Positions 1-54,115 of a DNA stretch of 54,115 nt are shown here, one piece after another; position 1 is the stretch's first letter; each line of letters opens with the position of its first letter. This DNA is from Gemmatimonadota bacterium (GTDB lineage Bacteria; Gemmatimonadota; Gemmatimonadetes; Palauibacterales; Palauibacteraceae), in the NCBI GenBank assembly GCA_048060725.1, contig JBGMQU010000006.1, positions 1 through 54,115 of the forward strand, written 5' to 3'. Under the pieces are notes generated by a model. It was not told the DNA's origin, made no database searches, and saw only the letters and a list, made by a program, of their open reading frames with translations. The position numbers and the translations under genes are program-made.

Positions 1-1
1 T

Positions 2-1183
2 CTCGCCGGACGTCTCGTGGTCACGGCCGGGTTGGGCGGCATGGGTGGAGCCCAGCCGCTGGCCGCCACGATGAACGGCGGAACCTGCCTTGCTGTCGAG
101 GTGCGGGAGGAGCGCATCCGCAAACGTCTCGAGACCGGGTACTGCGACCGCATGGCCACCGATCTTGACGAGGCGCTCGCGCTTCTGGATGCGGCGAAGG
201 CCCGGGGGGAAGCGCTGTCCGTCGGGCTCCTCGGAAACATCGCGGAAGTACTTCCCGAAATGGTCGGCCGGGGGATCACCCCTGACGTCCTTACCGATCA
301 GACGGCGGCGCACGATCTGAGGGTCGGCTACATCCCGGTCGGGCTCACCGTCGAAGAAGCGGAAGAGATGAGCCGGTCGGACCCGGAAGCCTACGAAGAT
401 CGGGTGCTCGACTCGATGGTCGTCCACGTGGACGCGATGCTGGCCATGAAGAAGGCCGGAGCGATCACGTTCGACTACGGAAACAATCTCCGCGGGCACG
501 TCGCGGATCGTCGGGGCATGCACCAGGCGTTCGACATTCCGGGGTTCGTGCCGGAGTACATCCGGCCCCTCTTCTGTCGGGGCGCGGGACCCTTTCGGTG
601 GGTCGCCCTGTCGGGCAATCCGGCAGACATCGCGGCGACCGATGACGCCGTGCTCGAGCAGTTTCCGGACAATGAGCCCCTCGTGCGCTGGATCGGGAAG
701 GCGCGGGAGAAAGTGCACTTCCAGGGACTGCCCGCTCGCATCTGCTGGCTCGAGTATGGAGAGCGCGCGGAGATGGGAGAGCGGTTCAACTGGCTCGTCA
801 AGACGGGCCGGGTGGACGCGCCGATCGTGATCGGGCGCGACCATCTCGACACGGGATCCGTCGCCTCGCCGAATCGCGAGACAGAAGCCATGAAGGACGG
901 CTCCGACGCGATCGCGGACTGGCCGCTTCTCAACGCGATGTTGAACACGGCCGCCGGTGCGAGTTGGGTGTCGCTCCACCATGGCGGCGGCGTCGGGATC
1001 GGGTATTCGATTCACGCGGGGATGGTCTGCGTAGCCGATGGCACGGAGGTGGCATCTCGCAGGCTGGAGCGCGTCCTCACCTGCGACCCGGGAACGGGCG
1101 TCATGAGGCACGCCGACGCCGGCTATGAGGAGGCCGTGACGACGGCCCGTGAGCGCGGCGTCGACCTTCCTATGGTCGACTAG
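2..1183 (+). CDS. hutU: Urocanate hydratase (5'-truncated at window edge)
   Basis: Motifs [59 protein letters not shown] and [11 protein letters not shown]. The frame is open to the window start. Confidence 0.97.
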
Positions 1184-1200
1184 CCGGGGCGAGTCGCAAC

Positions 1201-2439
1201 GTGCCCATCCTTCGCGGTATCTCGTCTCTCGTCACGTGCGCCGCGTCCGCGGGACAGGGAGACGTGAGCGACGTCAGCGACGGCGCGCTCGTGTGGCGCG
1301 GCGACGAGATTCTCTGGGCCGGCCCCGCCTCCCGGGTGCCTGGCGCCCACGGCGGCGAAGACGTGTTCGATGCTGGCGGCCGGCTCGTCATCCCCGGTCT
1401 CATCGATTGTCACACGCATCTGGCGTTCGGCGGCTGGCGCTCGGCGGAGTTCGCCGACCGCATACGCGGGAGATCGTATCTCGAAATCGCGGCGGCGGGC
1501 GGCGGGATCGCCTCGACGGTTCGCGCGACCCGACGCATGGACGACGGTGCGCTTCGCGCGCGGGCACGCGACTTCGCTGACGAAATGCTCGCCGCGGGCG
1601 TGTGCACCGTCGAGTGCAAGAGCGGGTATGGACTTCGGCTCGACACCGAACTCGCGCTCCTGCGAGCCTATCGTGCGCTCGCCGACGAGGGGCCGCAGCG
1701 GATCGTCTCGACCTTCCTGGGGGCACACGTGGTGCCGCCGGAGTACCGGGATGACCGGGAGGCGTACGTCACCCTGGTAGTGGAGGAGATGATTCCGGCC
1801 GTCGCCGGCGAAGGTCTGGCCGAGTTCTGCGACGTGTTTGTCGAGGAAGGCGCCTTCAGCGCGGATGAGGCCCGCCGCGTACTCGGAGCCGCGGCGGACC
1901 ACGGGATGAGGGCAAAACTCCACGTCGACCAGCTCGAAGGAGGCGGGGGCGCCGAGCTCGCAGCCGAACTCGGCGCCGTCTCGGCCGACCACCTCGAATT
2001 CGCGTCACCGGCGGGCATCGCTGCGATGGCCGAGGCAGGGGTCGTGGGGGTCACCCTGCCGATCGCCACGCTCGTGCTGAATCAGGATCCGCCGCCGGCC
2101 CGCGAGATGATCGATGCCGGCGTCGCGGTCGCGGTCGCAACGGACTTCAACCCCGGCACGGCGCCGTCGCACGACCTTCGTCTGGCGCTGATGCTGGCCT
2201 GCAATCGCCAACGTATGACGCCGGCCGAGGCCCTCAAGGGAGCGACGCGGTATGCGGCCCGAGCGATCGGGCGCGAGTCGGACCTGGGTTCGCTGGAGCC
2301 GGGGAAAGCCGCCGATTTCGTGGTGCTGGACTCACCGGACCTGGATCACTGGATGTACCACTATCGGCCAGAGCCGTCCGTCGCGACCGTGGTGGGCGGA
2401 ACTGTTTGCGCGGGAGAGCTGACAGCCGCCGACGGATGA
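1201..2439 (+). CDS. hutI: Imidazolonepropionase
   Basis: Amidohydrolase motifs PGLIDCHTH, GGGIASTV, ECKSGYGL, TFLGAH, SADHLE and ATDFNPG. Follows hutU. Confidence 0.95.
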   Translation: MPILRGISSLVTCAASAGQGDVSDVSDGALVWRGDEILWAGPASRVPGAHGGEDVFDAGGRLVIPGLIDCHTHLAFGGWRSAEFADRIRGRSYLEIAAAGGGIASTVRATRRMDDGALRARARDFADEMLAAGVCTVECKSGYGLRLDTELALLRAYRALADEGPQRIVSTFLGAHVVPPEYRDDREAYVTLVVEEMIPAVAGEGLAEFCDVFVEEGAFSADEARRVLGAAADHGMRAKLHVDQLEGGGGAELAAELGAVSADHLEFASPAGIAAMAEAGVVGVTLPIATLVLNQDPPPAREMIDAGVAVAVATDFNPGTAPSHDLRLALMLACNRQRMTPAEALKGATRYAARAIGRESDLGSLEPGKAADFVVLDSPDLDHWMYHYRPEPSVATVVGGTVCAGELTAADG

Positions 2440-3782
2440 GTTTCCGGGTGAAGGCACCGCGACGCCGCGCACGAGAGCCGAGTCGGTGGGCCCTCGAGCG
2501 GGATGCGGAAACGGTCCCACCCTCCGTCCTCCCGCCGAGACAGGTGCAGCATCTCGGTCGCCGCGTCCTCCAGGTCCGTCGCGATCAGTTTGCCCTCGTA
2601 CCGCTCCTGGATGGTCTCGACCGGCGTGTGCCCGATCACGTGCACCTTCGTATCGAAGTGCTCCAGCACGGCGTCGAGGTGTGCCCCGAGCGTGTCGCTG
2701 AGCACCAGGTCCCGATACCAGAGAACGCTCTCGCTGGCAAAAAAGAATTCGTAACGCCGCACGATCCCGGCCGAATCGATGGCCGCGACCTCTTCCCCGG
2801 ACTCGGCAAGTTCCGCCAATCGTTCGGCGTATGAGTCGAGGTACTCCTGGTCGTTCCAGTGGACGAACAGCTCCTCGTCGATAAACGTGCGCAGGGTGTC
2901 CTGATACTGTTCGATGGTGTAGTCGAGGTAGTCGGGGCTCACGCCCCCGTGAGCCAGCAAGAGATCGCCCATCCGGACCAGAGCCGGCTTGCGGGCCAGC
3001 CACCGTCCGAGAATCGACTCGCGTGGGTCAAACATCTCTCCGTAGGCGACGCCGTGGGCCTGGGCGAGAATTGTCTCCTTCCCGCCTACGTATTCGAGGT
3101 CGCCCGACATGACCATGGCCTCGTGGTTCCCGAGCACTACGTGGACCGACCCGCCCGCCTCCGCGGCTTCGCGTTCCAGCCGGTAGAGGAACCAGAGCAC
3201 CCGCGTCACGTCGTTGCCCCGATCGAAGATGTCTCCCAGGAACACGAGGTGGGTGTCGCCGCCACTCCAGCCCGCATCCTCGTCGATGAGTTCCGCCTTG
3301 CGGAGGAGGCGCACGACCCGATCGTACTCCCCGTGAACGTCGCCGAATATGTATACCGACTCGACCCCTTCGATTTCGATCCGAGATTCGGCCTCGGGCT
3401 CACGGAAGACTCTGGTGCGGTGAAGCTCCGCGCCGGCAGATCCGTACTCGAGCACCACCTCACCCGCGGTCGACTCGATCAGGGCCTGGTGGGCCTGGCC
3501 CGGCGGGGTCTCCACGGTCTGGATCTTCTCGCCATGGACGAACGCTCGAGCCACCCCGGCGCCCATCTCGGTCGTGATCCAGCGGACTTCGAGCCCCTCC
3601 TCGACGACCCGGACGTAGAGCCCGTACTCTCCGTCGAAGCGGAGCGCGTCCTGGGCCCAAACCGGGGAAGCGCCAGCGACGCAGGTTGTCGCCGCGACCG
3701 CCAGGATCGCGTTGCGAAACGGGTGCGAGCGCCTCGCTCTCGCGACGCCCCCTGCGCGCGACCTACCGTACTTCTTCGACAT
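2361..3782 (-). CDS. Exported metallophosphoesterase (Shewanella-like/PPP-type phosphatase)
   Basis: Motifs GDVHG, LGDIFDRG, LGNHE, AHGG, LWYRD and IGHTP. Signal-peptide-like N-terminus ending VWA-QD. Confidence 0.85.
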   Translation of the reverse strand: MSKKYGRSRAGGVARARRSHPFRNAILAVAATTCVAGASPVWAQDALRFDGEYGLYVRVVEEGLEVRWITTEMGAGVARAFVHGEKIQTVETPPGQAHQALIESTAGEVVLEYGSAGAELHRTRVFREPEAESRIEIEGVESVYIFGDVHGEYDRVVRLLRKAELIDEDAGWSGGDTHLVFLGDIFDRGNDVTRVLWFLYRLEREAAEAGGSVHVVLGNHEAMVMSGDLEYVGGKETILAQAHGVAYGEMFDPRESILGRWLARKPALVRMGDLLLAHGGVSPDYLDYTIEQYQDTLRTFIDEELFVHWNDQEYLDSYAERLAELAESGEEVAAIDSAGIVRRYEFFFASESVLWYRDLVLSDTLGAHLDAVLEHFDTKVHVIGHTPVETIQERYEGKLIATDLEDAATEMLHLSRREDGGWDRFRIPLEGPPTRLSCAASRCLHPETHPSAAVSSPAQTVPPTTVATDGSGR

Positions 3783-3789
3783 TCTTCTA
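3765..3789 (-). repeat. Dispersed 25-bp motif, copy A
   Basis: TAGAAGAATGTCGAAGAAGTACGGT. Confidence 0.6.
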
Positions 3790-4764
3790 GAAGACCGAGT
3801 AGCGACCGCCGTCGATCCAGCCGAGCAGCCGTTCGAGTCGCCGGTACACCTGACGAACTTCCGACTCCGTCAGCCCCAGCTGGACGCGGGTGTCGTCGTG
3901 CCGGACGCCCCGACCCGGGTCGAGGTTCTCCGAGGGTGCCACCGGGACGAAGTTTCCACCCTGGAGCTCGAACTCGGCCACCACGCCGAGTGTCGCCTGG
4001 AGATCGTCCGCCGTGACGCCACGAAGCCGCTCGATCGACCCTGCCGCGAATCGGTCCACCTGGATGTCGCGCCAGTAGAATCCTCGATCGCTCTCTTCGT
4101 TGGAGAACGCGACTCCGTTGTCGACCGTGAAAATCCTCGGGTTATCGGCGACGGTCGATCGAAGAAAGTTCCCCTGGTTCGAGTCGTTGTGGCGGATCAG
4201 ATACGTCACGAGGTTGAAATTCCCCAGGTGCGTGGCGTACAGGTCGTCTTTCTTCAAGTCCTTGTCGTCGAGCTTTTCGGCCACTTCGACGTTCCACAAC
4301 CAGTACTGAAGAAGGACGAGCGTCATCCCCCATTCGTTGAACGTCTGTTCGGCCTCGGGCTTGTACTCGACCGGGACGAGATTGAGGACGTCCTGCACCT
4401 GGTTTGTCGGGAAGGCGCGGGCGACGGTTGGTGGCACGGCATAGTTGGAAGGATCGAGGAACAACCTCTGGATCGCGTACGCGGCGAGTTCGTACCGCGG
4501 ACGGTTGTTGAACTCGTCCGCGCCTTTCGCTGCCGGAGCGTACTTCATCTGCAACATCGCGTTTCCCGCGCTCGCCGTGACCTGGTACGTCCGCTCGGAG
4601 GGAAGACCTCGCGCCGTAACCGCGGAGATCACCTGGAGTTCTCCCGTTGCCAGGAGTTGCTCGATCTCCTCGACGGGAAGCGCGACGTTCGCGTCCTGCG
4701 CTGAAGACGTCAACGGAACCGCGAGGGTCACGCCGAGGGCCAGGGCCAATCTACGAAGATGCAT
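3787..4764 (-). CDS. Exported atypical kinase-like protein (Fam20C/Four-jointed/PI4K-like fold)
   Basis: Signal peptide ([23 protein letters not shown]). Kinase-like motifs in order: QMK, RYELAAY, VPPTV, LQYW, YLIRHNDSNQGN and IFTVDNGVAF. Confidence 0.65.
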   Translation of the reverse strand: MHLRRLALALGVTLAVPLTSSAQDANVALPVEEIEQLLATGELQVISAVTARGLPSERTYQVTASAGNAMLQMKYAPAAKGADEFNNRPRYELAAYAIQRLFLDPSNYAVPPTVARAFPTNQVQDVLNLVPVEYKPEAEQTFNEWGMTLVLLQYWLWNVEVAEKLDDKDLKKDDLYATHLGNFNLVTYLIRHNDSNQGNFLRSTVADNPRIFTVDNGVAFSNEESDRGFYWRDIQVDRFAAGSIERLRGVTADDLQATLGVVAEFELQGGNFVPVAPSENLDPGRGVRHDDTRVQLGLTESEVRQVYRRLERLLGWIDGGRYSVF

Positions 4765-5575
4765 CCGATCCTCCTTGTGCTCGTGCGCCTGCCGCGAGTG
4801 TCAACGGGAGACGGAGCCGGAACGTCGTCCCGACCCCCACGGTACTTTCAGCGGAAATCTCGCCACCATGATGATCGACGATCTGCCTCGAGATCGCGAG
4901 ACCGAGACCCATTCCGACGCGACGTTCCTTCGTCGTAAAGCCGGGATCGAAGATCTTCTCGAGGCTTTCGGGGGAGATCCCGCGGCCGGTGTCCTCGATC
5001 TCGACCATGACCCCGTCGGATTCCGCACGGGTTCGAACCGTCAGGGTGCCGTCGTCATCCATCGCCTGGACCGCATTGTGTATGAGGTTCATGAACACCT
5101 GATTGAGTCGGTTCGGATAACACTCGATCCGCGGGATTTCCTGAAAATCGCGCTCCACCCGCAACCCTTCGAGCTTTCCCGCGAGGACGGCGAGGGTCCC
5201 GTCGAGCCCCTCGCGCAGATCGAAGCGGTCGACTTCGGCGCGATCGGGCCGCCCGAACGTAGCCAGGCTCTGCACCACGGTGGACAACCGTTCGACCGCG
5301 ATGCCGTTGGTCCGCAACACCCCGTCCATGGCCCGCACGATCTTGCGAACATCCTTCAACTCGTCGGGTGTCACCACTTCATCCTCGAGGATGCCCTGGA
5401 GTTTGAGCAAGGCGCGCTCGATCACATCGTGATTGCTCTTGATGGCCCCGAGCGGGGTGTTGAGCTCGTGCGCGACCCCGGCCACCAGTGTACCCAGTGT
5501 AGCCAGGTGGGCCTGGTTGATGAACTCCTGGCGGTCCTCGTGGCCCGAGGTGGCCGTGGGAGCATCGTCGCTCAC
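4751..5575 (-). CDS. Cytoplasmic histidine kinase (HisKA + HATPase, no sensor domain)
   Basis: H-box [10 protein letters not shown]-box [12 protein letters not shown]1 [17 protein letters not shown]2 GMGLGL. The GTG start at 5575 overlaps the regulator stop (GTGA). Confidence 0.92.
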
Positions 5576-6051
5576 AGAAAGGCCTGGGCGAGGCGTTCTC
5601 GAAACCCCGACAGTTCGGAATTGGCTGCCTCCAACTCCGCGATCTGCAGTTGCAGATCGATCAGCAACCGCGCCCGCTCGACTCCGTTGCGCACGATGAT
5701 CATGAAGGCGTCGTTGTCCCACGGTTTTTCGAGGTACTGGTACAGCCCCGCCTCGTTGATCGCGCGGATCGCGTTCTTCTTGTCCGCGTAACCGGTCAGG
5801 AGGATTCGAGTCGCCTCGGGTCGAACATCCCGGGCCTGCGTGAGAAACGTCACGCCGTCCATCCCCGGCATCATGAAATCGGCGACGATGGCGTGGACCG
5901 TCCGTTCGCGAAGCGCCTCCAGCGCCTCCTCCGGCACCGTGAATGGCAGTACGGTGTACTCCATCTCGAACTCGAGGAAACTCTGGATGGCGCCGACGAT
6001 GATCTCCTCGTCGTCCACCACCATCACCGTCGTATCTGTCGTTTCGCTCAT
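5572..6051 (-). CDS. Response regulator (receiver domain plus short coiled coil)
   Basis: Motifs VVDDE, ADFMMPGMDG (phospho-Asp), LLTGY and EKPW. Confidence 0.92.
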   Translation of the reverse strand: MSETTDTTVMVVDDEEIIVGAIQSFLEFEMEYTVLPFTVPEEALEALRERTVHAIVADFMMPGMDGVTFLTQARDVRPEATRILLTGYADKKNAIRAINEAGLYQYLEKPWDNDAFMIIVRNGVERARLLIDLQLQIAELEAANSELSGFRERLAQAFL

Positions 6052-6080
6052 CGGGTACGCCTATCCAACTCGTTGTGGTG

Positions 6081-9000
6081 TCAGCTCGCCGCGGCCGTGG
6101 CCAGCGACCGCAGCCGCTTCGCCAAACCGTGCAGAAGGTCCATGCCGAGCTCCGGATAGTCCACGACCAGATCGTGGAAGTCGGATCGACCGATCCTGAG
6201 AAAGCGGCACTCCGTCCGCGTCCGCGCCTCCAGCATACTGGTTTCGCGATCGATCAAGGCCCAGGTGCCAAACGCTGCTCCTTCGGTTATCGAGATCTCG
6301 CGGTCCGCCACGCCCGCGACGGACACCTCTCCCGAGATCACGACGTACATCGCGTCCGCCGGTTCATCCCTGCTGAGCAGTGTCTGGTCCGCCGGGGCAT
6401 CCAGTTCGTGTGCGATGGAAGCCAGCAGGGCGAGTTGTTGACTCCGTACCCCCTGAAGAAGGTCGACGTTCTGCAGGAGAAAGACTTTTTCGATCAGATC
6501 CATGTCATGCCCCTCGGCGGCGGTTGCTGCATGCGTGTCGGGATCGAGTCGGTTTTGTATGCGGCGAACGGTCCTCTGCAGGCCGGGGTCGCCGGGTCGG
6601 AAGTCACGCAAGTCACGTGTCGCGCCCTCGGGGTCGGTCTCGTAGCCCGTCCAGATCGCCAGTCGGGCGATCAACGCATCCTCGTCGTCCCAGAGCGCCC
6701 GTACCACCTCTCTCGATTCGCCCGATGTTTCGGCGGTGATCGGCATGAGGGCGGGTTCGACACGCGAGAACAGGGCGTGGCCAACGGTGCTCTCCAGCCA
6801 TTCCAGCCCGTTGGCCCGCGGTCGGTCTTCCCCGCTCTCGATGGCCAGGTGGCTCCGGACCATCCCCGATTGCGGGTAGAGGAGGCCGAGCCAGTGGAAG
6901 ACGGCCTGGCGACGCTCCGACGTGGCTTCACGAAGCGCCCGGACGGTCAGGGTCGACACGGCGGTCTCGTCGAATGTGGAGATCACGGATTCCGCGCGGG
7001 CATAGCGCGCGACGGCGTCTACCTCGCGCTCGACGGCCAACAACACCGGATCTCTCGGGAAGTCGAGGCTGTCGGACGCCCGCAATTTGGCGAGAGCAGC
7101 CAGGGCCCGGTTGTCGATAATCTGCTCGGTTTCCGGAAGCATATATGAGTGAATCAGAGCCTCCACCGTGGCCTTCGTCGGGATTTCGCCGAGCACGCGA
7201 GGAATCCCGCGCCGTACCGCCGGATCCGTTGTCGGATCGCTCAGGGCCGCGACCAGTGGCGGAAGGGCTGAGTCGCCCCGGGCTGCCAGAGCTTCGCGGG
7301 CCGCAGCTCCCGTTCGCGAAGATCCGAGACACGCGATGACCGCCTCGATGAGAGCGGGGCTGCCGATGCGTGTGGCGCTGGTGACGGCAGCGGCAGCCAC
7401 GCCGTCGTCAGGGTCCTCCAGAAGACGGTGAACAAGATCTTCTACGCCCTGCTCGCCGGGCACGAGTCCCGCGGCGATCGCCAGCTCCAGTCGGACGTCC
7501 GTTTCGCCGGTTTCGGCTTCGCGCACACGCCGAGCGAAGAACGGTCGAACGATCCGCGTGGCATCAGTCGGGTCCGTCGAGTCCGCCAGGACCGCGAGAG
7601 CGGCGGAGCGGATTCCTGCCTCGGACTCGGCCAGAAGCTCAGCAAACAGATCGTCCGGCGATCCCGCCGTCCCCGCCAGGAGAAGGGCTACGGCACGCTC
7701 GCGCACCCGAGCGTCTCCGTCGCGAAGCCTCTCGCGGATCCGGGTCTCATCGATCGCGGCAGGCGCATGTGAGATGAGATCGAGCACCCGGGCGCGCAGA
7801 ACCGCGCTGTCATGGTCGAGGAGGGCGTCGAGCTCCGAGGAGAAGGGTGCGATGTCCTCCTCGTCTCCCTGCTCGATGAGGTCGAGGGCGAACGCGACCT
7901 TGGCCGGACTCTCGTCCGCGAGAGCTTCTCGCACCATGCGCCGCGGACCCGGGCCGAGCAACGATACGTACGTCCCACGGAGACTGGCGAACCGACCCTC
8001 GATCGACGCGGCGAGACTCTTCACGTACTCGCGCCGGACCTTCAGGAAGGCCAGCAGCAGGAGGATTGCCGTGCCGACTCCGACGAATCCGATGATGACG
8101 AGGCGGTTCTGGATCGTCATGGAGCCGGTCATCATCACGAGGGCGAGGATGAGGAGCCCCGAGAGGACCTTCCCGAGCCCTTTTTCTATCCCGACGTCGA
8201 TGTAGGCCTTGGCCTTCAGCTTGATGGCGTCGGGCACGGGGACGTACAGGAGCTCCCGCCCGGTTCTCTCCGCCGAGTATCGAAACATGCGCTCGCCGGT
8301 GCGCGCCGCGACCGCGACCGGAAGCGTCAACACCGTCGCGAGGGCGCCGGTCGCGAAGACCATGGCTGCAGGGAAGATGAGCACGGTTACCCCGGCCCCC
8401 CAGCGTCGCAGAATCGGGCGGAGTGCCAGGAGCACAATGATGGGCAACCATTGGGTCGCCGCATCGACGAGGCCGAGAAAGCCGCTCATGCTGTCGAGAT
8501 CCTGAAACACCTCCCGGGTGAGCGTCTTGTACTGATAGTCCACGAACTGCTTCACGAGGACCGTCAACAGAACGGTCACCGCGATCAACTGGACCTGACG
8601 ATTGGAGAAGATCCGCCGAAACTCGCTCTTGGAAGCGTCGCGATCGTGAGATCGCTCTCTGAGGCGTCCGGCGTCGGGGTCTTCTCGCCGCCACACCAGG
8701 GTGATGCCCACGGCGAACACGACGATCGCCGCGCCCGCCACGAGCAGCAGGTTCGCCGTTCCGACGCGCGAGGCGAAGAATGCCGTGATCCCGCCCCCTA
8801 CCGCCGCGCCAACCGAACCGGCCGCGATGACGAGTGGGTACGCCCGCTTCGCGTCGCGGGCGTTGTAGAAGATCTGCGTGGCCATGAAAAACTGCGTCAC
8901 CAGCGCGGCCACCATCAGATCGTACCAACCGTAGAAGGCCATCCCGAACACGGCGTTCCCCGGCTGATAGAGGAACCGGAAAACAACCATGCTCGCCGCG

Positions 9001-9278
9001 AAGAAAAGCGCGACGCCGGGAATGAGCTCCTTCCAGCGGATGCGGTCCGCCAGTCGGTTGTACAGGGGAACGAAGAGCACCACGATGGCGCTCACGAAGT
9101 ACACCTGATAGAAGTCGCCGGGCTCCAGGCCGTCGAGAGCGATCGCATCGCGGATGGGCCTCAGGACCCCCACGACGAAGATGACCGTGAAGCTGAGGAG
9201 CATCATCGCGATCAGCTTGGTCAGATCGCGACTCTTCCTGAGCGCGGCGAAGGCGGCGAGGCGCGACCCCTTAGCCAC
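6081..9278 (-). CDS. NTT/TLC (Npt1/Npt2-like) MFS transporter fused to HEAT repeats and a cNMP-binding domain
   Basis: About 12 TM helices with LRPIRDA, QIFYNARDAKRAYPL, FVDYQY and RELLYVPVPDAIKLKAKAYID. HEAT-like repeats in the middle. C-terminal IEKVFLLQNVDLL...MYVVISGEV...AFG. Confidence 0.85.
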   Translation of the reverse strand: MAKGSRLAAFAALRKSRDLTKLIAMMLLSFTVIFVVGVLRPIRDAIALDGLEPGDFYQVYFVSAIVVLFVPLYNRLADRIRWKELIPGVALFFAASMVVFRFLYQPGNAVFGMAFYGWYDLMVAALVTQFFMATQIFYNARDAKRAYPLVIAAGSVGAAVGGGITAFFASRVGTANLLLVAGAAIVVFAVGITLVWRREDPDAGRLRERSHDRDASKSEFRRIFSNRQVQLIAVTVLLTVLVKQFVDYQYKTLTREVFQDLDSMSGFLGLVDAATQWLPIIVLLALRPILRRWGAGVTVLIFPAAMVFATGALATVLTLPVAVAARTGERMFRYSAERTGRELLYVPVPDAIKLKAKAYIDVGIEKGLGKVLSGLLILALVMMTGSMTIQNRLVIIGFVGVGTAILLLLAFLKVRREYVKSLAASIEGRFASLRGTYVSLLGPGPRRMVREALADESPAKVAFALDLIEQGDEEDIAPFSSELDALLDHDSAVLRARVLDLISHAPAAIDETRIRERLRDGDARVRERAVALLLAGTAGSPDDLFAELLAESEAGIRSAALAVLADSTDPTDATRIVRPFFARRVREAETGETDVRLELAIAAGLVPGEQGVEDLVHRLLEDPDDGVAAAAVTSATRIGSPALIEAVIACLGSSRTGAAAREALAARGDSALPPLVAALSDPTTDPAVRRGIPRVLGEIPTKATVEALIHSYMLPETEQIIDNRALAALAKLRASDSLDFPRDPVLLAVEREVDAVARYARAESVISTFDETAVSTLTVRALREATSERRQAVFHWLGLLYPQSGMVRSHLAIESGEDRPRANGLEWLESTVGHALFSRVEPALMPITAETSGESREVVRALWDDEDALIARLAIWTGYETDPEGATRDLRDFRPGDPGLQRTVRRIQNRLDPDTHAATAAEGHDMDLIEKVFLLQNVDLLQGVRSQQLALLASIAHELDAPADQTLLSRDEPADAMYVVISGEVSVAGVADREISITEGAAFGTWALIDRETSMLEARTRTECRFLRIGRSDFHDLVVDYPELGMDLLHGLAKRLRSLATAAAS

Positions 9279-9291
9279 TGTCGACCGCCTT

Positions 9292-9316
9292 GAAGTACTT
9301 CTTCAACAGCCTTCTG
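9292..9316 (-). repeat. Dispersed 25-bp motif, copy B
   Basis: CAGAAGGCTGTTGAAGAAGTACTTC. Confidence 0.6.
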
Positions 9317-9329
9317 GGTGCGACTACGG

Positions 9330-9746
9330 TCACCGCGGCGGAACCACCGAATAGATGTTGTCTTTGTGGACAGGGCACAGCTCGCCGAGCTTCCGAATGT
9401 CGCTCCCGTCGCGATCCCGCGCCTGGTAGCGCAACAGAAGCTCGGTCCACGCCGAATGAAAAGCTTCCGTGTCGGCCGCCACGAAGTAGTCGACGAGATT
9501 CCACTCATCCCCCCATGAATGCGTCATGATCCCGTATCCGAGCAGCACACCCTCGGACACGAGTTCGTCGGCGACCTCCCGCCAGGTACCGTTGAGGATC
9601 TCGACCGCATCCGCGAGGTCTGCCATCCCGCACTGGTAGTAACGCATTGTCGCCACCCCGGGCGTCACTTCCTGCGCCCGGACGCCAGCGGCGGACAGCG
9701 CGAGAATCAGCGCCCCGACCGCCAGAAATCTGGTCCTGTCCTGCAT
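9330..9746 (-). CDS. Secreted hypothetical protein (~138 aa)
   Basis: MQDRTRFLAVGALILALSAAGVRA-QE signal peptide. Start trimmed from the longer ORF call. Confidence 0.7.
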   Translation of the reverse strand: MQDRTRFLAVGALILALSAAGVRAQEVTPGVATMRYYQCGMADLADAVEILNGTWREVADELVSEGVLLGYGIMTHSWGDEWNLVDYFVAADTEAFHSAWTELLLRYQARDRDGSDIRKLGELCPVHKDNIYSVVPPR

Positions 9747-9948
9747 CGCGTTCCTCTCGAATCGATGGGTTCGACCGGGTGCAATGTAGGGCGTGAGCCG
9801 GAACCGGAATAGCAGCCTTGCCAGGATTGTTCGGCAGCCTTCCCGAGGCGGCAAAAAATGTGGGAGGCCCGGCCGCACGACCCGCGGGGAGCGGGACCGT
9901 ACGACCGGGTTGAGGCGGCCGGGAGGCAGCCGCCTCGATGCCCGGGGT

Positions 9949-11163
9949 TCAGTTCGCCAGGCGAACCAGCAGATCCCTCGCGACGAGGTCGAATACTCCC
10001 TGGAGCTCGGCAGGAGACGGCGCGAAGAACATCCGGCCCTGCGGTTGGGTCGGACTCGATATTCCACCCTCGTTGGCGATGGATCGCAGATAGTCCAGAT
10101 CGGGAGTGAGCAGCGGGTCGATCTGATTCGGGTCTCCCAGCGCGATCGAGTAGATCACGATCCCCTGGCTTCGGATCGCGTCCGCCATGACGAGGCCGGC
10201 CTGCTGGCTCTGGCTTCTAACCGTCGCCTCGTCCCACCCGAAACAGACCAGGAAATCGGGGCAGCCGTCAGGCGAGACCAGGATGTCCGGCGGAATGGCG
10301 TCGGGGTTGTCGAAGTAGCCACGCACCGCATTCGATGTCGCCGCGTTCGTGGAGATGATCCGATCCTGCGGGTTGCCCGGGAGTCCGATGGTTGCCCGCG
10401 TCGCGGTCGGGCGCCCATCGGTGAAGAACACGACGACCTTCCCCGATGTCTGCCGGATGTTGCCGCGTTGCATCTGCTGGAGGGCGAGTCGCAACCCCTC
10501 GCCCATGTTCGTGTCCCCGGCCGAGGGCATCGCGCTGATCTCCGACGTAATCGCGCGCTTGAAGTTGGGCCCGATCTGAAAGCGGTCGACGCCGGTGAGT
10601 TGGAAGGAGACGAGTCCCAGCTGGTCGATCGAGTCGTCGAAATAGCCGACGAAGTTGCGGGCAGCGTTTTGGAGATTGCCCCAACTATTCGTGCGCCTGA
10701 GTGACCCGGACTGATCGAGCACGAGGACCAGGTCGAGAGGCGTCACCGCCGCGGTGGCGCTCACGCCCAGCGTCATGTCCTGCCGTCCCAGCACCTTCAT
10801 GAACGTGGTCGGTATCGTACGCCCGGCCTGCATCGTGATCGTATTCTCGCCGCGTGAATTGACGCCGAACTGGATCGACGTCGCGATGTCACCCACACCC
10901 GGCGCGACCCCGTTGGCCCTTGCGACGGCCGTCGCCTCGCTAACGGCCGCCGGCTGACCCAGGCGAAGGGCGCGCGCACCCGCCAGCGCACCGGCGTCCA
11001 CCGCCCTCCCCAGTCTCAGCCGCTCGACGTACCCGCGGCCCATATCGACAGCGAGACCCGTGGATGCGAGGACCATGATCAGGGCCACGGCCACGAGGGC
11101 CGCGATGCCCCCCCGCTCGTCGCGCAGGGAATGCCCGAGACGCATGCGAATGTGACGGATCAT
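9949..11163 (-). CDS. TadG-like pilus-associated protein with VWA domain
   Basis: RDERG prepilin-like site plus hydrophobic helix, LAVDMGR...AVDAGALAGA, and MIDAS motifs LVLDQSGS, GDTN and FFTDG. Confidence 0.85.
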   Translation of the reverse strand: MIRHIRMRLGHSLRDERGGIAALVAVALIMVLASTGLAVDMGRGYVERLRLGRAVDAGALAGARALRLGQPAAVSEATAVARANGVAPGVGDIATSIQFGVNSRGENTITMQAGRTIPTTFMKVLGRQDMTLGVSATAAVTPLDLVLVLDQSGSLRRTNSWGNLQNAARNFVGYFDDSIDQLGLVSFQLTGVDRFQIGPNFKRAITSEISAMPSAGDTNMGEGLRLALQQMQRGNIRQTSGKVVVFFTDGRPTATRATIGLPGNPQDRIISTNAATSNAVRGYFDNPDAIPPDILVSPDGCPDFLVCFGWDEATVRSQSQQAGLVMADAIRSQGIVIYSIALGDPNQIDPLLTPDLDYLRSIANEGGISSPTQPQGRMFFAPSPAELQGVFDLVARDLLVRLAN

Positions 11164-11678
11164 CAGAACACCGTCCGATCATACAGGGTATCCGGCACCA
11201 CCGCGTTCATGAGCGCGTTGAGTGGCGTGAACGAGTTGTATGGGGCGAATACCTCGACCACGTAGTAGAAGCTCCCGTTTGCGAGCCCCTGACCGACGAG
11301 CGGAGTGGCCGGGGCGCCCAGCAGGCCCACCCGACTCAACGTGGTGTACCCGGGTGTCGCCACCTGGTCGACGACCGTCGGGACGCCACCAAGGACCTGG
11401 ATCTCGCTCGCGATCACGCCGCCGCCACTCTGCAGGCCGATCGAGGCACCGTTTCGGGCCGTGACGAGGAGCACGGAATCCAGCGCGCCGCCCCGAGAGG
11501 CCAGGTTGGCCCCTTCCCGCGTCAGGCCCGAGACGGAGTGGGTGACGTCGAGTAGCATCCCGAGCTCGAGCACACCGAACGTGAGGGTGAGCAGCACCGG
11601 CAGGATCAGTGTGAGTTCCACCAGTCCCTGGCCCCGGTCGAAACGCCTGCGCTTCCGGTTCTTCATGTTCATGTTCAT
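11163..11678 (-). CDS. TadE/TadF-like pseudopilin
   Basis: RGQGLVELTLILP...GVLELG...TREGANLA. The ATG overlaps the upstream stop. Confidence 0.82.
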   Translation of the reverse strand: MNMNMKNRKRRRFDRGQGLVELTLILPVLLTLTFGVLELGMLLDVTHSVSGLTREGANLASRGGALDSVLLVTARNGASIGLQSGGGVIASEIQVLGGVPTVVDQVATPGYTTLSRVGLLGAPATPLVGQGLANGSFYYVVEVFAPYNSFTPLNALMNAVVPDTLYDRTVF

Positions 11679-12160
11679 CAGAATGACGGCTCGTTCATGA
11701 CGGCGGCGGACACGGTGAAGTCGATGAAACCGTTGCCGAAGAATTTCGCGACAGGCGCCAGTACAAACGCGTATTGGTACGTGGCGTCGATCGTGACGAT
11801 TTGGCCCGGTCCCCCCCCATCGGCCGGGTTGAGACGGATTTGCGTGACGTTGATCTGGAGGGCGGCCGCCCTGTCGATGATGACCTGGACGATGGAGGTC
11901 GAACGAGCCATGGGTTGGCCGGTCATCGGATCGGTCAGGGTCTGTCCCGTCACCGCGAAACGCGCCGCCTCGGAGACCGCGTTCCGCATGCTGAGGCGGG
12001 TGTAGAAATGGCGGCCGAACTCGAAGATCCCGGCCAGCAACAGCAGGGCCAGGGGAAGCGCCAGCAGAAACTCGACGGCGCTCTGCCCTCTCTGGTCCAG
12101 CTTTCGGCTCCACTGTCGGATCGTCCGTCGCATTGGCTCGCGTGTCTCCAGCCTGTCCAC
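11678..12160 (-). CDS. TadE-like pseudopilin
   Basis: RGQSAVEFLLALP...GIFEFG...AVSEAARFA. The start may be at 12133. Confidence 0.85.
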   Translation of the reverse strand: MDRLETREPMRRTIRQWSRKLDQRGQSAVEFLLALPLALLLLAGIFEFGRHFYTRLSMRNAVSEAARFAVTGQTLTDPMTGQPMARSTSIVQVIIDRAAALQINVTQIRLNPADGGGPGQIVTIDATYQYAFVLAPVAKFFGNGFIDFTVSAAVMNEPSF

Positions 12161-12363
12161 GCGCCGCTCAGGTCCCCCGCGTCCCGACCCGTCCTCCCAT
12201 TGCCCGAGTTACGCTCGCAATGGTCCGGTGTTGTAAGCGCCTCCACCGTGGAGGCTTACGAGACCGCCGATCTTCGACGGTCGATCACCGGGTGGACTGC
12301 TGGGGAGGGCAGGCCGCGTACCAAAGGCTCGCCTCGCAAGCACTAGCCGTTCCCTCTGGTATA

Positions 12364-12442
12364 CGTAAGTCGTGTAAATACAACAGCTTATGCTCTATCG
12401 TCTCCATGGAAGACGCAATGTGAGCCAGGGCAACGACTTACG
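12364..12442. promoter_or_regulatory. Two imperfect 29-bp palindromes (CGTAAGTCGTTG-N5-CAACGACTTACG-like)
   Basis: 12364-12392 CGTAAGTCGTGTAAATACAACAGCTTATG and 12414-12442 CGCAATGTGAGCCAGGGCAACGACTTACG. The outer arms form a perfect 11-bp inverted repeat (12363-12373 / 12433-12443). Confidence 0.5.
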
Positions 12443-12583
12443 TGAATGTGTGGCGTCCTTTCGACAAGATGAGGCGACCGTCCCTCAGCGATGTGTAGAG
12501 AAAGGTCCACGTCAGGAGGCCGGTACGAGGGGGTGCGCCGTCGGACTGGCAATTCGACGAACGACCGAACATCTTCGTGCGCA

Positions 12584-12657
12584 CGGGGCGTAGCGCAGTC
12601 CGGTAGCGCACCTGCTTTGGGAGCAGGGGGTCGCCGGTTCGAATCCGGCCGCCCCGA
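12584..12657 (+). tRNA. tRNA-Pro(TGG)
   Basis: Acceptor stem CGGGGCG/CGCCCCG, anticodon arm CCTGC-TTTGGGA-GCAGG, T-loop GTTCGAATC. CCA is not encoded. Confidence 0.97.
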
Positions 12658-12669
12658 CTCAGGTGGGGA

Positions 12670-13230
12670 TCATCCGTCGCCGATGATCCGGGACACGAAC
12701 CGAATCACTTCGTTTCGCACCAGACCCGGATCGAGATTCTCGATCTCGTACGACCGTGACGGGAGTTCCTGGAGTTCGCCGGCATTCTCCGTGGACCCGG
12801 CGACTGTCAGCCGGTCGGGGAACTGAAAGCGAAAGCTCAGTACACTCGAACCCCCGCCGTTGTCCTTCGTCTCACGAGGCCAAAAGGTACACGCCAGCGC
12901 CGGCTGCCCGAGAATGTCCACGCGCGATTCGACGTCCCAGCCATGGCCGTGGTCGATGATCTCATGACCCAGATCGTGCAGGGCCGGAGCGATCACCGTG
13001 TCGAGGAGACTGCTCGCATCCAGGCGAAACTGTTCGCGGCGTTCTGCGTCGCTCCGTTCTGCGGCGGCGGCCGATTCGAACTGACGGTCGTAGGCGTCGA
13101 GGACGGCCGATAAGCCGTCTGCGTCGCGGGATGCGAATCCGTTTCCGGATTGCGCCGGTGCGGTCACTCGACTACGCCGCCGAGCCCTCGTCCACGACCG
13201 AATGGCCTTCATCTCGAATCGTAATGCCAT
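12670..13230 (-). CDS. Hypothetical protein (~186 aa)
   Basis: ATG at 13230 preceded by a GAGGAG RBS. Globular-looking C-terminal half. No motif recognised. Confidence 0.65.
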   Translation of the reverse strand: MALRFEMKAIRSWTRARRRSRVTAPAQSGNGFASRDADGLSAVLDAYDRQFESAAAAERSDAERREQFRLDASSLLDTVIAPALHDLGHEIIDHGHGWDVESRVDILGQPALACTFWPRETKDNGGGSSVLSFRFQFPDRLTVAGSTENAGELQELPSRSYEIENLDPGLVRNEVIRFVSRIIGDG

Positions 13231-13310
13231 GTCTCTCCTCCAGTTCCCCCCACCCTTCACGCAGCAGCAACTCGTATGCCCGTAGCGCATAAACGTGCGC
13301 TGCAACGGAT

Positions 13311-13334
13311 TAGAAGGGTGTTGAAGAACGCGGT
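13311..13334 (+). repeat. Dispersed 25-bp motif, copy C
   Basis: TAGAAGGGTGTTGAAGAACGCGGT. Confidence 0.6.
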
Positions 13335-13340
13335 CTGAGG

Positions 13341-13979
13341 TCAGGGCCCCGAGGAACCGTCGGCCAGCGCCTCCAGCCAGGGCAGGCAGTCGCGCAGCGC
13401 GAGCGCGCGATGGCTCGTGGCCCTCTTCGTCGCGGGGGGGAGTTCGGCGTAGCTGGCGTCTCCGCCGCCGAGGAGGAACAGCGGATCGTACCCGAAGCCG
13501 CCACTGCCACGCCGCTCCATCGCGATCGAACCGTGGACGGTACCCTCGAACGTGGCGTGTTCGAGGTCATCGACGATCGCGATCGCGCAGCGGTAGTGGG
13601 CGCCGCGACCGCCGGGGGGCACACCCGCGAGCCGGTCGAGAAGCCACCGGTTGTTCGCCTCCGCCCTTCCCCACCGTTCGACCCAATCGTCCGGAGCGAA
13701 CCGTCTGGTTCGTACGCCGGGGCCGCCGTCGAGCGCGTCGACGCATAAGCCGGAGTCGTCGGCCAGTGTAGGAACGCCCGACCGGTGGTGAAAGTACCGG
13801 GCCTTGGAGAGGGCGTTTCGCGCGAACGTCTCGAAGGGTTCGAGTTCGGCCTCTTCGGCGAGCTCCGGAAGGCCGAGGTCCTCGATGCTCAGGAAGCGGA
13901 CGGGCGCGTCCGCGAGGATACTCCGGATCTCCTCGAGCTTGTGGGCGCTGCGGGTCGCGACGAGTACGGGGCCGGTCAG
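13341..13979 (-). CDS. rdgB: RdgB/HAM1 non-canonical purine NTP pyrophosphatase
   Basis: Motifs VATRSAHK, TFARNALSKA, LADDSGLCVDALDGGPGV, GFGYDPLF and SHR. Start uncertain (CTG 13979 or TTG 13988). Confidence 0.92.
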   Translation of the reverse strand: MTGPVLVATRSAHKLEEIRSILADAPVRFLSIEDLGLPELAEEAELEPFETFARNALSKARYFHHRSGVPTLADDSGLCVDALDGGPGVRTRRFAPDDWVERWGRAEANNRWLLDRLAGVPPGGRGAHYRCAIAIVDDLEHATFEGTVHGSIAMERRGSGGFGYDPLFLLGGGDASYAELPPATKRATSHRALALRDCLPWLEALADGSSGP

Positions 13980-14938
13980 TCCGCCCAAAGGGTCTCTGCG
14001 GTGAGTCGCTCGGCGAGATTCGGGTGGACCTTCCACATATACGTACCCATCGCGGCTGCGGCGAAGATGTTCCCGACCAGAATCGACCACCAGGCCAGCT
14101 CTTGAAGAATCCAGCGCCCGAGAACGGCGACCATGGCGATGAAGAACACCTCGAAAACGACGAAGAGAATCAGCAGCCCGAATGCCAGCGGCGGAAACTT
14201 CTCGACCTGCATCACGAGGCCGGAAAAAAGCACACCGAAGAGGATGAAGAAGGCGAAATGCACGAAGGAGTAGCCCAATACCGGCGCCGCGGAGACGACG
14301 ACAGATTCGGGTGTCCCGCCCCCCTGGAACAGGATGGTTGCGAGCGCGGCGGGTGTGTAGAGCGGCTGTCGCAGAATCGAGTCGATAATCAGGAACCAGA
14401 TCGCCACCACCACCGCGCCGAGAAGCCCGGCGACGATCCCCTGCCGCGTGACCGGGTGCGCCTGCAGGAAACTCAGCACTCCGGTGACACCGGGTTCCGT
14501 GCTCACCCAGTGCAGATGCGTGAACATGACGATGCCCGCCAGCGTGTTCCCGAAGAACACGGCGGGCCACCCGGGAGCGGATAGTATCAGCTGATCGGGC
14601 GCCCGGATCAGAGCGACATAAAAGACCAGCGAGCAGGTGAACAGACCGTAGGCCGCCCCAATCAGGATGTTCCGGGGCAGGCCGACCCAGTGGATCAGAC
14701 TTGCCGCGAGAACACCGAGGCCCCCCCACGCAACAAAATGGAGCACCGTGTATCCGAGGATGACGCCGACAGACGGATCGATTGCGGCGCGGCTCACGAT
14801 CGCGCCCCACAGAAACGCCGGCGTCCGGAGTGGCTCCCCCTGCCCGAGATCGTAGAAGTAGAAGAGTACGGCGAGAACGAACCCGGCCAGCAGCCCGGCG
14901 ATCAGTCCATCACGGACCGTGCGTGCCGGCAGGCTCAC
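13976..14938 (-). CDS. Polytopic membrane protein with internal duplication
   Basis: Two homologous halves: GLIAGLLAG..YDLGQGEPLRTPAFL..LGYTVLHF and GIVAGLLGA..IDSILRQPLYTPAAL..LGYSFVHF. Confidence 0.8.
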   Translation of the reverse strand: MSLPARTVRDGLIAGLLAGFVLAVLFYFYDLGQGEPLRTPAFLWGAIVSRAAIDPSVGVILGYTVLHFVAWGGLGVLAASLIHWVGLPRNILIGAAYGLFTCSLVFYVALIRAPDQLILSAPGWPAVFFGNTLAGIVMFTHLHWVSTEPGVTGVLSFLQAHPVTRQGIVAGLLGAVVVAIWFLIIDSILRQPLYTPAALATILFQGGGTPESVVVSAAPVLGYSFVHFAFFILFGVLFSGLVMQVEKFPPLAFGLLILFVVFEVFFIAMVAVLGRWILQELAWWSILVGNIFAAAAMGTYMWKVHPNLAERLTAETLWAD

Positions 14939-15126
14939 CGGCGGGCCTCGAAATCGCCCTGCTCCTCGAGGGCCTGACCGACCTCGCCTTCCCGCTGGCG
15001 GCGCAGGGCCCTGTAGAGGCCACCCCCGACCACGAGCAGCAGCAGGTACGGCATGGAGGCCAGAAAGAGCATGCTCCAGAAAAAACCGTCGATGACGCCG
15101 CCGTCCATCGCTCCCATCGGATTCAT
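14935..15126 (-). CDS. Small single-TM protein (63 aa)
   Basis: ATGA overlap with the heme o synthase stop and GTGA overlap with the next gene. One TM segment (FFWSMLFLASMPYLLLLVVGGGLY). Confidence 0.65.
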   Translation of the reverse strand: MNPMGAMDGGVIDGFFWSMLFLASMPYLLLLVVGGGLYRALRRQREGEVGQALEEQGDFEARR

Positions 15127-16067
15127 ACCTTGTCCACCGTCAGAGCCAGAAGGAGGAGCGGAAGGTAGATGACGGAGTACTTGAACACCTTCCGGGCCAT
15201 CCCCGCATCGGCGGTCCGCGCGAAAGAAACCGACCGCCACAGAAACACGAGTCCGAGCGCCAGCGCCGACAAGAAATAGATCGGTCCGGCGATTCCGATC
15301 ATCGTCGGGAGCAGGGTTACGGGCAAGAGCGCGAGGGTGTACACCAGCGTCTGATGACGCGTGCGAAATGCGTTCTGGTCCCCCACAGATAGCATCCGGA
15401 TGCCGGCGGCCTCGTAGTCGTCCCGGAGGATCCACGACAGCGTCAAGAAGTGGGGCAATTGCCACAGGAAGAGGATCGCGAAGAGCGCCCATCCCCCTCC
15501 GCCGAGAGCCCCCGTCGCGGCGGTCCAACCTCCGAGGGCCGGAAGCGCCCCCGGAAGTGCTCCCACGACCGTCGAGAACGAGTGTACTCGCTTGAGCGGG
15601 GTGTACATGAAGTCGTAGCTGGCGAAGGTGGCGAACGCGAGCGCGGCCGTGAGGAGGTTCGTGAACACCGCCAGGTACAGGATACCGACCGCCGCCAGGA
15701 CGCCCGAGAACACGGCCGCCGGCATCGTGCGTATGCGGCCCGACGGAAGCGGCCGGTTTCGGGTCCGCTTCATGAGCGCGTCGACGTCACGCTCGATCAC
15801 CTGGTTCATGGCGCTGGTACCGGCGGCCACCAGAGCCACGCCGAAGATCGTATGCGCGAACAGGACTACGTCGAACGCGCCGGAGCTTCCAAGGTAGAAA
15901 CCGGCGGCTGCGGTTACCATCACCAGGCCGGTGATCCGCGGCTTGGTCAGTTCGAGGTAGTCTCCGACCCTCGACCGTAGCGCCGACGCCGACGTAGACG
16001 TAGAGGAGCCTCGGGCCCGCTCCAACGTCGCGGCGGCAGCCCCCTTCACAAAGGTCTCCGAGTCCAA
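15123..16067 (-). CDS. ctaB: Protoheme IX farnesyltransferase (heme o synthase)
   Basis: Motifs YLELTKPRI, NQVIERDVDALMKRTRNRPLPSG, YTPLKR and WQLPHF. Confidence 0.95.
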   Translation of the reverse strand: MDSETFVKGAAAATLERARGSSTSTSASALRSRVGDYLELTKPRITGLVMVTAAAGFYLGSSGAFDVVLFAHTIFGVALVAAGTSAMNQVIERDVDALMKRTRNRPLPSGRIRTMPAAVFSGVLAAVGILYLAVFTNLLTAALAFATFASYDFMYTPLKRVHSFSTVVGALPGALPALGGWTAATGALGGGGWALFAILFLWQLPHFLTLSWILRDDYEAAGIRMLSVGDQNAFRTRHQTLVYTLALLPVTLLPTMIGIAGPIYFLSALALGLVFLWRSVSFARTADAGMARKVFKYSVIYLPLLLLALTVDKV

Positions 16068-16080
16068 CCGTGACTCCAGA

Positions 16081-16362
16081 TCAGACGTATTCCATCATGA
16101 TCACGACGATCATGATCGCGACGGCGGGGAGAGGTGCCAGCGCCACCAGGCGAAGGCGCATCGGCTCCCACTTCATATGCATGAAATAGGCGGCGACCAG
16201 AAGCGCCTTCCACACGGCCATGATCAGAAGCGCGGTGACGACAATCCCTTTCGAGATGGGCATGGTTGCTATGCCGACCTCGGCCGCCGTAAGGATGAAC
16301 AGGTACAGCCAGATGAGCATGTAGTTCGGAGCTTTGTGCTCTCCCACTGCATGATCGCTCAT
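16081..16362 (-). CDS. ctaF: Cytochrome c oxidase subunit IV family
   Basis: LTAAEV...KALLVAAYFMHMKWE. Three TM segments. Confidence 0.88.
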   Translation of the reverse strand: MSDHAVGEHKAPNYMLIWLYLFILTAAEVGIATMPISKGIVVTALLIMAVWKALLVAAYFMHMKWEPMRLRLVALAPLPAVAIMIVVIMMEYV

Positions 16363-16414
16363 GAAACGGCTCCGTTCCGCGAAGGAGGACGCGTCGATTC
16401 TCGCAGTGTCGTCA

Positions 16415-17035
16415 TCAGATCAGGTAGACGACGGTGAACAGAATGATCCAGACCAGGTCGACGAAGTGCCAATATAGGCCCAACACCTCCAGGCCGTGAG
16501 TGTTGTGGGCGCCCCACCGACCTCTGAAGGCGTGGAACGAAGCCCACGCCAGACACACCACGCCGAGAAACACGTGAAACCCGTGGAACCCCGTCATGGT
16601 GAAGAACGTGGCTCCGTAGAGTCCGGCCTTCGGGGTGAAGCCGTGGCTGCCCTGCCACTCTCCGTGGAGCACGAGCTCGGTGTACTCGAACACCTGGACG
16701 CCGAGGAACATCGCACCGAGCACCGTCGTAGCGACCAGATAGAGCTTGATGCCTTTCTGGTCGTCGGCCTGCGCCGCCGCAAACGCCTTCACCATCGTCA
16801 CGGAACTGCAGATGAGCAGGAACGTATTGATGGCCGTCACGGGGATGTTCAGAACCTCGCCAGGCGTGCCCCACGTATCCGACGCGCCGAAGCGCAGCAC
16901 GATGTACGATCCGATCAACCCCGCAAAAAACATGACCTCCGAACTGAGGAAGATCCACATCCCCACCTTTTGGGTGTAGACATCCAGACCGCGTTCGTGG
17001 GTCCGTCCAGCTGTCGCCGCAGCGGCGTGGGCCAT
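16415..17035 (-). CDS. ctaE: Cytochrome c oxidase subunit III
   Basis: Motifs GMWIFLSSEVMFF, NTFLLICSS, FFTMTGFHGFHV and YWHFVDLVW. Confidence 0.95.
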   Translation of the reverse strand: MAHAAAATAGRTHERGLDVYTQKVGMWIFLSSEVMFFAGLIGSYIVLRFGASDTWGTPGEVLNIPVTAINTFLLICSSVTMVKAFAAAQADDQKGIKLYLVATTVLGAMFLGVQVFEYTELVLHGEWQGSHGFTPKAGLYGATFFTMTGFHGFHVFLGVVCLAWASFHAFRGRWGAHNTHGLEVLGLYWHFVDLVWIILFTVVYLI

Positions 17036-17104
17036 TCGCGTGTCCCCTTTTTCTCGGTTTAGAGGGGCGCTGATCCCCTCGGCGGTTCGTTGATCGGGGT
17101 GCGT

Positions 17105-18868
17105 CTAGTGCTCGCCGCCTGCCGGCGAAACCACGTCGGGTCGTTCGTTCTGAGCGAGCCAGTCTTTGTCCTCCACGTCCGGGTGGCTGTACTCGTGCGG
17201 ACCGTGGTAGACGACCGGAGTCTCCGCCCAGTTCCCGTGCTTCGGCGGCGAGGGAGTCTGCCACTCGAGCGTCGTGGCGCGCCACGGGTTCGCGTCGGCT
17301 TTCTTCCCCTTGAATATGCTCCAGAAGAAGTTGAAGGCGAACAGGAATCCGGACAGGTAGAGTGCGAAGGCGGAGTAGGTAATCAGGGCATTGGTGCCCT
17401 GGACTCCCTGAAGGTGATTGTAGCCCGTGGAGTCATAGATCCGGCGCATCATCCCCGCCATTCCGACGCCGTGCATCGGGAAGAAAACGAGGTTGAAGAA
17501 GACGAGCGTCAGGACGAAGTGAATCTTCCCGAGCGTCTCGTTCATCATCCGCCCGAACATCTTCGGGAACCAGAAATAGATTGCCCCGAAGAGGGCGAAC
17601 AGGCTGCCGCCGAACAGCACATAGTGGATGTGCGCGACGATGAAGTACGTGTCGTGAATGAAGATGTCGACCGGGGTGGAGGCCATGAAAATTCCGGACA
17701 GACCGCCGATCGCGAACATGGCCACGAAGCCGATGGCGAACAGCATCGGCGTGTGGAAGTGAAGATTCCCGCGCCACATCGTCCCCATCCAGTTGAACGT
17801 CTTGATCGCGGACGGGATCGCGATGAACATCGTCGAGATCGTGAAGCTCAGCCCGAGCATGGGGTTCATCCCGCTCTGGAACATGTGGTGGCCCCAGACG
17901 ACGAACCCGAGGAACGCGATGCTGATGATCGCCCACACCATCGCGTGGTACCCGAAAATCGGCTTCCTCGACCCGGCGGCGAGAATCTCGGACGTGAAGC
18001 CCATCGCCGGAAGAATCAGGATGTACACCTCCGGGTGACCGAAGAACCAGAACAAGTGTTGCCAGAGAAGCGGCTGTCCCCCGCCCTCGGGCAGGAAGAA
18101 CGTCGTCCCGATCGTCTGGTCGAAGATCAGCATGATCCCGGCGGCCGATAGAACGGGCATGGCGAGCAAGCCAAGAATCGCCGTGATGAACAGCGCCCAT
18201 ACCGTAAGCGGCATGCGGAACCAGGTCATCCCGGGCGCCCGCATGTTGATGACGGTGGTGATGTAGTTCACCGACCCGAGAATCGAGGACAGGCCGATGA
18301 GCACCACGCTGAGAAGCCACAGCACCTGGCCGAGAGCCACCCCGGTCAGGTCAGGTCGCGCGCTGAGCGGAGCGTAAAGCGTCCAGCCGGCACCGGCGGC
18401 CCCGCCCACCACGAAGAAACTCAGGAGGGTGAGGATTCCGGCGGGAATCATGATCCAGAAGGAGATCATGTTCAGACGCGGGAACGCCATGTCGTCTGCC
18501 CCGATCTGGAGCGGGATCAGGTAGTTCGCGAAGACGCCCACCAGCATCGGCATGATGGCGAGAAACACCATGATCGATCCGTGCATGGTCACCAGAGAAT
18601 TGTAGAACTCCGGCAGGATGTATCCGCTCGACACCATCGTCTCGGGCAGCAATCCCCCGAGTGGCAACGTCCGGTCGGGCCAGGCGATCTGGAAGCGCAT
18701 CATGATCGCCAGAAGCCCACCGATCATGAGGAAGAACAGGGTGAAGATGAGAAACTGGATCGCGATGACTTTGTGATCCGTGGAGAACATGTACTTCCGC
18801 AGGAACGATTGCGGATGTTCCTCATGCAGGATCGCTCGACCCGTGCCTTCGGCTACGATCGTGGCCAT
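17105..18868 (-). CDS. ctaD: Heme-copper oxidase subunit I, type A1
   Basis: Motifs STDHK (D-channel), TMHG, WFFGHPEVY, VWGHHMF, AIKTFNW (K-channel) and HDTYFIVAHIHY. Confidence 0.97.
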   Translation of the reverse strand: MATIVAEGTGRAILHEEHPQSFLRKYMFSTDHKVIAIQFLIFTLFFLMIGGLLAIMMRFQIAWPDRTLPLGGLLPETMVSSGYILPEFYNSLVTMHGSIMVFLAIMPMLVGVFANYLIPLQIGADDMAFPRLNMISFWIMIPAGILTLLSFFVVGGAAGAGWTLYAPLSARPDLTGVALGQVLWLLSVVLIGLSSILGSVNYITTVINMRAPGMTWFRMPLTVWALFITAILGLLAMPVLSAAGIMLIFDQTIGTTFFLPEGGGQPLLWQHLFWFFGHPEVYILILPAMGFTSEILAAGSRKPIFGYHAMVWAIISIAFLGFVVWGHHMFQSGMNPMLGLSFTISTMFIAIPSAIKTFNWMGTMWRGNLHFHTPMLFAIGFVAMFAIGGLSGIFMASTPVDIFIHDTYFIVAHIHYVLFGGSLFALFGAIYFWFPKMFGRMMNETLGKIHFVLTLVFFNLVFFPMHGVGMAGMMRRIYDSTGYNHLQGVQGTNALITYSAFALYLSGFLFAFNFFWSIFKGKKADANPWRATTLEWQTPSPPKHGNWAETPVVYHGPHEYSHPDVEDKDWLAQNERPDVVSPAGGEH

Positions 18869-18925
18869 GTCACCTCGTCTCGTGGTTCGCTGTGCGCATT
18901 CGACCGCCGCGTGAGCAGGTCCGCA

Positions 18926-19591
18926 CTAGTTTCCTGCTGCCTGCGCGGCTGACCATGCGTCGAAATCGGCCCGCTCGTGTATGACCACCTGCGCGGCCAT
19001 TCGGTAGTGACCGAGCCCGCACAACTCCGCGCACGCGATCTGGAACTCGCCGGTTCCGGTTGCCTCGAACCAGATCGGGATCGTCATGCCCGGCACGGCG
19101 TCCTGCTTCACCCTCAGTTCGGGCACGAAGAACGAGTGAATCACGTCCTCGGAGCGCAGGCGCACGATCACGGGCTCGTACGCCGGGAAATGAAGTTGGT
19201 TGCGGACGGTAAAGTCATCGGCCGTGTCGATCTGCCCGTCCGGGCCCGGGTAGGTGATGTTCCACTCGAACTGCTTCGCCACCACGGAGAAGGTGAGCGC
19301 CCCATCGGGAAACGTGCCGCTCCCTCGAATGCTCGCCCACACGCTCCCGGAATAGATCCCGAGCGCCCCGATGATGAGCGCCGGAATCGTGATCCAAATG
19401 ATTTCGGCCTTCTTCGAACCGTGCGTGTAATGGGCCTTCCGTCCGTCGCGCGTGCGGTACTTGATCATGAACCAGACGATGCCGGCCTCGACCAGGACGA
19501 ACGCGGTTCCCGTGAGCACCATGATGATCCAGAACAGGAGGTCGATGACCTCGCCCTGGGTCGAGAAGTTCGGGGGTAGAAACCAGGTCAC
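18926..19591 (-). CDS. ctaC: Cytochrome c oxidase subunit II (CuA)
   Basis: Two TM segments, QFEW, DVIHSF, KQDAVPG and CAELCGLGHYRM. No cytochrome c fusion. Confidence 0.95.
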   Translation of the reverse strand: MTWFLPPNFSTQGEVIDLLFWIIMVLTGTAFVLVEAGIVWFMIKYRTRDGRKAHYTHGSKKAEIIWITIPALIIGALGIYSGSVWASIRGSGTFPDGALTFSVVAKQFEWNITYPGPDGQIDTADDFTVRNQLHFPAYEPVIVRLRSEDVIHSFFVPELRVKQDAVPGMTIPIWFEATGTGEFQIACAELCGLGHYRMAAQVVIHERADFDAWSAAQAAGN

Positions 19592-19639
19592 GGGCTCTTC
19601 TCCTCGGTGACGCTTTGGTTGGAACGGAGGAGAGGCGCG

Positions 19640-20518
19640 TTAGCGCCCCGCCACTCCACTCGGCGAACCGCGGTTCTCCATGCCGTTCTCGCCGCGGTCG
19701 ATCACCAGCGGCTCACCCAACGGTACGTCCGCCCCGGCCATGTCGGCGCTGTAGTCGAAGGAGAGCGATGCCGAACCACCGGCCGTGACGGTGACGCTGG
19801 CCGACATCGTTCCAAACACTTCGTGCCAGGCCTCGGCCGTGTACGTGCCGGCGGGCACGTCGGAGATCGTGAAGCTGCCGTCGGGTCCGGAAACCGCGAA
19901 GTACGGGTGGTCGACGACGCCGATGAATGCGGTCATCCAACCATGCACGTCGCAACGGACCGGGATCATCACCTCGGCGACCGCGAACCTCTGGGTGCTC
20001 TCCATCCCTGCCTTGGGCTGGCTGGTGTTGAAACCACGATTGTCCGTGGGGCTGGCGTTGATGTTGTGGAGCATGTCGTCGGAATTCGTGATCTTGAGGT
20101 CCTGACCAACCTGGACGCCGAGGACATGCGGCGAGTAGCGGCAGTTCTTCTGGTCTATCGAGACGGAACCGCTCGGCTCCGGCGCATTCGAGACGCCCGT
20201 CAGGTACACGAACACGTTCGCGAGCTTGCCGTTGTCCGCGAGAACCTCGATCGACATCGGGCCATCGGCGTCGTAGGCCGCGGCACAGTCGGCCTCTGCC
20301 GACATGTCGATGGCTGTCGCCGCCGGAACGTCACCGGCGAAGTTGATGGTTCCGGAAATCGTGCCAACCGTCGCCGGATCGATCGCGGTCGCGGCAGGCG
20401 CATCGCCTGCGCCGGCATCGCCGGCGTCGGCGGATCCCGCGTCACTACCGCCTCCGCAGGCCGTGATGACCGCGGCGGCGACAAGCAGCGGGATCTTCTT
20501 GAAGACGTCGTTACGCAT
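19640..20518 (-). CDS. Lipoprotein with cupredoxin-like and carboxypeptidase-regulatory-like domains
   Basis: Lipobox ITA-C, then IDQKNCRYSPHV, NSDDMLHNIN and RCDVHGWM (H...CxxHxxM). GGAGG RBS. Confidence 0.78.
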   Translation of the reverse strand: MRNDVFKKIPLLVAAAVITACGGGSDAGSADAGDAGAGDAPAATAIDPATVGTISGTINFAGDVPAATAIDMSAEADCAAAYDADGPMSIEVLADNGKLANVFVYLTGVSNAPEPSGSVSIDQKNCRYSPHVLGVQVGQDLKITNSDDMLHNINASPTDNRGFNTSQPKAGMESTQRFAVAEVMIPVRCDVHGWMTAFIGVVDHPYFAVSGPDGSFTISDVPAGTYTAEAWHEVFGTMSASVTVTAGGSASLSFDYSADMAGADVPLGEPLVIDRGENGMENRGSPSGVAGR

Positions 20519-20582
20519 GTGGTTCCTCCCTGTCAACTATTCATGGCGGTTACGTCGAGTTTTGTCGCTTTTCCGTGCAGGG

Positions 20583-22136
20583 TCAGGCCCTTGCCCGACG
20601 TTGAGCACGGCGCACGAGAACGAGCCCAAAGGCTCCCGTCAAGAGGATCATCAGAAGCGGCGTGACCACGACCGCGTTCGTCGGTTCTTCCTCCAGCAGC
20701 ACGTAGTACCACGTCGAGACAGAGGCTCGCTTGCCCATTTCACCGCTGGATCCATCCCAGACAGCGAACGCTATGGGGATCGCGGATCCCTCGGCGAACG
20801 TAAGGCCGTCGCTCTCGGCTTCGATCGGACGGCGGAGGTAGAGCGTCCACTGCCCCGCCTCCCATCTCGCGTTTCCCTCGAGCTCTCCCTCGAGGGGTTC
20901 GACGGATCCGAAGCCCCGGGCCCGACCCTCACCGACTCCCGACGCGGTGTTCCAGGTCCACAGATAGACAGGGTTTCGACGGTCTCCATGGAGGAAGTAT
21001 GGACGCTCCGCCCCCTCTGGAATCTCGAACGGAAACTGAATGTTGATCGCATCGGGCGGGCGGACCGTCGGCGACCCGGCACTATCCACTGCCAGAGGGT
21101 CCATGCCATCGAGGTCGAGCGTCGCCTGTAGTTTGGTCTGCCACTCGTCCCAGCCGGGGTCAGGGCTGTCCGACGGGTCCGACCACCGAACCCGAAGTAC
21201 GAGGTCTGTACCGTCGTGCATCCCCTGAACCCACACGCCGTCGACGGTTGGTGAAAAGTTGCGGGGTCTCTGGACCACCTGACCGGCCAACGGGAAAAAG
21301 AAGGAGTCGACGACATCCCACGCCTCCGCCGAACCGTCCGCCGGGAGCCCGGCGTCGGGGGCCCGGCCGACCCTGACGACCTCCCTCACTCGTGGCATCT
21401 CACGCGGACCGAGGCTCGAGACGAACTGGGCCAGGTGCCAGACCTCATCCGGCGACACCACACCAGAGTTCATCGCGTCGATCGCGGAGGGCATCGGAGT
21501 ACCGTCCAGGCCGGTGAGGACGCGCGTATGAATGTCCTCGACGGACCCCCCTCCGTTCAGTGCCCAGGCCTCCGTGAGATCGGCCGCCCGAATCGGAAAC
21601 CCCCGCCAGTCCTCCAGCGTCGGCGCCGACGTACCGTCTCCCCGCCCGGCCACGCCATGGCACGCCTCGCATTCGAGCGTGAGGTAGGCCTCGGCTCCCA
21701 CGGCAAGCGAGTTCCCGCCCGGTCCCGGATCGGCTCCGAAGTCCAGCGCCTCGGGCGCCGGGCCGGCCGCGAAGAAGCGCGAGAAGCTCTTGATGTACGC
21801 TATGATGTCCCGTTTCTCCTGACTCGAAAGATTGGGCCATCCCGGCATGGTCGTGCCCGGGAGCCCCTTCTCGAGGACCGCCAGCAGGTCCGCATCGGTG
21901 GGCAGTTCTCCGTTTCCGGTCGTGCGGACCTGGTACCGGGCCTGAGAGAAGTTTCGGGGGCGTGGGAGCATCGAAGCGGCGGCCGACCCGTCGCCGAGCC
22001 CCTCGGCGCCGTGGCACTCCACGCACCACCTGTCGTAGACGGTCTTCCCGGCGTCCGTATCCTGCGCAGTGAGCGGTGCGACCAGCGCGACGCACAGTGT
22101 CGCAGACAGGAGACCCATCCTCGAAATTGACATCAT
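20583..22136 (-). CDS. Diheme cytochrome c fused to an EbdC/NxrC-like (DOMON-type heme-binding) domain, with C-terminal TM anchor
   Basis: Signal peptide, CVECH and CEACH, GLPGTTMP and GTPMP. EB_dh-like LRVRWSD, PDAINIQFP and AFAVWDGS..E. Confidence 0.82.
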   Translation of the reverse strand: MMSISRMGLLSATLCVALVAPLTAQDTDAGKTVYDRWCVECHGAEGLGDGSAAASMLPRPRNFSQARYQVRTTGNGELPTDADLLAVLEKGLPGTTMPGWPNLSSQEKRDIIAYIKSFSRFFAAGPAPEALDFGADPGPGGNSLAVGAEAYLTLECEACHGVAGRGDGTSAPTLEDWRGFPIRAADLTEAWALNGGGSVEDIHTRVLTGLDGTPMPSAIDAMNSGVVSPDEVWHLAQFVSSLGPREMPRVREVVRVGRAPDAGLPADGSAEAWDVVDSFFFPLAGQVVQRPRNFSPTVDGVWVQGMHDGTDLVLRVRWSDPSDSPDPGWDEWQTKLQATLDLDGMDPLAVDSAGSPTVRPPDAINIQFPFEIPEGAERPYFLHGDRRNPVYLWTWNTASGVGEGRARGFGSVEPLEGELEGNARWEAGQWTLYLRRPIEAESDGLTFAEGSAIPIAFAVWDGSSGEMGKRASVSTWYYVLLEEEPTNAVVVTPLLMILLTGAFGLVLVRRAQRRARA

Positions 22137-22933
22137 TGCGCCTCCCCTTCCGCGCCCTCTTCCTCCCACGTGCGGGGGCTGTTCCCCGTCCGCTCGTAGA
22201 GGTAGAGGATCACCGACCAGATCTCGTTTTCGTTGAGCATGGTCTCCCAGGCCGGCATCGCGGAGTCCCATGGGGTGCCCTCGACGGGCAGGCCGGGCCC
22301 GCCCTTCGCGATCCGCCAGAAGACGTAGCTCTCGGTCAGCTGGGCGATTGTGCCGCTACTCGAAAAATCGGCGGGTATCGGCGCGAAACTCGAGGCGTAA
22401 TGCCCCTGGCCGTCGAGGAGATCGCCGTGACATGGCACGCAGTTACGAACGTAGACGACCGCGCCAGTCTCGAGGTGGCTGGCCAGGTCACCGGAGTGTC
22501 GGAGCGGGTTCTCCAACCCCGTAAGCTGCATCGCCACGCCCCGGAACGTGATCGAGTTGGGGGGCGCCGGGTGGATCGATCGCAGGCTGGCGGGGGCACC
22601 GAAGCTCGGCTTGACGTTTTGGTAGGCGAACCAGCCGACCAGAAGCGGCAAGGCAACGAGGAGAATCCCGCGAAGCGTCCGTCGCTCGGGATCCACCATG
22701 GTACGATTTATGGGCTCCTTGAACCGGGCCCAGCGCGCCTCTTCCGCACTCATGTAGAGGAGCACTCCACCGAGGGCCGTGAGCATGTATTGCGTGATCA
22801 CCGTACTCGGGACCGGGGCGCTCGCCACGCCGACCACCGGCAGGAAGTAGCCGATCCCCCACTTGAACACGACATAGGCCCCGAACAGGACCAGCGCGCC
22901 CTGCCAGAACGGGTGCTTCAGTACGCGCATCAT
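22133..22933 (-). CDS. Membrane-anchored monoheme cytochrome c
   Basis: Three N-terminal TM segments, CVPCH and SAMPAW. Confidence 0.85.
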   Translation of the reverse strand: MMRVLKHPFWQGALVLFGAYVVFKWGIGYFLPVVGVASAPVPSTVITQYMLTALGGVLLYMSAEEARWARFKEPINRTMVDPERRTLRGILLVALPLLVGWFAYQNVKPSFGAPASLRSIHPAPPNSITFRGVAMQLTGLENPLRHSGDLASHLETGAVVYVRNCVPCHGDLLDGQGHYASSFAPIPADFSSSGTIAQLTESYVFWRIAKGGPGLPVEGTPWDSAMPAWETMLNENEIWSVILYLYERTGNSPRTWEEEGAEGEAQ

Positions 22934-22945
22934 GCGGATCGCCGT

Positions 22946-23767
22946 CTATTCCCCATCGCCGCCATCTCCTCCATCGCCGTCCTCTCCTTCGCCGCCTCCC
23001 ACGAGGAAGTCGACCAGCGCTTCGAGTTCGGCCGGCGATATCATCTGGGCGAAGGTCGGCGGCATGGTTCCGGCGAAGGCCTCGAACCCCTCGGCAACAT
23101 CGGCGTTCGGATCGATGATGGCGCGCAGGATGTACTCCCGGTCCCTCCCCGCGGCATCCTCCATGGGAGGTCCGACTTGCCCCCCGTTCCCCTGGTAGGA
23201 GTGGCACGCGAGGCAACCGTACGAGTTGAACAGGTCGGGCACGTTGATGCTCCCCGGGTCCCCCGCCGCCACATCGCCGCCGGGGGGTGCCGCCGCAAGA
23301 GTTGCCGCATCCGCGGTCAGGGCCGATGCAAAATCATCCGCGTTCACCGTAACCGTCCCTCCCTGGTCCTCCAGGAAGGCCACGAGCGACCAGAGCTGCG
23401 CCTGGCTCAGAGTCCGGCTCTGATCGAGCATGATCGGCTGGAATCCCTCGACGATGTAGTCGAGCGGCGAGTTGAGAGACGCCCACAGATACTCCTTGCA
23501 ACTCTGTCCCGGCACCCGGGTCTCGCAGGCGCTCCCGACCACCCCCAGAAGATCGGGCGCGCGCGTTCCCAGACCGTGGCACGCCGTGCACCCGCCGATT
23601 CCGGCGAAGAGTTCTTCCCCGATCGCGACGAGTTCTTCGGGGGTCGTCTCCGCGGTGAGCACGACCTCTCTCGGAACTGCCGACTGAACCTGCGGGATGA
23701 TGTTCGCCACGAACGTGTATACGCCCAGCGTTCCGATCACGGTGAGCAGAATCTTCAGATTCGTCAT
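22946..23767 (-). CDS. Membrane-anchored diheme cytochrome c
   Basis: N-terminal TM segment, CTACH and CLACH, distal Met in QPIM and GTMP. Confidence 0.87.
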   Translation of the reverse strand: MTNLKILLTVIGTLGVYTFVANIIPQVQSAVPREVVLTAETTPEELVAIGEELFAGIGGCTACHGLGTRAPDLLGVVGSACETRVPGQSCKEYLWASLNSPLDYIVEGFQPIMLDQSRTLSQAQLWSLVAFLEDQGGTVTVNADDFASALTADAATLAAAPPGGDVAAGDPGSINVPDLFNSYGCLACHSYQGNGGQVGPPMEDAAGRDREYILRAIIDPNADVAEGFEAFAGTMPPTFAQMISPAELEALVDFLVGGGEGEDGDGGDGGDGE

Positions 23768-23834
23768 GCGCGCGGACCCTCCGATTTATTGACATCTTGC
23801 TCGAGGTTATCGCGTCTACTACGTGTGGTGGCAA

Positions 23835-25601
23835 TCACTTGGCATCCTCATCAAACACCGATTTTTCCGCCAGTCCGCCCAGCCAGAAGATCATCCCGAC
23901 AAGAACGAAGAAGATCAGAACGCAGATGCTGATCATGGTGGCGGCGGGCCCGAGGGCCGGGGTGAACGCCTGCTCGCTGGTATCCCGGACGACTTCGTAC
24001 ACGTGCCAGTGCTGTCGGATGCCGGACCGGGCGAACCCCATCAGCCCCATCAGCCAGGTAAAGGTCACCGCAAGGATGATCAGCGCGTACTGCGACCGCG
24101 CGGGCATCTCTCCCCACCTGATCTCTCCCCGCGATTTCGCGCCGCGCATCATCGCGATATCCAACCCGATCACGAACACGATGGTCGCGAGGACCGCCCC
24201 GACCTGGTACACGGAGAATCCGATCCGAACGATCGCGCTCACGAAGTATCCGTACACCCCGTAAAACACGACGATCACGGCCGAGACGGCGAAGGCCGCG
24301 CCCTGCAGCATCGTCCCCATCTTCGCCCACCCGACGACCGGATCCTTGTTTGCCCGCCGATACATGAGGAAGGAGAGGAACGTGGTCAGAATCATCAGAT
24401 TGACGGCCGTGTTCTTCGCGCTCATGACTCCGAGTACGCCGAGGAACGGGTGGTGCGTCCCACCCATGGCCGCGATCTCCGCCCGATTCGCGATCATCGT
24501 ATGCGGCGTCGCCCAGACGATCACTCCCGTCACGAGCACGAGCAGCATCCACTTGATGTAGGGCTGGAATCGCTCCGCTCCGGGGATCCGTCCCATCCCG
24601 ATCCACAAATAGTAGTTCCCGGTCAGGAAGAGCACTCCGATGAGGAAGGCCTGGATAATCCAGAGCCAGCTCATGAAGCCCCCCATCATGGTGATGCCCA
24701 TCTGCTGGTTGAACTCGTAGATCTCCCGACCGAGGTAGTATCCGGCGAACGGCAGCACGATCAGCGCGCCGATCGCGATGAAGTTCCCCGTATAGCCCAT
24801 CCAGTCGTAGTGCGCGCGCTCTTCGTCCGTTTCGGAGGTCAGGAAACGGTACGCCGCGTAGGCGCCCACGATCGCGCCTCCGAACACGACGTTCGCGATC
24901 AGCCGGTGAATATTGATCGGCATCCAGGTGGCGTTGTTGATCGCGCTCCACAGCCGGACCGTCTGCGGAGCCGTATCGACCGTGACCTCGGCCGGCGGAC
25001 TCATCATGTAGGTGAGCCAACCGTTGGCGATGAACATCACGATCGTACCCCAGATGTTCAGCAGCACGCCCAGTCCCAGGTGGACCTTCTTGGCCACCCC
25101 CTTCTTCCACGCTTCCCACCCGTAGTAGTAGAGGTAAAGCGTGAACGACTCGAAGAAGAACAGGCCGGCGTACAGCCACATCGAGGGCGCGAAGATCGCG
25201 GTCAGGTAGACCCAGAACCGCGGGTAGAGGGTCGAGACGAGGAAGACGAGAAGCGCGCCCCATACCGCCGTCGCGCTGTAGGCCACCAGCAGCAGTCGCG
25301 TGAACTCCTTCGCGAGCTTGTCGTAGCGCTCGGAGTCGGTGAAGATCCCGATCGCCTCGATCACGACCGCGAACATCGGCACCCCGAGGACGAAGGCCGC
25401 GAAGAGCAGATGCAACTGCGCCGCGATCCACACCGCGCCGCGCCGGTCGAGCCCGAACACGCCGAAGTCGCCGTAGTCGGGGCCCGCCGCCTGGGCGAGC
25501 ACCGGAAGCGCCACGAGCAGCGCGAGCGCGGCCAGCTTCGCCCCGCGAACCCACGGTGCGGTGCGTCCTCTGTCACGAGTCATGGTTGGGTCCACCGTCA
25601 T
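23835..25601 (-). CDS. Cytochrome bd subunit I-like (CydA-like) membrane protein
   Basis: Motifs AQLHLLFAAFVLG, FFFESFTLYLY, ANGWLTYMMSP, NIHRLIAN and MGFARSGIRQHW. No cydB adjacent. Confidence 0.83.
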   Translation of the reverse strand: MTVDPTMTRDRGRTAPWVRGAKLAALALLVALPVLAQAAGPDYGDFGVFGLDRRGAVWIAAQLHLLFAAFVLGVPMFAVVIEAIGIFTDSERYDKLAKEFTRLLLVAYSATAVWGALLVFLVSTLYPRFWVYLTAIFAPSMWLYAGLFFFESFTLYLYYYGWEAWKKGVAKKVHLGLGVLLNIWGTIVMFIANGWLTYMMSPPAEVTVDTAPQTVRLWSAINNATWMPINIHRLIANVVFGGAIVGAYAAYRFLTSETDEERAHYDWMGYTGNFIAIGALIVLPFAGYYLGREIYEFNQQMGITMMGGFMSWLWIIQAFLIGVLFLTGNYYLWIGMGRIPGAERFQPYIKWMLLVLVTGVIVWATPHTMIANRAEIAAMGGTHHPFLGVLGVMSAKNTAVNLMILTTFLSFLMYRRANKDPVVGWAKMGTMLQGAAFAVSAVIVVFYGVYGYFVSAIVRIGFSVYQVGAVLATIVFVIGLDIAMMRGAKSRGEIRWGEMPARSQYALIILAVTFTWLMGLMGFARSGIRQHWHVYEVVRDTSEQAFTPALGPAATMISICVLIFFVLVGMIFWLGGLAEKSVFDEDAK

Positions 25602-25632
25602 CGCCTCTCGCTTCACCCGGCCCCCCGGGCGA

Positions 25633-27015
25633 TCAAGGAGTTCGTCGGCCGCCCGCAAAGAACGGCAACCGTTTCGAAAAATCGACCGGCATTGATCGTC
25701 GAACCTCGGCCATCACCTCGAGCGTCACCCGCTCGTGCCCCCGCTCACGGGCGAACGTCTCGACCCTGCTCGCCACCACGCCTCGCACGAAGGACGGAAT
25801 GCTCGCGAGGCGTTCGCTCGCGTCCGGCGCCCAGGAAAGTTCGAGCGCCGTCGGATCGCCATACATATTCGACTGCGCCGGACCGACGGGCGGATTGTGG
25901 CCATCGGGCTCGTAGACGCATGACAGGTCGGGGCCCAACAGATCGCCATCCACAGCGTACGCTCGGGCCCGGCAGCCTCCGCAGATCTCACGATATTCGC
26001 AGCGGCCGCATTTGCCGCCCAGTTCGCCCTCCCGGAGCAACCGGAACACCGTCGCGTCTCGCCAGATCTCGCCGAACGAGCGCTCGGACAAATCACCCGC
26101 TACCTCGGGCATGTACGGACAGGGCGTCACCTTTCCTTCGGGCGTGATGCGGCAGTACTGGACCCCGCACGGGCATCGCGTCCGATAGTGGAGAAGCGGA
26201 GAGTCCGGGTCGTTTTCGTACACGTGCCGCATGAGCTGCGGCTGACACTTCGAGCGGATCATGAGGCGCCCGCGATACTCTCGCTGAAGCTCGGCGAGCC
26301 GAACGAGGATCGCTTCGTTCTCCTCGGGAGCCAATCCGCGCATCCCTTCCGCTCTCCCCGTCTCGACGAGGAAATACACGTTCAGACAGACGGCGCCGGA
26401 CCCTTCCGCCCAGGCCGCGACGTCCTCCAGTTCGTGCCGGTTTCCTTTCGTAACCGAGAGCTGGATCAGGAAATCCAGTCGAGCCTCTCTCAATTGCTGT
26501 ACGGCCGCCAACGTGTCGGCGAGTGCTCCGTCGCCGTGCCGGAAACGGTCGTGATACGTCGGGTCGAGCGAGTCGACGCTGAGCGCGACCCCGCGTACGC
26601 CCGCCTGCATCAGCGAATCGATGCGCTCGCGCGTGAGTCCGGTGCCGTTGGTCCCCACCACCACCGTCGCCCCGCCGTCCGTCGCATGACGCGCGATGTC
26701 CTCCAGGTCAGGCCGCACGAGCGGCTCGCCGCCGCTGAGGATGAGCAGCGGCGACGGGTTCACTTCGAGGATCTGGTCGATTACCGACCGGCAGGCGTTG
26801 GTGTCGAGCTCTTCGGCTGCGGACTCCCACGAGCCGGCGGAAATGTAGCAGTGGGCACACGCCAGGTTGCATCGGCGCGTGATGTTCCATGCCACGACGT
26901 GTGGGATATGCCCCGGTCGGATCCCCCGGGCCGAAGGCCGGGAGCCCGGGTCGTCCTGCCACAGCGGACGGAGCGGCGCCCCCGTTTGCGCGGGGGCGGG
27001 TCCCGTCACCGGCAT
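25633..27015 (-). CDS. Radical SAM/SPASM protein (AhbC/AhbD/NirJ-like) with C-terminal PCP_red-like domain
   Basis: VAWNITRRCNLACAHCY and LSGGEPL. SPASM cysteines CPCG..C..PCPY..CGRC..CGGCRARAY. C-terminal WAPDASERLASIPSFVRG. Confidence 0.88.
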   Translation of the reverse strand: MPVTGPAPAQTGAPLRPLWQDDPGSRPSARGIRPGHIPHVVAWNITRRCNLACAHCYISAGSWESAAEELDTNACRSVIDQILEVNPSPLLILSGGEPLVRPDLEDIARHATDGGATVVVGTNGTGLTRERIDSLMQAGVRGVALSVDSLDPTYHDRFRHGDGALADTLAAVQQLREARLDFLIQLSVTKGNRHELEDVAAWAEGSGAVCLNVYFLVETGRAEGMRGLAPEENEAILVRLAELQREYRGRLMIRSKCQPQLMRHVYENDPDSPLLHYRTRCPCGVQYCRITPEGKVTPCPYMPEVAGDLSERSFGEIWRDATVFRLLREGELGGKCGRCEYREICGGCRARAYAVDGDLLGPDLSCVYEPDGHNPPVGPAQSNMYGDPTALELSWAPDASERLASIPSFVRGVVASRVETFARERGHERVTLEVMAEVRRSMPVDFSKRLPFFAGGRRTP

Positions 27016-27022
27016 GCCTTCG

Positions 27023-29245
27023 TCACTCCGCGTTCCCTGCCGGCTCCGATGGGGCGCTCTCCGTCGACTCGTCTTCGAGTTCGGCTTTCGCGAAATGCTC
27101 GATCTCGGCCATGGCTTCCACCGGCGAAGGCATCTTGAAGTCGACCGGGCAGTCCTCGACGGACTGCTCGATGTCGCGGATCGGGCAGCGCGTCACGCCC
27201 GATGCCTTGGCCTCCTCGATGAACTTCCTCATCTCATCGCTGATCCCATCGACTCCGGCGGCCTCCGCCCTGGCCTGTTTGGCCTTCATCTCGTTGAACA
27301 TCACGAGCATGGTGTCGAGGTCGAACTCGTCCGCGGCGATCATGGCGTCTTTGTTTTCGTCCATCACCTCGGATGTCACGCGCCACAGATCGGAATTGCG
27401 CGCGAATCTCTCGACGGTATTCCGCGCGAGGGGTCTCGCGATCAGGGGGACTCGGGCGAGCCGGCCGAACGCCTCGTACGTCCACACGATGGGGTCGCTC
27501 ACCGTCCGGTCTCGTGGTATCTCGTTGTCCGTGACCGGACAGCGCGCCATCACCGGCGGCGGCGTCTCGAAGTGGTCCGCATCGGCAGTTTCGACCACCG
27601 TTCGTTTCATCGATTCCTCCGCCTTGACCTCGGCCAGGGCGAGTTCTTCGGCATCACCGATCCCCATCACGAGTTGCATGTGGGTGGGGAGCAGCTTCTT
27701 GATCGCCTCATCCAGGCGCTCCTTCGTCACGACCGGGAGTTCGTCACGACTCTTTATCTCCGGGACGTCCCCGTTCGATCCGTTCGCGTTCGCCGCCTCG
27801 ACGACCTCCCGAATCGAGGGGGCGGTACCGGTCTCGAGCGCTGCGGCCGCCATCCCTGCGGTTCCGTTGTCGTGGTCCGCCTGGTGCTTCTTTTCATCTT
27901 TCGGGTTCGGGACGAACGCGGCCGCGTACTGGCTGCCGGGACCGTGGTTCTCGAGGACAAATTCTTCGACGGCTTTTCTCGCGATCCCCAGCGCAAAGGG
28001 CGGGACGCGAAGAATCCGCACCTCCGCCTCCGGGGCCCACTCGAGACCCGTCTCGCCGTCTTCCTCGATCCACGGAATCTCCTCCGGCCGTACATCGGTC
28101 GTGCCGATGAGAAGGACGTTGCAGTCGGTCAGGCGCACCAGGTTGTCGGCCTGCGACCCCAGATCGGTTCCCTCGATGCGGTGCGAGCCGTGCCGGGCGA
28201 TCACCATGAGCGACGGTTCGATCTCGTCGGCCCACTTGAGCATGGCGTCGAACGGTTTGCCAATCAGGACCTGCGTCTCGGTCTCGACGTCGGGATACTC
28301 GCTCGCCATGACCTGTGCCCGCTTGAGATTGGCCTTGCACAGCCGCAGGAGACCCTTGTCGATGATGTTGTTGTGAAGTTCCTCCTGCTCCTCGAACTTG
28401 AACACCTTCGACGCCTGGACCGAGAGCACGTCCTTGATGTTGTTAAAGACGACGTGGTGGTACTGGACGTCGAACGCGCTCGCGATAAACAGTTTGGCCC
28501 CGTACTCCTGCGCCATCTCGAGTGCGACCCGGAGGCCTTTGTACGCGTACGCCGATCCGTCCACACCGATCAGCCAGTTGCCCCCTGCAAGTGGCGTTTG
28601 ATTGCGAACGATCAATACGTCCCTGTCGATTCGGCGAACGGCCCGGGCGACGACTCCACCCAGCTGACTCCTCTTCTGGCGGCCGAGCCCGTGCGCGCCC
28701 ATGACGACGAGGTCGTACTCCCGGCCGGACGTGCCGGCGAGCTTGTCTTCCTGTTCCTCTTCTTCCGCGATGAGCCGTCCGTTTTCGCCCATCTGTACAT
28801 CACTTCGCTGCGTCTCGCTGCCGTCGTAGTTGTGGGCGATGTTCGGATCGAAACCGATCAGGCTGGGGAGCCGTCCACCTCCACGGTTCGACTCGTTGAT
28901 GATTTCCTCGTAGTTGATCCCCTCCAGCAGTTGCCGCGTCGCGTTGACGCCGGCCTCGGTGCACCGCCTGTGGAGGAGGTCGAGGAAACTGTCCGAGATG
29001 AGTTGAAGTCCCTTCTCGATCAGCTTGTCGTGGATCTTACGCTGCCGACGAATCTCCGCCGGTTCCTGGAACTGTGCGGGCAAACCGATCTCGAGCTGCC
29101 GAAACCGAATGTCGTGGAGTCGCGCCGCATATACATGGGACCCCGTGAGGCGGCCTTCGGAAAGCTTGCACACCTCGATCGCCCGGTCGACGGCCCAGTC
29201 GGACTCGAGGGAGTTGTCGACGGGTACGAGAAGCTCTCGATACAT
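27023..29245 (-). CDS. Tandem universal stress protein domains plus two PCP_red-like domains
   Basis: USP motifs LLVPVDNS, LVVMGAHGLG, IGVDGS and IARHG..LGSQA. PCP_red-like WAPEAEVRILRVPPFA and WTYEAFGRLARVPLIAR. Confidence 0.85.
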   Translation of the reverse strand: MYRELLVPVDNSLESDWAVDRAIEVCKLSEGRLTGSHVYAARLHDIRFRQLEIGLPAQFQEPAEIRRQRKIHDKLIEKGLQLISDSFLDLLHRRCTEAGVNATRQLLEGINYEEIINESNRGGGRLPSLIGFDPNIAHNYDGSETQRSDVQMGENGRLIAEEEEQEDKLAGTSGREYDLVVMGAHGLGRQKRSQLGGVVARAVRRIDRDVLIVRNQTPLAGGNWLIGVDGSAYAYKGLRVALEMAQEYGAKLFIASAFDVQYHHVVFNNIKDVLSVQASKVFKFEEQEELHNNIIDKGLLRLCKANLKRAQVMASEYPDVETETQVLIGKPFDAMLKWADEIEPSLMVIARHGSHRIEGTDLGSQADNLVRLTDCNVLLIGTTDVRPEEIPWIEEDGETGLEWAPEAEVRILRVPPFALGIARKAVEEFVLENHGPGSQYAAAFVPNPKDEKKHQADHDNGTAGMAAAALETGTAPSIREVVEAANANGSNGDVPEIKSRDELPVVTKERLDEAIKKLLPTHMQLVMGIGDAEELALAEVKAEESMKRTVVETADADHFETPPPVMARCPVTDNEIPRDRTVSDPIVWTYEAFGRLARVPLIARPLARNTVERFARNSDLWRVTSEVMDENKDAMIAADEFDLDTMLVMFNEMKAKQARAEAAGVDGISDEMRKFIEEAKASGVTRCPIRDIEQSVEDCPVDFKMPSPVEAMAEIEHFAKAELEDESTESAPSEPAGNAE

Positions 29246-29494
29246 GGCACTCCCGTTCGCGCGGTGGATGGAATTCCCTGCGGAACGGGCGCGCCCCTCC
29301 CCCCGGGAGTCGGCAACGCCACCTCACGCTTTTCTTACTCGGCCGTCACGACGGCCCGGGAATTCTATGGATCTATGAAGCCGATACGAGCCGAGAGCGG
29401 CTCGCCGGATCGCTCTCAATCACCCCGCCGAGATACCGAGCGCCGTAGGGCGCGTGAGGAAGGTGGGGTTGCCCCCCACGATTGTCAAAGCCCC

Positions 29495-30223
29495 TCAACC
29501 AACGTTCGGCCACTCCAATCTCCGGGTCCATACGCGAGCCAGAACTGCAACCAGAAGGGCGGCGATCACGGCGACGAGAAGTGCGGGAAACCACCCTTCC
29601 GAAGGAGCGCCGCCGGATGCCTGGACGCCTGCGAGAGCCTCCTGCAACGGCCGGTACGGGTTCCACCGGGCGACTTCACGGGTCCACCCCGCCACGGGAG
29701 TGCGGAAGAATCCCGCGAAATGAAGGAGCAGCAGCGAGACTGCGGCGCTCACGAGGGCGGCCTCTGCGAGCGACTGAACGATCGCCGCGAGGATGCGGCC
29801 CAAGATGTTGGCTGTGGCCAATGCCACGACCATGGCAACGGCGAGATCGCCGAGATCTTCTCCGGTCGCGGTGCCGGCCGTCCACACGAGGACGATCGTG
29901 ACGGGCAACAGCTGGACGATGTCGAGTGCAGTCCCCGCAAGGACCGCCTCCGCGAACCATCGTCGACGCGAATAGCCGGTCAGGAAGATCGCGTCGAGCC
30001 AGCCGGTACGCGCATCGCGGACCGTAGGGATGGCCGAACCGAAGGTCGCGAAAAAGATGAAGAACACGCCAAACACCGCGGTCCTGTGCGGGGCCGCCGC
30101 GTCGCTCAGGGCCACCGGAGCGAGGAGCAGCATAGGTACGGCGACGTTCCAGACGAACAGACGCTTCCGAGCCAGGGCGGTGCGCCACGCGAGAGACCAG
30201 ACCGTCACGACGTCCTCCGCCAT
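29495..30223 (-). CDS. ABC-2-type transporter permease
   Basis: About 6 TM segments and RWNPY. Immediately downstream of the ABC ATPase. Confidence 0.75.
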   Translation of the reverse strand: MAEDVVTVWSLAWRTALARKRLFVWNVAVPMLLLAPVALSDAAAPHRTAVFGVFFIFFATFGSAIPTVRDARTGWLDAIFLTGYSRRRWFAEAVLAGTALDIVQLLPVTIVLVWTAGTATGEDLGDLAVAMVVALATANILGRILAAIVQSLAEAALVSAAVSLLLLHFAGFFRTPVAGWTREVARWNPYRPLQEALAGVQASGGAPSEGWFPALLVAVIAALLVAVLARVWTRRLEWPNVG

Positions 30224-31164
30224 GCGTCCGTCTTCAGGCGCTGTCCGGTCACCTGGAAATAGGCCTCCTGCAAGCTGGGCTCGCGGACGCGCACGGCCGT
30301 GACATGCGCCCCCGCTCCGAAGAGCCATTCCAGGAGCCCGGGAAGCGAGGTGGCCGGATCGGGGGTGCGAAACGTGAGGTGATCCCCGTCCTTCTCGACT
30401 CTGGTGATCCCTGCCGGCAGTTCCTCCGGGACGCTCCCCCCCGGGTATCCGCCGGGAGCGAACGAGATGTCGATTCGCGCGTCGTCCGACAGGTTCGCGA
30501 CGAAGCTGGAGGGGACGTCGACCTCCAGGAGCCGCCCGTCCGTCATAAACCCCACACGATCACACAGGGTCGCCGCGAACGCGGGGTCGTGGGTCGACAG
30601 GATCACGCACTGGCCGCCATTCGCCGCCGCGCGCACCTCGGAACCGAGACGTTCCCTTGCGGCCGGGTCGAGCCCCGCGAGCGGCTCGTCGAGCAGGAGA
30701 CAGTTCGCACGCGCCGCGAACGCGATGGCCAACCCCAGCCGATGCTCCGTGCCGCGAGAGTAGCTGGAAACGGCCCGTTGGCTCGCGTCGTCCAGGTCGA
30801 ACCGGGCAAGGGCCTCGTCAGCGCGGCGCGACGCCTCCGTGGGAGCCTCTCCCCTCAGTCGCAACAAGGCAATCGCGTTGTCTCGCCCGGACAGCCAGCC
30901 CTGGAACACCGGGCGATCCAGCGCGAGGGACGGAGGGTTGTCGCCGCGCAGCGCAATCTCGGGAGTCGGTCGGTGTGCAGCCCGGGCGATGGCCCGGAGC
31001 AGGGTTGTCTTCCCGCATCCGTTCGGCCCGAGAAGCCCCAGTACCGCGCCCCGGTCCGCGGCCAGCGACACATCCCTGAGCGCGACCGTCCGGTCGGGGT
31101 AGACGAACCCCAGTCCCGAGACGCACACCTCCACCTGGTCACCTGAGGGCGCGGCGATGGTCAC
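30205..31164 (-). CDS. ABC transporter ATP-binding protein
   Basis: Walker A GPNGCGKTT, degenerate signature YSRGT, Walker B LLLDEP, STH switch. The GTG overlaps the ferredoxin stop. Confidence 0.9.
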   Translation of the reverse strand: MTIAAPSGDQVEVCVSGLGFVYPDRTVALRDVSLAADRGAVLGLLGPNGCGKTTLLRAIARAAHRPTPEIALRGDNPPSLALDRPVFQGWLSGRDNAIALLRLRGEAPTEASRRADEALARFDLDDASQRAVSSYSRGTEHRLGLAIAFAARANCLLLDEPLAGLDPAARERLGSEVRAAANGGQCVILSTHDPAFAATLCDRVGFMTDGRLLEVDVPSSFVANLSDDARIDISFAPGGYPGGSVPEELPAGITRVEKDGDHLTFRTPDPATSLPGLLEWLFGAGAHVTAVRVREPSLQEAYFQVTGQRLKTDAWRRTS

Positions 31165-31406
31165 GGGACGATCGCCAACTCGTCCTCGAATACGGTGATG
31201 GCGTCGACGGGACACGAGGCGCACGCGGCGAGCAACTCGTCGCGTCCCACCGATTCCGGCGCGGCGAACACGGCGATCCCCTCGTCGTCGAGACGGAAGG
31301 CACCCTCCGATTCCGTGACGCAGTCGCCAAAGCCGACGCACAGATCGCGGTCGATCTCGATGCGAAGCGGGCCCACCACCCGGAGGTTGCGTGCGTCGTC
31401 GCTCAC
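31161..31406 (-). CDS. Ferredoxin, probably single-cluster [3Fe-4S] type
   Basis: IDRDLCVGFGDC...CPVDAI, with the second Cys position replaced by Phe. Confidence 0.85.
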   Translation of the reverse strand: MSDDARNLRVVGPLRIEIDRDLCVGFGDCVTESEGAFRLDDEGIAVFAAPESVGRDELLAACASCPVDAITVFEDELAIVP

Positions 31407-31858
31407 ATGCCCTCGAGCCCGAGGTCGGTGCGGGCCTGATCCATGATCTCAGGAGTCAACTCCGCGATTCCGTGATCCCGCGCGTACTCCGTGTAGATCT
31501 TCTTCACCATCCCCCTCACGAAGGATGGGACGTGGCCCAGACGCTCGACCGCCTCCACCGACCATGTCACTCGTAGAGGCACCTCGGAGCCGCCGGTCGG
31601 CCCCGCCTCCTCGAATGCATCGTCGCGGCCGGTGGCCACGCCCGAACGGATGCCTTCGAACGGGGCCTCCGGGACCGTTCGGCCTCCGACCTTCACGCCC
31701 AGCGAACTCACGAGTTGCGTTTCCATCGGGTTGGTCAACATCGCCATCATCCGTTTGCACGATGGACAGCGGAAGACGGCCGTCAGCGTACCGTCACCGG
31801 GCAACTGCCGCTCCTCGAATGCCATCTGTTCGTCGCAGTCGACGCAAAGAAATTTCAC
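31403..31858 (-). CDS. Zinc-ribbon plus PCP_red-like domain protein
   Basis: CVDC and CPSC. C-terminal WSVEAVERLGHVPSFVRGMVKK...LTPEIMDQAR. Confidence 0.8.
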   Translation of the reverse strand: MKFLCVDCDEQMAFEERQLPGDGTLTAVFRCPSCKRMMAMLTNPMETQLVSSLGVKVGGRTVPEAPFEGIRSGVATGRDDAFEEAGPTGGSEVPLRVTWSVEAVERLGHVPSFVRGMVKKIYTEYARDHGIAELTPEIMDQARTDLGLEGM

Positions 31859-32766
31859 CGGGCACCTCCGGCCGTCTCGTCGGACGCCATCGACTCCGCG
31901 AGCGTGCGGGCCAGATGCGCGAACACTCGCGCCGTCTCCGACTCCTCGCGCAGCCAGGTGGAAAGACGCCCTTCCTCGGCCGCGTCACCCAGGTCAGGGT
32001 CCAGGGGCAGACGCGTCAGTACCGGAACATCGAACCGCGCGGACAGGTCGTCTCCCGCGGCGCCCGCGTGAAGCGGTCCGACGTGTCCGCAACCTCCGCA
32101 CCGGTATCCCGACATGTTCTCGACGATGCCGAACACCTCGATTCCCCGACGCGCACAGAGATCCAGCGACCGCGCTACGGCGTCGCCCGAAGCGCCCGAC
32201 GGAATCGTCACGGCGAGGACCCCGGAGAGGCCCGGGACGAGCTCGTGGAGGTCGACCAGTCGCCGGGTTCCCGGGGGCAGGTCTACGAGAAGGACGTCCA
32301 GGCTGCCCCACGCCACGTCGGAGAGGAACTCCCGGAGGGCGCCGCGTTCCTGCGCACCTCGCCAGACGAAGCCCGCCTCGGCCGGCTCATGCCAGTCGAC
32401 CGATGCGTCGTCGCGGACGAGGAGCGCCATCGACATCAGCGCGATCCCTCCTGCAGACCGGGCGGGCTCGATGTCGGTGTCCGACTGGGCAAGGCCGCCG
32501 CGCGCAACGCCGAGCATCCGTACGAGGCTCGGCCCGTTGAGATCAGCGTCCACGACTCCCACCCGCATGCCGCGGTGGGCCAACGCCGTCGCCACCGCTG
32601 CCGTCACGAGGCTCTTTCCCACACCGCCCTTCCCGCTCATGACACCGACGACGGAATCGACCGCTGCGAGCCGCTCGTCGACACGCTCTTGCTGACGTCC
32701 GACCTGATCACCAAGGTCCGACGACCCACCCTCGAGTTCTGCGTACGAGCGTATCTTCATGGCCAT
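31855..32766 (-). CDS. Mrp/NBP35 (ApbC-like) Fe-S carrier ATPase
   Basis: Motifs SGKGGVGKS, DADLNGPS, DLPPGT and VENMS..CGGC. Confidence 0.9.
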   Translation of the reverse strand: MAMKIRSYAELEGGSSDLGDQVGRQQERVDERLAAVDSVVGVMSGKGGVGKSLVTAAVATALAHRGMRVGVVDADLNGPSLVRMLGVARGGLAQSDTDIEPARSAGGIALMSMALLVRDDASVDWHEPAEAGFVWRGAQERGALREFLSDVAWGSLDVLLVDLPPGTRRLVDLHELVPGLSGVLAVTIPSGASGDAVARSLDLCARRGIEVFGIVENMSGYRCGGCGHVGPLHAGAAGDDLSARFDVPVLTRLPLDPDLGDAAEEGRLSTWLREESETARVFAHLARTLAESMASDETAGGAR

Positions 32767-32960
32767 GAGTCGGTTACAGATCCCATCCGGCCTGCGCCAG
32801 CATCCAGAGGTTTATGACGATCACGACCAGCGCGGTAAGAGTGCCCAGAATACGAGGGCCGCGACAAGCGCGCCTGACACGAGACCCTCGAGATACTCCA
32901 CCGGGCCACGACTCGTCCTCTCTCCCTGGCTGAACCGCGAGAGAGCCCTGCGCGCGACGC

Positions 32961-32985
32961 ACCGTACTTCTTCCGCAGGCTTCCA
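32961..32985 (-). repeat. Dispersed 25-bp motif, copy D
   Basis: TGGAAGCCTGCGGAAGAAGTACGGT. Confidence 0.55.
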
Positions 32986-33062
32986 TGCAAGCGATGTTTC
33001 CGCCGACGCCGCGCGGCACTACCATTCGGCGGTCAGGCACGAGCGCTTCTCGCGAGGACCAT

Positions 33063-33266
33063 ATGACGCTGATCGGGTTTCACCGGACGTTGATCACGGT
33101 CGCCATCCTGTTCTGCGGAGGCTTCTCCGCCTGGGAGTACTCTGCGTACACTCGGGATGGAGGCTCCGGATCTCTCGCCCTCGCGATCGCCTTCGCGGTG
33201 ATCACGGTCGGTCTGATCTACTACCTGATCAACCTGCAGCGCTTTCTCGACGGACGCACGAGCTGA
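33063..33266 (+). CDS. Small two-TM membrane protein (67 aa)
   Basis: GAGGA RBS followed by ATG. Two hydrophobic helices. Confidence 0.7.
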   Translation: MTLIGFHRTLITVAILFCGGFSAWEYSAYTRDGGSGSLALAIAFAVITVGLIYYLINLQRFLDGRTS

Positions 33267-33907
33267 CCGAGTCGCCGACAGGGTCCACCGGTCTCGGGGC
33301 GGCGCGTCCCCTGTGGCTCCTCCTTGCCGCAGCGGCGTTCTTCCTCCTCCTCCTCTACCTCTTCGTCTCGTCGTTTCAACGGGCCGAAGTCCTTTCGTAT
33401 GAACCGGGGGGCGACGAATCCAATCCGGCGCGTGGCGGTTTCGCGACGGATACGGTGACGCTGGATGCTCGGGACGGAGATGGATGGGTCTACTACAGCT
33501 TCGAGCGTGGCGCCACCGTGGATGGTACCGTCGACCCCGACTGGGACATCGCCGTGCAGCGCTTCCATTTCGTCACGAATGGCGGTGCGGGATATCCGGG
33601 CGAGGCGGGTGCCGTGGCCATTCCCCTCTCGTACGACGAAGTGATCGAGGCCCCGGAGTCCGGCTACTCCACGACGGAGGGAGCACTGCACGATGCGCCC
33701 TCCAACCCGGCCCTCGAGCGCTGGTACACGTACAGTTTTTTCGCCCACACACTCGAGCCGAAGCCGGAGACCTACGTGATCCGGACGTCCGACGGGCGCT
33801 TCGCCAAGCTGGGGGTGATCAGCTACTACTGTCCCGAGGCCACCCCGGGCTGTTTCACGTTTCGCTACGCCTATCAGGGAGGTGGCAGCAGCCGCCTGGT
33901 GGAGTGA
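33263..33907 (+). CDS. HmuY-family heme-binding protein, TM-anchored
   Basis: Motifs WVYYSF, DWDIAVQR..TNGG and WYTYSFFAH..YVIRTSDGRFAKL..SYY. Start uncertain (CTG overlapping the upstream TGA). Confidence 0.8.
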   Translation: MTESPTGSTGLGAARPLWLLLAAAAFFLLLLYLFVSSFQRAEVLSYEPGGDESNPARGGFATDTVTLDARDGDGWVYYSFERGATVDGTVDPDWDIAVQRFHFVTNGGAGYPGEAGAVAIPLSYDEVIEAPESGYSTTEGALHDAPSNPALERWYTYSFFAHTLEPKPETYVIRTSDGRFAKLGVISYYCPEATPGCFTFRYAYQGGGSSRLVE

Positions 33908-33914
33908 TCCCCCT

Positions 33915-34862
33915 TCAAAGGATGTCGGCCGCGCCCCGGAGAAGCAGTTCTTCGGCGAGGGACTCGCCGATACGCGCCGCTTCCGCCACGGGTCCCGTGG
34001 CACTCCCCTCGATCGGATCGACCGAGGAGTCGGCTGCGTAGACCGCGGCGCGTAGGGAAAGCCGTCCGTCGGCCACCGTCGCATACGCGGCGATCGGTAC
34101 GTGGCACCCTCCTTCGAGCCGGCCGAGCAGGCGGCGTTCGGCAATTACGGCGGCCGCGGTTTCGGGGTCATGAAGGGGGGCGGCGAGCGCTCTCACCCGC
34201 CGGTCACTCGGCCTCGACTGGACGGCGAGCGCGCCCTGCCCGGGAGCCGGAAGCCACGAGGGAGGATCGAGCAGTACGGCACCCTCTGGCCACAAGCCGA
34301 GCCTTCTGAGTCCTGCTGCCGCCAGGATCACGCCGTCCAGCGCCCCCTCTCCGACCTTCGCCAGCCTCGTCTCGACGTTGCCCCGGACGGCTGCGACTTC
34401 GACGTCGATGAGCAGTCGCCGCACCTGGGCCGCCCGTCTGACCGACGACGTGCCGATTGTCAGCCCGCCCGGGTAGTCGTTCGGCGACGAAGCGCCACTA
34501 CGCAACTCGGGCCGAACGACCAGAACGTCTCTCGCATCCTCGCGCAGCGGAATGGCTGCCAGGTGGTCATCCCCGGGCCGGTCGGTCGGAAGATCCTTCA
34601 GCGAGTGCACGACGAGATCGATCCTGCCGTCGTGCAGGGCGATCTCGAGATCCTCGGTAAACACACCCTTGCCTCCGATATCGGGCAGCGGCGTATCGGG
34701 ATCGCGGTCTCCGGCCGTGGACAGGGTGACGTACTCGACGTGCAGTCCCGGGAAGGCGTCCGCCATCCGTTCGCCGACCCACTCCGCCTGTGCCCGGGCC
34801 AGCCGCGACCGACGTGAGCCGATGCGCACTCGGCCGAGGGCAGAGCCACCCGCTCGGGTCAC
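33915..34862 (-). CDS. hemC: Hydroxymethylbilane synthase (porphobilinogen deaminase)
   Basis: Motifs IGSRRSRLARAQ, GGKGVFT, VHSLKDLP, GTSSVRR, RGNVETRL, PAPGQGAL and EGGCHVP. Confidence 0.96.
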   Translation of the reverse strand: MTRAGGSALGRVRIGSRRSRLARAQAEWVGERMADAFPGLHVEYVTLSTAGDRDPDTPLPDIGGKGVFTEDLEIALHDGRIDLVVHSLKDLPTDRPGDDHLAAIPLREDARDVLVVRPELRSGASSPNDYPGGLTIGTSSVRRAAQVRRLLIDVEVAAVRGNVETRLAKVGEGALDGVILAAAGLRRLGLWPEGAVLLDPPSWLPAPGQGALAVQSRPSDRRVRALAAPLHDPETAAAVIAERRLLGRLEGGCHVPIAAYATVADGRLSLRAAVYAADSSVDPIEGSATGPVAEAARIGESLAEELLLRGAADIL

Positions 34863-36571
34863 CGGAGGTAGTAGACGACCAGGTAGGCGGCCAGCAGGAT
34901 CGCGACCCACATAACCGTGTCTCCTGTGGACCAGGTGCGGCCCCAGATGCCTCGAGGTCCGTGGTGTCGTTGCACCCGCTCGACCGATCCTCGAACCGCC
35001 GCGACCGCTCCGTCGGTGACCTGGGCGTGGAACCGGCCGCCGACGCGGGCGAAGGCGCCGAGGATTCGAGGGATCGCCCGTCGGTAGACCCAGTCGGAAT
35101 CGAGGACGGTCGACCTCATTTCTGCGGGATACAACCCGGTCCGCATGAGCACGGCGAAGGCGAGCGTCGCCCAGAGCAACAACTGCAGCTGCGTGATCAC
35201 GTGGGTCGGCGTGTACACCTGGTAGTCCACGTCGTACGGGAGCAGCGCGTAGAGCGGCGCCGGAAAAACCCCGATCCCGATGCAAAGCGCCGCCATGCCA
35301 CCCATGGCCAGCAACATGTTGGTTGGCGCTTCTTTGCAACGGATCCCGGAGTCATGCGCGAAGAAGGCGAAGAACGGAATCTTGATTCCCGAATGCTCCA
35401 TCACCCCGGCCGATGCGAACGTGAGCCCGAGGAACGCCCAGAACATGCCGCCATCCCCTACAGCGGAGACGATCATCGACTTCGTGGCGAATCCGCTGAA
35501 CAACGGGAACGCCGCGATCGACATCGCCCCGATGATGCAGAACGTGGCCGTGAGCGGCATGGACTTGTACAACCCACCGAGTTCGGACGCCTTCACCGTC
35601 CCTGCCCTGTAGAGAACCGCGCCCATCGACATGAACAGGAGGCCCTTGTAGGCCAGGTGGGCGAACGCGTGAGCCACCGCTCCGTTCAGAGCCAGCTCGG
35701 TTCCCACCCCGATCCCGACCACCATGAACCCGAGCTGGTTGTTCAGGCTGTATGCGAGCACGCGGCGCAGATCGTTCTCGATCACGGCGAAGAAGATCGG
35801 AAAAATCGTCATCACGATCCCGATCGGGATCAGGATCTCAGTCCCGGCGTATCCTCGGGCCAGCGCATAGATCGCGAGCTTCGTCGTGAAGGCACTGAGA
35901 AAGACCGTCCCCGTCACCGTGGCTTCCGGATAGGAATCCTGGAGCCAGTTGTGGAGGAAGGGGAACGCCGCCTTGATGCCGAAGGCGAGAAAGATGAGGT
36001 TCGTTCCGAGCGACCCCAACCCGAGATGGTCGAACGCCAGCGATCCCGTTGCCTGGTAGTGGAGGATCGCGCCGGCCAGCAGCAACACTCCCGACGTGAC
36101 CTGAATGATCAGATAGCGCATACCCGCGCGGTATGACCGCTCGGTCCGGCTGGCCCAGATCAGAAAGACCGAGGCGACGGCAGTCAGTTCCCAATACACG
36201 AAGAGCGTGATCAGGTCTCCCGCGAAGACCGCTGCGATGCCGGCTCCGGCATACGCGGTTCCCGCTACGTGCTGGACGGCGTCCTTGACGTGCGCAGCGT
36301 AGACGACGGACAGAAACGCGACGATGTGGAAGATCAGCCCGAAGACGAGCGCCAGCTTGTCGATTCGGGCCAGCGTGAGCGTGTATCCGAGAAGCTCGAT
36401 CTGCTGGTGCGCCCCCTCCGGAAGACCGAACAAGCCCAGCAACTGGACGGCGCTCAGCAGCGGCAACGCCAGGATGTAGAGCGTGCGGGCCCGCCCCCGA
36501 AACAGAGGGATGAAGAGGGCCCCGACGATCATGATCGAGGCGGGCGGCAGCCCCGCGAGAACGCTACTCAT
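34859..36571 (-). CDS. Mrp antiporter MrpD-like subunit
   Basis: Motifs FVYWEL, GIKAAFPFLHNWL, FTTK and LAYS. NuoL/M/N-like fold. Confidence 0.88.
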   Translation of the reverse strand: MSSVLAGLPPASIMIVGALFIPLFRGRARTLYILALPLLSAVQLLGLFGLPEGAHQQIELLGYTLTLARIDKLALVFGLIFHIVAFLSVVYAAHVKDAVQHVAGTAYAGAGIAAVFAGDLITLFVYWELTAVASVFLIWASRTERSYRAGMRYLIIQVTSGVLLLAGAILHYQATGSLAFDHLGLGSLGTNLIFLAFGIKAAFPFLHNWLQDSYPEATVTGTVFLSAFTTKLAIYALARGYAGTEILIPIGIVMTIFPIFFAVIENDLRRVLAYSLNNQLGFMVVGIGVGTELALNGAVAHAFAHLAYKGLLFMSMGAVLYRAGTVKASELGGLYKSMPLTATFCIIGAMSIAAFPLFSGFATKSMIVSAVGDGGMFWAFLGLTFASAGVMEHSGIKIPFFAFFAHDSGIRCKEAPTNMLLAMGGMAALCIGIGVFPAPLYALLPYDVDYQVYTPTHVITQLQLLLWATLAFAVLMRTGLYPAEMRSTVLDSDWVYRRAIPRILGAFARVGGRFHAQVTDGAVAAVRGSVERVQRHHGPRGIWGRTWSTGDTVMWVAILLAAYLVVYYLR

Positions 36572-36812
36572 CGTAGTAGTCCTCGGCGCGCATCAGCACC
36601 CGGCGGAGTTGTTTGCCGGCCATGACGATGAAGAAGAACGCCGCGAAACCGAAAAACCCGTGCGCCCCGAACCACTCCTCCCACCGGAAGTCGACGTGTT
36701 TGTCGTAGAAGAGGTCGGCGACCACGAGCCCGACGCAGACGGCAGCGAGGGCCCATACCAGCCGGGTCACGTTCCGGGGGTTGTCGAGCCAGTCCTTGCC
36801 GGGCTCTCTCAT
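36564..36812 (-). CDS. Small membrane protein within the mrp operon
   Basis: Two TM segments and C-terminal LMRAEDYYDE. Overlaps both neighbours. Confidence 0.75.
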   Translation of the reverse strand: MREPGKDWLDNPRNVTRLVWALAAVCVGLVVADLFYDKHVDFRWEEWFGAHGFFGFAAFFFIVMAGKQLRRVLMRAEDYYDE

Positions 36813-38272
36813 GCGCCCACCAGCGGTGCGAGGAGCGCACGCACCTCATCCGCAAAGAAGAACAGCACGATGGAACCCGCGGCCGTGAAGCAGATCGGAA
36901 GGAGGCAGAACAGGGGGGCTTCCTTGATCTTCGGGCGCGCCGGCCCGTCCGGGACGGGGGAAAAGAACGCCCGGACTGGAATCGGCATCAGATAGGCGAT
37001 ATTCAGCAGCGAGCTCAGCAGCAGCACGGCGATCAGCGCCAACTGCCCCGCCTCGGCCGCGCCCAGCACGAGGAACCACTTGCTCCACGTCCCCCCGGTG
37101 GGAGGCAGTCCGATAACGCTTAGCGCCCCGATCGCGAAGCAGGCCATCGTGATCGGCATGGTGCGTCCCAGGCCGCGCATGTCGCTGATCTCGGTCTTGT
37201 GGGTCGCGACGTAGATCGCGCCCGCGGCGAAGAACAGGGTGATCTTCCCGAACGCATGCATCACGATGTGCATCCCGCCACCGATGATTCCATACGAATT
37301 TGCGAGCGCCGCACCGAGCACGATGTACGAGAGTTGACTGATGGTCGAGTAGGCCAGCCGGCGCTTCAGGTTGTCCTGTCGCATGGCGATCAGCGACGCC
37401 AGGAGAATCGTCGTTCCCGCCGCGTACATGAGCCAGACGTTGGCCCCGGTCGTCGTCAGGAGATCCAGCCCGAAGATGTACACGACGACCTTGAGGATCG
37501 TGAACACCCCGGCCTTCACGACCGCGACCGCGTGGAGCAGGGCGCTCACCGGTGTCGGTGCGACCATCGCGGCCGGAAGCCACCGATGGACCGGCATCAA
37601 CGCCGCCTTGCCGGTCCCGAAGGCGTAGAGGAGAAGGAGCACCAGCACGACGCTGTCGGTCGCCTTCCCCGCCAGGATCCCGCCCTCTGTGAAATCGAGC
37701 GTCCCCGCCACGACCCATGTCCATACCACCGCGAGCAGCAACAGGGCGACAGAGGTCGACATCAGAATCGTGAGATAGGTCCGCGCGCCCTTCACCGCCT
37801 TCTCGGTTCCCGCGTGTGACACCAGCGGGTACGTCGCAAGCGTGAGCACTTCGTAGAAGACGAAGAGGGTGAGCAGGTTGCCGGCGAGCGCGACGCCCAT
37901 GGTCGCGAAGATCGAGATGGCGAACGCGACGTAGTAACGCGTCTGGTTGCGCTCGTGATGAGCGCGCATATAGCCGATCGAGTAGACCGACGTCACGACC
38001 CACAACCCGGACGCGACGAGAGCGAAGAGCATTCCGAGCGGTTCGAGCGTGAACTCGATCGATATCCCCGGCAGTATCTCGAAGCAGGTCAGGGTCGGGC
38101 GTTCTCCCGCCATGACGGCCGGTACCAGCGACGCGACGACCGAGAAGAGGGCTCCGCCGGTAACGAGCGTCGCCGTCTCCCTCAGATTCGGCCGCCGACC
38201 CAGGACCAGGATCGCGAGGGCGCCTACCAGCGGAAGGCTCAGGACCAACCAGAGCGAGGTGGTCGCGCTCAT
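36809..38272 (-). CDS. Mrp antiporter MrpD-like subunit
   Basis: Motifs FYEVLT, KAALMPVHRWLP, SALLHAVAVVKAG and LAYSTISQL. Confidence 0.9.
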   Translation of the reverse strand: MSATTSLWLVLSLPLVGALAILVLGRRPNLRETATLVTGGALFSVVASLVPAVMAGERPTLTCFEILPGISIEFTLEPLGMLFALVASGLWVVTSVYSIGYMRAHHERNQTRYYVAFAISIFATMGVALAGNLLTLFVFYEVLTLATYPLVSHAGTEKAVKGARTYLTILMSTSVALLLLAVVWTWVVAGTLDFTEGGILAGKATDSVVLVLLLLYAFGTGKAALMPVHRWLPAAMVAPTPVSALLHAVAVVKAGVFTILKVVVYIFGLDLLTTTGANVWLMYAAGTTILLASLIAMRQDNLKRRLAYSTISQLSYIVLGAALANSYGIIGGGMHIVMHAFGKITLFFAAGAIYVATHKTEISDMRGLGRTMPITMACFAIGALSVIGLPPTGGTWSKWFLVLGAAEAGQLALIAVLLLSSLLNIAYLMPIPVRAFFSPVPDGPARPKIKEAPLFCLLPICFTAAGSIVLFFFADEVRALLAPLVGA

Positions 38273-39750
38273 GGTGCGCCGCTCAGGAGGGTCTCGGCCG
38301 CCTGGCGGGCAATGCTGACCGGCCCGGTCGACATCACACCGAACACGATCGTCGCGCCGATGAGAACCCATGTCGGAATCAGCATGCTCAGCGGTGCCTC
38401 ACGTACTTCGCGTTCCGGATCGAGCGGCTCCTTGAAGTACGCGGTCTCGACCACCCTCCACACATAGGTGAGTGCCAGCAGGCTGCTCAGAAGGAGGAGG
38501 ACCGCGATCCACCACCACCCCCTCTCGAGCGCAGCCTGGAGCAGGTACCATTTGCTGATAAAACCGACGGTGAGCGGCACGCCGATCAGACCGAGCCCGC
38601 CGATCACCCAGGCCATCATCGTGAACGGCATCCGGCGGCCCAGGCCCCGCATGTCGTCCAGGTCGACGGACTGCAGGCTGAACATGATGCAGCCCATGGC
38701 CATGAAGAGCCCGCCCTTCATAAGGGCGTGGTTGAACATGTGGATGATGCCGCCCGTCAAACCCGTGACCGAGGCGAAACTGATCCCGAGCACCATGTAC
38801 CCGATCTGCGCCACGCTCGAGTACGCCAGCATGCGTTTGATGTCTGTCTGAAAGATCGCGACGGTTGAAGCGACGAAGATGCCGGCGAGCGAAAGCGGCA
38901 TGAGGATCGTATCGAGCGCCCGGGCGCCGAAGACGAACTCCGGCCCGAACACGCTGAACATGAACCGCAGGAAGATGTAGACCGCCACCTTCGTCGCCGT
39001 CGCGGCAAGGAACGCCGTCACGACCGAAGGCGCGTAGGCGTACGCGTTCGGAAGCCAGATGTGGAGTGGGAACAACGCCATCTTCAGGCTGATCCCCACG
39101 GTGAGAAACCCGAAGGCCACCAGGACGGTCCTGAGTTCGGACGCCGCTGGCAGGCGCGCAGCCATGTCCGCCATGTTCAGCGTTCCGGTCATCATATACA
39201 TGAGACCGATGCCGATGAGGATGAACGTCGCGCCGATCGTCCCCATCACCAGATACTGGAACGCGGCCGGGAGGGCCTGCCGTCGCCCCCCCATGCCGAT
39301 CAGCGTGTACGACGACAGCGCCGAGATCTCGAGGAAAACAAAGAGGTTGAAGAGGTCGCCGGTGATCACGATTCCTAGAAGGCCCGTAAGACACAGCAGG
39401 TATACCGAGCAGAACAGATAGTGGCGGCCCTCGGGAATCTCCTCGGTGAGCGATCTCGGGGCGTACGTCAACACGATCGCGCCGATGGCCGAAACGAAGA
39501 CCAGTACGAATGCGCTCAGTACGTCGATTCGGTACTCGATCCCCCAGGGCGCCGACCACCCGCCCATCTCGTAGCGGATCACGCCGCCGGAGAGGACATC
39601 CCCGAGGAGATGGAGCGCGATTCCGAACGTCAGCCAGCAGATGGCGATCGCGAAGCCGAGGACCAGCGAACGTCTGCGGAGAAGAATACAGAGCGGGGCC
39701 GCGACCAGCGGAACCACGATCTGGAGGACGGGGAGGTTCGACTCGATCAC
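38269..39750 (-). CDS. mrpD: Mrp antiporter subunit D
   Basis: Motifs GDLFNLFVFLE, LKMALFPLHIWLP and LAYSSVAQIGY. Confidence 0.9.
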   Translation of the reverse strand: MIESNLPVLQIVVPLVAAPLCILLRRRSLVLGFAIAICWLTFGIALHLLGDVLSGGVIRYEMGGWSAPWGIEYRIDVLSAFVLVFVSAIGAIVLTYAPRSLTEEIPEGRHYLFCSVYLLCLTGLLGIVITGDLFNLFVFLEISALSSYTLIGMGGRRQALPAAFQYLVMGTIGATFILIGIGLMYMMTGTLNMADMAARLPAASELRTVLVAFGFLTVGISLKMALFPLHIWLPNAYAYAPSVVTAFLAATATKVAVYIFLRFMFSVFGPEFVFGARALDTILMPLSLAGIFVASTVAIFQTDIKRMLAYSSVAQIGYMVLGISFASVTGLTGGIIHMFNHALMKGGLFMAMGCIMFSLQSVDLDDMRGLGRRMPFTMMAWVIGGLGLIGVPLTVGFISKWYLLQAALERGWWWIAVLLLLSSLLALTYVWRVVETAYFKEPLDPEREVREAPLSMLIPTWVLIGATIVFGVMSTGPVSIARQAAETLLSGAP

Positions 39751-40106
39751 GCCGCGTCGTCCTGGGCCCGAATCTCGTCGTCCTCGATCGTTTCGTACGC
39801 CTCGCGGATTCTCACGATCAGGGCCAGCGCCACCGCGGTCGTGGCGACGCCGACGACGATCGCCGTCAGGATGAGCACCCCGGGAAGCGGATTTGAATAG
39901 ACCGTGAAGTCTTCGCGCACGATCGGCGCGGTTCCGCCGCGGATCTTGCCTATCGATACGTACAGGAGAAAGACGGACGTCTGGAAGATGCTGAGGCCGA
40001 TGACCTTCTTGATGAGGTTGGCGTGTGCGATCACGATGTAGAAGCCGGTCATCATCAGGAAGATGACGACCCAGTAGTTGTAGTAGTCGAGCACCGTTTC
40101 GATCAT
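39747..40106 (-). CDS. mrpC: Mrp antiporter subunit C
   Basis: Motifs NLIKKVIGL and NPLPGVLILTAIVVG. Confidence 0.92.
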   Translation of the reverse strand: MIETVLDYYNYWVVIFLMMTGFYIVIAHANLIKKVIGLSIFQTSVFLLYVSIGKIRGGTAPIVREDFTVYSNPLPGVLILTAIVVGVATTAVALALIVRIREAYETIEDDEIRAQDDAA

Positions 40107-40525
40107 GCCCGACCCCGGCTGGCGAAGGCCGAAAAGACGGCGAACATCACCGATGCCACCGTCAGTCCCACTCCGAACTCTATGATCAGGAGACCCCAGT
40201 GCTGCCCGTGTGCCGGGTGGTCCGGGGTGAACACACCGTACTCCAGAAAGGCCCCACCGAGCGCCATCGTCGCGATGCCCGTGCCCGCGTAGATGAGCAC
40301 TCCGACGGCGATGAGGGTTTCCACGAGTCGCTCCGGCGCGACCCGCTGAGCCTGGGAGAGCCCGAAGATCAGCGCGTAGAGGATGAACGCCGCAGCGAAG
40401 ATGACGCCGGCCTGGAACCCGCCACCCGGGCCGTAGTCGCCGTGAAACTGGACGTAGAGTGCGAACAGGAGGATGAAGGGAATGACGGTCTTGGCCATCA
40501 CCCGAAGGATGGTGAGTCGGGTCAC
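40103..40525 (-). CDS. mrpB: Mrp antiporter subunit B
   Basis: Motifs HGDYGPGGGFQAG and EFGVGLTV. Confidence 0.9.
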   Translation of the reverse strand: MTRLTILRVMAKTVIPFILLFALYVQFHGDYGPGGGFQAGVIFAAAFILYALIFGLSQAQRVAPERLVETLIAVGVLIYAGTGIATMALGGAFLEYGVFTPDHPAHGQHWGLLIIEFGVGLTVASVMFAVFSAFASRGRA

Positions 40526-41118
40526 GTCACGTCTTCCCCGGCCGCGGGGTCGGTTTCGTCGTCGTCAGGACGCGCTCGACTTCCGCGCAACAAGACGAGG
40601 ACTCCGATGCCGGCCGTAAAGATCACGACGGTCTCACCGAGCGTATCGTACCCCCGGTAGCTACCCAGGACCGCAGTGACGACGTTGGGTATGTCGATGT
40701 CGTGCGCGGTCCGCTCGACATAGGAGGGGCTCGGGTAGACGTTGGCCGGAGCGGTCCCGTCGCCGAACGCCGGCATGTCGATCGTCCCGTACGCGAGGAT
40801 CGCCCCGGTCACGGCGACGACGAGCAAGGGCAACACCGGAGAGCGTTCTTGCGCCCTGGCCCGCGTGGTGGTCAACGCCAGAGTGGCCAGGACGAGGATG
40901 GTCGAGATGCCGGCGCCCACCGCCGCCTCGGTGAACGCGACGTCGGGGGCATCGAGCAGCAGCATCCACGACGCGCCCAGGAAACTGTAGATCCCCATGA
41001 GCATGACCGCCGCGAACAGCTCACGCATGCGGACGACGGCAATCGCGGTCGCGGCCAGCAACGTGAGGATCAGCGCCGTCACAAGCTCGACTTCGAAGCT
41101 TATGAGGGGGGAGGTCAC
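40522..41118 (-). CDS. MrpA C-terminal-like (DUF4040/MrpB-related) subunit
   Basis: Motifs APDVAFTEAAVGAG and NVVTAVLGSYRGYDTLGE. Confidence 0.88.
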   Translation of the reverse strand: MTSPLISFEVELVTALILTLLAATAIAVVRMRELFAAVMLMGIYSFLGASWMLLLDAPDVAFTEAAVGAGISTILVLATLALTTTRARAQERSPVLPLLVVAVTGAILAYGTIDMPAFGDGTAPANVYPSPSYVERTAHDIDIPNVVTAVLGSYRGYDTLGETVVIFTAGIGVLVLLRGSRARPDDDETDPAAGEDVT

Positions 41119-41471
41119 GAGGTTGCCTCCACGTCCCGCTCGTCCATGTCCGGAGACCCCGCCGGATCGTCAGCCAGTTCCGGGTCGAGACCGCTTGCGA
41201 GCGCCGCTTTCGCAAGCGCATGGGTTGCGGTGGGGCCGGTGATCCAGAGGAGGAGGAGGATCATCATGAGCTTGACGGTCACGAGGGACGGGCCGGCGTA
41301 CAACATCAATCCGATAAGGACCAGTCCGGCCCCCATGGTGTCCGTGATCCCCGCCCCATGGATCCGCGTAAAGAAGTCGGGAAGTCGCATCACCCCCACT
41401 CCGCCGATCACGACGAACAGAGTTCCGACGAGGACGAGCCCGGTTCCGGCGGTCTGCAGAATCGTCTCCAT
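41115..41471 (-). CDS. mrpG: Mrp antiporter subunit G
   Basis: Motifs RLPDFFTRIHGAGITDTMG and PTATHALA. Confidence 0.92.
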   Translation of the reverse strand: METILQTAGTGLVLVGTLFVVIGGVGVMRLPDFFTRIHGAGITDTMGAGLVLIGLMLYAGPSLVTVKLMMILLLLWITGPTATHALAKAALASGLDPELADDPAGSPDMDERDVEATS

Positions 41472-41773
41472 TAGACGACGCCTCCCGAGGCGCCGGCGAC
41501 GGGATCGTCTTCCGGGTCCCCGAAATGGCCATACCAGGAGAACCTCAGGACCGCGATGACGCCGATGAAATTCATGAGAGCGTAGACCAGCGCGAGGTCG
41601 AGAAAATCGGGGCGTCCGGTCAGGAACCCCATGACCGAGATCAGCAGGACCGTTTTGGTCCCGAACATGTTGAGCGCGAGGATCCGATCGAACACGGTCG
41701 GTCCCCGACTGGCGCGGATCAGCGCGAGCGCCATCGTGACGAGGATCCCGGCCATGGCGGCGGCGAACATCAT
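41471..41773 (-). CDS. mrpF: Mrp antiporter subunit F
   Basis: Motifs GPTVFDRILA and LDLALVYALMNF. Confidence 0.92.
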   Translation of the reverse strand: MMFAAAMAGILVTMALALIRASRGPTVFDRILALNMFGTKTVLLISVMGFLTGRPDFLDLALVYALMNFIGVIAVLRFSWYGHFGDPEDDPVAGASGGVV

Positions 41774-42246
41774 GCCCTCCCCTCGAGGCGGCAGACGCGT
41801 CGGTCCATCTCTCCCGTCATCACGCCTTCAGCGGCCTCGTCGGTCAGGGCGTGAACGGTGATCGTGTCGCCTTCGGTATCGACGGATACAGTGCCGGGCG
41901 TGAGCGTGATGGAGTTCGCGTAGATCACTCGCCCCACATCCCCTCGTTGCCCCGCCTTCACTTCGATCATGCGGGGCCGAATGGGCAGACGCGGATTCAG
42001 GATCAGCGCCGCGACATCGAGATTCGATTTCACGATCTCCAGAAACAACCATGGCAGGTAGATGAGGAGCCGGGGCGGGAGGGCCAGGGGGTCGGGCCCA
42101 TCCTCGACGATGCCCATGCGGTGGGAGAGGTAGAGCGAAAGCAGCACGGAGGCCACGCCAAGCGTGATCAGCAGAGGCTCGAATTTCCATGACCAGAGGA
42201 CCCAGACTCCCGCGAGGGAGACGAGCAGACCGATCGTATACCTCAC
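41770..42246 (-). CDS. mrpE: Mrp antiporter subunit E
   Basis: Motifs EIVKSNLDVA, ANSITLTPGT and VHAL. Confidence 0.92.
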   Translation of the reverse strand: MRYTIGLLVSLAGVWVLWSWKFEPLLITLGVASVLLSLYLSHRMGIVEDGPDPLALPPRLLIYLPWLFLEIVKSNLDVAALILNPRLPIRPRMIEVKAGQRGDVGRVIYANSITLTPGTVSVDTEGDTITVHALTDEAAEGVMTGEMDRRVCRLEGRA

Positions 42247-42318
42247 CGGCAGCGCTCCTGTGCACCGCGCTCGCTATCTGGTGGGGTGCTGAACATGAGG
42301 AAGACCCTCATCTGAATT

Positions 42319-42690
42319 TCAGTATGCCTGGTCGACCTGGATCCGACGAGTGCGGACCCACTGCCACCGACCGAAGAAGTCGATTGGGTCAGGATATTGG
42401 ATAACGATCTGTATCCGACTTCCCGGAAACCGCCGGATCGTCGCTTGACCCGCGACGGTCGGAAGTTGACGGGCGGCGACCGTCGCGGCAATGGCATCCC
42501 GAATCGCCTGATCATCGCGCTCGGCCGCCAGGCTGGCCTGGCGCTGAACCTCTCCGACCAGCTGCCGGTAGTCGATCTCGCTCCCCGCGTACAGCACCGC
42601 GGCATACCCCGCCAGGGTCAGAAACAGGAGTCCGACGAGGCACCCGACCCGGCTCGCTCCGGCCGAACCCCGCATGCGACCTGCTACCAT
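42319..42690 (-). CDS. Hypothetical single-TM protein
   Basis: GCLVGLLFLTLAGYAAV TM segment followed by a helical periplasmic part. Start at 42690 or 42675. Confidence 0.65.
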   Translation of the reverse strand: MVAGRMRGSAGASRVGCLVGLLFLTLAGYAAVLYAGSEIDYRQLVGEVQRQASLAAERDDQAIRDAIAATVAARQLPTVAGQATIRRFPGSRIQIVIQYPDPIDFFGRWQWVRTRRIQVDQAY

Positions 42691-43193
42691 TGAGATTGGG
42701 CTCCGTCGACGACCTTCTGAACCAGGTTCTCGATGGCGACGAGGATGCCCTGGTCTTCCGTCTCGCTGCCGGGGACGTACTCGCCCGCGCCGCTGAGCCC
42801 CGAGCTCTGCCAGAGGATGGCGTTTTCCCGCCGGTCGAGAATCTCGACCTCCGCCGTGATCGTGACGCGACGCTGGAACACGTCCGCGCCCGTGCCCTCG
42901 ACCGCATCGAAGTTGACTGCCGCGTCGGCGTAGCGGCGAATGACGGCGGTAATGATCGCGTCGGCCTCGTCCTCTGCCGCCAACTGGAGGCCCAGACGCT
43001 GTCGCGTCGCGGTCAGCAACTCGTCGGCCAGCGTCTCGGCCAGGCCGAACCGGGTGCTCAGGTTGTCCACGGGCCGTACGTACGCGGTCCGGATGTGGCT
43101 GGGAAGTCCACCCCCGCCCGAGAAGCTGTAGCAGCCCGCACTCGCCAGCGCGACGACAACCAGGAGGCACGACCCACCGTACTTCCTCAACAC
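42684..43193 (-). CDS. lptE: LptE-family lipoprotein
   Basis: Lipobox SAG-C, then YSFSGGGGLPSHIRT..V.N and DAIITAVI. The GTG start at 43193 is inferred. Confidence 0.75.
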   Translation of the reverse strand: MLRKYGGSCLLVVVALASAGCYSFSGGGGLPSHIRTAYVRPVDNLSTRFGLAETLADELLTATRQRLGLQLAAEDEADAIITAVIRRYADAAVNFDAVEGTGADVFQRRVTITAEVEILDRRENAILWQSSGLSGAGEYVPGSETEDQGILVAIENLVQKVVDGAQSQW

Positions 43194-43200
43194 CCTTCTA
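43176..43200 (-). repeat. Dispersed 25-bp motif, copy E
   Basis: TAGAAGGGTGTTGAGGAAGTACGGT. Confidence 0.65.
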
Positions 43201-43887
43201 ACCATTGGGCGAAATGTCATAGATGTCCTCCGGCCATCGGTCTTCCTGCGGGATCACCCGCACCAACTGCCAACGAACGACGTTCGGCGTAACGTCGTCG
43301 CGGTATCGCGCTTCGCTGGGCCACGCGGGATCCTCTCCCCACTCGAGTACGATACGGCGGAGTAACCTGCTCCCTCGCCGCTCCTCGACCCGTTCGAGCC
43401 GTCCGTTGTCAAAATAGAAATATCGCACACTGCCGTCAGCAGTGGCATACCCGAGGACATCGAGGTCCCCGCTCCGGAAGCCTTCGACCGGACTCCCCGG
43501 TCCCGGGCGAAACACGCCGGCCATGGCGTAGAGAAACGTCGGCGGCGGGAACTGGACGTCCTCGATCTGCCCTCCGATCACGAGATCGTCGTCCACGAGG
43601 GCCGCCCGCATGGAGCCTTCGGCGGTGGAGTAGAGGTCGAGGCGGAAGCGGTCGGGCGGGTTCACGCGACTGGCGCCGTCACCTCGGAGGCGCCCCCGAT
43701 CATCGGCGTACTCCCATTCGAAGACGACTCGCACCGGCACGGTCGTTCCGGTGGTCGCGACGGCCGTAGCGGCGATATCGCCGGGGTTGGTGAGCGGCTC
43801 GCCCCGTGCCATTGCCCCACCGCATCCCGCGAGGGAGAGCAGGAGCGCTGTGAGGCTGATGGAGGCCGCGTCCGTCTTCATGGCCAT
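43198..43887 (-). CDS. Hypothetical lipoprotein
   Basis: Lipobox LAG-C and a beta-rich body (PPDRFRLDL). Confidence 0.7.
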   Translation of the reverse strand: MAMKTDAASISLTALLLSLAGCGGAMARGEPLTNPGDIAATAVATTGTTVPVRVVFEWEYADDRGRLRGDGASRVNPPDRFRLDLYSTAEGSMRAALVDDDLVIGGQIEDVQFPPPTFLYAMAGVFRPGPGSPVEGFRSGDLDVLGYATADGSVRYFYFDNGRLERVEERRGSRLLRRIVLEWGEDPAWPSEARYRDDVTPNVVRWQLVRVIPQEDRWPEDIYDISPNG

Positions 43888-43936
43888 CAACGTACGAAGC
43901 GCCTCGAAACGGCGCCAAGCAAGCCGCTGAATGACG

Positions 43937-44380
43937 TCATCCTTCTGGAAGCAAGCGCTGCAGTGCCTCGCGAATTTCGACGGGCATGCGGGCGGGCCGG
44001 CCCTGCGCATTCGCACTGACGAGGACGGTTCGAGCCGTTGCCGCGACCACTCCGTCGGTCGCGCGAATCACTCGATAGGCGAACACGATGTCGCGGCTGC
44101 GAACACGCTCGACCCACGTCTCGATTACCGCGACCTCGTCGTAGAGCAAAGGGGCCAGATACTCGAGCTCGGCTCGTGTCACGGGGAGGAGAAGGCCGCC
44201 TCGCTCGAGGTCAGCGTACGAGATGCCTGCGTCCCGCATGAGGGCCGTGCGGCCCAACTCGCACCAGATAAGATAGTTGCTGTGGTGAGCACGCCCCATC
44301 TGGTCGGTCTCCGCGTACCGCACCCGCACCTCGACCGATCCGATCATCTGCGGTGTGTCGTCCGTGTTTGACGTTTCCAC
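43937..44380 (-). CDS. Acyl-CoA thioesterase (YbgC/4HBT family)
   Basis: VRVRYAETDQMGRAHHSNYLIWCELGRT. Confidence 0.9.
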   Translation of the reverse strand: METSNTDDTPQMIGSVEVRVRYAETDQMGRAHHSNYLIWCELGRTALMRDAGISYADLERGGLLLPVTRAELEYLAPLLYDEVAVIETWVERVRSRDIVFAYRVIRATDGVVAATARTVLVSANAQGRPARMPVEIREALQRLLPEG

Positions 44381-44403
44381 GCCCCGACCGTCAGCTTGCG
44401 CCG

Positions 44404-45144
44404 ATGAGTCAGCGGACCGTGGTCATCTCCGACGTACACCTCGGCGCCATCCCGGCGGCCGGCGAGGCGTCGTTTCTGTCGTTTCTCCGCCGGGTCGACC
44501 GACTCGCGGACGACCTCCTCATCAACGGCGATCTTTTCGATTTCTGGTACGAATACGATCAGGTCGTCCCACGGGGGCACTTCGCGATCCTGTCGGCGAT
44601 CCACGAGCTCGTGCGAGGCGGGATGCCCGTCCGGTTCCTGGGCGGGAACCACGACGGGTGGGCCCGCACCTTCCTCAGCGATGAGGTGGGAATGGAGATC
44701 GTGGAAGGTCCGGTCGTTCTGACAGTCGGCGGCCGTTCGGCGTACGTGGCGCACGGCGACGGCCTGGGCGGTGGCGACTGGGGGTACCGTGCCCTCAAAT
44801 GGGCGTCGCACAGTTGGCCGGGACGACGCGCCTTCCGCATGATCCACCCCGGCCTCGGGATCCCCCTCGCTCGCCGGGCGAGTCGGACAGAGACTCGAGG
44901 AAGCGGTAACCCGGAACATGTGTCGCCCCGCGCGGCGCGTCTCGAAGGGCTCGCACGGGACATACTGGCCGAACGTCACGACATCGACCTCGTCATCTTC
45001 GGACACACGCACCGGCCTCAACTCGAGGAGATCCGTCCGGGCAGATTCTATCTGAACGCCGGCGACTGGATCCACCATGCGAGCTACGCGGTCGTCACAC
45101 CGGAGGGCATCGAACTCGTCATGGATGCGACCCGCGGATCCTGA
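44404..45144 (+). CDS. lpxH: UDP-2,3-diacylglucosamine hydrolase
   Basis: Motifs ISDVHLG, NGDLFDFW, GNHD, AHGDG, FGHTH and NAGDW. Confidence 0.85.
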   Translation: MSQRTVVISDVHLGAIPAAGEASFLSFLRRVDRLADDLLINGDLFDFWYEYDQVVPRGHFAILSAIHELVRGGMPVRFLGGNHDGWARTFLSDEVGMEIVEGPVVLTVGGRSAYVAHGDGLGGGDWGYRALKWASHSWPGRRAFRMIHPGLGIPLARRASRTETRGSGNPEHVSPRAARLEGLARDILAERHDIDLVIFGHTHRPQLEEIRPGRFYLNAGDWIHHASYAVVTPEGIELVMDATRGS

Positions 45145-45172
45145 GCTGCGGACGCCGGTCTGCCTGGACCAT

Positions 45173-45985
45173 TCAACCATCGAGGCCCACCCGCTCGAGA
45201 TGCTCGATGGGCGAACCGAGAAAACGTGCCGCGGTCCCGCCGAACCGTTCCGCGTCGTCCGTGACGAAGTACTCGCGCGACGGGGCCGTCTCGCCCCCCC
45301 CGGCCAACCCGAGTTCGTCAAGGATTGCGGCCGTCTCGCGGGCGGTCGCCTCGGCCGAGTCGACGAGCCGTACGTCCGGCCCGGCGATCTCCTCGAGGAG
45401 CGGGCGCAACAGAGGATAGTGGGTGCACCCCAGAACCAGGGTGTCGATGGCGGCCGCCAGCAGGTCGCCCAGATACCGTCGCGCGGTGAGCTCCGCCACC
45501 TCTCCGGTGACCCATCCCTCTTCCGCCAGGGCGACGAAAAGAGGACACGCCCGTGAGCGAACCGTGGCGTCTGTTCTGTGCCGCCGGATGGCGCGCTCGT
45601 AGACGCCGCTGTCGATCGTTCCCTGCGTGCCGATCACGCCGATCACGCCGGATCGAGTCACGTCCGCCGCCTCGCGCGCGCCCGGTCCCACGACGCCGAC
45701 GACTGGCACGTCGAGCCGTTCCGTCAGGCCCGAGCAGGCGTGAGCAGTCGCCGTATTGCACGCGATCACCAGCGCCTTTATGCCACGGCCCATGAGAAAC
45801 ATCGCTGCTTCGTCCGCGTATCGCCGGATCGTATCCGGCGACTTGGGACCGTACGGGACGCGTGCCGTGTCGCCGAGATACACCGTGGATTCATCGGGGA
45901 GTCGTTCGTGGATCGCGCGAAGCACGGTCAGTCCCCCGACCCCGGAATCGAACACGCCGATCGGCGCTCGTCGGCTCGTCGTCAC
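45173..45985 (-). CDS. murI: Glutamate racemase
   Basis: Motifs IGVFDSGVGGLTV, PYG, IACNTA and LGCTHYP. Confidence 0.96.
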   Translation of the reverse strand: MTTSRRAPIGVFDSGVGGLTVLRAIHERLPDESTVYLGDTARVPYGPKSPDTIRRYADEAAMFLMGRGIKALVIACNTATAHACSGLTERLDVPVVGVVGPGAREAADVTRSGVIGVIGTQGTIDSGVYERAIRRHRTDATVRSRACPLFVALAEEGWVTGEVAELTARRYLGDLLAAAIDTLVLGCTHYPLLRPLLEEIAGPDVRLVDSAEATARETAAILDELGLAGGGETAPSREYFVTDDAERFGGTAARFLGSPIEHLERVGLDG

Positions 45986-46485
45986 GGGACGGGTACTCTG
46001 AGACCGACCGACGCCCTGGCGGTCCCGTCGGGCGGAGCATCGATCGTGGCCTCGAAATCCCAGAAATGCGTAGACACCCACGCGTCGAGCCCGCTGACGA
46101 AGGCGATGAACACGGACATGACGATCCAGTTCTCGCGCTGCCGTGTACGAGAATCGACCAGGCCGTCGTCGGTCGGCTCGATCTTCTTCGCGGCACTCAA
46201 CTTGGCCGAACTCTTGAACACCATGAAGAGACTGATCGCCTCGGCGCCGAAGTAAATCGCACCTCGTTCGGGCCTGCCGACCTCGACCTGTCCCCAGCCG
46301 GGGAGGACCAGTGAGCGGCCGAAGGCCCCGAGCGGACTGATGGGCGGGACGGTGTCGGCGCGGGCCGAGAGCGAATCCTGGTCGACCACGACGACAGGCT
46401 CAGGGACTCGCTCCGGCTCCTGGGCGTCGAGGCTCTGAGGGGCAAGAAGGCAGCTCAACCCGAGGATCCGTGCGATGACCGGCAG
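45982..46485 (-). CDS. Hypothetical membrane/exported protein (DUF5683-like)
   Basis: SPLGAFGRSLVLPGWGQ...DAWVSTHF. Start uncertain (CTG 46485 or TTG 46458). Confidence 0.7.
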   Translation of the reverse strand: MPVIARILGLSCLLAPQSLDAQEPERVPEPVVVVDQDSLSARADTVPPISPLGAFGRSLVLPGWGQVEVGRPERGAIYFGAEAISLFMVFKSSAKLSAAKKIEPTDDGLVDSRTRQRENWIVMSVFIAFVSGLDAWVSTHFWDFEATIDAPPDGTARASVGLRVPVP

Positions 46486-46493
46486 GCGAAAAT

Positions 46494-46589
46494 TGGCGGG
46501 AACGTGTGGGAATCGAACCCACCCGGGACGCGTGAACGCCCCATAACGGTTTTGAAGACCGCAGGCGACACCAGTCACCATCCGCTCCC
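46494..46589 (-). tRNA. selC: tRNA-Sec(TCA)
   Basis: 96 nt. 6-bp D-stem GGTGAC/GTCGCC with a 4-nt loop, anticodon loop CTTCAAA, long variable arm, GTGGG-TTCGATT-CCCAC, ends GCCA. Confidence 0.95.
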
Positions 46590-46626
46590 TCATCCTCCTC
46601 ATCCTCGCGCGACGTGAGACACAACG

Positions 46627-47013
46627 CTAGCCAGCGCGGGCGATGACCTCGATTTCGACCAGCGCCCCCTTGGGGAGCGTCCGAACAGCCACGGTAGACC
46701 GGGCCGGGTACGGCTCGTCGAACGATCCGGCATACACATCGTTCACCGCGGCGAAGTCGTCCATCGACACCAGAAAGACCGTGGTCTTCACGACGTTGGA
46801 GAACGACAATCCCGCTTCCTCCAGTACCGCACCGAGGTTGGCCATCACTCTGCTCGCCTGCCCCGCGGCATCATCTCCTACCAACTCCATGGTCTCGGGG
46901 TCCAGGGCTACCTGACCCGCCGAGAAGAACAGTTCGCCCGCCCAGAATCCCTGCGAGTAGGGTCCGATGGCTCTCGGCGCGCTGTCGGTGTGAATCGATC
47001 CGGATCGAGTCAA
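46627..47013 (-). CDS. ridA: RidA (YjgF/YER057c/UK114) family deaminase
   Basis: Motifs APRAIGPYSQG, VVKTTVFL and PARSTVAV..LPKGALVEIE. TTG start with an AGGAG RBS. Confidence 0.93.
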   Translation of the reverse strand: MTRSGSIHTDSAPRAIGPYSQGFWAGELFFSAGQVALDPETMELVGDDAAGQASRVMANLGAVLEEAGLSFSNVVKTTVFLVSMDDFAAVNDVYAGSFDEPYPARSTVAVRTLPKGALVEIEVIARAG

Positions 47014-47172
47014 TCCCGAACTCCTCTCCTTGCGTCGTGTCGGTGGGGTCCGGTAACCTCCGCCCGACAGGTCCCGGATGGGGTGTAGGGGGAAGACCCC
47101 ACGGTCAAATCCGAGGGGAGCGACCGGGCGCGAAGATACGACGAACCCTCGAAGAGCGCCAAAGAAGAACGC

Positions 47173-48000
47173 ATGTCCGAGGCCTCCGCGAGACAAACCG
47201 CGGCCCGGCTGACACGCGACACCTTTCTCGGGTTCGCGCTCTCGGTCCAGGAGTATTTCGCCCTTCTTGGTCGGCTGCTCCGCGCATCCGTTACGCGACC
47301 GTTCTATCTCGGCGATCTCGTACAACAGATGGACACGATCGGGGTGGGCTCCATCTTCATCGTCGTGCTCACCGGATTCTTCACCGGAATGGTGCTCGCG
47401 CTGCAATCTGCCGTGGAGATGGAGCAGTTCGGGGCGACCATCTACATCGGGCGCCTGGTCGGTGCGAGCGCTGTCCGAGAACTGGGACCGGTTCTCACCG
47501 CCCTGATGGTGACCGGGCGGGCGGGCGCAGGAATGGCGGCGGCGATCGGGGCGATGAAGGTAACCGAGCAGGTGGACGCCCTGCGGACGATGGGTGTGGA
47601 CCCGGTTCGAAAGCTTGTCGCGCCGCGCTTCCTGGCCGCGATCATCATGCTCCCCCTGCTGACCGTCATCGCCGACGTGATCGCGATCGCCGGCGGCCTG
47701 CTGATCGCCGTGACCAGGCTTCACCTCACCGCCGATCTCTACATGCGGTCCGTCTACTCGGCGCTCGCCGACAACGGCTTCGTATTTCGGTACATCCCCA
47801 TCGATCTCGTGCAGGGACTCGGCAAGCCGATCGTGTTCGGAGCCCTGATGGCGCTGACGAGCTGCTACTACGGGCTGCGGACGGAAGGGGGAACCGAGGG
47901 GGTGGGTCGGGCGACGACACAGGCCGTGGTGACGACGTCGATTCTCGTTCTGGCCACGGACTATTTCTTGACCCAACTGATCATCGCCTTTCTGCTATGA
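47173..48000 (+). CDS. mlaE: MlaE-family ABC permease
   Basis: Motifs VRELGPVLTAL..GRAG..MKVTEQVDAL and GVGRATT. Confidence 0.93.
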   Translation: MSEASARQTAARLTRDTFLGFALSVQEYFALLGRLLRASVTRPFYLGDLVQQMDTIGVGSIFIVVLTGFFTGMVLALQSAVEMEQFGATIYIGRLVGASAVRELGPVLTALMVTGRAGAGMAAAIGAMKVTEQVDALRTMGVDPVRKLVAPRFLAAIIMLPLLTVIADVIAIAGGLLIAVTRLHLTADLYMRSVYSALADNGFVFRYIPIDLVQGLGKPIVFGALMALTSCYYGLRTEGGTEGVGRATTQAVVTTSILVLATDYFLTQLIIAFLL

Positions 48001-48878
48001 GTGCCGAAACGCCGCCCCCGGAGAACGAATCGGTTTCCGACCCGGGGAGTGAAGCCGAGCGATTCAGGGCCGAGGTCCGTGAGGAGATTCGCCGCGAGAT
48101 CGGTCCTGCGTCCGAGCCCGCCGTCGGTTCCATTTCGAACGTCGCCGCGACTCCCATGGTGAGCCTTTGCGACGTACGACTGTCGTTTGGCAGCCACCAG
48201 GTACTGAAGGGCATCAGCTTCGATGTGCACCAGGGAGAGACGTTCTGTATCCTCGGTGGCTCCGGAGTCGGCAAGTCCACGATCCTCCGTCTCATCCTGC
48301 GTTTGCTCCACCCGACGGCCGGCGATGTGCTCATCGAGGGGCGTGACATCACGACCGTTTCGCAACGCGACGTGCTTGCACTCAGGGAGCGGATGGGGAT
48401 GGTCTTTCAGGGGTCGGCGCTCTTCGATTCGCTGTCGGTTCGGGACAACATCGCCTTCCCCCTGTACGAGCATACGCAGCAGTCCGAGGAGGAGATCGAT
48501 GACCGCACGCGCGAGGTCCTGAGTTTCGTGGACCTCGACCCCGAGGACGTACTGGAACTCCTGCCGGCCGAACTCTCCGGCGGAATGCGGAAGCGGGTCG
48601 CCATCGCGAGGGCGATCGTCCACGAGCCGCCGATCATTCTGTTCGACGAGCCGACCAGCGGGCTCGATCCGATCACGACGCGGACCATCGACGAGTTAAT
48701 CCTGAAACTTCGCCGGGATCTGGATGTTTCTGCCGTCGTGGTCACGCACGATCTGACGTCGGCAGCGAGAATCGCCACCGAGTCTGCGCTGCTGCAGGAC
48801 GGAAAGATTATCTTCAAGGGAACCCCGGAAGAGATGCATGCGTCCGAGATCGACTACGTTCAATCGTTCCTCGCCTGA
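47997..48878 (+). CDS. mlaF: MlaF-family ABC ATPase
   Basis: Motifs GGSGVGKS, FQGSALFDS, LSGGMRKR and DEPTSGLDP. ATGA overlap. Confidence 0.93.
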   Translation: MSAETPPPENESVSDPGSEAERFRAEVREEIRREIGPASEPAVGSISNVAATPMVSLCDVRLSFGSHQVLKGISFDVHQGETFCILGGSGVGKSTILRLILRLLHPTAGDVLIEGRDITTVSQRDVLALRERMGMVFQGSALFDSLSVRDNIAFPLYEHTQQSEEEIDDRTREVLSFVDLDPEDVLELLPAELSGGMRKRVAIARAIVHEPPIILFDEPTSGLDPITTRTIDELILKLRRDLDVSAVVVTHDLTSAARIATESALLQDGKIIFKGTPEEMHASEIDYVQSFLA

Positions 48879-48950
48879 GAGGGGTGGGAACCCCGATGAG
48901 AGGCCGAGGCAATGTCGCTGCGGCAGGATGGAGTAGGGTGACGATGAGAG

Positions 48951-49949
48951 ATGCGTGGGAAGCGGCGAATGCGTAGGTCACGCGCGATCACGTGGGACCA
49001 GGTTCGGGTGGGCATGGTGCTGATCGTGGCGCTCGGACTCCTCGGCGTGGGTGTCTTTTTCATCGGCAACGTCGGCGATCAGTTCGGGAACCGATACCGG
49101 CTCGTCACCCTGATGAAATCCGCGGCGGGCATCTCCGTCGGTGCCCCGGTCCAGGTCGCCGGCCAGAACGTCGGTCAGGTCGTCGACGTTGAGTTCATTC
49201 GGCCCGAGAACCGGCCCGTGACGGGTGAAGCGGTGGCCGTGTTCCTCGGCGTGGACGTGCGCGTACGCGACCAGATCCGTGCGGACTCTCGGGCCCGGGT
49301 TCGCACGCAGGGGCTCCTGGGGGATCGGCTGATCGACATCGCTCCGGGGTCTACCGATCAGGCGGTTCTCGCGGATGGCGACACGCTCGACGCCGCCCCG
49401 GCAGTCAGTTACGAAGAGCTGCTCGGACAGGCCGCGGACGCGATCGAGAGTCTCACGACCCTCTCCGACGACCTCGCGGGAACGCTGCGCCGCGTCGCGA
49501 ACGGCGAGGGCAGCATGGGGCAACTCCTCGTGGATGACGGGCTCTATCTGGGTATGGTGGAGTTGAACGACAACCTGAACGCCGTCCTCGGACCGATCGC
49601 GGAGGGAGAGGGTTCTCTGGCTCGATTGCTTCGCGAGGACGAGTTGTACGACCGGATCGTCTCCGCCACGGGATCGCTCGATTCGATCGTCTCTCTGGCT
49701 GCGGGCGGCGGCGGGACGCTCGGGCAGCTGCTGACATCGGACTCTCTGTATCGGGCGCTTACTTCTTCCGCGGCGCGGGCCGACGCGCTACTGGCCTCGG
49801 TCGAACGCGGGGAAGGATCGATGGGGCAACTCGTGACCGACGAACGACTCTACGAGGAACTGCTGAAGACCATCGTCGACCTGAACGCCTTTCTTCAGGA
49901 TGTACGGACGAACCCGAAGAAGTTCATGCCCACGATAAAGGTCTTCTAG
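48951..49949 (+). CDS. mlaD: MlaD/MCE-family protein
   Basis: TM segment, then GAPVQVAGQNVGQV and TQGLLGD, and repeated G.GS(L/M)GQL helical units. Confidence 0.92.
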   Translation: MRGKRRMRRSRAITWDQVRVGMVLIVALGLLGVGVFFIGNVGDQFGNRYRLVTLMKSAAGISVGAPVQVAGQNVGQVVDVEFIRPENRPVTGEAVAVFLGVDVRVRDQIRADSRARVRTQGLLGDRLIDIAPGSTDQAVLADGDTLDAAPAVSYEELLGQAADAIESLTTLSDDLAGTLRRVANGEGSMGQLLVDDGLYLGMVELNDNLNAVLGPIAEGEGSLARLLREDELYDRIVSATGSLDSIVSLAAGGGGTLGQLLTSDSLYRALTSSAARADALLASVERGEGSMGQLVTDERLYEELLKTIVDLNAFLQDVRTNPKKFMPTIKVF

Positions 49950-49977
49950 AAGGCTGTTGAGGTCTTCTAGAAGGCTG
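49939..49977 (+). repeat. 18-bp direct repeat (AGGTCTTCTAGAAGGCTG x2) spanning the mlaD stop
   Basis: Copies at 49939-49956 and 49960-49977. Confidence 0.85.
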
Positions 49978-49995
49978 GTTGATCACCCTGGTGGG

Positions 49996-50475
49996 TTACG
50001 CCGATTCCTCCAGCAATTCGTGCCAGGTCACCAGCGACAGCACTTCGAACTCGCGGGCTCCGGAGGGGAGCACGACGTTCACCACATCTCCCGGTCTCTT
50101 CCCCAGCAGGGCACGTCCGATCGGAGACTCCATCGAGATTTCGTTGGCATCGAAATCGAGAGTTTCACCGATCGTGATCGCGAAGACTTCGACCTCGCCA
50201 TCGGCATCCCTGACCTCGACCTTCGAGCCGAAGCCGATCCGGTCTTCCGGGACATGTTCGATATCGATCTCACCCAGCTGAGACATCCGTCGCGCCAGAT
50301 AGTCGAGTCGGGCCGATACGAACCCCTGCCGCTCGAGCGCGGCCGTGTACTCGGAGTTCTCTCTCAGATCGCCCTGGGCGACCGCTTTTTCGATCTCACG
50401 GGGAAGAATGATGTTCAACTCGTGGACGAGCGCCTCGGCTTCTTCGCCCAGCTGTTGTCTGATTTTTTCCAGCAT
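49996..50475 (-). CDS. greA: GreA/GreB-family transcription elongation factor
   Basis: Motifs AQGDLRENSEY and ISMESPIGRALLGK. GGAGG RBS. Confidence 0.92.
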   Translation of the reverse strand: MLEKIRQQLGEEAEALVHELNIILPREIEKAVAQGDLRENSEYTAALERQGFVSARLDYLARRMSQLGEIDIEHVPEDRIGFGSKVEVRDADGEVEVFAITIGETLDFDANEISMESPIGRALLGKRPGDVVNVVLPSGAREFEVLSLVTWHELLEESA

Positions 50476-50512
50476 TGGTTTCCTCCCGCGTCGGTCCGGT
50501 ATGGCGGGACAC

Positions 50513-50550
50513 AAAAAAAATCGAGGCGTACTCCCGAAAGAGACGCCCCG
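50513..50550 (-). terminator. Intrinsic terminator downstream of tmRNA
   Basis: GC hairpin CGGGGCGT...ACGCCTCG followed by a T8 run on the minus strand. Confidence 0.7.
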
Positions 50551-50558
50551 GGGTGAAG

Positions 50559-50926
50559 TGGAGGCGGCGGGAATCGAACCCGCGTCCGCGAGCCCATCCA
50601 CCACGGATTCTACGTGCGTAGTTCGCGAGAGGGTTTCTCGCCCGTCAGAGGCTCACGAACATCCTCATCCAGACCAGCCGCGAGCGGCTACGAACCGCTA
50701 TCTCGCCACCTGAGCCTGCGGCCTGCTTCGGTGACACAGCCCGATTTGCGACGTCCCAGAGGAGCCCTCGGGCCCGGACCTCAAAGGGACGGGCTACGTA
50801 GTTTTACGCAGCCAGAGCCAATTCGTTGTTGGCACTTGAAGTGTTTTCCCGGGGTTTAACGAGGCTCCGAGCACCTCGGCACGCTACCGCGGCTTCTAGC
50901 ACACACGTCGAAGCCGAATCGCCCCC
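50559..50926 (-). ncRNA. ssrA: tmRNA (tag ANNELALAA, 50833-50804)
   Basis: 5' GGGGGCGA..TTCGAC and 3' GGGTTCGATTCCCGCCGCCTCCA with the G3.U pair. Tag ORF GCC AAC AAC GAA TTG GCT CTG GCT GCG TAA. Confidence 0.96.
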
Positions 50927-51073
50927 AAATTCTCAATAAGCCGTCGGCGAGTCACGCCCGACGCATACGAATACACGGTCGGTCCTCCGAGGGTTCCGCG
51001 CAACTGGTACGTGTGACACGGATCGGCAAGTTTCGGGCCCGGCCGACGGGGCGCGGCGGGGTCCGGGTCTGCT

Positions 51074-51103
51074 TTGACAGGCTTCGAGAGTGGCCCATAT
51101 ACT
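51074..51103 (+). promoter_or_regulatory. Sigma70-type promoter upstream of ptsN
   Basis: TTGACA (51074-79), N18, TATACT (51098-103). Confidence 0.65.
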
Positions 51104-51208
51104 CGATCCACCACGCGTTGCTCCCACCGTTGGCCGTCAGGGCCCGAGGAGGCTGCGCGAGTGCTGACAAGGGACAACGTCCCCCTTTCCGGGGGAGGAG
51201 ATATATAT

Positions 51209-51661
51209 ATGCGGCTTCGGGAGTTTTTCTCGGACGAGACGATCAATCTCGATCTCGCGGCGGAGACGAAAGACGACGCTCTCAAAGAACTCGTGTCCGT
51301 GTTCAGTCTGGACGAAAAGTCCGACGGCATCCTCTATAAGATGCTCAAGCGGCGTGAGAACCTCGGGTCTACGGGGATCGGGCGCGCGATCGCGATTCCA
51401 CACTGCCGTTCGCTCGTCGTCAACCGGCTCCGCGTCGCGTTCGGGCGCAAGACGTCCGGGCTCGACTTCAAGGCCATCGACGAAAAGCCGGTTCGCTACA
51501 TCTTTCTGATCGTCGCGCCTCCCCTCGAGGTGTCGAATCAGTATCTGGAAGTGCTCGGAAAGATCGCTCAGTTCGTGAAAGACCCCGATGTTCCCGACAC
51601 GCTGGCGACGCTGGATTCGCCCGAGGGGTTTCTCGCCCTTCTCGAGTCGAAGGGCATCTGA
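51209..51661 (+). CDS. ptsN: PTS EIIA (Ntr/fructose-type)
   Basis: RENLGSTGIG..IAIPH (phospho-His) and DFKAIDEKPV. GGAGGAG RBS. Confidence 0.9.
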   Translation: MRLREFFSDETINLDLAAETKDDALKELVSVFSLDEKSDGILYKMLKRRENLGSTGIGRAIAIPHCRSLVVNRLRVAFGRKTSGLDFKAIDEKPVRYIFLIVAPPLEVSNQYLEVLGKIAQFVKDPDVPDTLATLDSPEGFLALLESKGI

Positions 51662-51683
51662 ACGACAGATCCGGAGGTCGACA

Positions 51684-52040
51684 GTGCACGCACAACTCGA
51701 ACTGTTGCTCGAGATTCAGGATCTTCAGACGCAGCGCCAGGGGATGGAGGACGGAACTCTCGCGGTCGTAGAGTCGGACGTGTTCGCGGTCGAGATCGGT
51801 GAGGCCATCGTTGTCCTCGATGAGAAGGTCGGCGAGCTACGGGAACGGCTGACCGAAGAAATTGGAGAGCGTTATCGTCGGATGGCCGCAAAAGGAATGC
51901 GTGCGGTCTCCCCGGTACTCAACGGGATTTGTTACGGGTGCTTCATGGCGGTCGCGACGGCCCGGGCGGCGGAAGCCGGACGAAACTCCCGCGTCGAGAA
52001 TTGCGAACACTGTGGACGCTTCCTCTACCATGTCGACTGA
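51684..52040 (+). CDS. Coiled-coil plus C4 zinc-ribbon protein (DUF164-like)
   Basis: LLEIQDL, CYGC and CEHCGRFLY. GGAGG followed by GTG. Confidence 0.82.
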   Translation: MHAQLELLLEIQDLQTQRQGMEDGTLAVVESDVFAVEIGEAIVVLDEKVGELRERLTEEIGERYRRMAAKGMRAVSPVLNGICYGCFMAVATARAAEAGRNSRVENCEHCGRFLYHVD

Positions 52041-52050
52041 CGCCGGAATG

Positions 52051-53548
52051 TCAGTTCGCCAACACTCTTCCTTCCGCTACCCTGCGGGTCACGCCCGAAC
52101 GGTCGAGGTACTCGAGTAGCGGAATCAGATACTTGCGAGAGAGACCGAATTCCGTCTTGAACACGCGCGGTGACGCCGGCGCACTGTTCGCGAGTATGGC
52201 CCGCACCCGCACGATCGCGCCGTCTACGGCCGCACCGTCCATGTAGATCTCGGGCGTCACGGCTCGCGCGTCTCCCTCTTCCACGAGCAGACGAAGTAGA
52301 TCGTCCAGCACGGCCCGCTCGATCCGCAGCGACGATCCGAGATCGTTCACCGTGGGCGGTTGAAGCCCCCCCTCACCGAGAGTGGCACGCAACTGCTCGA
52401 GTTGGTCGCGTTCCGTATCGGTCAGGGTCGCCCCGGAGCCGGGAACGGATACCCGCGGACCCGACGCTTGAAGGGTACCCGCCTCCAGATGCCTCTCCAG
52501 GCACGCCCGCACGAGTTCCGGGGAGCGGTCGTCCGAGAGCGCCGACCGGACGGACTCGAGGGATACCCCGGCCGACCGCCGATCGGCGGAGTGGAGTCGG
52601 ACGACCGTGTCCATCACCGCGTGCATGGTGTCCTCCCGGGCGCCCAGCGAGAAACATCGATCCCCCAACTGAACGGCATCGCTCTCGTCTCGGGCCTCCT
52701 CGACGGCCCGTGGGGCGAGCCCCAGAGCAATCGGTGCGAAGGCGAGGTCGAGTCCCCGAGCGCCGGTAAGGTCGACGGCCGCCGAAAACGCGGCCTCACC
52801 GTCACCGTCGAGGATGGCCGACCAGGCCTCGACGCGCGGAGCCCACTCGCGAGGCGGATCGATCTCGCAGACGCGAATGCCGCCGATCGTGGTCACGGGG
52901 GAGTAGAAGCGAACGATGCCGCGGTCTCTCACTCTCGCGACGAGGGGTTCCTCGAGGACAAGCACGGCCCAGCCGGATTCTCCGGGTTTGATGGTCGAGG
53001 CGGCGTTTGTCGCCACGCGGGCCATGACTTCGCGAGTGCCGACGTAGACGCGGATTCGTTGAGAGTGTTCGACGGGTCGCCCCGGTCGGACAAGCGTGTC
53101 GATCCGGACGCCGAGCCGGGTGGCCGGTTCCCATCCCGGGTGCGTGACAAGTACCGTACCCCGCGCGGAGTCGGCTGCGCCGACCCCGACGAGGGCCACG
53201 GCACATCGGCGCCCCGCCGCCACCCTGCCTCGGGGGTCGCCATGTACCTCCAGACCGCGAACGCGGGAGGAGGCGGTGCCCGGGAGCAGGCGCACCGTTT
53301 CGCCGGACCGTACGGCCCCGCTCCAGACGGTACCGGTGACCACGGTTCCCGTGCCGTGAATCGAGAAGGCGCGGTCGACCGGCATCCGGAACACGTCGTC
53401 CTGCCGCCGTGACTCCACGGCCTGCGCTGCGTCCCGCAGCGACTCCCGAAGGTCATCGAGCCCTTCGCCAGTGACCGAGGGGACCGGGACGATCGGCCAG
53501 TCGCCAACCCCGCTCTCCTCGGGAAGGTCCCGGGTCGCCTCCTCCAGC
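52051..53548 (-). CDS. selB: Selenocysteine-specific elongation factor, 5'-truncated (most of the G-domain is absent)
   Basis: FRMPVDRAFSIHGTGTVVTGT and C-terminal winged-helix GLSRKYLIPLLEYLD. The ORF's N-terminal ~25 aa come from foreign DNA. Confidence 0.9.
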
Positions 53549-53549
53549 C

Positions 53550-53758
53550 CCCACCACTGCTGGTAATTCTTCTGTTGCACTTTCTTGTGCAATGGGATCA
53601 TCCAAGATAGAAGTTTCTTCAACCTCTACTGGCGGTGCTTTAGGTTTTTTCTCTTTCTTCTCAGGCTCAGGCGACACCATCATGCTTTGTGCGACAGCAT
53701 CCATTGATCCCGGCTTAGGAGCATTTGGGTCTACAGCATTTGTGGTAGTGTCAGTCAT
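53550..53758 (-). CDS. Truncated acidic protein, possibly a phage head scaffold N-terminus
   Basis: AT-richer DNA. MTDTTTNAVDPNAPKPGSMDAVAQSM..., acidic and low-complexity. The ATG overlaps the upstream stop and the ORF runs into the selB junction. Confidence 0.4.
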
Positions 53759-54000
53759 CAGTTCACTTTCCGGTTCGCATGTGCAGCAAGGCTAATTAGA
53801 GTGTGTTTCAACGCATCTAGCGCCTTACACTCCAAGTAGAAATCATCTCTCGCTTCTTTATCTTTTGGCTCGGTAGCAAGCAATTGAGCGATTGAGTGAG
53901 CTTTAATGTAATCAATGGCATCACAAACAACCTCTTTCCGCTGCATAACAATAGCAGCAGCGGCAGCTAATTTATTATGTTGTTCTTGAGCCACACTCAT
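53758..54000 (-). CDS. Small phage-like hypothetical protein (~80 aa)
   Basis: AGGA RBS then ATG at 54000. EARDDFYLECKALD resembles the small genes between portal and scaffold in podoviruses (my recollection, not a search). Confidence 0.5.
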   Translation of the reverse strand: MSVAQEQHNKLAAAAAIVMQRKEVVCDAIDYIKAHSIAQLLATEPKDKEARDDFYLECKALDALKHTLISLAAHANRKVN

Positions 54001-54115
54001 TATTTTTCCTAGCACATTTATAGAGTAGTGTCAACCTGTTAAATCATTTATCTTTAATCCGAGGAGTGGATACCCCACCCCTCAGATTTTGTTGCACAAG
54101 TTGTGCATCAAGTGC

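Follow-up and report, generated by a model that had tools for sequence, protein, structure and literature searches.

What does a bd-like haem protein do in a single long operon that also encodes maturation genes and an aa3 oxidase, and from where would it draw its electrons? The operon belongs to a marine Gemmatimonadota bacterium and comprises 16 co-oriented genes on the minus strand at 15123-32766, with gaps mostly below 70 bp. All coordinates given here refer to that strand of the window, by which we mean the whole 54,115-nucleotide stretch of DNA analysed. Close relatives of this bacterium bear the name Ca. Palauibacter denitrificans. The gene list, order, domains and shared orientation described in the first-pass annotation were all recovered, and so was its statement on missing genes: no cydB, Rieske, cytochrome b, ACIII or molybdoenzyme gene was found within the window. 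A conserved 320-aa multi-pass membrane protein (13976-14938), encoded after CtaF or CtaB in many related loci, is a possible final member of the operon; it has no Pfam or NCBIfam match, and its atlas neighbours are all annotated as hypothetical.

The CydA-like haem membrane protein (23835-25583; 582 aa; PF01654, 74 bits) is a member of the published "bd-like / OR-N" branch. The Pfam match covers only profile positions 8-247 of 418, the N-terminal part, and the protein has neither a Q-loop nor a CydB partner. Its AF2 model (pLDDT 92.1) contains 14 helices, a signal-like N-terminal helix and 13 further ones. VIA Z scores against the CydA chains 7d5i_A, 5ir6_A and 6rko_A were 33.9 (rmsd 3.6 over 361 aligned residues), 33.6 and 32.3, so that, as modelled, the complete CydA fold is kept. 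At the level of sequence, phmmer matched the solved CydA chains at E 8e-8 only, confined to the first helices. The haem pocket is recognisable: H58, E145 and H226 correspond to H19, E107 and H186 of E. coli CydA and are at least 97% conserved in 115 sequences. On the other hand, the E. coli E99 position is taken by Y138, a Tyr that is invariant there, and the haem b595 ligand E445 pairs with S520 in a region where the alignment is not significant; to judge from these two positions, the canonical O2-reducing dihaem site appears not to be intact. Two more histidines, H168 and H258, are near-invariant; in the model they lie close to where helices 4 and 6 are predicted to end on the cytoplasmic side, and they could hold an extra haem. 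All the key residues are common to aerobe and anaerobe clades. The first-pass annotation had named as grounds for doubt a cognate cydB elsewhere and a grouping with canonical quinol oxidases. We searched the genome (94% complete) for CydB and found none, and the weak phmmer match, the absent Q-loop and the Tyr at the E99 position set the protein apart from those oxidases.

Three membrane-anchored cytochromes follow. The gene for the first, a dihaem cytochrome c with one TM helix and CxxCH at residues 60 and 185 (22946-23767; PF00034/PF13442), stands directly after the CydA-like gene in every surveyed locus. The second is a monohaem cytochrome c (22133-22933; PF13442) with two N-terminal hydrophobic helices (2 TM) and CxxCH at residue 165. 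The third (20583-22136; PF00034, PF13442) is a secreted dihaem cytochrome c fused to an EB_dh domain (NxrC/EbdC-like, with a putative haem b; PF09459, 56.1 bits; TIGR03477, 83.8 bits, below cut-off); in its 518-aa form, CxxCH lies at residues 39 and 157 and the C-terminal TM helix at 490-508. Docking of the monohaem cytochrome on residues 309-381 of the CydA-like protein was predicted with an ipSAE of 0.74, against 0.39 for the best control. Among solved complexes, 116 of 157 come up to the mark applied; among mismatched pairs, 2 of 215 do. At least 52% of contacts are shared between runs, and the partner pLDDT is at least 77. The model thus predicts that this cytochrome sits on the helices standing in place of the Q-loop. 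Next comes a lipoprotein (19640-20536; lipobox ...ITAC) with a type-1 copper (cupredoxin) domain and then a CarboxypepD_reg-like beta-sandwich. Pfam does not support the cupredoxin domain (Copper-bind, E 0.15). The assignment is upheld instead by H157, C195, H198 and M201, an H-C-H-M ligand set invariant in 34 homologues, and by the fold: the AF2 model (pLDDT 83.6) has Foldseek matches to amicyanin, pseudoazurin and plastocyanin at E 2e-6 to 1e-4 and TMt of about 0.7.

The remaining genes encode the oxidase. CoxB/CtaC, subunit II (18926-19591; TIGR02866, 166.6 bits, cut-off 147.7), carries a CuA motif, C-x-E-x-C-x3-H-x2-M, that can be read directly; it contains no CxxCH and no fused cytochrome c domain. 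CtaD, the haem-copper oxidase subunit I (17105-18868; PF00115, 510 bits; TIGR02891, 662 bits), has the motif GHPEVY. Both motifs are consistent with the A1 type originally proposed. Subunit III, CtaE, is a short 206-aa form (16415-17035; PF00510, 88.2 bits; NF050119, 133.8 bits); an overlapping 308-aa ORF (16359-17285) is spurious. CtaF, subunit IV (16081-16362; PF03626, 61.1 bits; TIGR02229, 41.1 bits, above cut-off), and the haem o synthase CtaB (15123-16067; TIGR01473, 291 bits, cut-off 210) complete the set. A linkage to cta genes that is not conserved had been the remaining ground for doubt in the first-pass annotation, but the linkage is conserved: of the 33 ortholog loci in Gemmatimonadota, 32 have the cta genes co-linear downstream of the cassette, and the 33rd is interrupted by the contig end. 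Elsewhere the arrangement differs. In Rhodothermales-type loci (L095, L105, L128) the aa3 genes precede the cassette on the same strand, in Latescibacterota (L086, L114) they are convergent to it, and in all five extended Acidobacteriota-type loci the convergent block reads ActC-ActD-ActF-cupredoxin-CtaD-CtaE-CoxB. The cupredoxin gene thus stands between ACIII and CtaD in the latter and between the cassette and CoxB-CtaD in Gemmatimonadota. Adjacency to aa3 in at least four phyla with differing gene orders is more than inherited synteny alone would lead one to expect.

The 5' part of the operon encodes a cytoplasmic accessory set. It begins with a P-loop Fe-S cluster carrier ATPase of the Mrp/NBP35 type (NUBPL, MrpORP-like; 31855-32766; PF10609, 209.9 bits; NF041136 MrpORP, 208.7 bits, below its cut-off of 450), whose gene accompanies the cassette across phyla. 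A small cytoplasmic protein (31403-31858) joins an N-terminal Zn-ribbon to a C-terminal PCP_red domain (PF08369, 46.7 bits); its CxxC motifs start at residues 5 and 31, and across 41 sequences the four cysteines C5, C8, C31 and C34 show at least 90% conservation. The ABC ATPase (30205-31341) and ABC-2 permease (29495-30328; PF00005 / PF01061 for the pair) are an optional insert, present in part of the Gemmatimonadota loci only (e.g. L018-L023, L028, L046, L047, L053). A cytoplasmic 740-aa protein with three Usp stretches and two PCP_red domains (27023-29245; PF00582, 108.9 bits; PF08369, 54.4 bits) has a homologue adjoining the cassette in most phyla, anammox bacteria included; the 'uspA' gene kustd1706 of the Kuenenia nxr cluster (PMC6423088) may be compared. 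Last is a radical SAM/SPASM protein with a C-terminal PCP_red domain (25633-27015; PF04055, PF13186, PF08369), related to NirJ2/AhbD (TIGR04055, 282 bits; TIGR04545, 271 bits; both below the cut-off of 500). Its orthologues occur in exactly 86 of 301 genomes of the phylum, namely those with the CydA-like gene (86/86). The other 215 gave no full-length match better than 8.6e-63; partial matches appeared in G180 (63% identity, residues 2-162) and G052 (44%, at a contig start). Together with the two further PCP_red proteins, the ATPase and, where present, the ABC exporter, the radical SAM enzyme would serve the O2-independent making or tailoring of haem and its delivery to the island; we infer a tetrapyrrole-directed chemistry for it.

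Taken as a whole, the locus may tentatively be read as a conserved terminal-respiration island consisting of a membrane complex, an A1-type aa3 oxidase and the cytoplasmic accessory set, in which the bd-like protein is a terminal reductase fed by cytochrome c or cupredoxin beside aa3; we put the chance of this reading somewhat below even. The membrane complex would combine the 14-helix bd-like protein, the three cytochromes, holding five c haems and one NxrC-like b haem, and the blue-copper lipoprotein. Quinol would be oxidised by ACIII, encoded elsewhere in the genome, and electrons would then enter the island's periplasmic wire of c and b haems and copper. One proposed exit would lead from the cupredoxin through CuA to the aa3 oxidase. 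At the other, the bd-like protein, with its retained CydA haem pocket, would reduce O2 or another oxidant accessible from the periplasm, using protons from the cytoplasm. Both the direction of electron flow and the substrate of the bd-like protein are presumed in this scheme. Of the two alternatives offered by the first-pass annotation, an electron-input complex and a second, cytochrome c-fed terminal enzyme, the evidence leans slightly to the latter, a choice that goes beyond sequence. Against it stand the apparently altered dihaem site, with Tyr at the E99 position, and the presence of the cassette in obligate anaerobes (14 Brocadiales loci), where an O2 reductase would seem out of place.

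In the strongest rival, which we regard as rather unlikely, the cassette would work as a quinol:cytochrome c/cupredoxin oxidoreductase, equivalent in function to complex III or ACIII. Menaquinol, oxidised in the membrane, would deliver electrons to the b haems, then to the three cytochromes, the blue-copper lipoprotein and the CuA of the co-encoded aa3; in anammox bacteria and nitrite oxidisers the flow would be reversed. The gene order mirrors this path, and the succession of bd-like protein, cytochromes, cupredoxin, CoxB and CtaD, with a c-less CoxB so regularly linked, gives the operon the look of a self-contained quinol-to-O2 branch, which also counts against the favoured reading; the genome's second oxidase, a caa3, has a CoxB with fused cytochrome c. 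The equivalent places of the cupredoxin gene after ACIII and after the cassette agree with such a role, as do the presence and expression of the cassette in anaerobic anammox bacteria (PMC6423088). Residues common to aerobe and anaerobe clades argue for a single, O2-independent chemistry, neither E99 nor E445 of the O2 site is retained, and H168 and H258 could carry the extra haem. The fold is also similar to those of the quinone-handling ActF (Z 22.8) and PsrC (Z 15.7), but this likeness is found in canonical CydA and CydB as well and may reflect only a common paired four-helix-bundle architecture. Against this rival, neither the Q-loop nor any of the known quinol-binding residues is present, according to Pfam coverage and a passage of PMC3578206. 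The lack of ACIII described at the outset holds for the window, but not for the genome (G000), which encodes ActB, ActC and ActD outside it. ActD occurs in 77 of 79 cassette genomes, so the cassette has no need to serve as a self-contained electron-input complex. Since nearly all members of the phylum probably have ACIII, finding it alongside the cassette in itself says little. No clean cassette genome without both ACIII and cytochrome b was found, the Act genes of G221 being broken or at a contig edge. A full ACIII in the same Acidobacteriota-type island would make a second complex III redundant. Finally, in one genome of the 79 (G224) the sole ActD domain is fused to the cassette dihaem cytochrome (141 bits), and the ACIII operon there encodes ActC, a cytochrome c and ActF without ActD. 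Read from sequence, this fusion is a link of the Rosetta-stone type that would put the cassette beside ACIII rather than in its place.

It is improbable that shared regulation explains the locus, with the cassette, aa3 and the radical SAM set as independent modules of a low-oxygen regulon, inherited together without electron exchange or contact, and the radical SAM protein as an AhbD-type O2-independent haem b synthase backing up ChdC for all haem proteins. A paralogous cassette on contig C34 does lack cta and radical SAM genes, as in G060, G127 and G290, and the anammox loci lack aa3. The radical SAM protein is nearest to AhbD and NirJ2, and haem synthesis in this genome follows the coproporphyrin route, with ChdC encoded elsewhere. 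Terminator-like sites in the operon numbered 12 against 9.9 +/- 4.1 expected, and no internal terminator or promoter was distinguishable from chance. However, aa3 adjacency recurs in different gene orders, the cupredoxin gene changes sides between cassette and CtaD, and the radical SAM orthologue is confined to cassette genomes, with nothing comparable in the other 215, and outside Gemmatimonadota it accompanies the cassette rather than cta. Least probable of all is that the bd-like protein reduces NO, nitrite or another non-O2 oxidant at the periplasmic face, for detoxification or respiration alongside denitrification enzymes: the cassette does occur in nitrite-handling clusters of anammox bacteria and nitrite oxidisers, the name of the close relatives fits, the genome encodes NarG and a divergent COX1-family protein (on C35), and the altered active-site residues permit a changed substrate, but no nir, nor or nos was linked to the cassette in surveyed loci, where 19 query proteins could detect only genes resembling them.

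The four-gene core, CydA-like protein, dihaem c, monohaem c and dihaem c fused to the NxrC-like domain, is kept co-linear across more than 10 phyla, in nearly all of the 80 loci surveyed. It is the same cassette as in the NXR clusters of Nitrospira, Nitrospina and anammox bacteria, and the likeness to the Nitrospira and anammox versions that had been pointed out holds in anatomy and comparison. The module is not, as had been thought, unrecognised: PMC3578206, PMC6606698, PMC9040806 and bioRxiv 10.1101/2021.01.16.426971 already describe the bd-like/OR-N cassette, and both functional alternatives are in print there. It is read as a terminal oxidase under the names 'OR-N' (bioRxiv 10.1101/2021.01.16.426971) and 'TO_1' (PMC9040806). 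On the other hand, the Nitrospira and Nitrospina authors prefer a quinone-linked role with reverse electron flow (PMC3578206, PMC6606698), a further point against the favoured reading. Our literature search found no biochemical data for cassette members. In the Kuenenia proteome from anoxic reactors, kustd1709, kustd1711 and kustd1713 were detected together with the neighbouring tetrahaem kustd1708, and the cydA-like kustd1712 was not, according to the tables of PMC6423088. The joining of bd-like cassette, cupredoxin and aa3 is a new context for a known bd-like unit.

The respiratory cluster lies at 15123-32766 on the minus strand and consists of 16 genes in the same orientation, which the first-pass annotation had listed correctly. 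The window makes up all of contig C6 of its genome (G000), which amounts to 3.87 Mb in 306 contigs with a completeness of 94%, and the nearest relatives of the window proteins carry the names Gemmatimonadota or Candidatus Palauibacter. In the order of transcription, the cluster starts with an Mrp/NBP35-type Fe-S carrier ATPase (gene 1), a small protein with a Zn-ribbon and a PCP_red domain (gene 2), an ABC ATPase and an ABC-2 permease (genes 3 and 4), a protein of 740 aa that combines three Usp stretches with two PCP_red domains (gene 5), and a radical SAM/SPASM enzyme with PCP_red at its C-terminus (gene 6). Then follow the four genes that we call the cassette: the CydA-like protein of 582 aa (gene 7), a membrane-anchored dihaem cytochrome c (gene 8), a monohaem cytochrome c with two hydrophobic helices (gene 9), and a secreted dihaem cytochrome c fused to an NxrC/EbdC-like EB_dh domain with a C-terminal anchor (gene 10). 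A lipoprotein (gene 11) and CoxB, CtaD, CtaE, CtaF and CtaB (genes 12 to 16) complete the cluster. The intergenic gaps are all below 70 bp except for one of 249 bp ahead of the Usp gene. The EB_dh protein most likely starts at 22136, and CtaE was assigned to the 206-aa ORF at 16415-17035 after a longer frame overlapping it had been rejected. Neither the promoter-like sites (1 versus 2.7 expected from shuffles) nor the terminator-like sites (12 versus 9.9) differed in number from chance.

Several neighboring genes were also recorded. At 13976-14938 (-) lies the gene for a conserved 320-aa multi-pass membrane protein, which comes after ctaB or ctaF in many of the related loci; it matched no Pfam or NCBIfam family and only unnamed Atlas clusters, and look-alikes occur in Binatota and Methylomirabilota. 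At the other end, the gene at 32759-33907 (+), divergent from the Mrp gene, encodes a protein of 382 aa whose C-terminal part is a haem-binding lipoprotein domain, HmuY (56.8 bits), so that a further haem-handling gene adjoins the putative haem-maturation set at the head of the cluster. The segment at 34859-42246 (-), just upstream of the respiratory cluster, holds a complete operon for a multisubunit Na+/H+ antiporter of the Mrp type (MnhE, F, G, B, MbhD/E, NuoK-like and three Proton_antipo_M subunits). MrpD-like subunits occur in some bd-like gene clusters, labelled 'TO_2' in the relevant section of PMC9040806. A gene for the selenocysteine elongation factor SelB is found at 52051-53622 (-).

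The CydA-like protein matched PF01654 in Pfam with 74 bits over profile positions 8-247 of 418 only, and its sequence similarity to solved chains is weak (E of 8e-8 for 5doq_A and 8e-4 for 6rko_A). In the alignment to 6rko_A, H58, E145 and H226 correspond to H19, E107 and H186 of E. coli CydA. The position of E99 is occupied by the invariant Y138, and the two proton-channel positions are separated by one residue fewer. A second alignment segment, which is non-significant, matches R523 to R448 and W526 to W451, both in the GRQPW motif, and S520 to E445. E99, E107 and E445 are therefore not all kept: only E107 persists, as E145, with Tyr at E99 and, by that non-significant segment, probably Ser at E445. 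We take E99 and E107 to form part of the proton channel and E445 to be a haem ligand. Among 115 homologues, H58, E76, Y138, E145, H168, H226, R227, H258, D260 and E287 were conserved at at least 97%, as were T359, P360, E369, H378, K390, R519, R523, W526 and H527. The roles of the three acidic residues are in part those given in the main text of the preprint by Murali et al. (bioRxiv 10.1101/2021.01.16.426971).

An AlphaFold2 model of the protein built from 76 sequences (pLDDT 92.1) contains 14 long helices including a signal-like helix at 10-29, and helices 304-332 and 336-357 occupy the place of the long periplasmic loop of CydA. The model superposed on the CydA chains 7d5i_A (Z 33.9, rmsd 3.6, 361 residues aligned), 5ir6_A (Z 33.6) and 6rko_A (Z 32.3), and with lower scores on CydB (7ose_B, Z 25.1), ActF (6btm_F, Z 22.8) and PsrC (2vpw_C, Z 15.7). 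Since the superposition on CydA runs along the full length, the protein is predicted to have the complete CydA fold, with helical hairpins in place of the Q-loop. That the model matches ActF nearly as well as CydB, and PsrC too, hints that bd subunits and quinone subunits of the NrfD type share an ancestor built of paired four-helix bundles. The same build, helices for the Q-loop, is found in the 'bd-like oxidases' as characterized in the corresponding section of Lücker et al. (PMC3578206). A search for CydB gave 0 PF02322 matches in the 94% complete genome, while the control search was positive in 9 of 14 reference genomes. The claim of the first-pass annotation that the subunit is CydB-less and apart from the canonical quinol oxidases thus held, given the absence of PF02322 matches in the genome, the weak similarity to solved chains, the missing Q-loop and the replacement of E99 by Tyr.

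The lipoprotein next to the cassette showed only a CarboxypepD_reg-like C-terminal sandwich in Pfam, with Copper-bind at E 0.15. Nevertheless, H157, C195, H198 and M201 (C-x2-H-x2-M) and a Cys pair were invariant in 34 homologues, and the model (pLDDT 83.6) matched amicyanin, pseudoazurin and plastocyanin in Foldseek with E of 2e-6 to 1e-4 and a target TM of about 0.7 (E 4.8e-6 and TMt 0.70 for amicyanin 2gb2; TMt 0.73 for plastocyanin 1pcs). Judged by this ligand set, His...Cys-x2-His-x2-Met on a Greek-key beta-sandwich, and by its predicted fold, the lipoprotein is a type-1 copper protein (amicyanin/pseudoazurin-like), in agreement with the earlier cupredoxin call. The oxidase is of the A1 aa3 type, with GHPEVY in CtaD and the CuA motif C-x-E-x-C-x3-H-x2-M in CoxB; GHPEV in helix VI is the defining motif of A1-type haem-copper oxidases. 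The cta products scored above the cut-offs of TIGR02866, TIGR02229 and TIGR01473 and at 662 versus a cut-off of 671 for TIGR02891, CtaE matched PF00510, and CtaA is encoded on contig C37. In a fast rough alignment of 82 sequences, no Met, Lys or His of the EB_dh domain was conserved at 93% or more, and the second CxxCH of the dihaem cytochrome was conserved at less than 93%. An ActD-like N-terminus of the monohaem cytochrome was also considered and rejected (no Pfam match at E <=0.01).

The rest of the genome supplies further respiratory enzymes. A true ACIII with ActB, ActC and ActD is encoded on contig C8, and the window contains no gene for the Mo-less Fe-S subunit ActB, for ActC/ActF of the NrfD type or for the ActA pentahaem protein; the window hence lacks ACIII, as stated earlier, and the genome has it. 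A second oxidase of the caa3 type, with a CoxB-cytochrome c fusion, is located on contig C140 (locus L008, 3319-5723 (-)), where the operon is preceded by a sulfite-oxidase-like Oxidored_molyb protein. On contig C5 (L015, 8426-12064 (-)), a 417-aa cytochrome b has a DUF4198 protein and a three-domain multicopper oxidase as neighbors and no Rieske gene beside it. No Mo enzyme is encoded in the window. Genome-wide, contig C233 carries a canonical NarG (TIGR01580, 1325 bits, above the narG cut-off), and the other matches to Mo-enzyme families are ActB, a Psr-like enzyme and Fdh-like fragments. EB_dh domains occur in the two bd-like cassettes only. Because the only NarG-type enzyme is a canonical NarG and EB_dh is confined to the cassettes, the genome has no Nitrospira-type NXR, and a genome check for nxrAB, as the earlier annotation had suggested, came out negative. 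The second bd-like cassette, on contig C34 (L006, 2209-9673 (-)), comprises two cytochromes c and a dihaem c-EB_dh protein and lacks cta and radical SAM genes; it is preceded by a cupredoxin-type gene of its own and by the gene of a beta-propeller protein that carries a PSCyt1 haem motif.

We then quantified how widely the arrangement is conserved. An ortholog of the CydA-like protein with 70-88% identity was found in 86 of 301 sampled Gemmatimonadota genomes, and 5 of the 86 (5 of the 301 sampled) also contained the paralog of the C34 type. The 36 loci fetched, from seven families, comprised 33 ortholog and 3 paralog loci. In all 33 ortholog loci, accessory genes, four-gene core and cupredoxin succeeded one another as in the window. 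CoxB-CtaD-CtaE-CtaF came next in 32 of them, followed by CtaB or a conserved unknown membrane protein, and the remaining locus (L051) meets a contig end; the linkage to the cta genes, whose conservation had been in question, is therefore kept. Fifteen further Gemmatimonadota loci from named records agreed where they were long enough. The unpublished genome G182 is counted in the tallies, and G057 and G157 are among the samples; no claim hangs on any single one of the three.

Across phyla, a profile scan with one genome per species yielded 80 loci, from Gemmatimonadota, NC10, Myxococcota, Acidobacteriota, Latescibacterota, Brocadiales, Nitrospinota, Rhodothermales, Calditrichaceae, Thermodesulfobacteriota and others. 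Wherever contigs were long enough, the genes stood in the order CydA-like, dihaem c, monohaem c, dihaem c-EB_dh. As a rule, the cassette is immediately followed by the Usp-PCP_red, Mrp, Zn-ribbon-PCP_red and radical SAM genes, and the 14 anammox loci have only a Usp-PCP_red homologue and an upstream cupredoxin nearby. A FastTree phylogeny of 115 sequences separated two clades. Clade A (91 rows) includes the window cassette, and its 49 Gemmatimonadota rows form one group with a support of 100; the copies of anammox bacteria and Nitrospinota fall into clade B, together with second copies of Myxococcota and the C34-type paralogs, including the C34 cassette itself.

Co-linear cta genes downstream of the cassette were seen in Gemmatimonadota only. 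A CoxB-like gene lies directly upstream in the Rhodothermales-type loci L095, L105 and L128, CtaE, CtaD and CoxB are convergent in the Latescibacterota loci L086 and L114, and a series ActC-ActD-ActF-cupredoxin-CtaD-CtaE-(CtaF)-CoxB runs towards the radical SAM end of the cassette in all five extended Acidobacteriota-type loci. This recurrence in differing arrangements argues for a functional tie between the cassette, the cupredoxin-associated aa3 oxidase and ACIII. ActD was present in 77 of 79 cassette genomes. The two exceptions were G185, which has a cytochrome b, and G221, whose ActC is split and whose ActF-like gene lies at the edge of a contig, so the 79 genomes offered no clean case of a cassette without any complex III.

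The radical SAM gene strictly follows the cassette. Its orthologue (E <=1e-138) was found in exactly the 86 genomes of 301 that carry the CydA-like ortholog, the two genome lists being matched by eye. The best full-length match outside these 86 genomes reached 8.6e-63 with 36% identity, and partial matches were found in G180 (63% identity, residues 2-162) and G052 (44%, at a contig start). The best NCBIfam matches, over the full model length, were to AhbD and NirJ/NirJ2, with which the protein has the radical SAM plus SPASM architecture in common. All of them stayed below the equivalog cut-offs (TIGR04055 282 versus 500 bits, TIGR04545 271 versus 500, TIGR04051 168 versus 515), so the protein does not qualify as AhbD or NirJ. 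It differs from these enzymes by the extra C-terminal PCP_red domain, and from their pathways in that no ahbABC or nirDLGH stands beside it and ChdC is encoded in the genome, outside the cluster. A literature search on PCP_red/PF08369 gave 9 matches, none of them relevant. Given the sub-threshold similarity to AhbD/NirJ2, the strict co-occurrence with the cassette and ChdC elsewhere, the accessory set would most simply be a haem synthase or haem-tailoring system that works without oxygen, with its PCP_red proteins as chaperones that bind tetrapyrroles, a chemistry that we infer.

Two observations bear on how the proteins may fit together. The complex prediction for the CydA-like protein and the monohaem cytochrome scored 0.74 versus 0.39 for the best control; runs agreed in at least 52% of contacts, and the partner pLDDT was at least 77. 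The score mark for such predictions is reached by 116 of 157 solved complexes and by 2 of 215 mismatched pairs, a calibration that holds roughly with our own alignments. The predicted interface joins residues 309-381 of the CydA-like protein (the inserted helices and a conserved loop with T359, P360, E369 and H378) to residues 27-65 of the cytochrome. We know of no similar solved complex, so memory is an unlikely source of this interface, and the prediction supports binding of the monohaem cytochrome to the inserted helices. The second observation comes from genome G224 (L028, 7599-9044 (-); also L146), where an ActD domain (141 bits) is fused to the dihaem cytochrome of the cassette. This fusion is the sole ActD match in that genome, whose ACIII operon has ActC, a cytochrome c and ActF and lacks ActD. 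The single fusion suggests that the cassette cytochrome sits against ACIII.

What the cassette does has been read in opposite ways. A terminal-oxidase role appears in the sections on OR-N (bioRxiv 10.1101/2021.01.16.426971) and 'TO_1' (PMC9040806), and a quinone-linked role in reverse electron flow in those of PMC3578206 and PMC6606698 that treat the cassette. We tentatively favor, at slightly less than an even chance, a terminal reductase fed by cytochrome c or cupredoxin and working in parallel with the aa3 oxidase. The CydA haem pocket and the cytoplasmic proton-path residue are retained, ACIII is present in the same island or genome (77 of 79), the G224 fusion points to ACIII, and a second complex III beside ACIII would be redundant in Acidobacteriota. 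That the cassette is instead a complex-III-like quinol oxidoreductase seems to us somewhat unlikely, although it would better accommodate the loss of E99 and probably of E445, the presence and expression of the cassette in anaerobic anammox bacteria, the gene order that traces an electron path ending in a CoxB devoid of a c domain, and the near-invariant H168 and H258 close to the cytoplasmic helix ends. From their helix positions in the model only, H168 and H258 are perhaps a cytoplasmic-side haem site. Rather unlikely, too, is an undescribed third kind of quinol:cytochrome c/cupredoxin oxidoreductase. In this reading, a hairpin for docking cytochrome c, perhaps together with that extra bis-His haem, would have been added to a CydA scaffold that has lost the Q-loop. 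The enzyme would form a supercomplex with a dedicated aa3 oxidase and would receive a haem that its own AhbD-like radical SAM enzyme produces or modifies with the help of PCP_red chaperones; operating in the opposite direction, it would account for the nitrite-fed reverse electron flow of Nitrospira and anammox bacteria.

Ever since Nitrospira and Kuenenia were first sequenced, the bd-like cassette has posed a puzzle, and it ranks within the 40 most highly transcribed gene sets of N. moscoviensis (PMC6606698). The cassette and its family are already known. Not in print so far, it appears, are the setting in an NXR-free heterotroph, the union with an A1-type aa3 oxidase in one operon, the connection to ACIII and the accompanying radical SAM/PCP_red genes: our literature search found no description of those contexts, although the supplements of Murali et al. 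may list some; among the matches listed for bd-like proteins in Gemmatimonadota the locus was not described, and no purified cassette member was found. In ordinary heterotrophs without NXR, the cassette is widespread (86 of 301 Gemmatimonadota, many Acidobacteriota, Rhodothermales, Latescibacterota and Myxococcota), tied to aa3 and ACIII genes and accompanied by a haem-type radical SAM set. With such carriers, the question leaves the slow-growing nitrifiers, and a culturable carrier would offer a genetic handle. The locus also hints that this bd branch may have a haem-maturation route of its own.

Compared with known systems, the window protein has the whole-length CydA fold in common with canonical CydAB(X) (E. 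coli 6RKO, Geobacillus 5DOQ/5IR6, Mycobacterium 7D5I; Z 32-34) and keeps equivalents of H19, E107, H186, R448 and W451. It differs in lacking the Q-loop and in having two additional helical hairpins together with a signal-like helix at the N-terminus, and its cassette partners are c-type cytochromes in a genome without CydB. A different resemblance, in the presumed electron path, is to the ACIII-auracyanin-oxidase chains of Chloroflexus and to the ACIII-aa3 supercomplex of Flavobacterium johnsoniae (6BTM). The likeness lies in a multi-haem c wire, a paired four-helix-bundle membrane subunit, a blue-copper or cytochrome c hand-off to aa3 and cta clustering. By contrast, the membrane subunit of the window is CydA-like (Z 22.8 to ActF versus about 34 to CydA), NrfD-type ActC/F, ActB and ActA are missing beside it, and the true ACIII is encoded elsewhere in the genome.

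The protein itself has the build of OR-N1/N2, which the main text of Murali et al. (bioRxiv 10.1101/2021.01.16.426971) describes as having 14 helices, no quinol site and often no second CydA-like gene. It has the N-terminal four-helix region (PF01654) with H58 as the His19 equivalent (at least 97% in 115 homologues), lacks the Q-loop and quinol site (the Pfam match stops at position 247, and the AlphaFold2 model has helices there), and shows 14 transmembrane helices in the model with the signal-like helix counted. As in that description, one residue fewer separates the channel positions, the conserved tyrosines Y150 and Y152 are nearby, no second CydA-like gene is present, and alternative electron donors are encoded alongside. 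The main text of the preprint contains 0 occurrences of Gemmatimonadota and mentions neither an aa3 linkage nor a radical SAM set. The four-gene core is the same as bd-like_3, alt_NxrC_2 and two cytochromes c in Nitrospira moscoviensis, as presented in PMC3578206 and PMC6606698, and as kustd1709-1713 in the gene table for Kuenenia (PMC6423088). In nitrite oxidisers and anammox bacteria, cupredoxin-like and Usp proteins are likewise nearby. The core with a TM-anchored alternative NxrC is co-linear with 14 Brocadiales loci, whose homologues are 43-46% identical in most loci and at most 55% over the best partial segment. Unlike the NXR-linked cassettes, the window copy belongs to clade A rather than to clade B with the anammox and Nitrospinota copies, and it lies outside any nxrAB cluster, in a genome without NXR; its same-operon partner is an A1-type aa3 oxidase.
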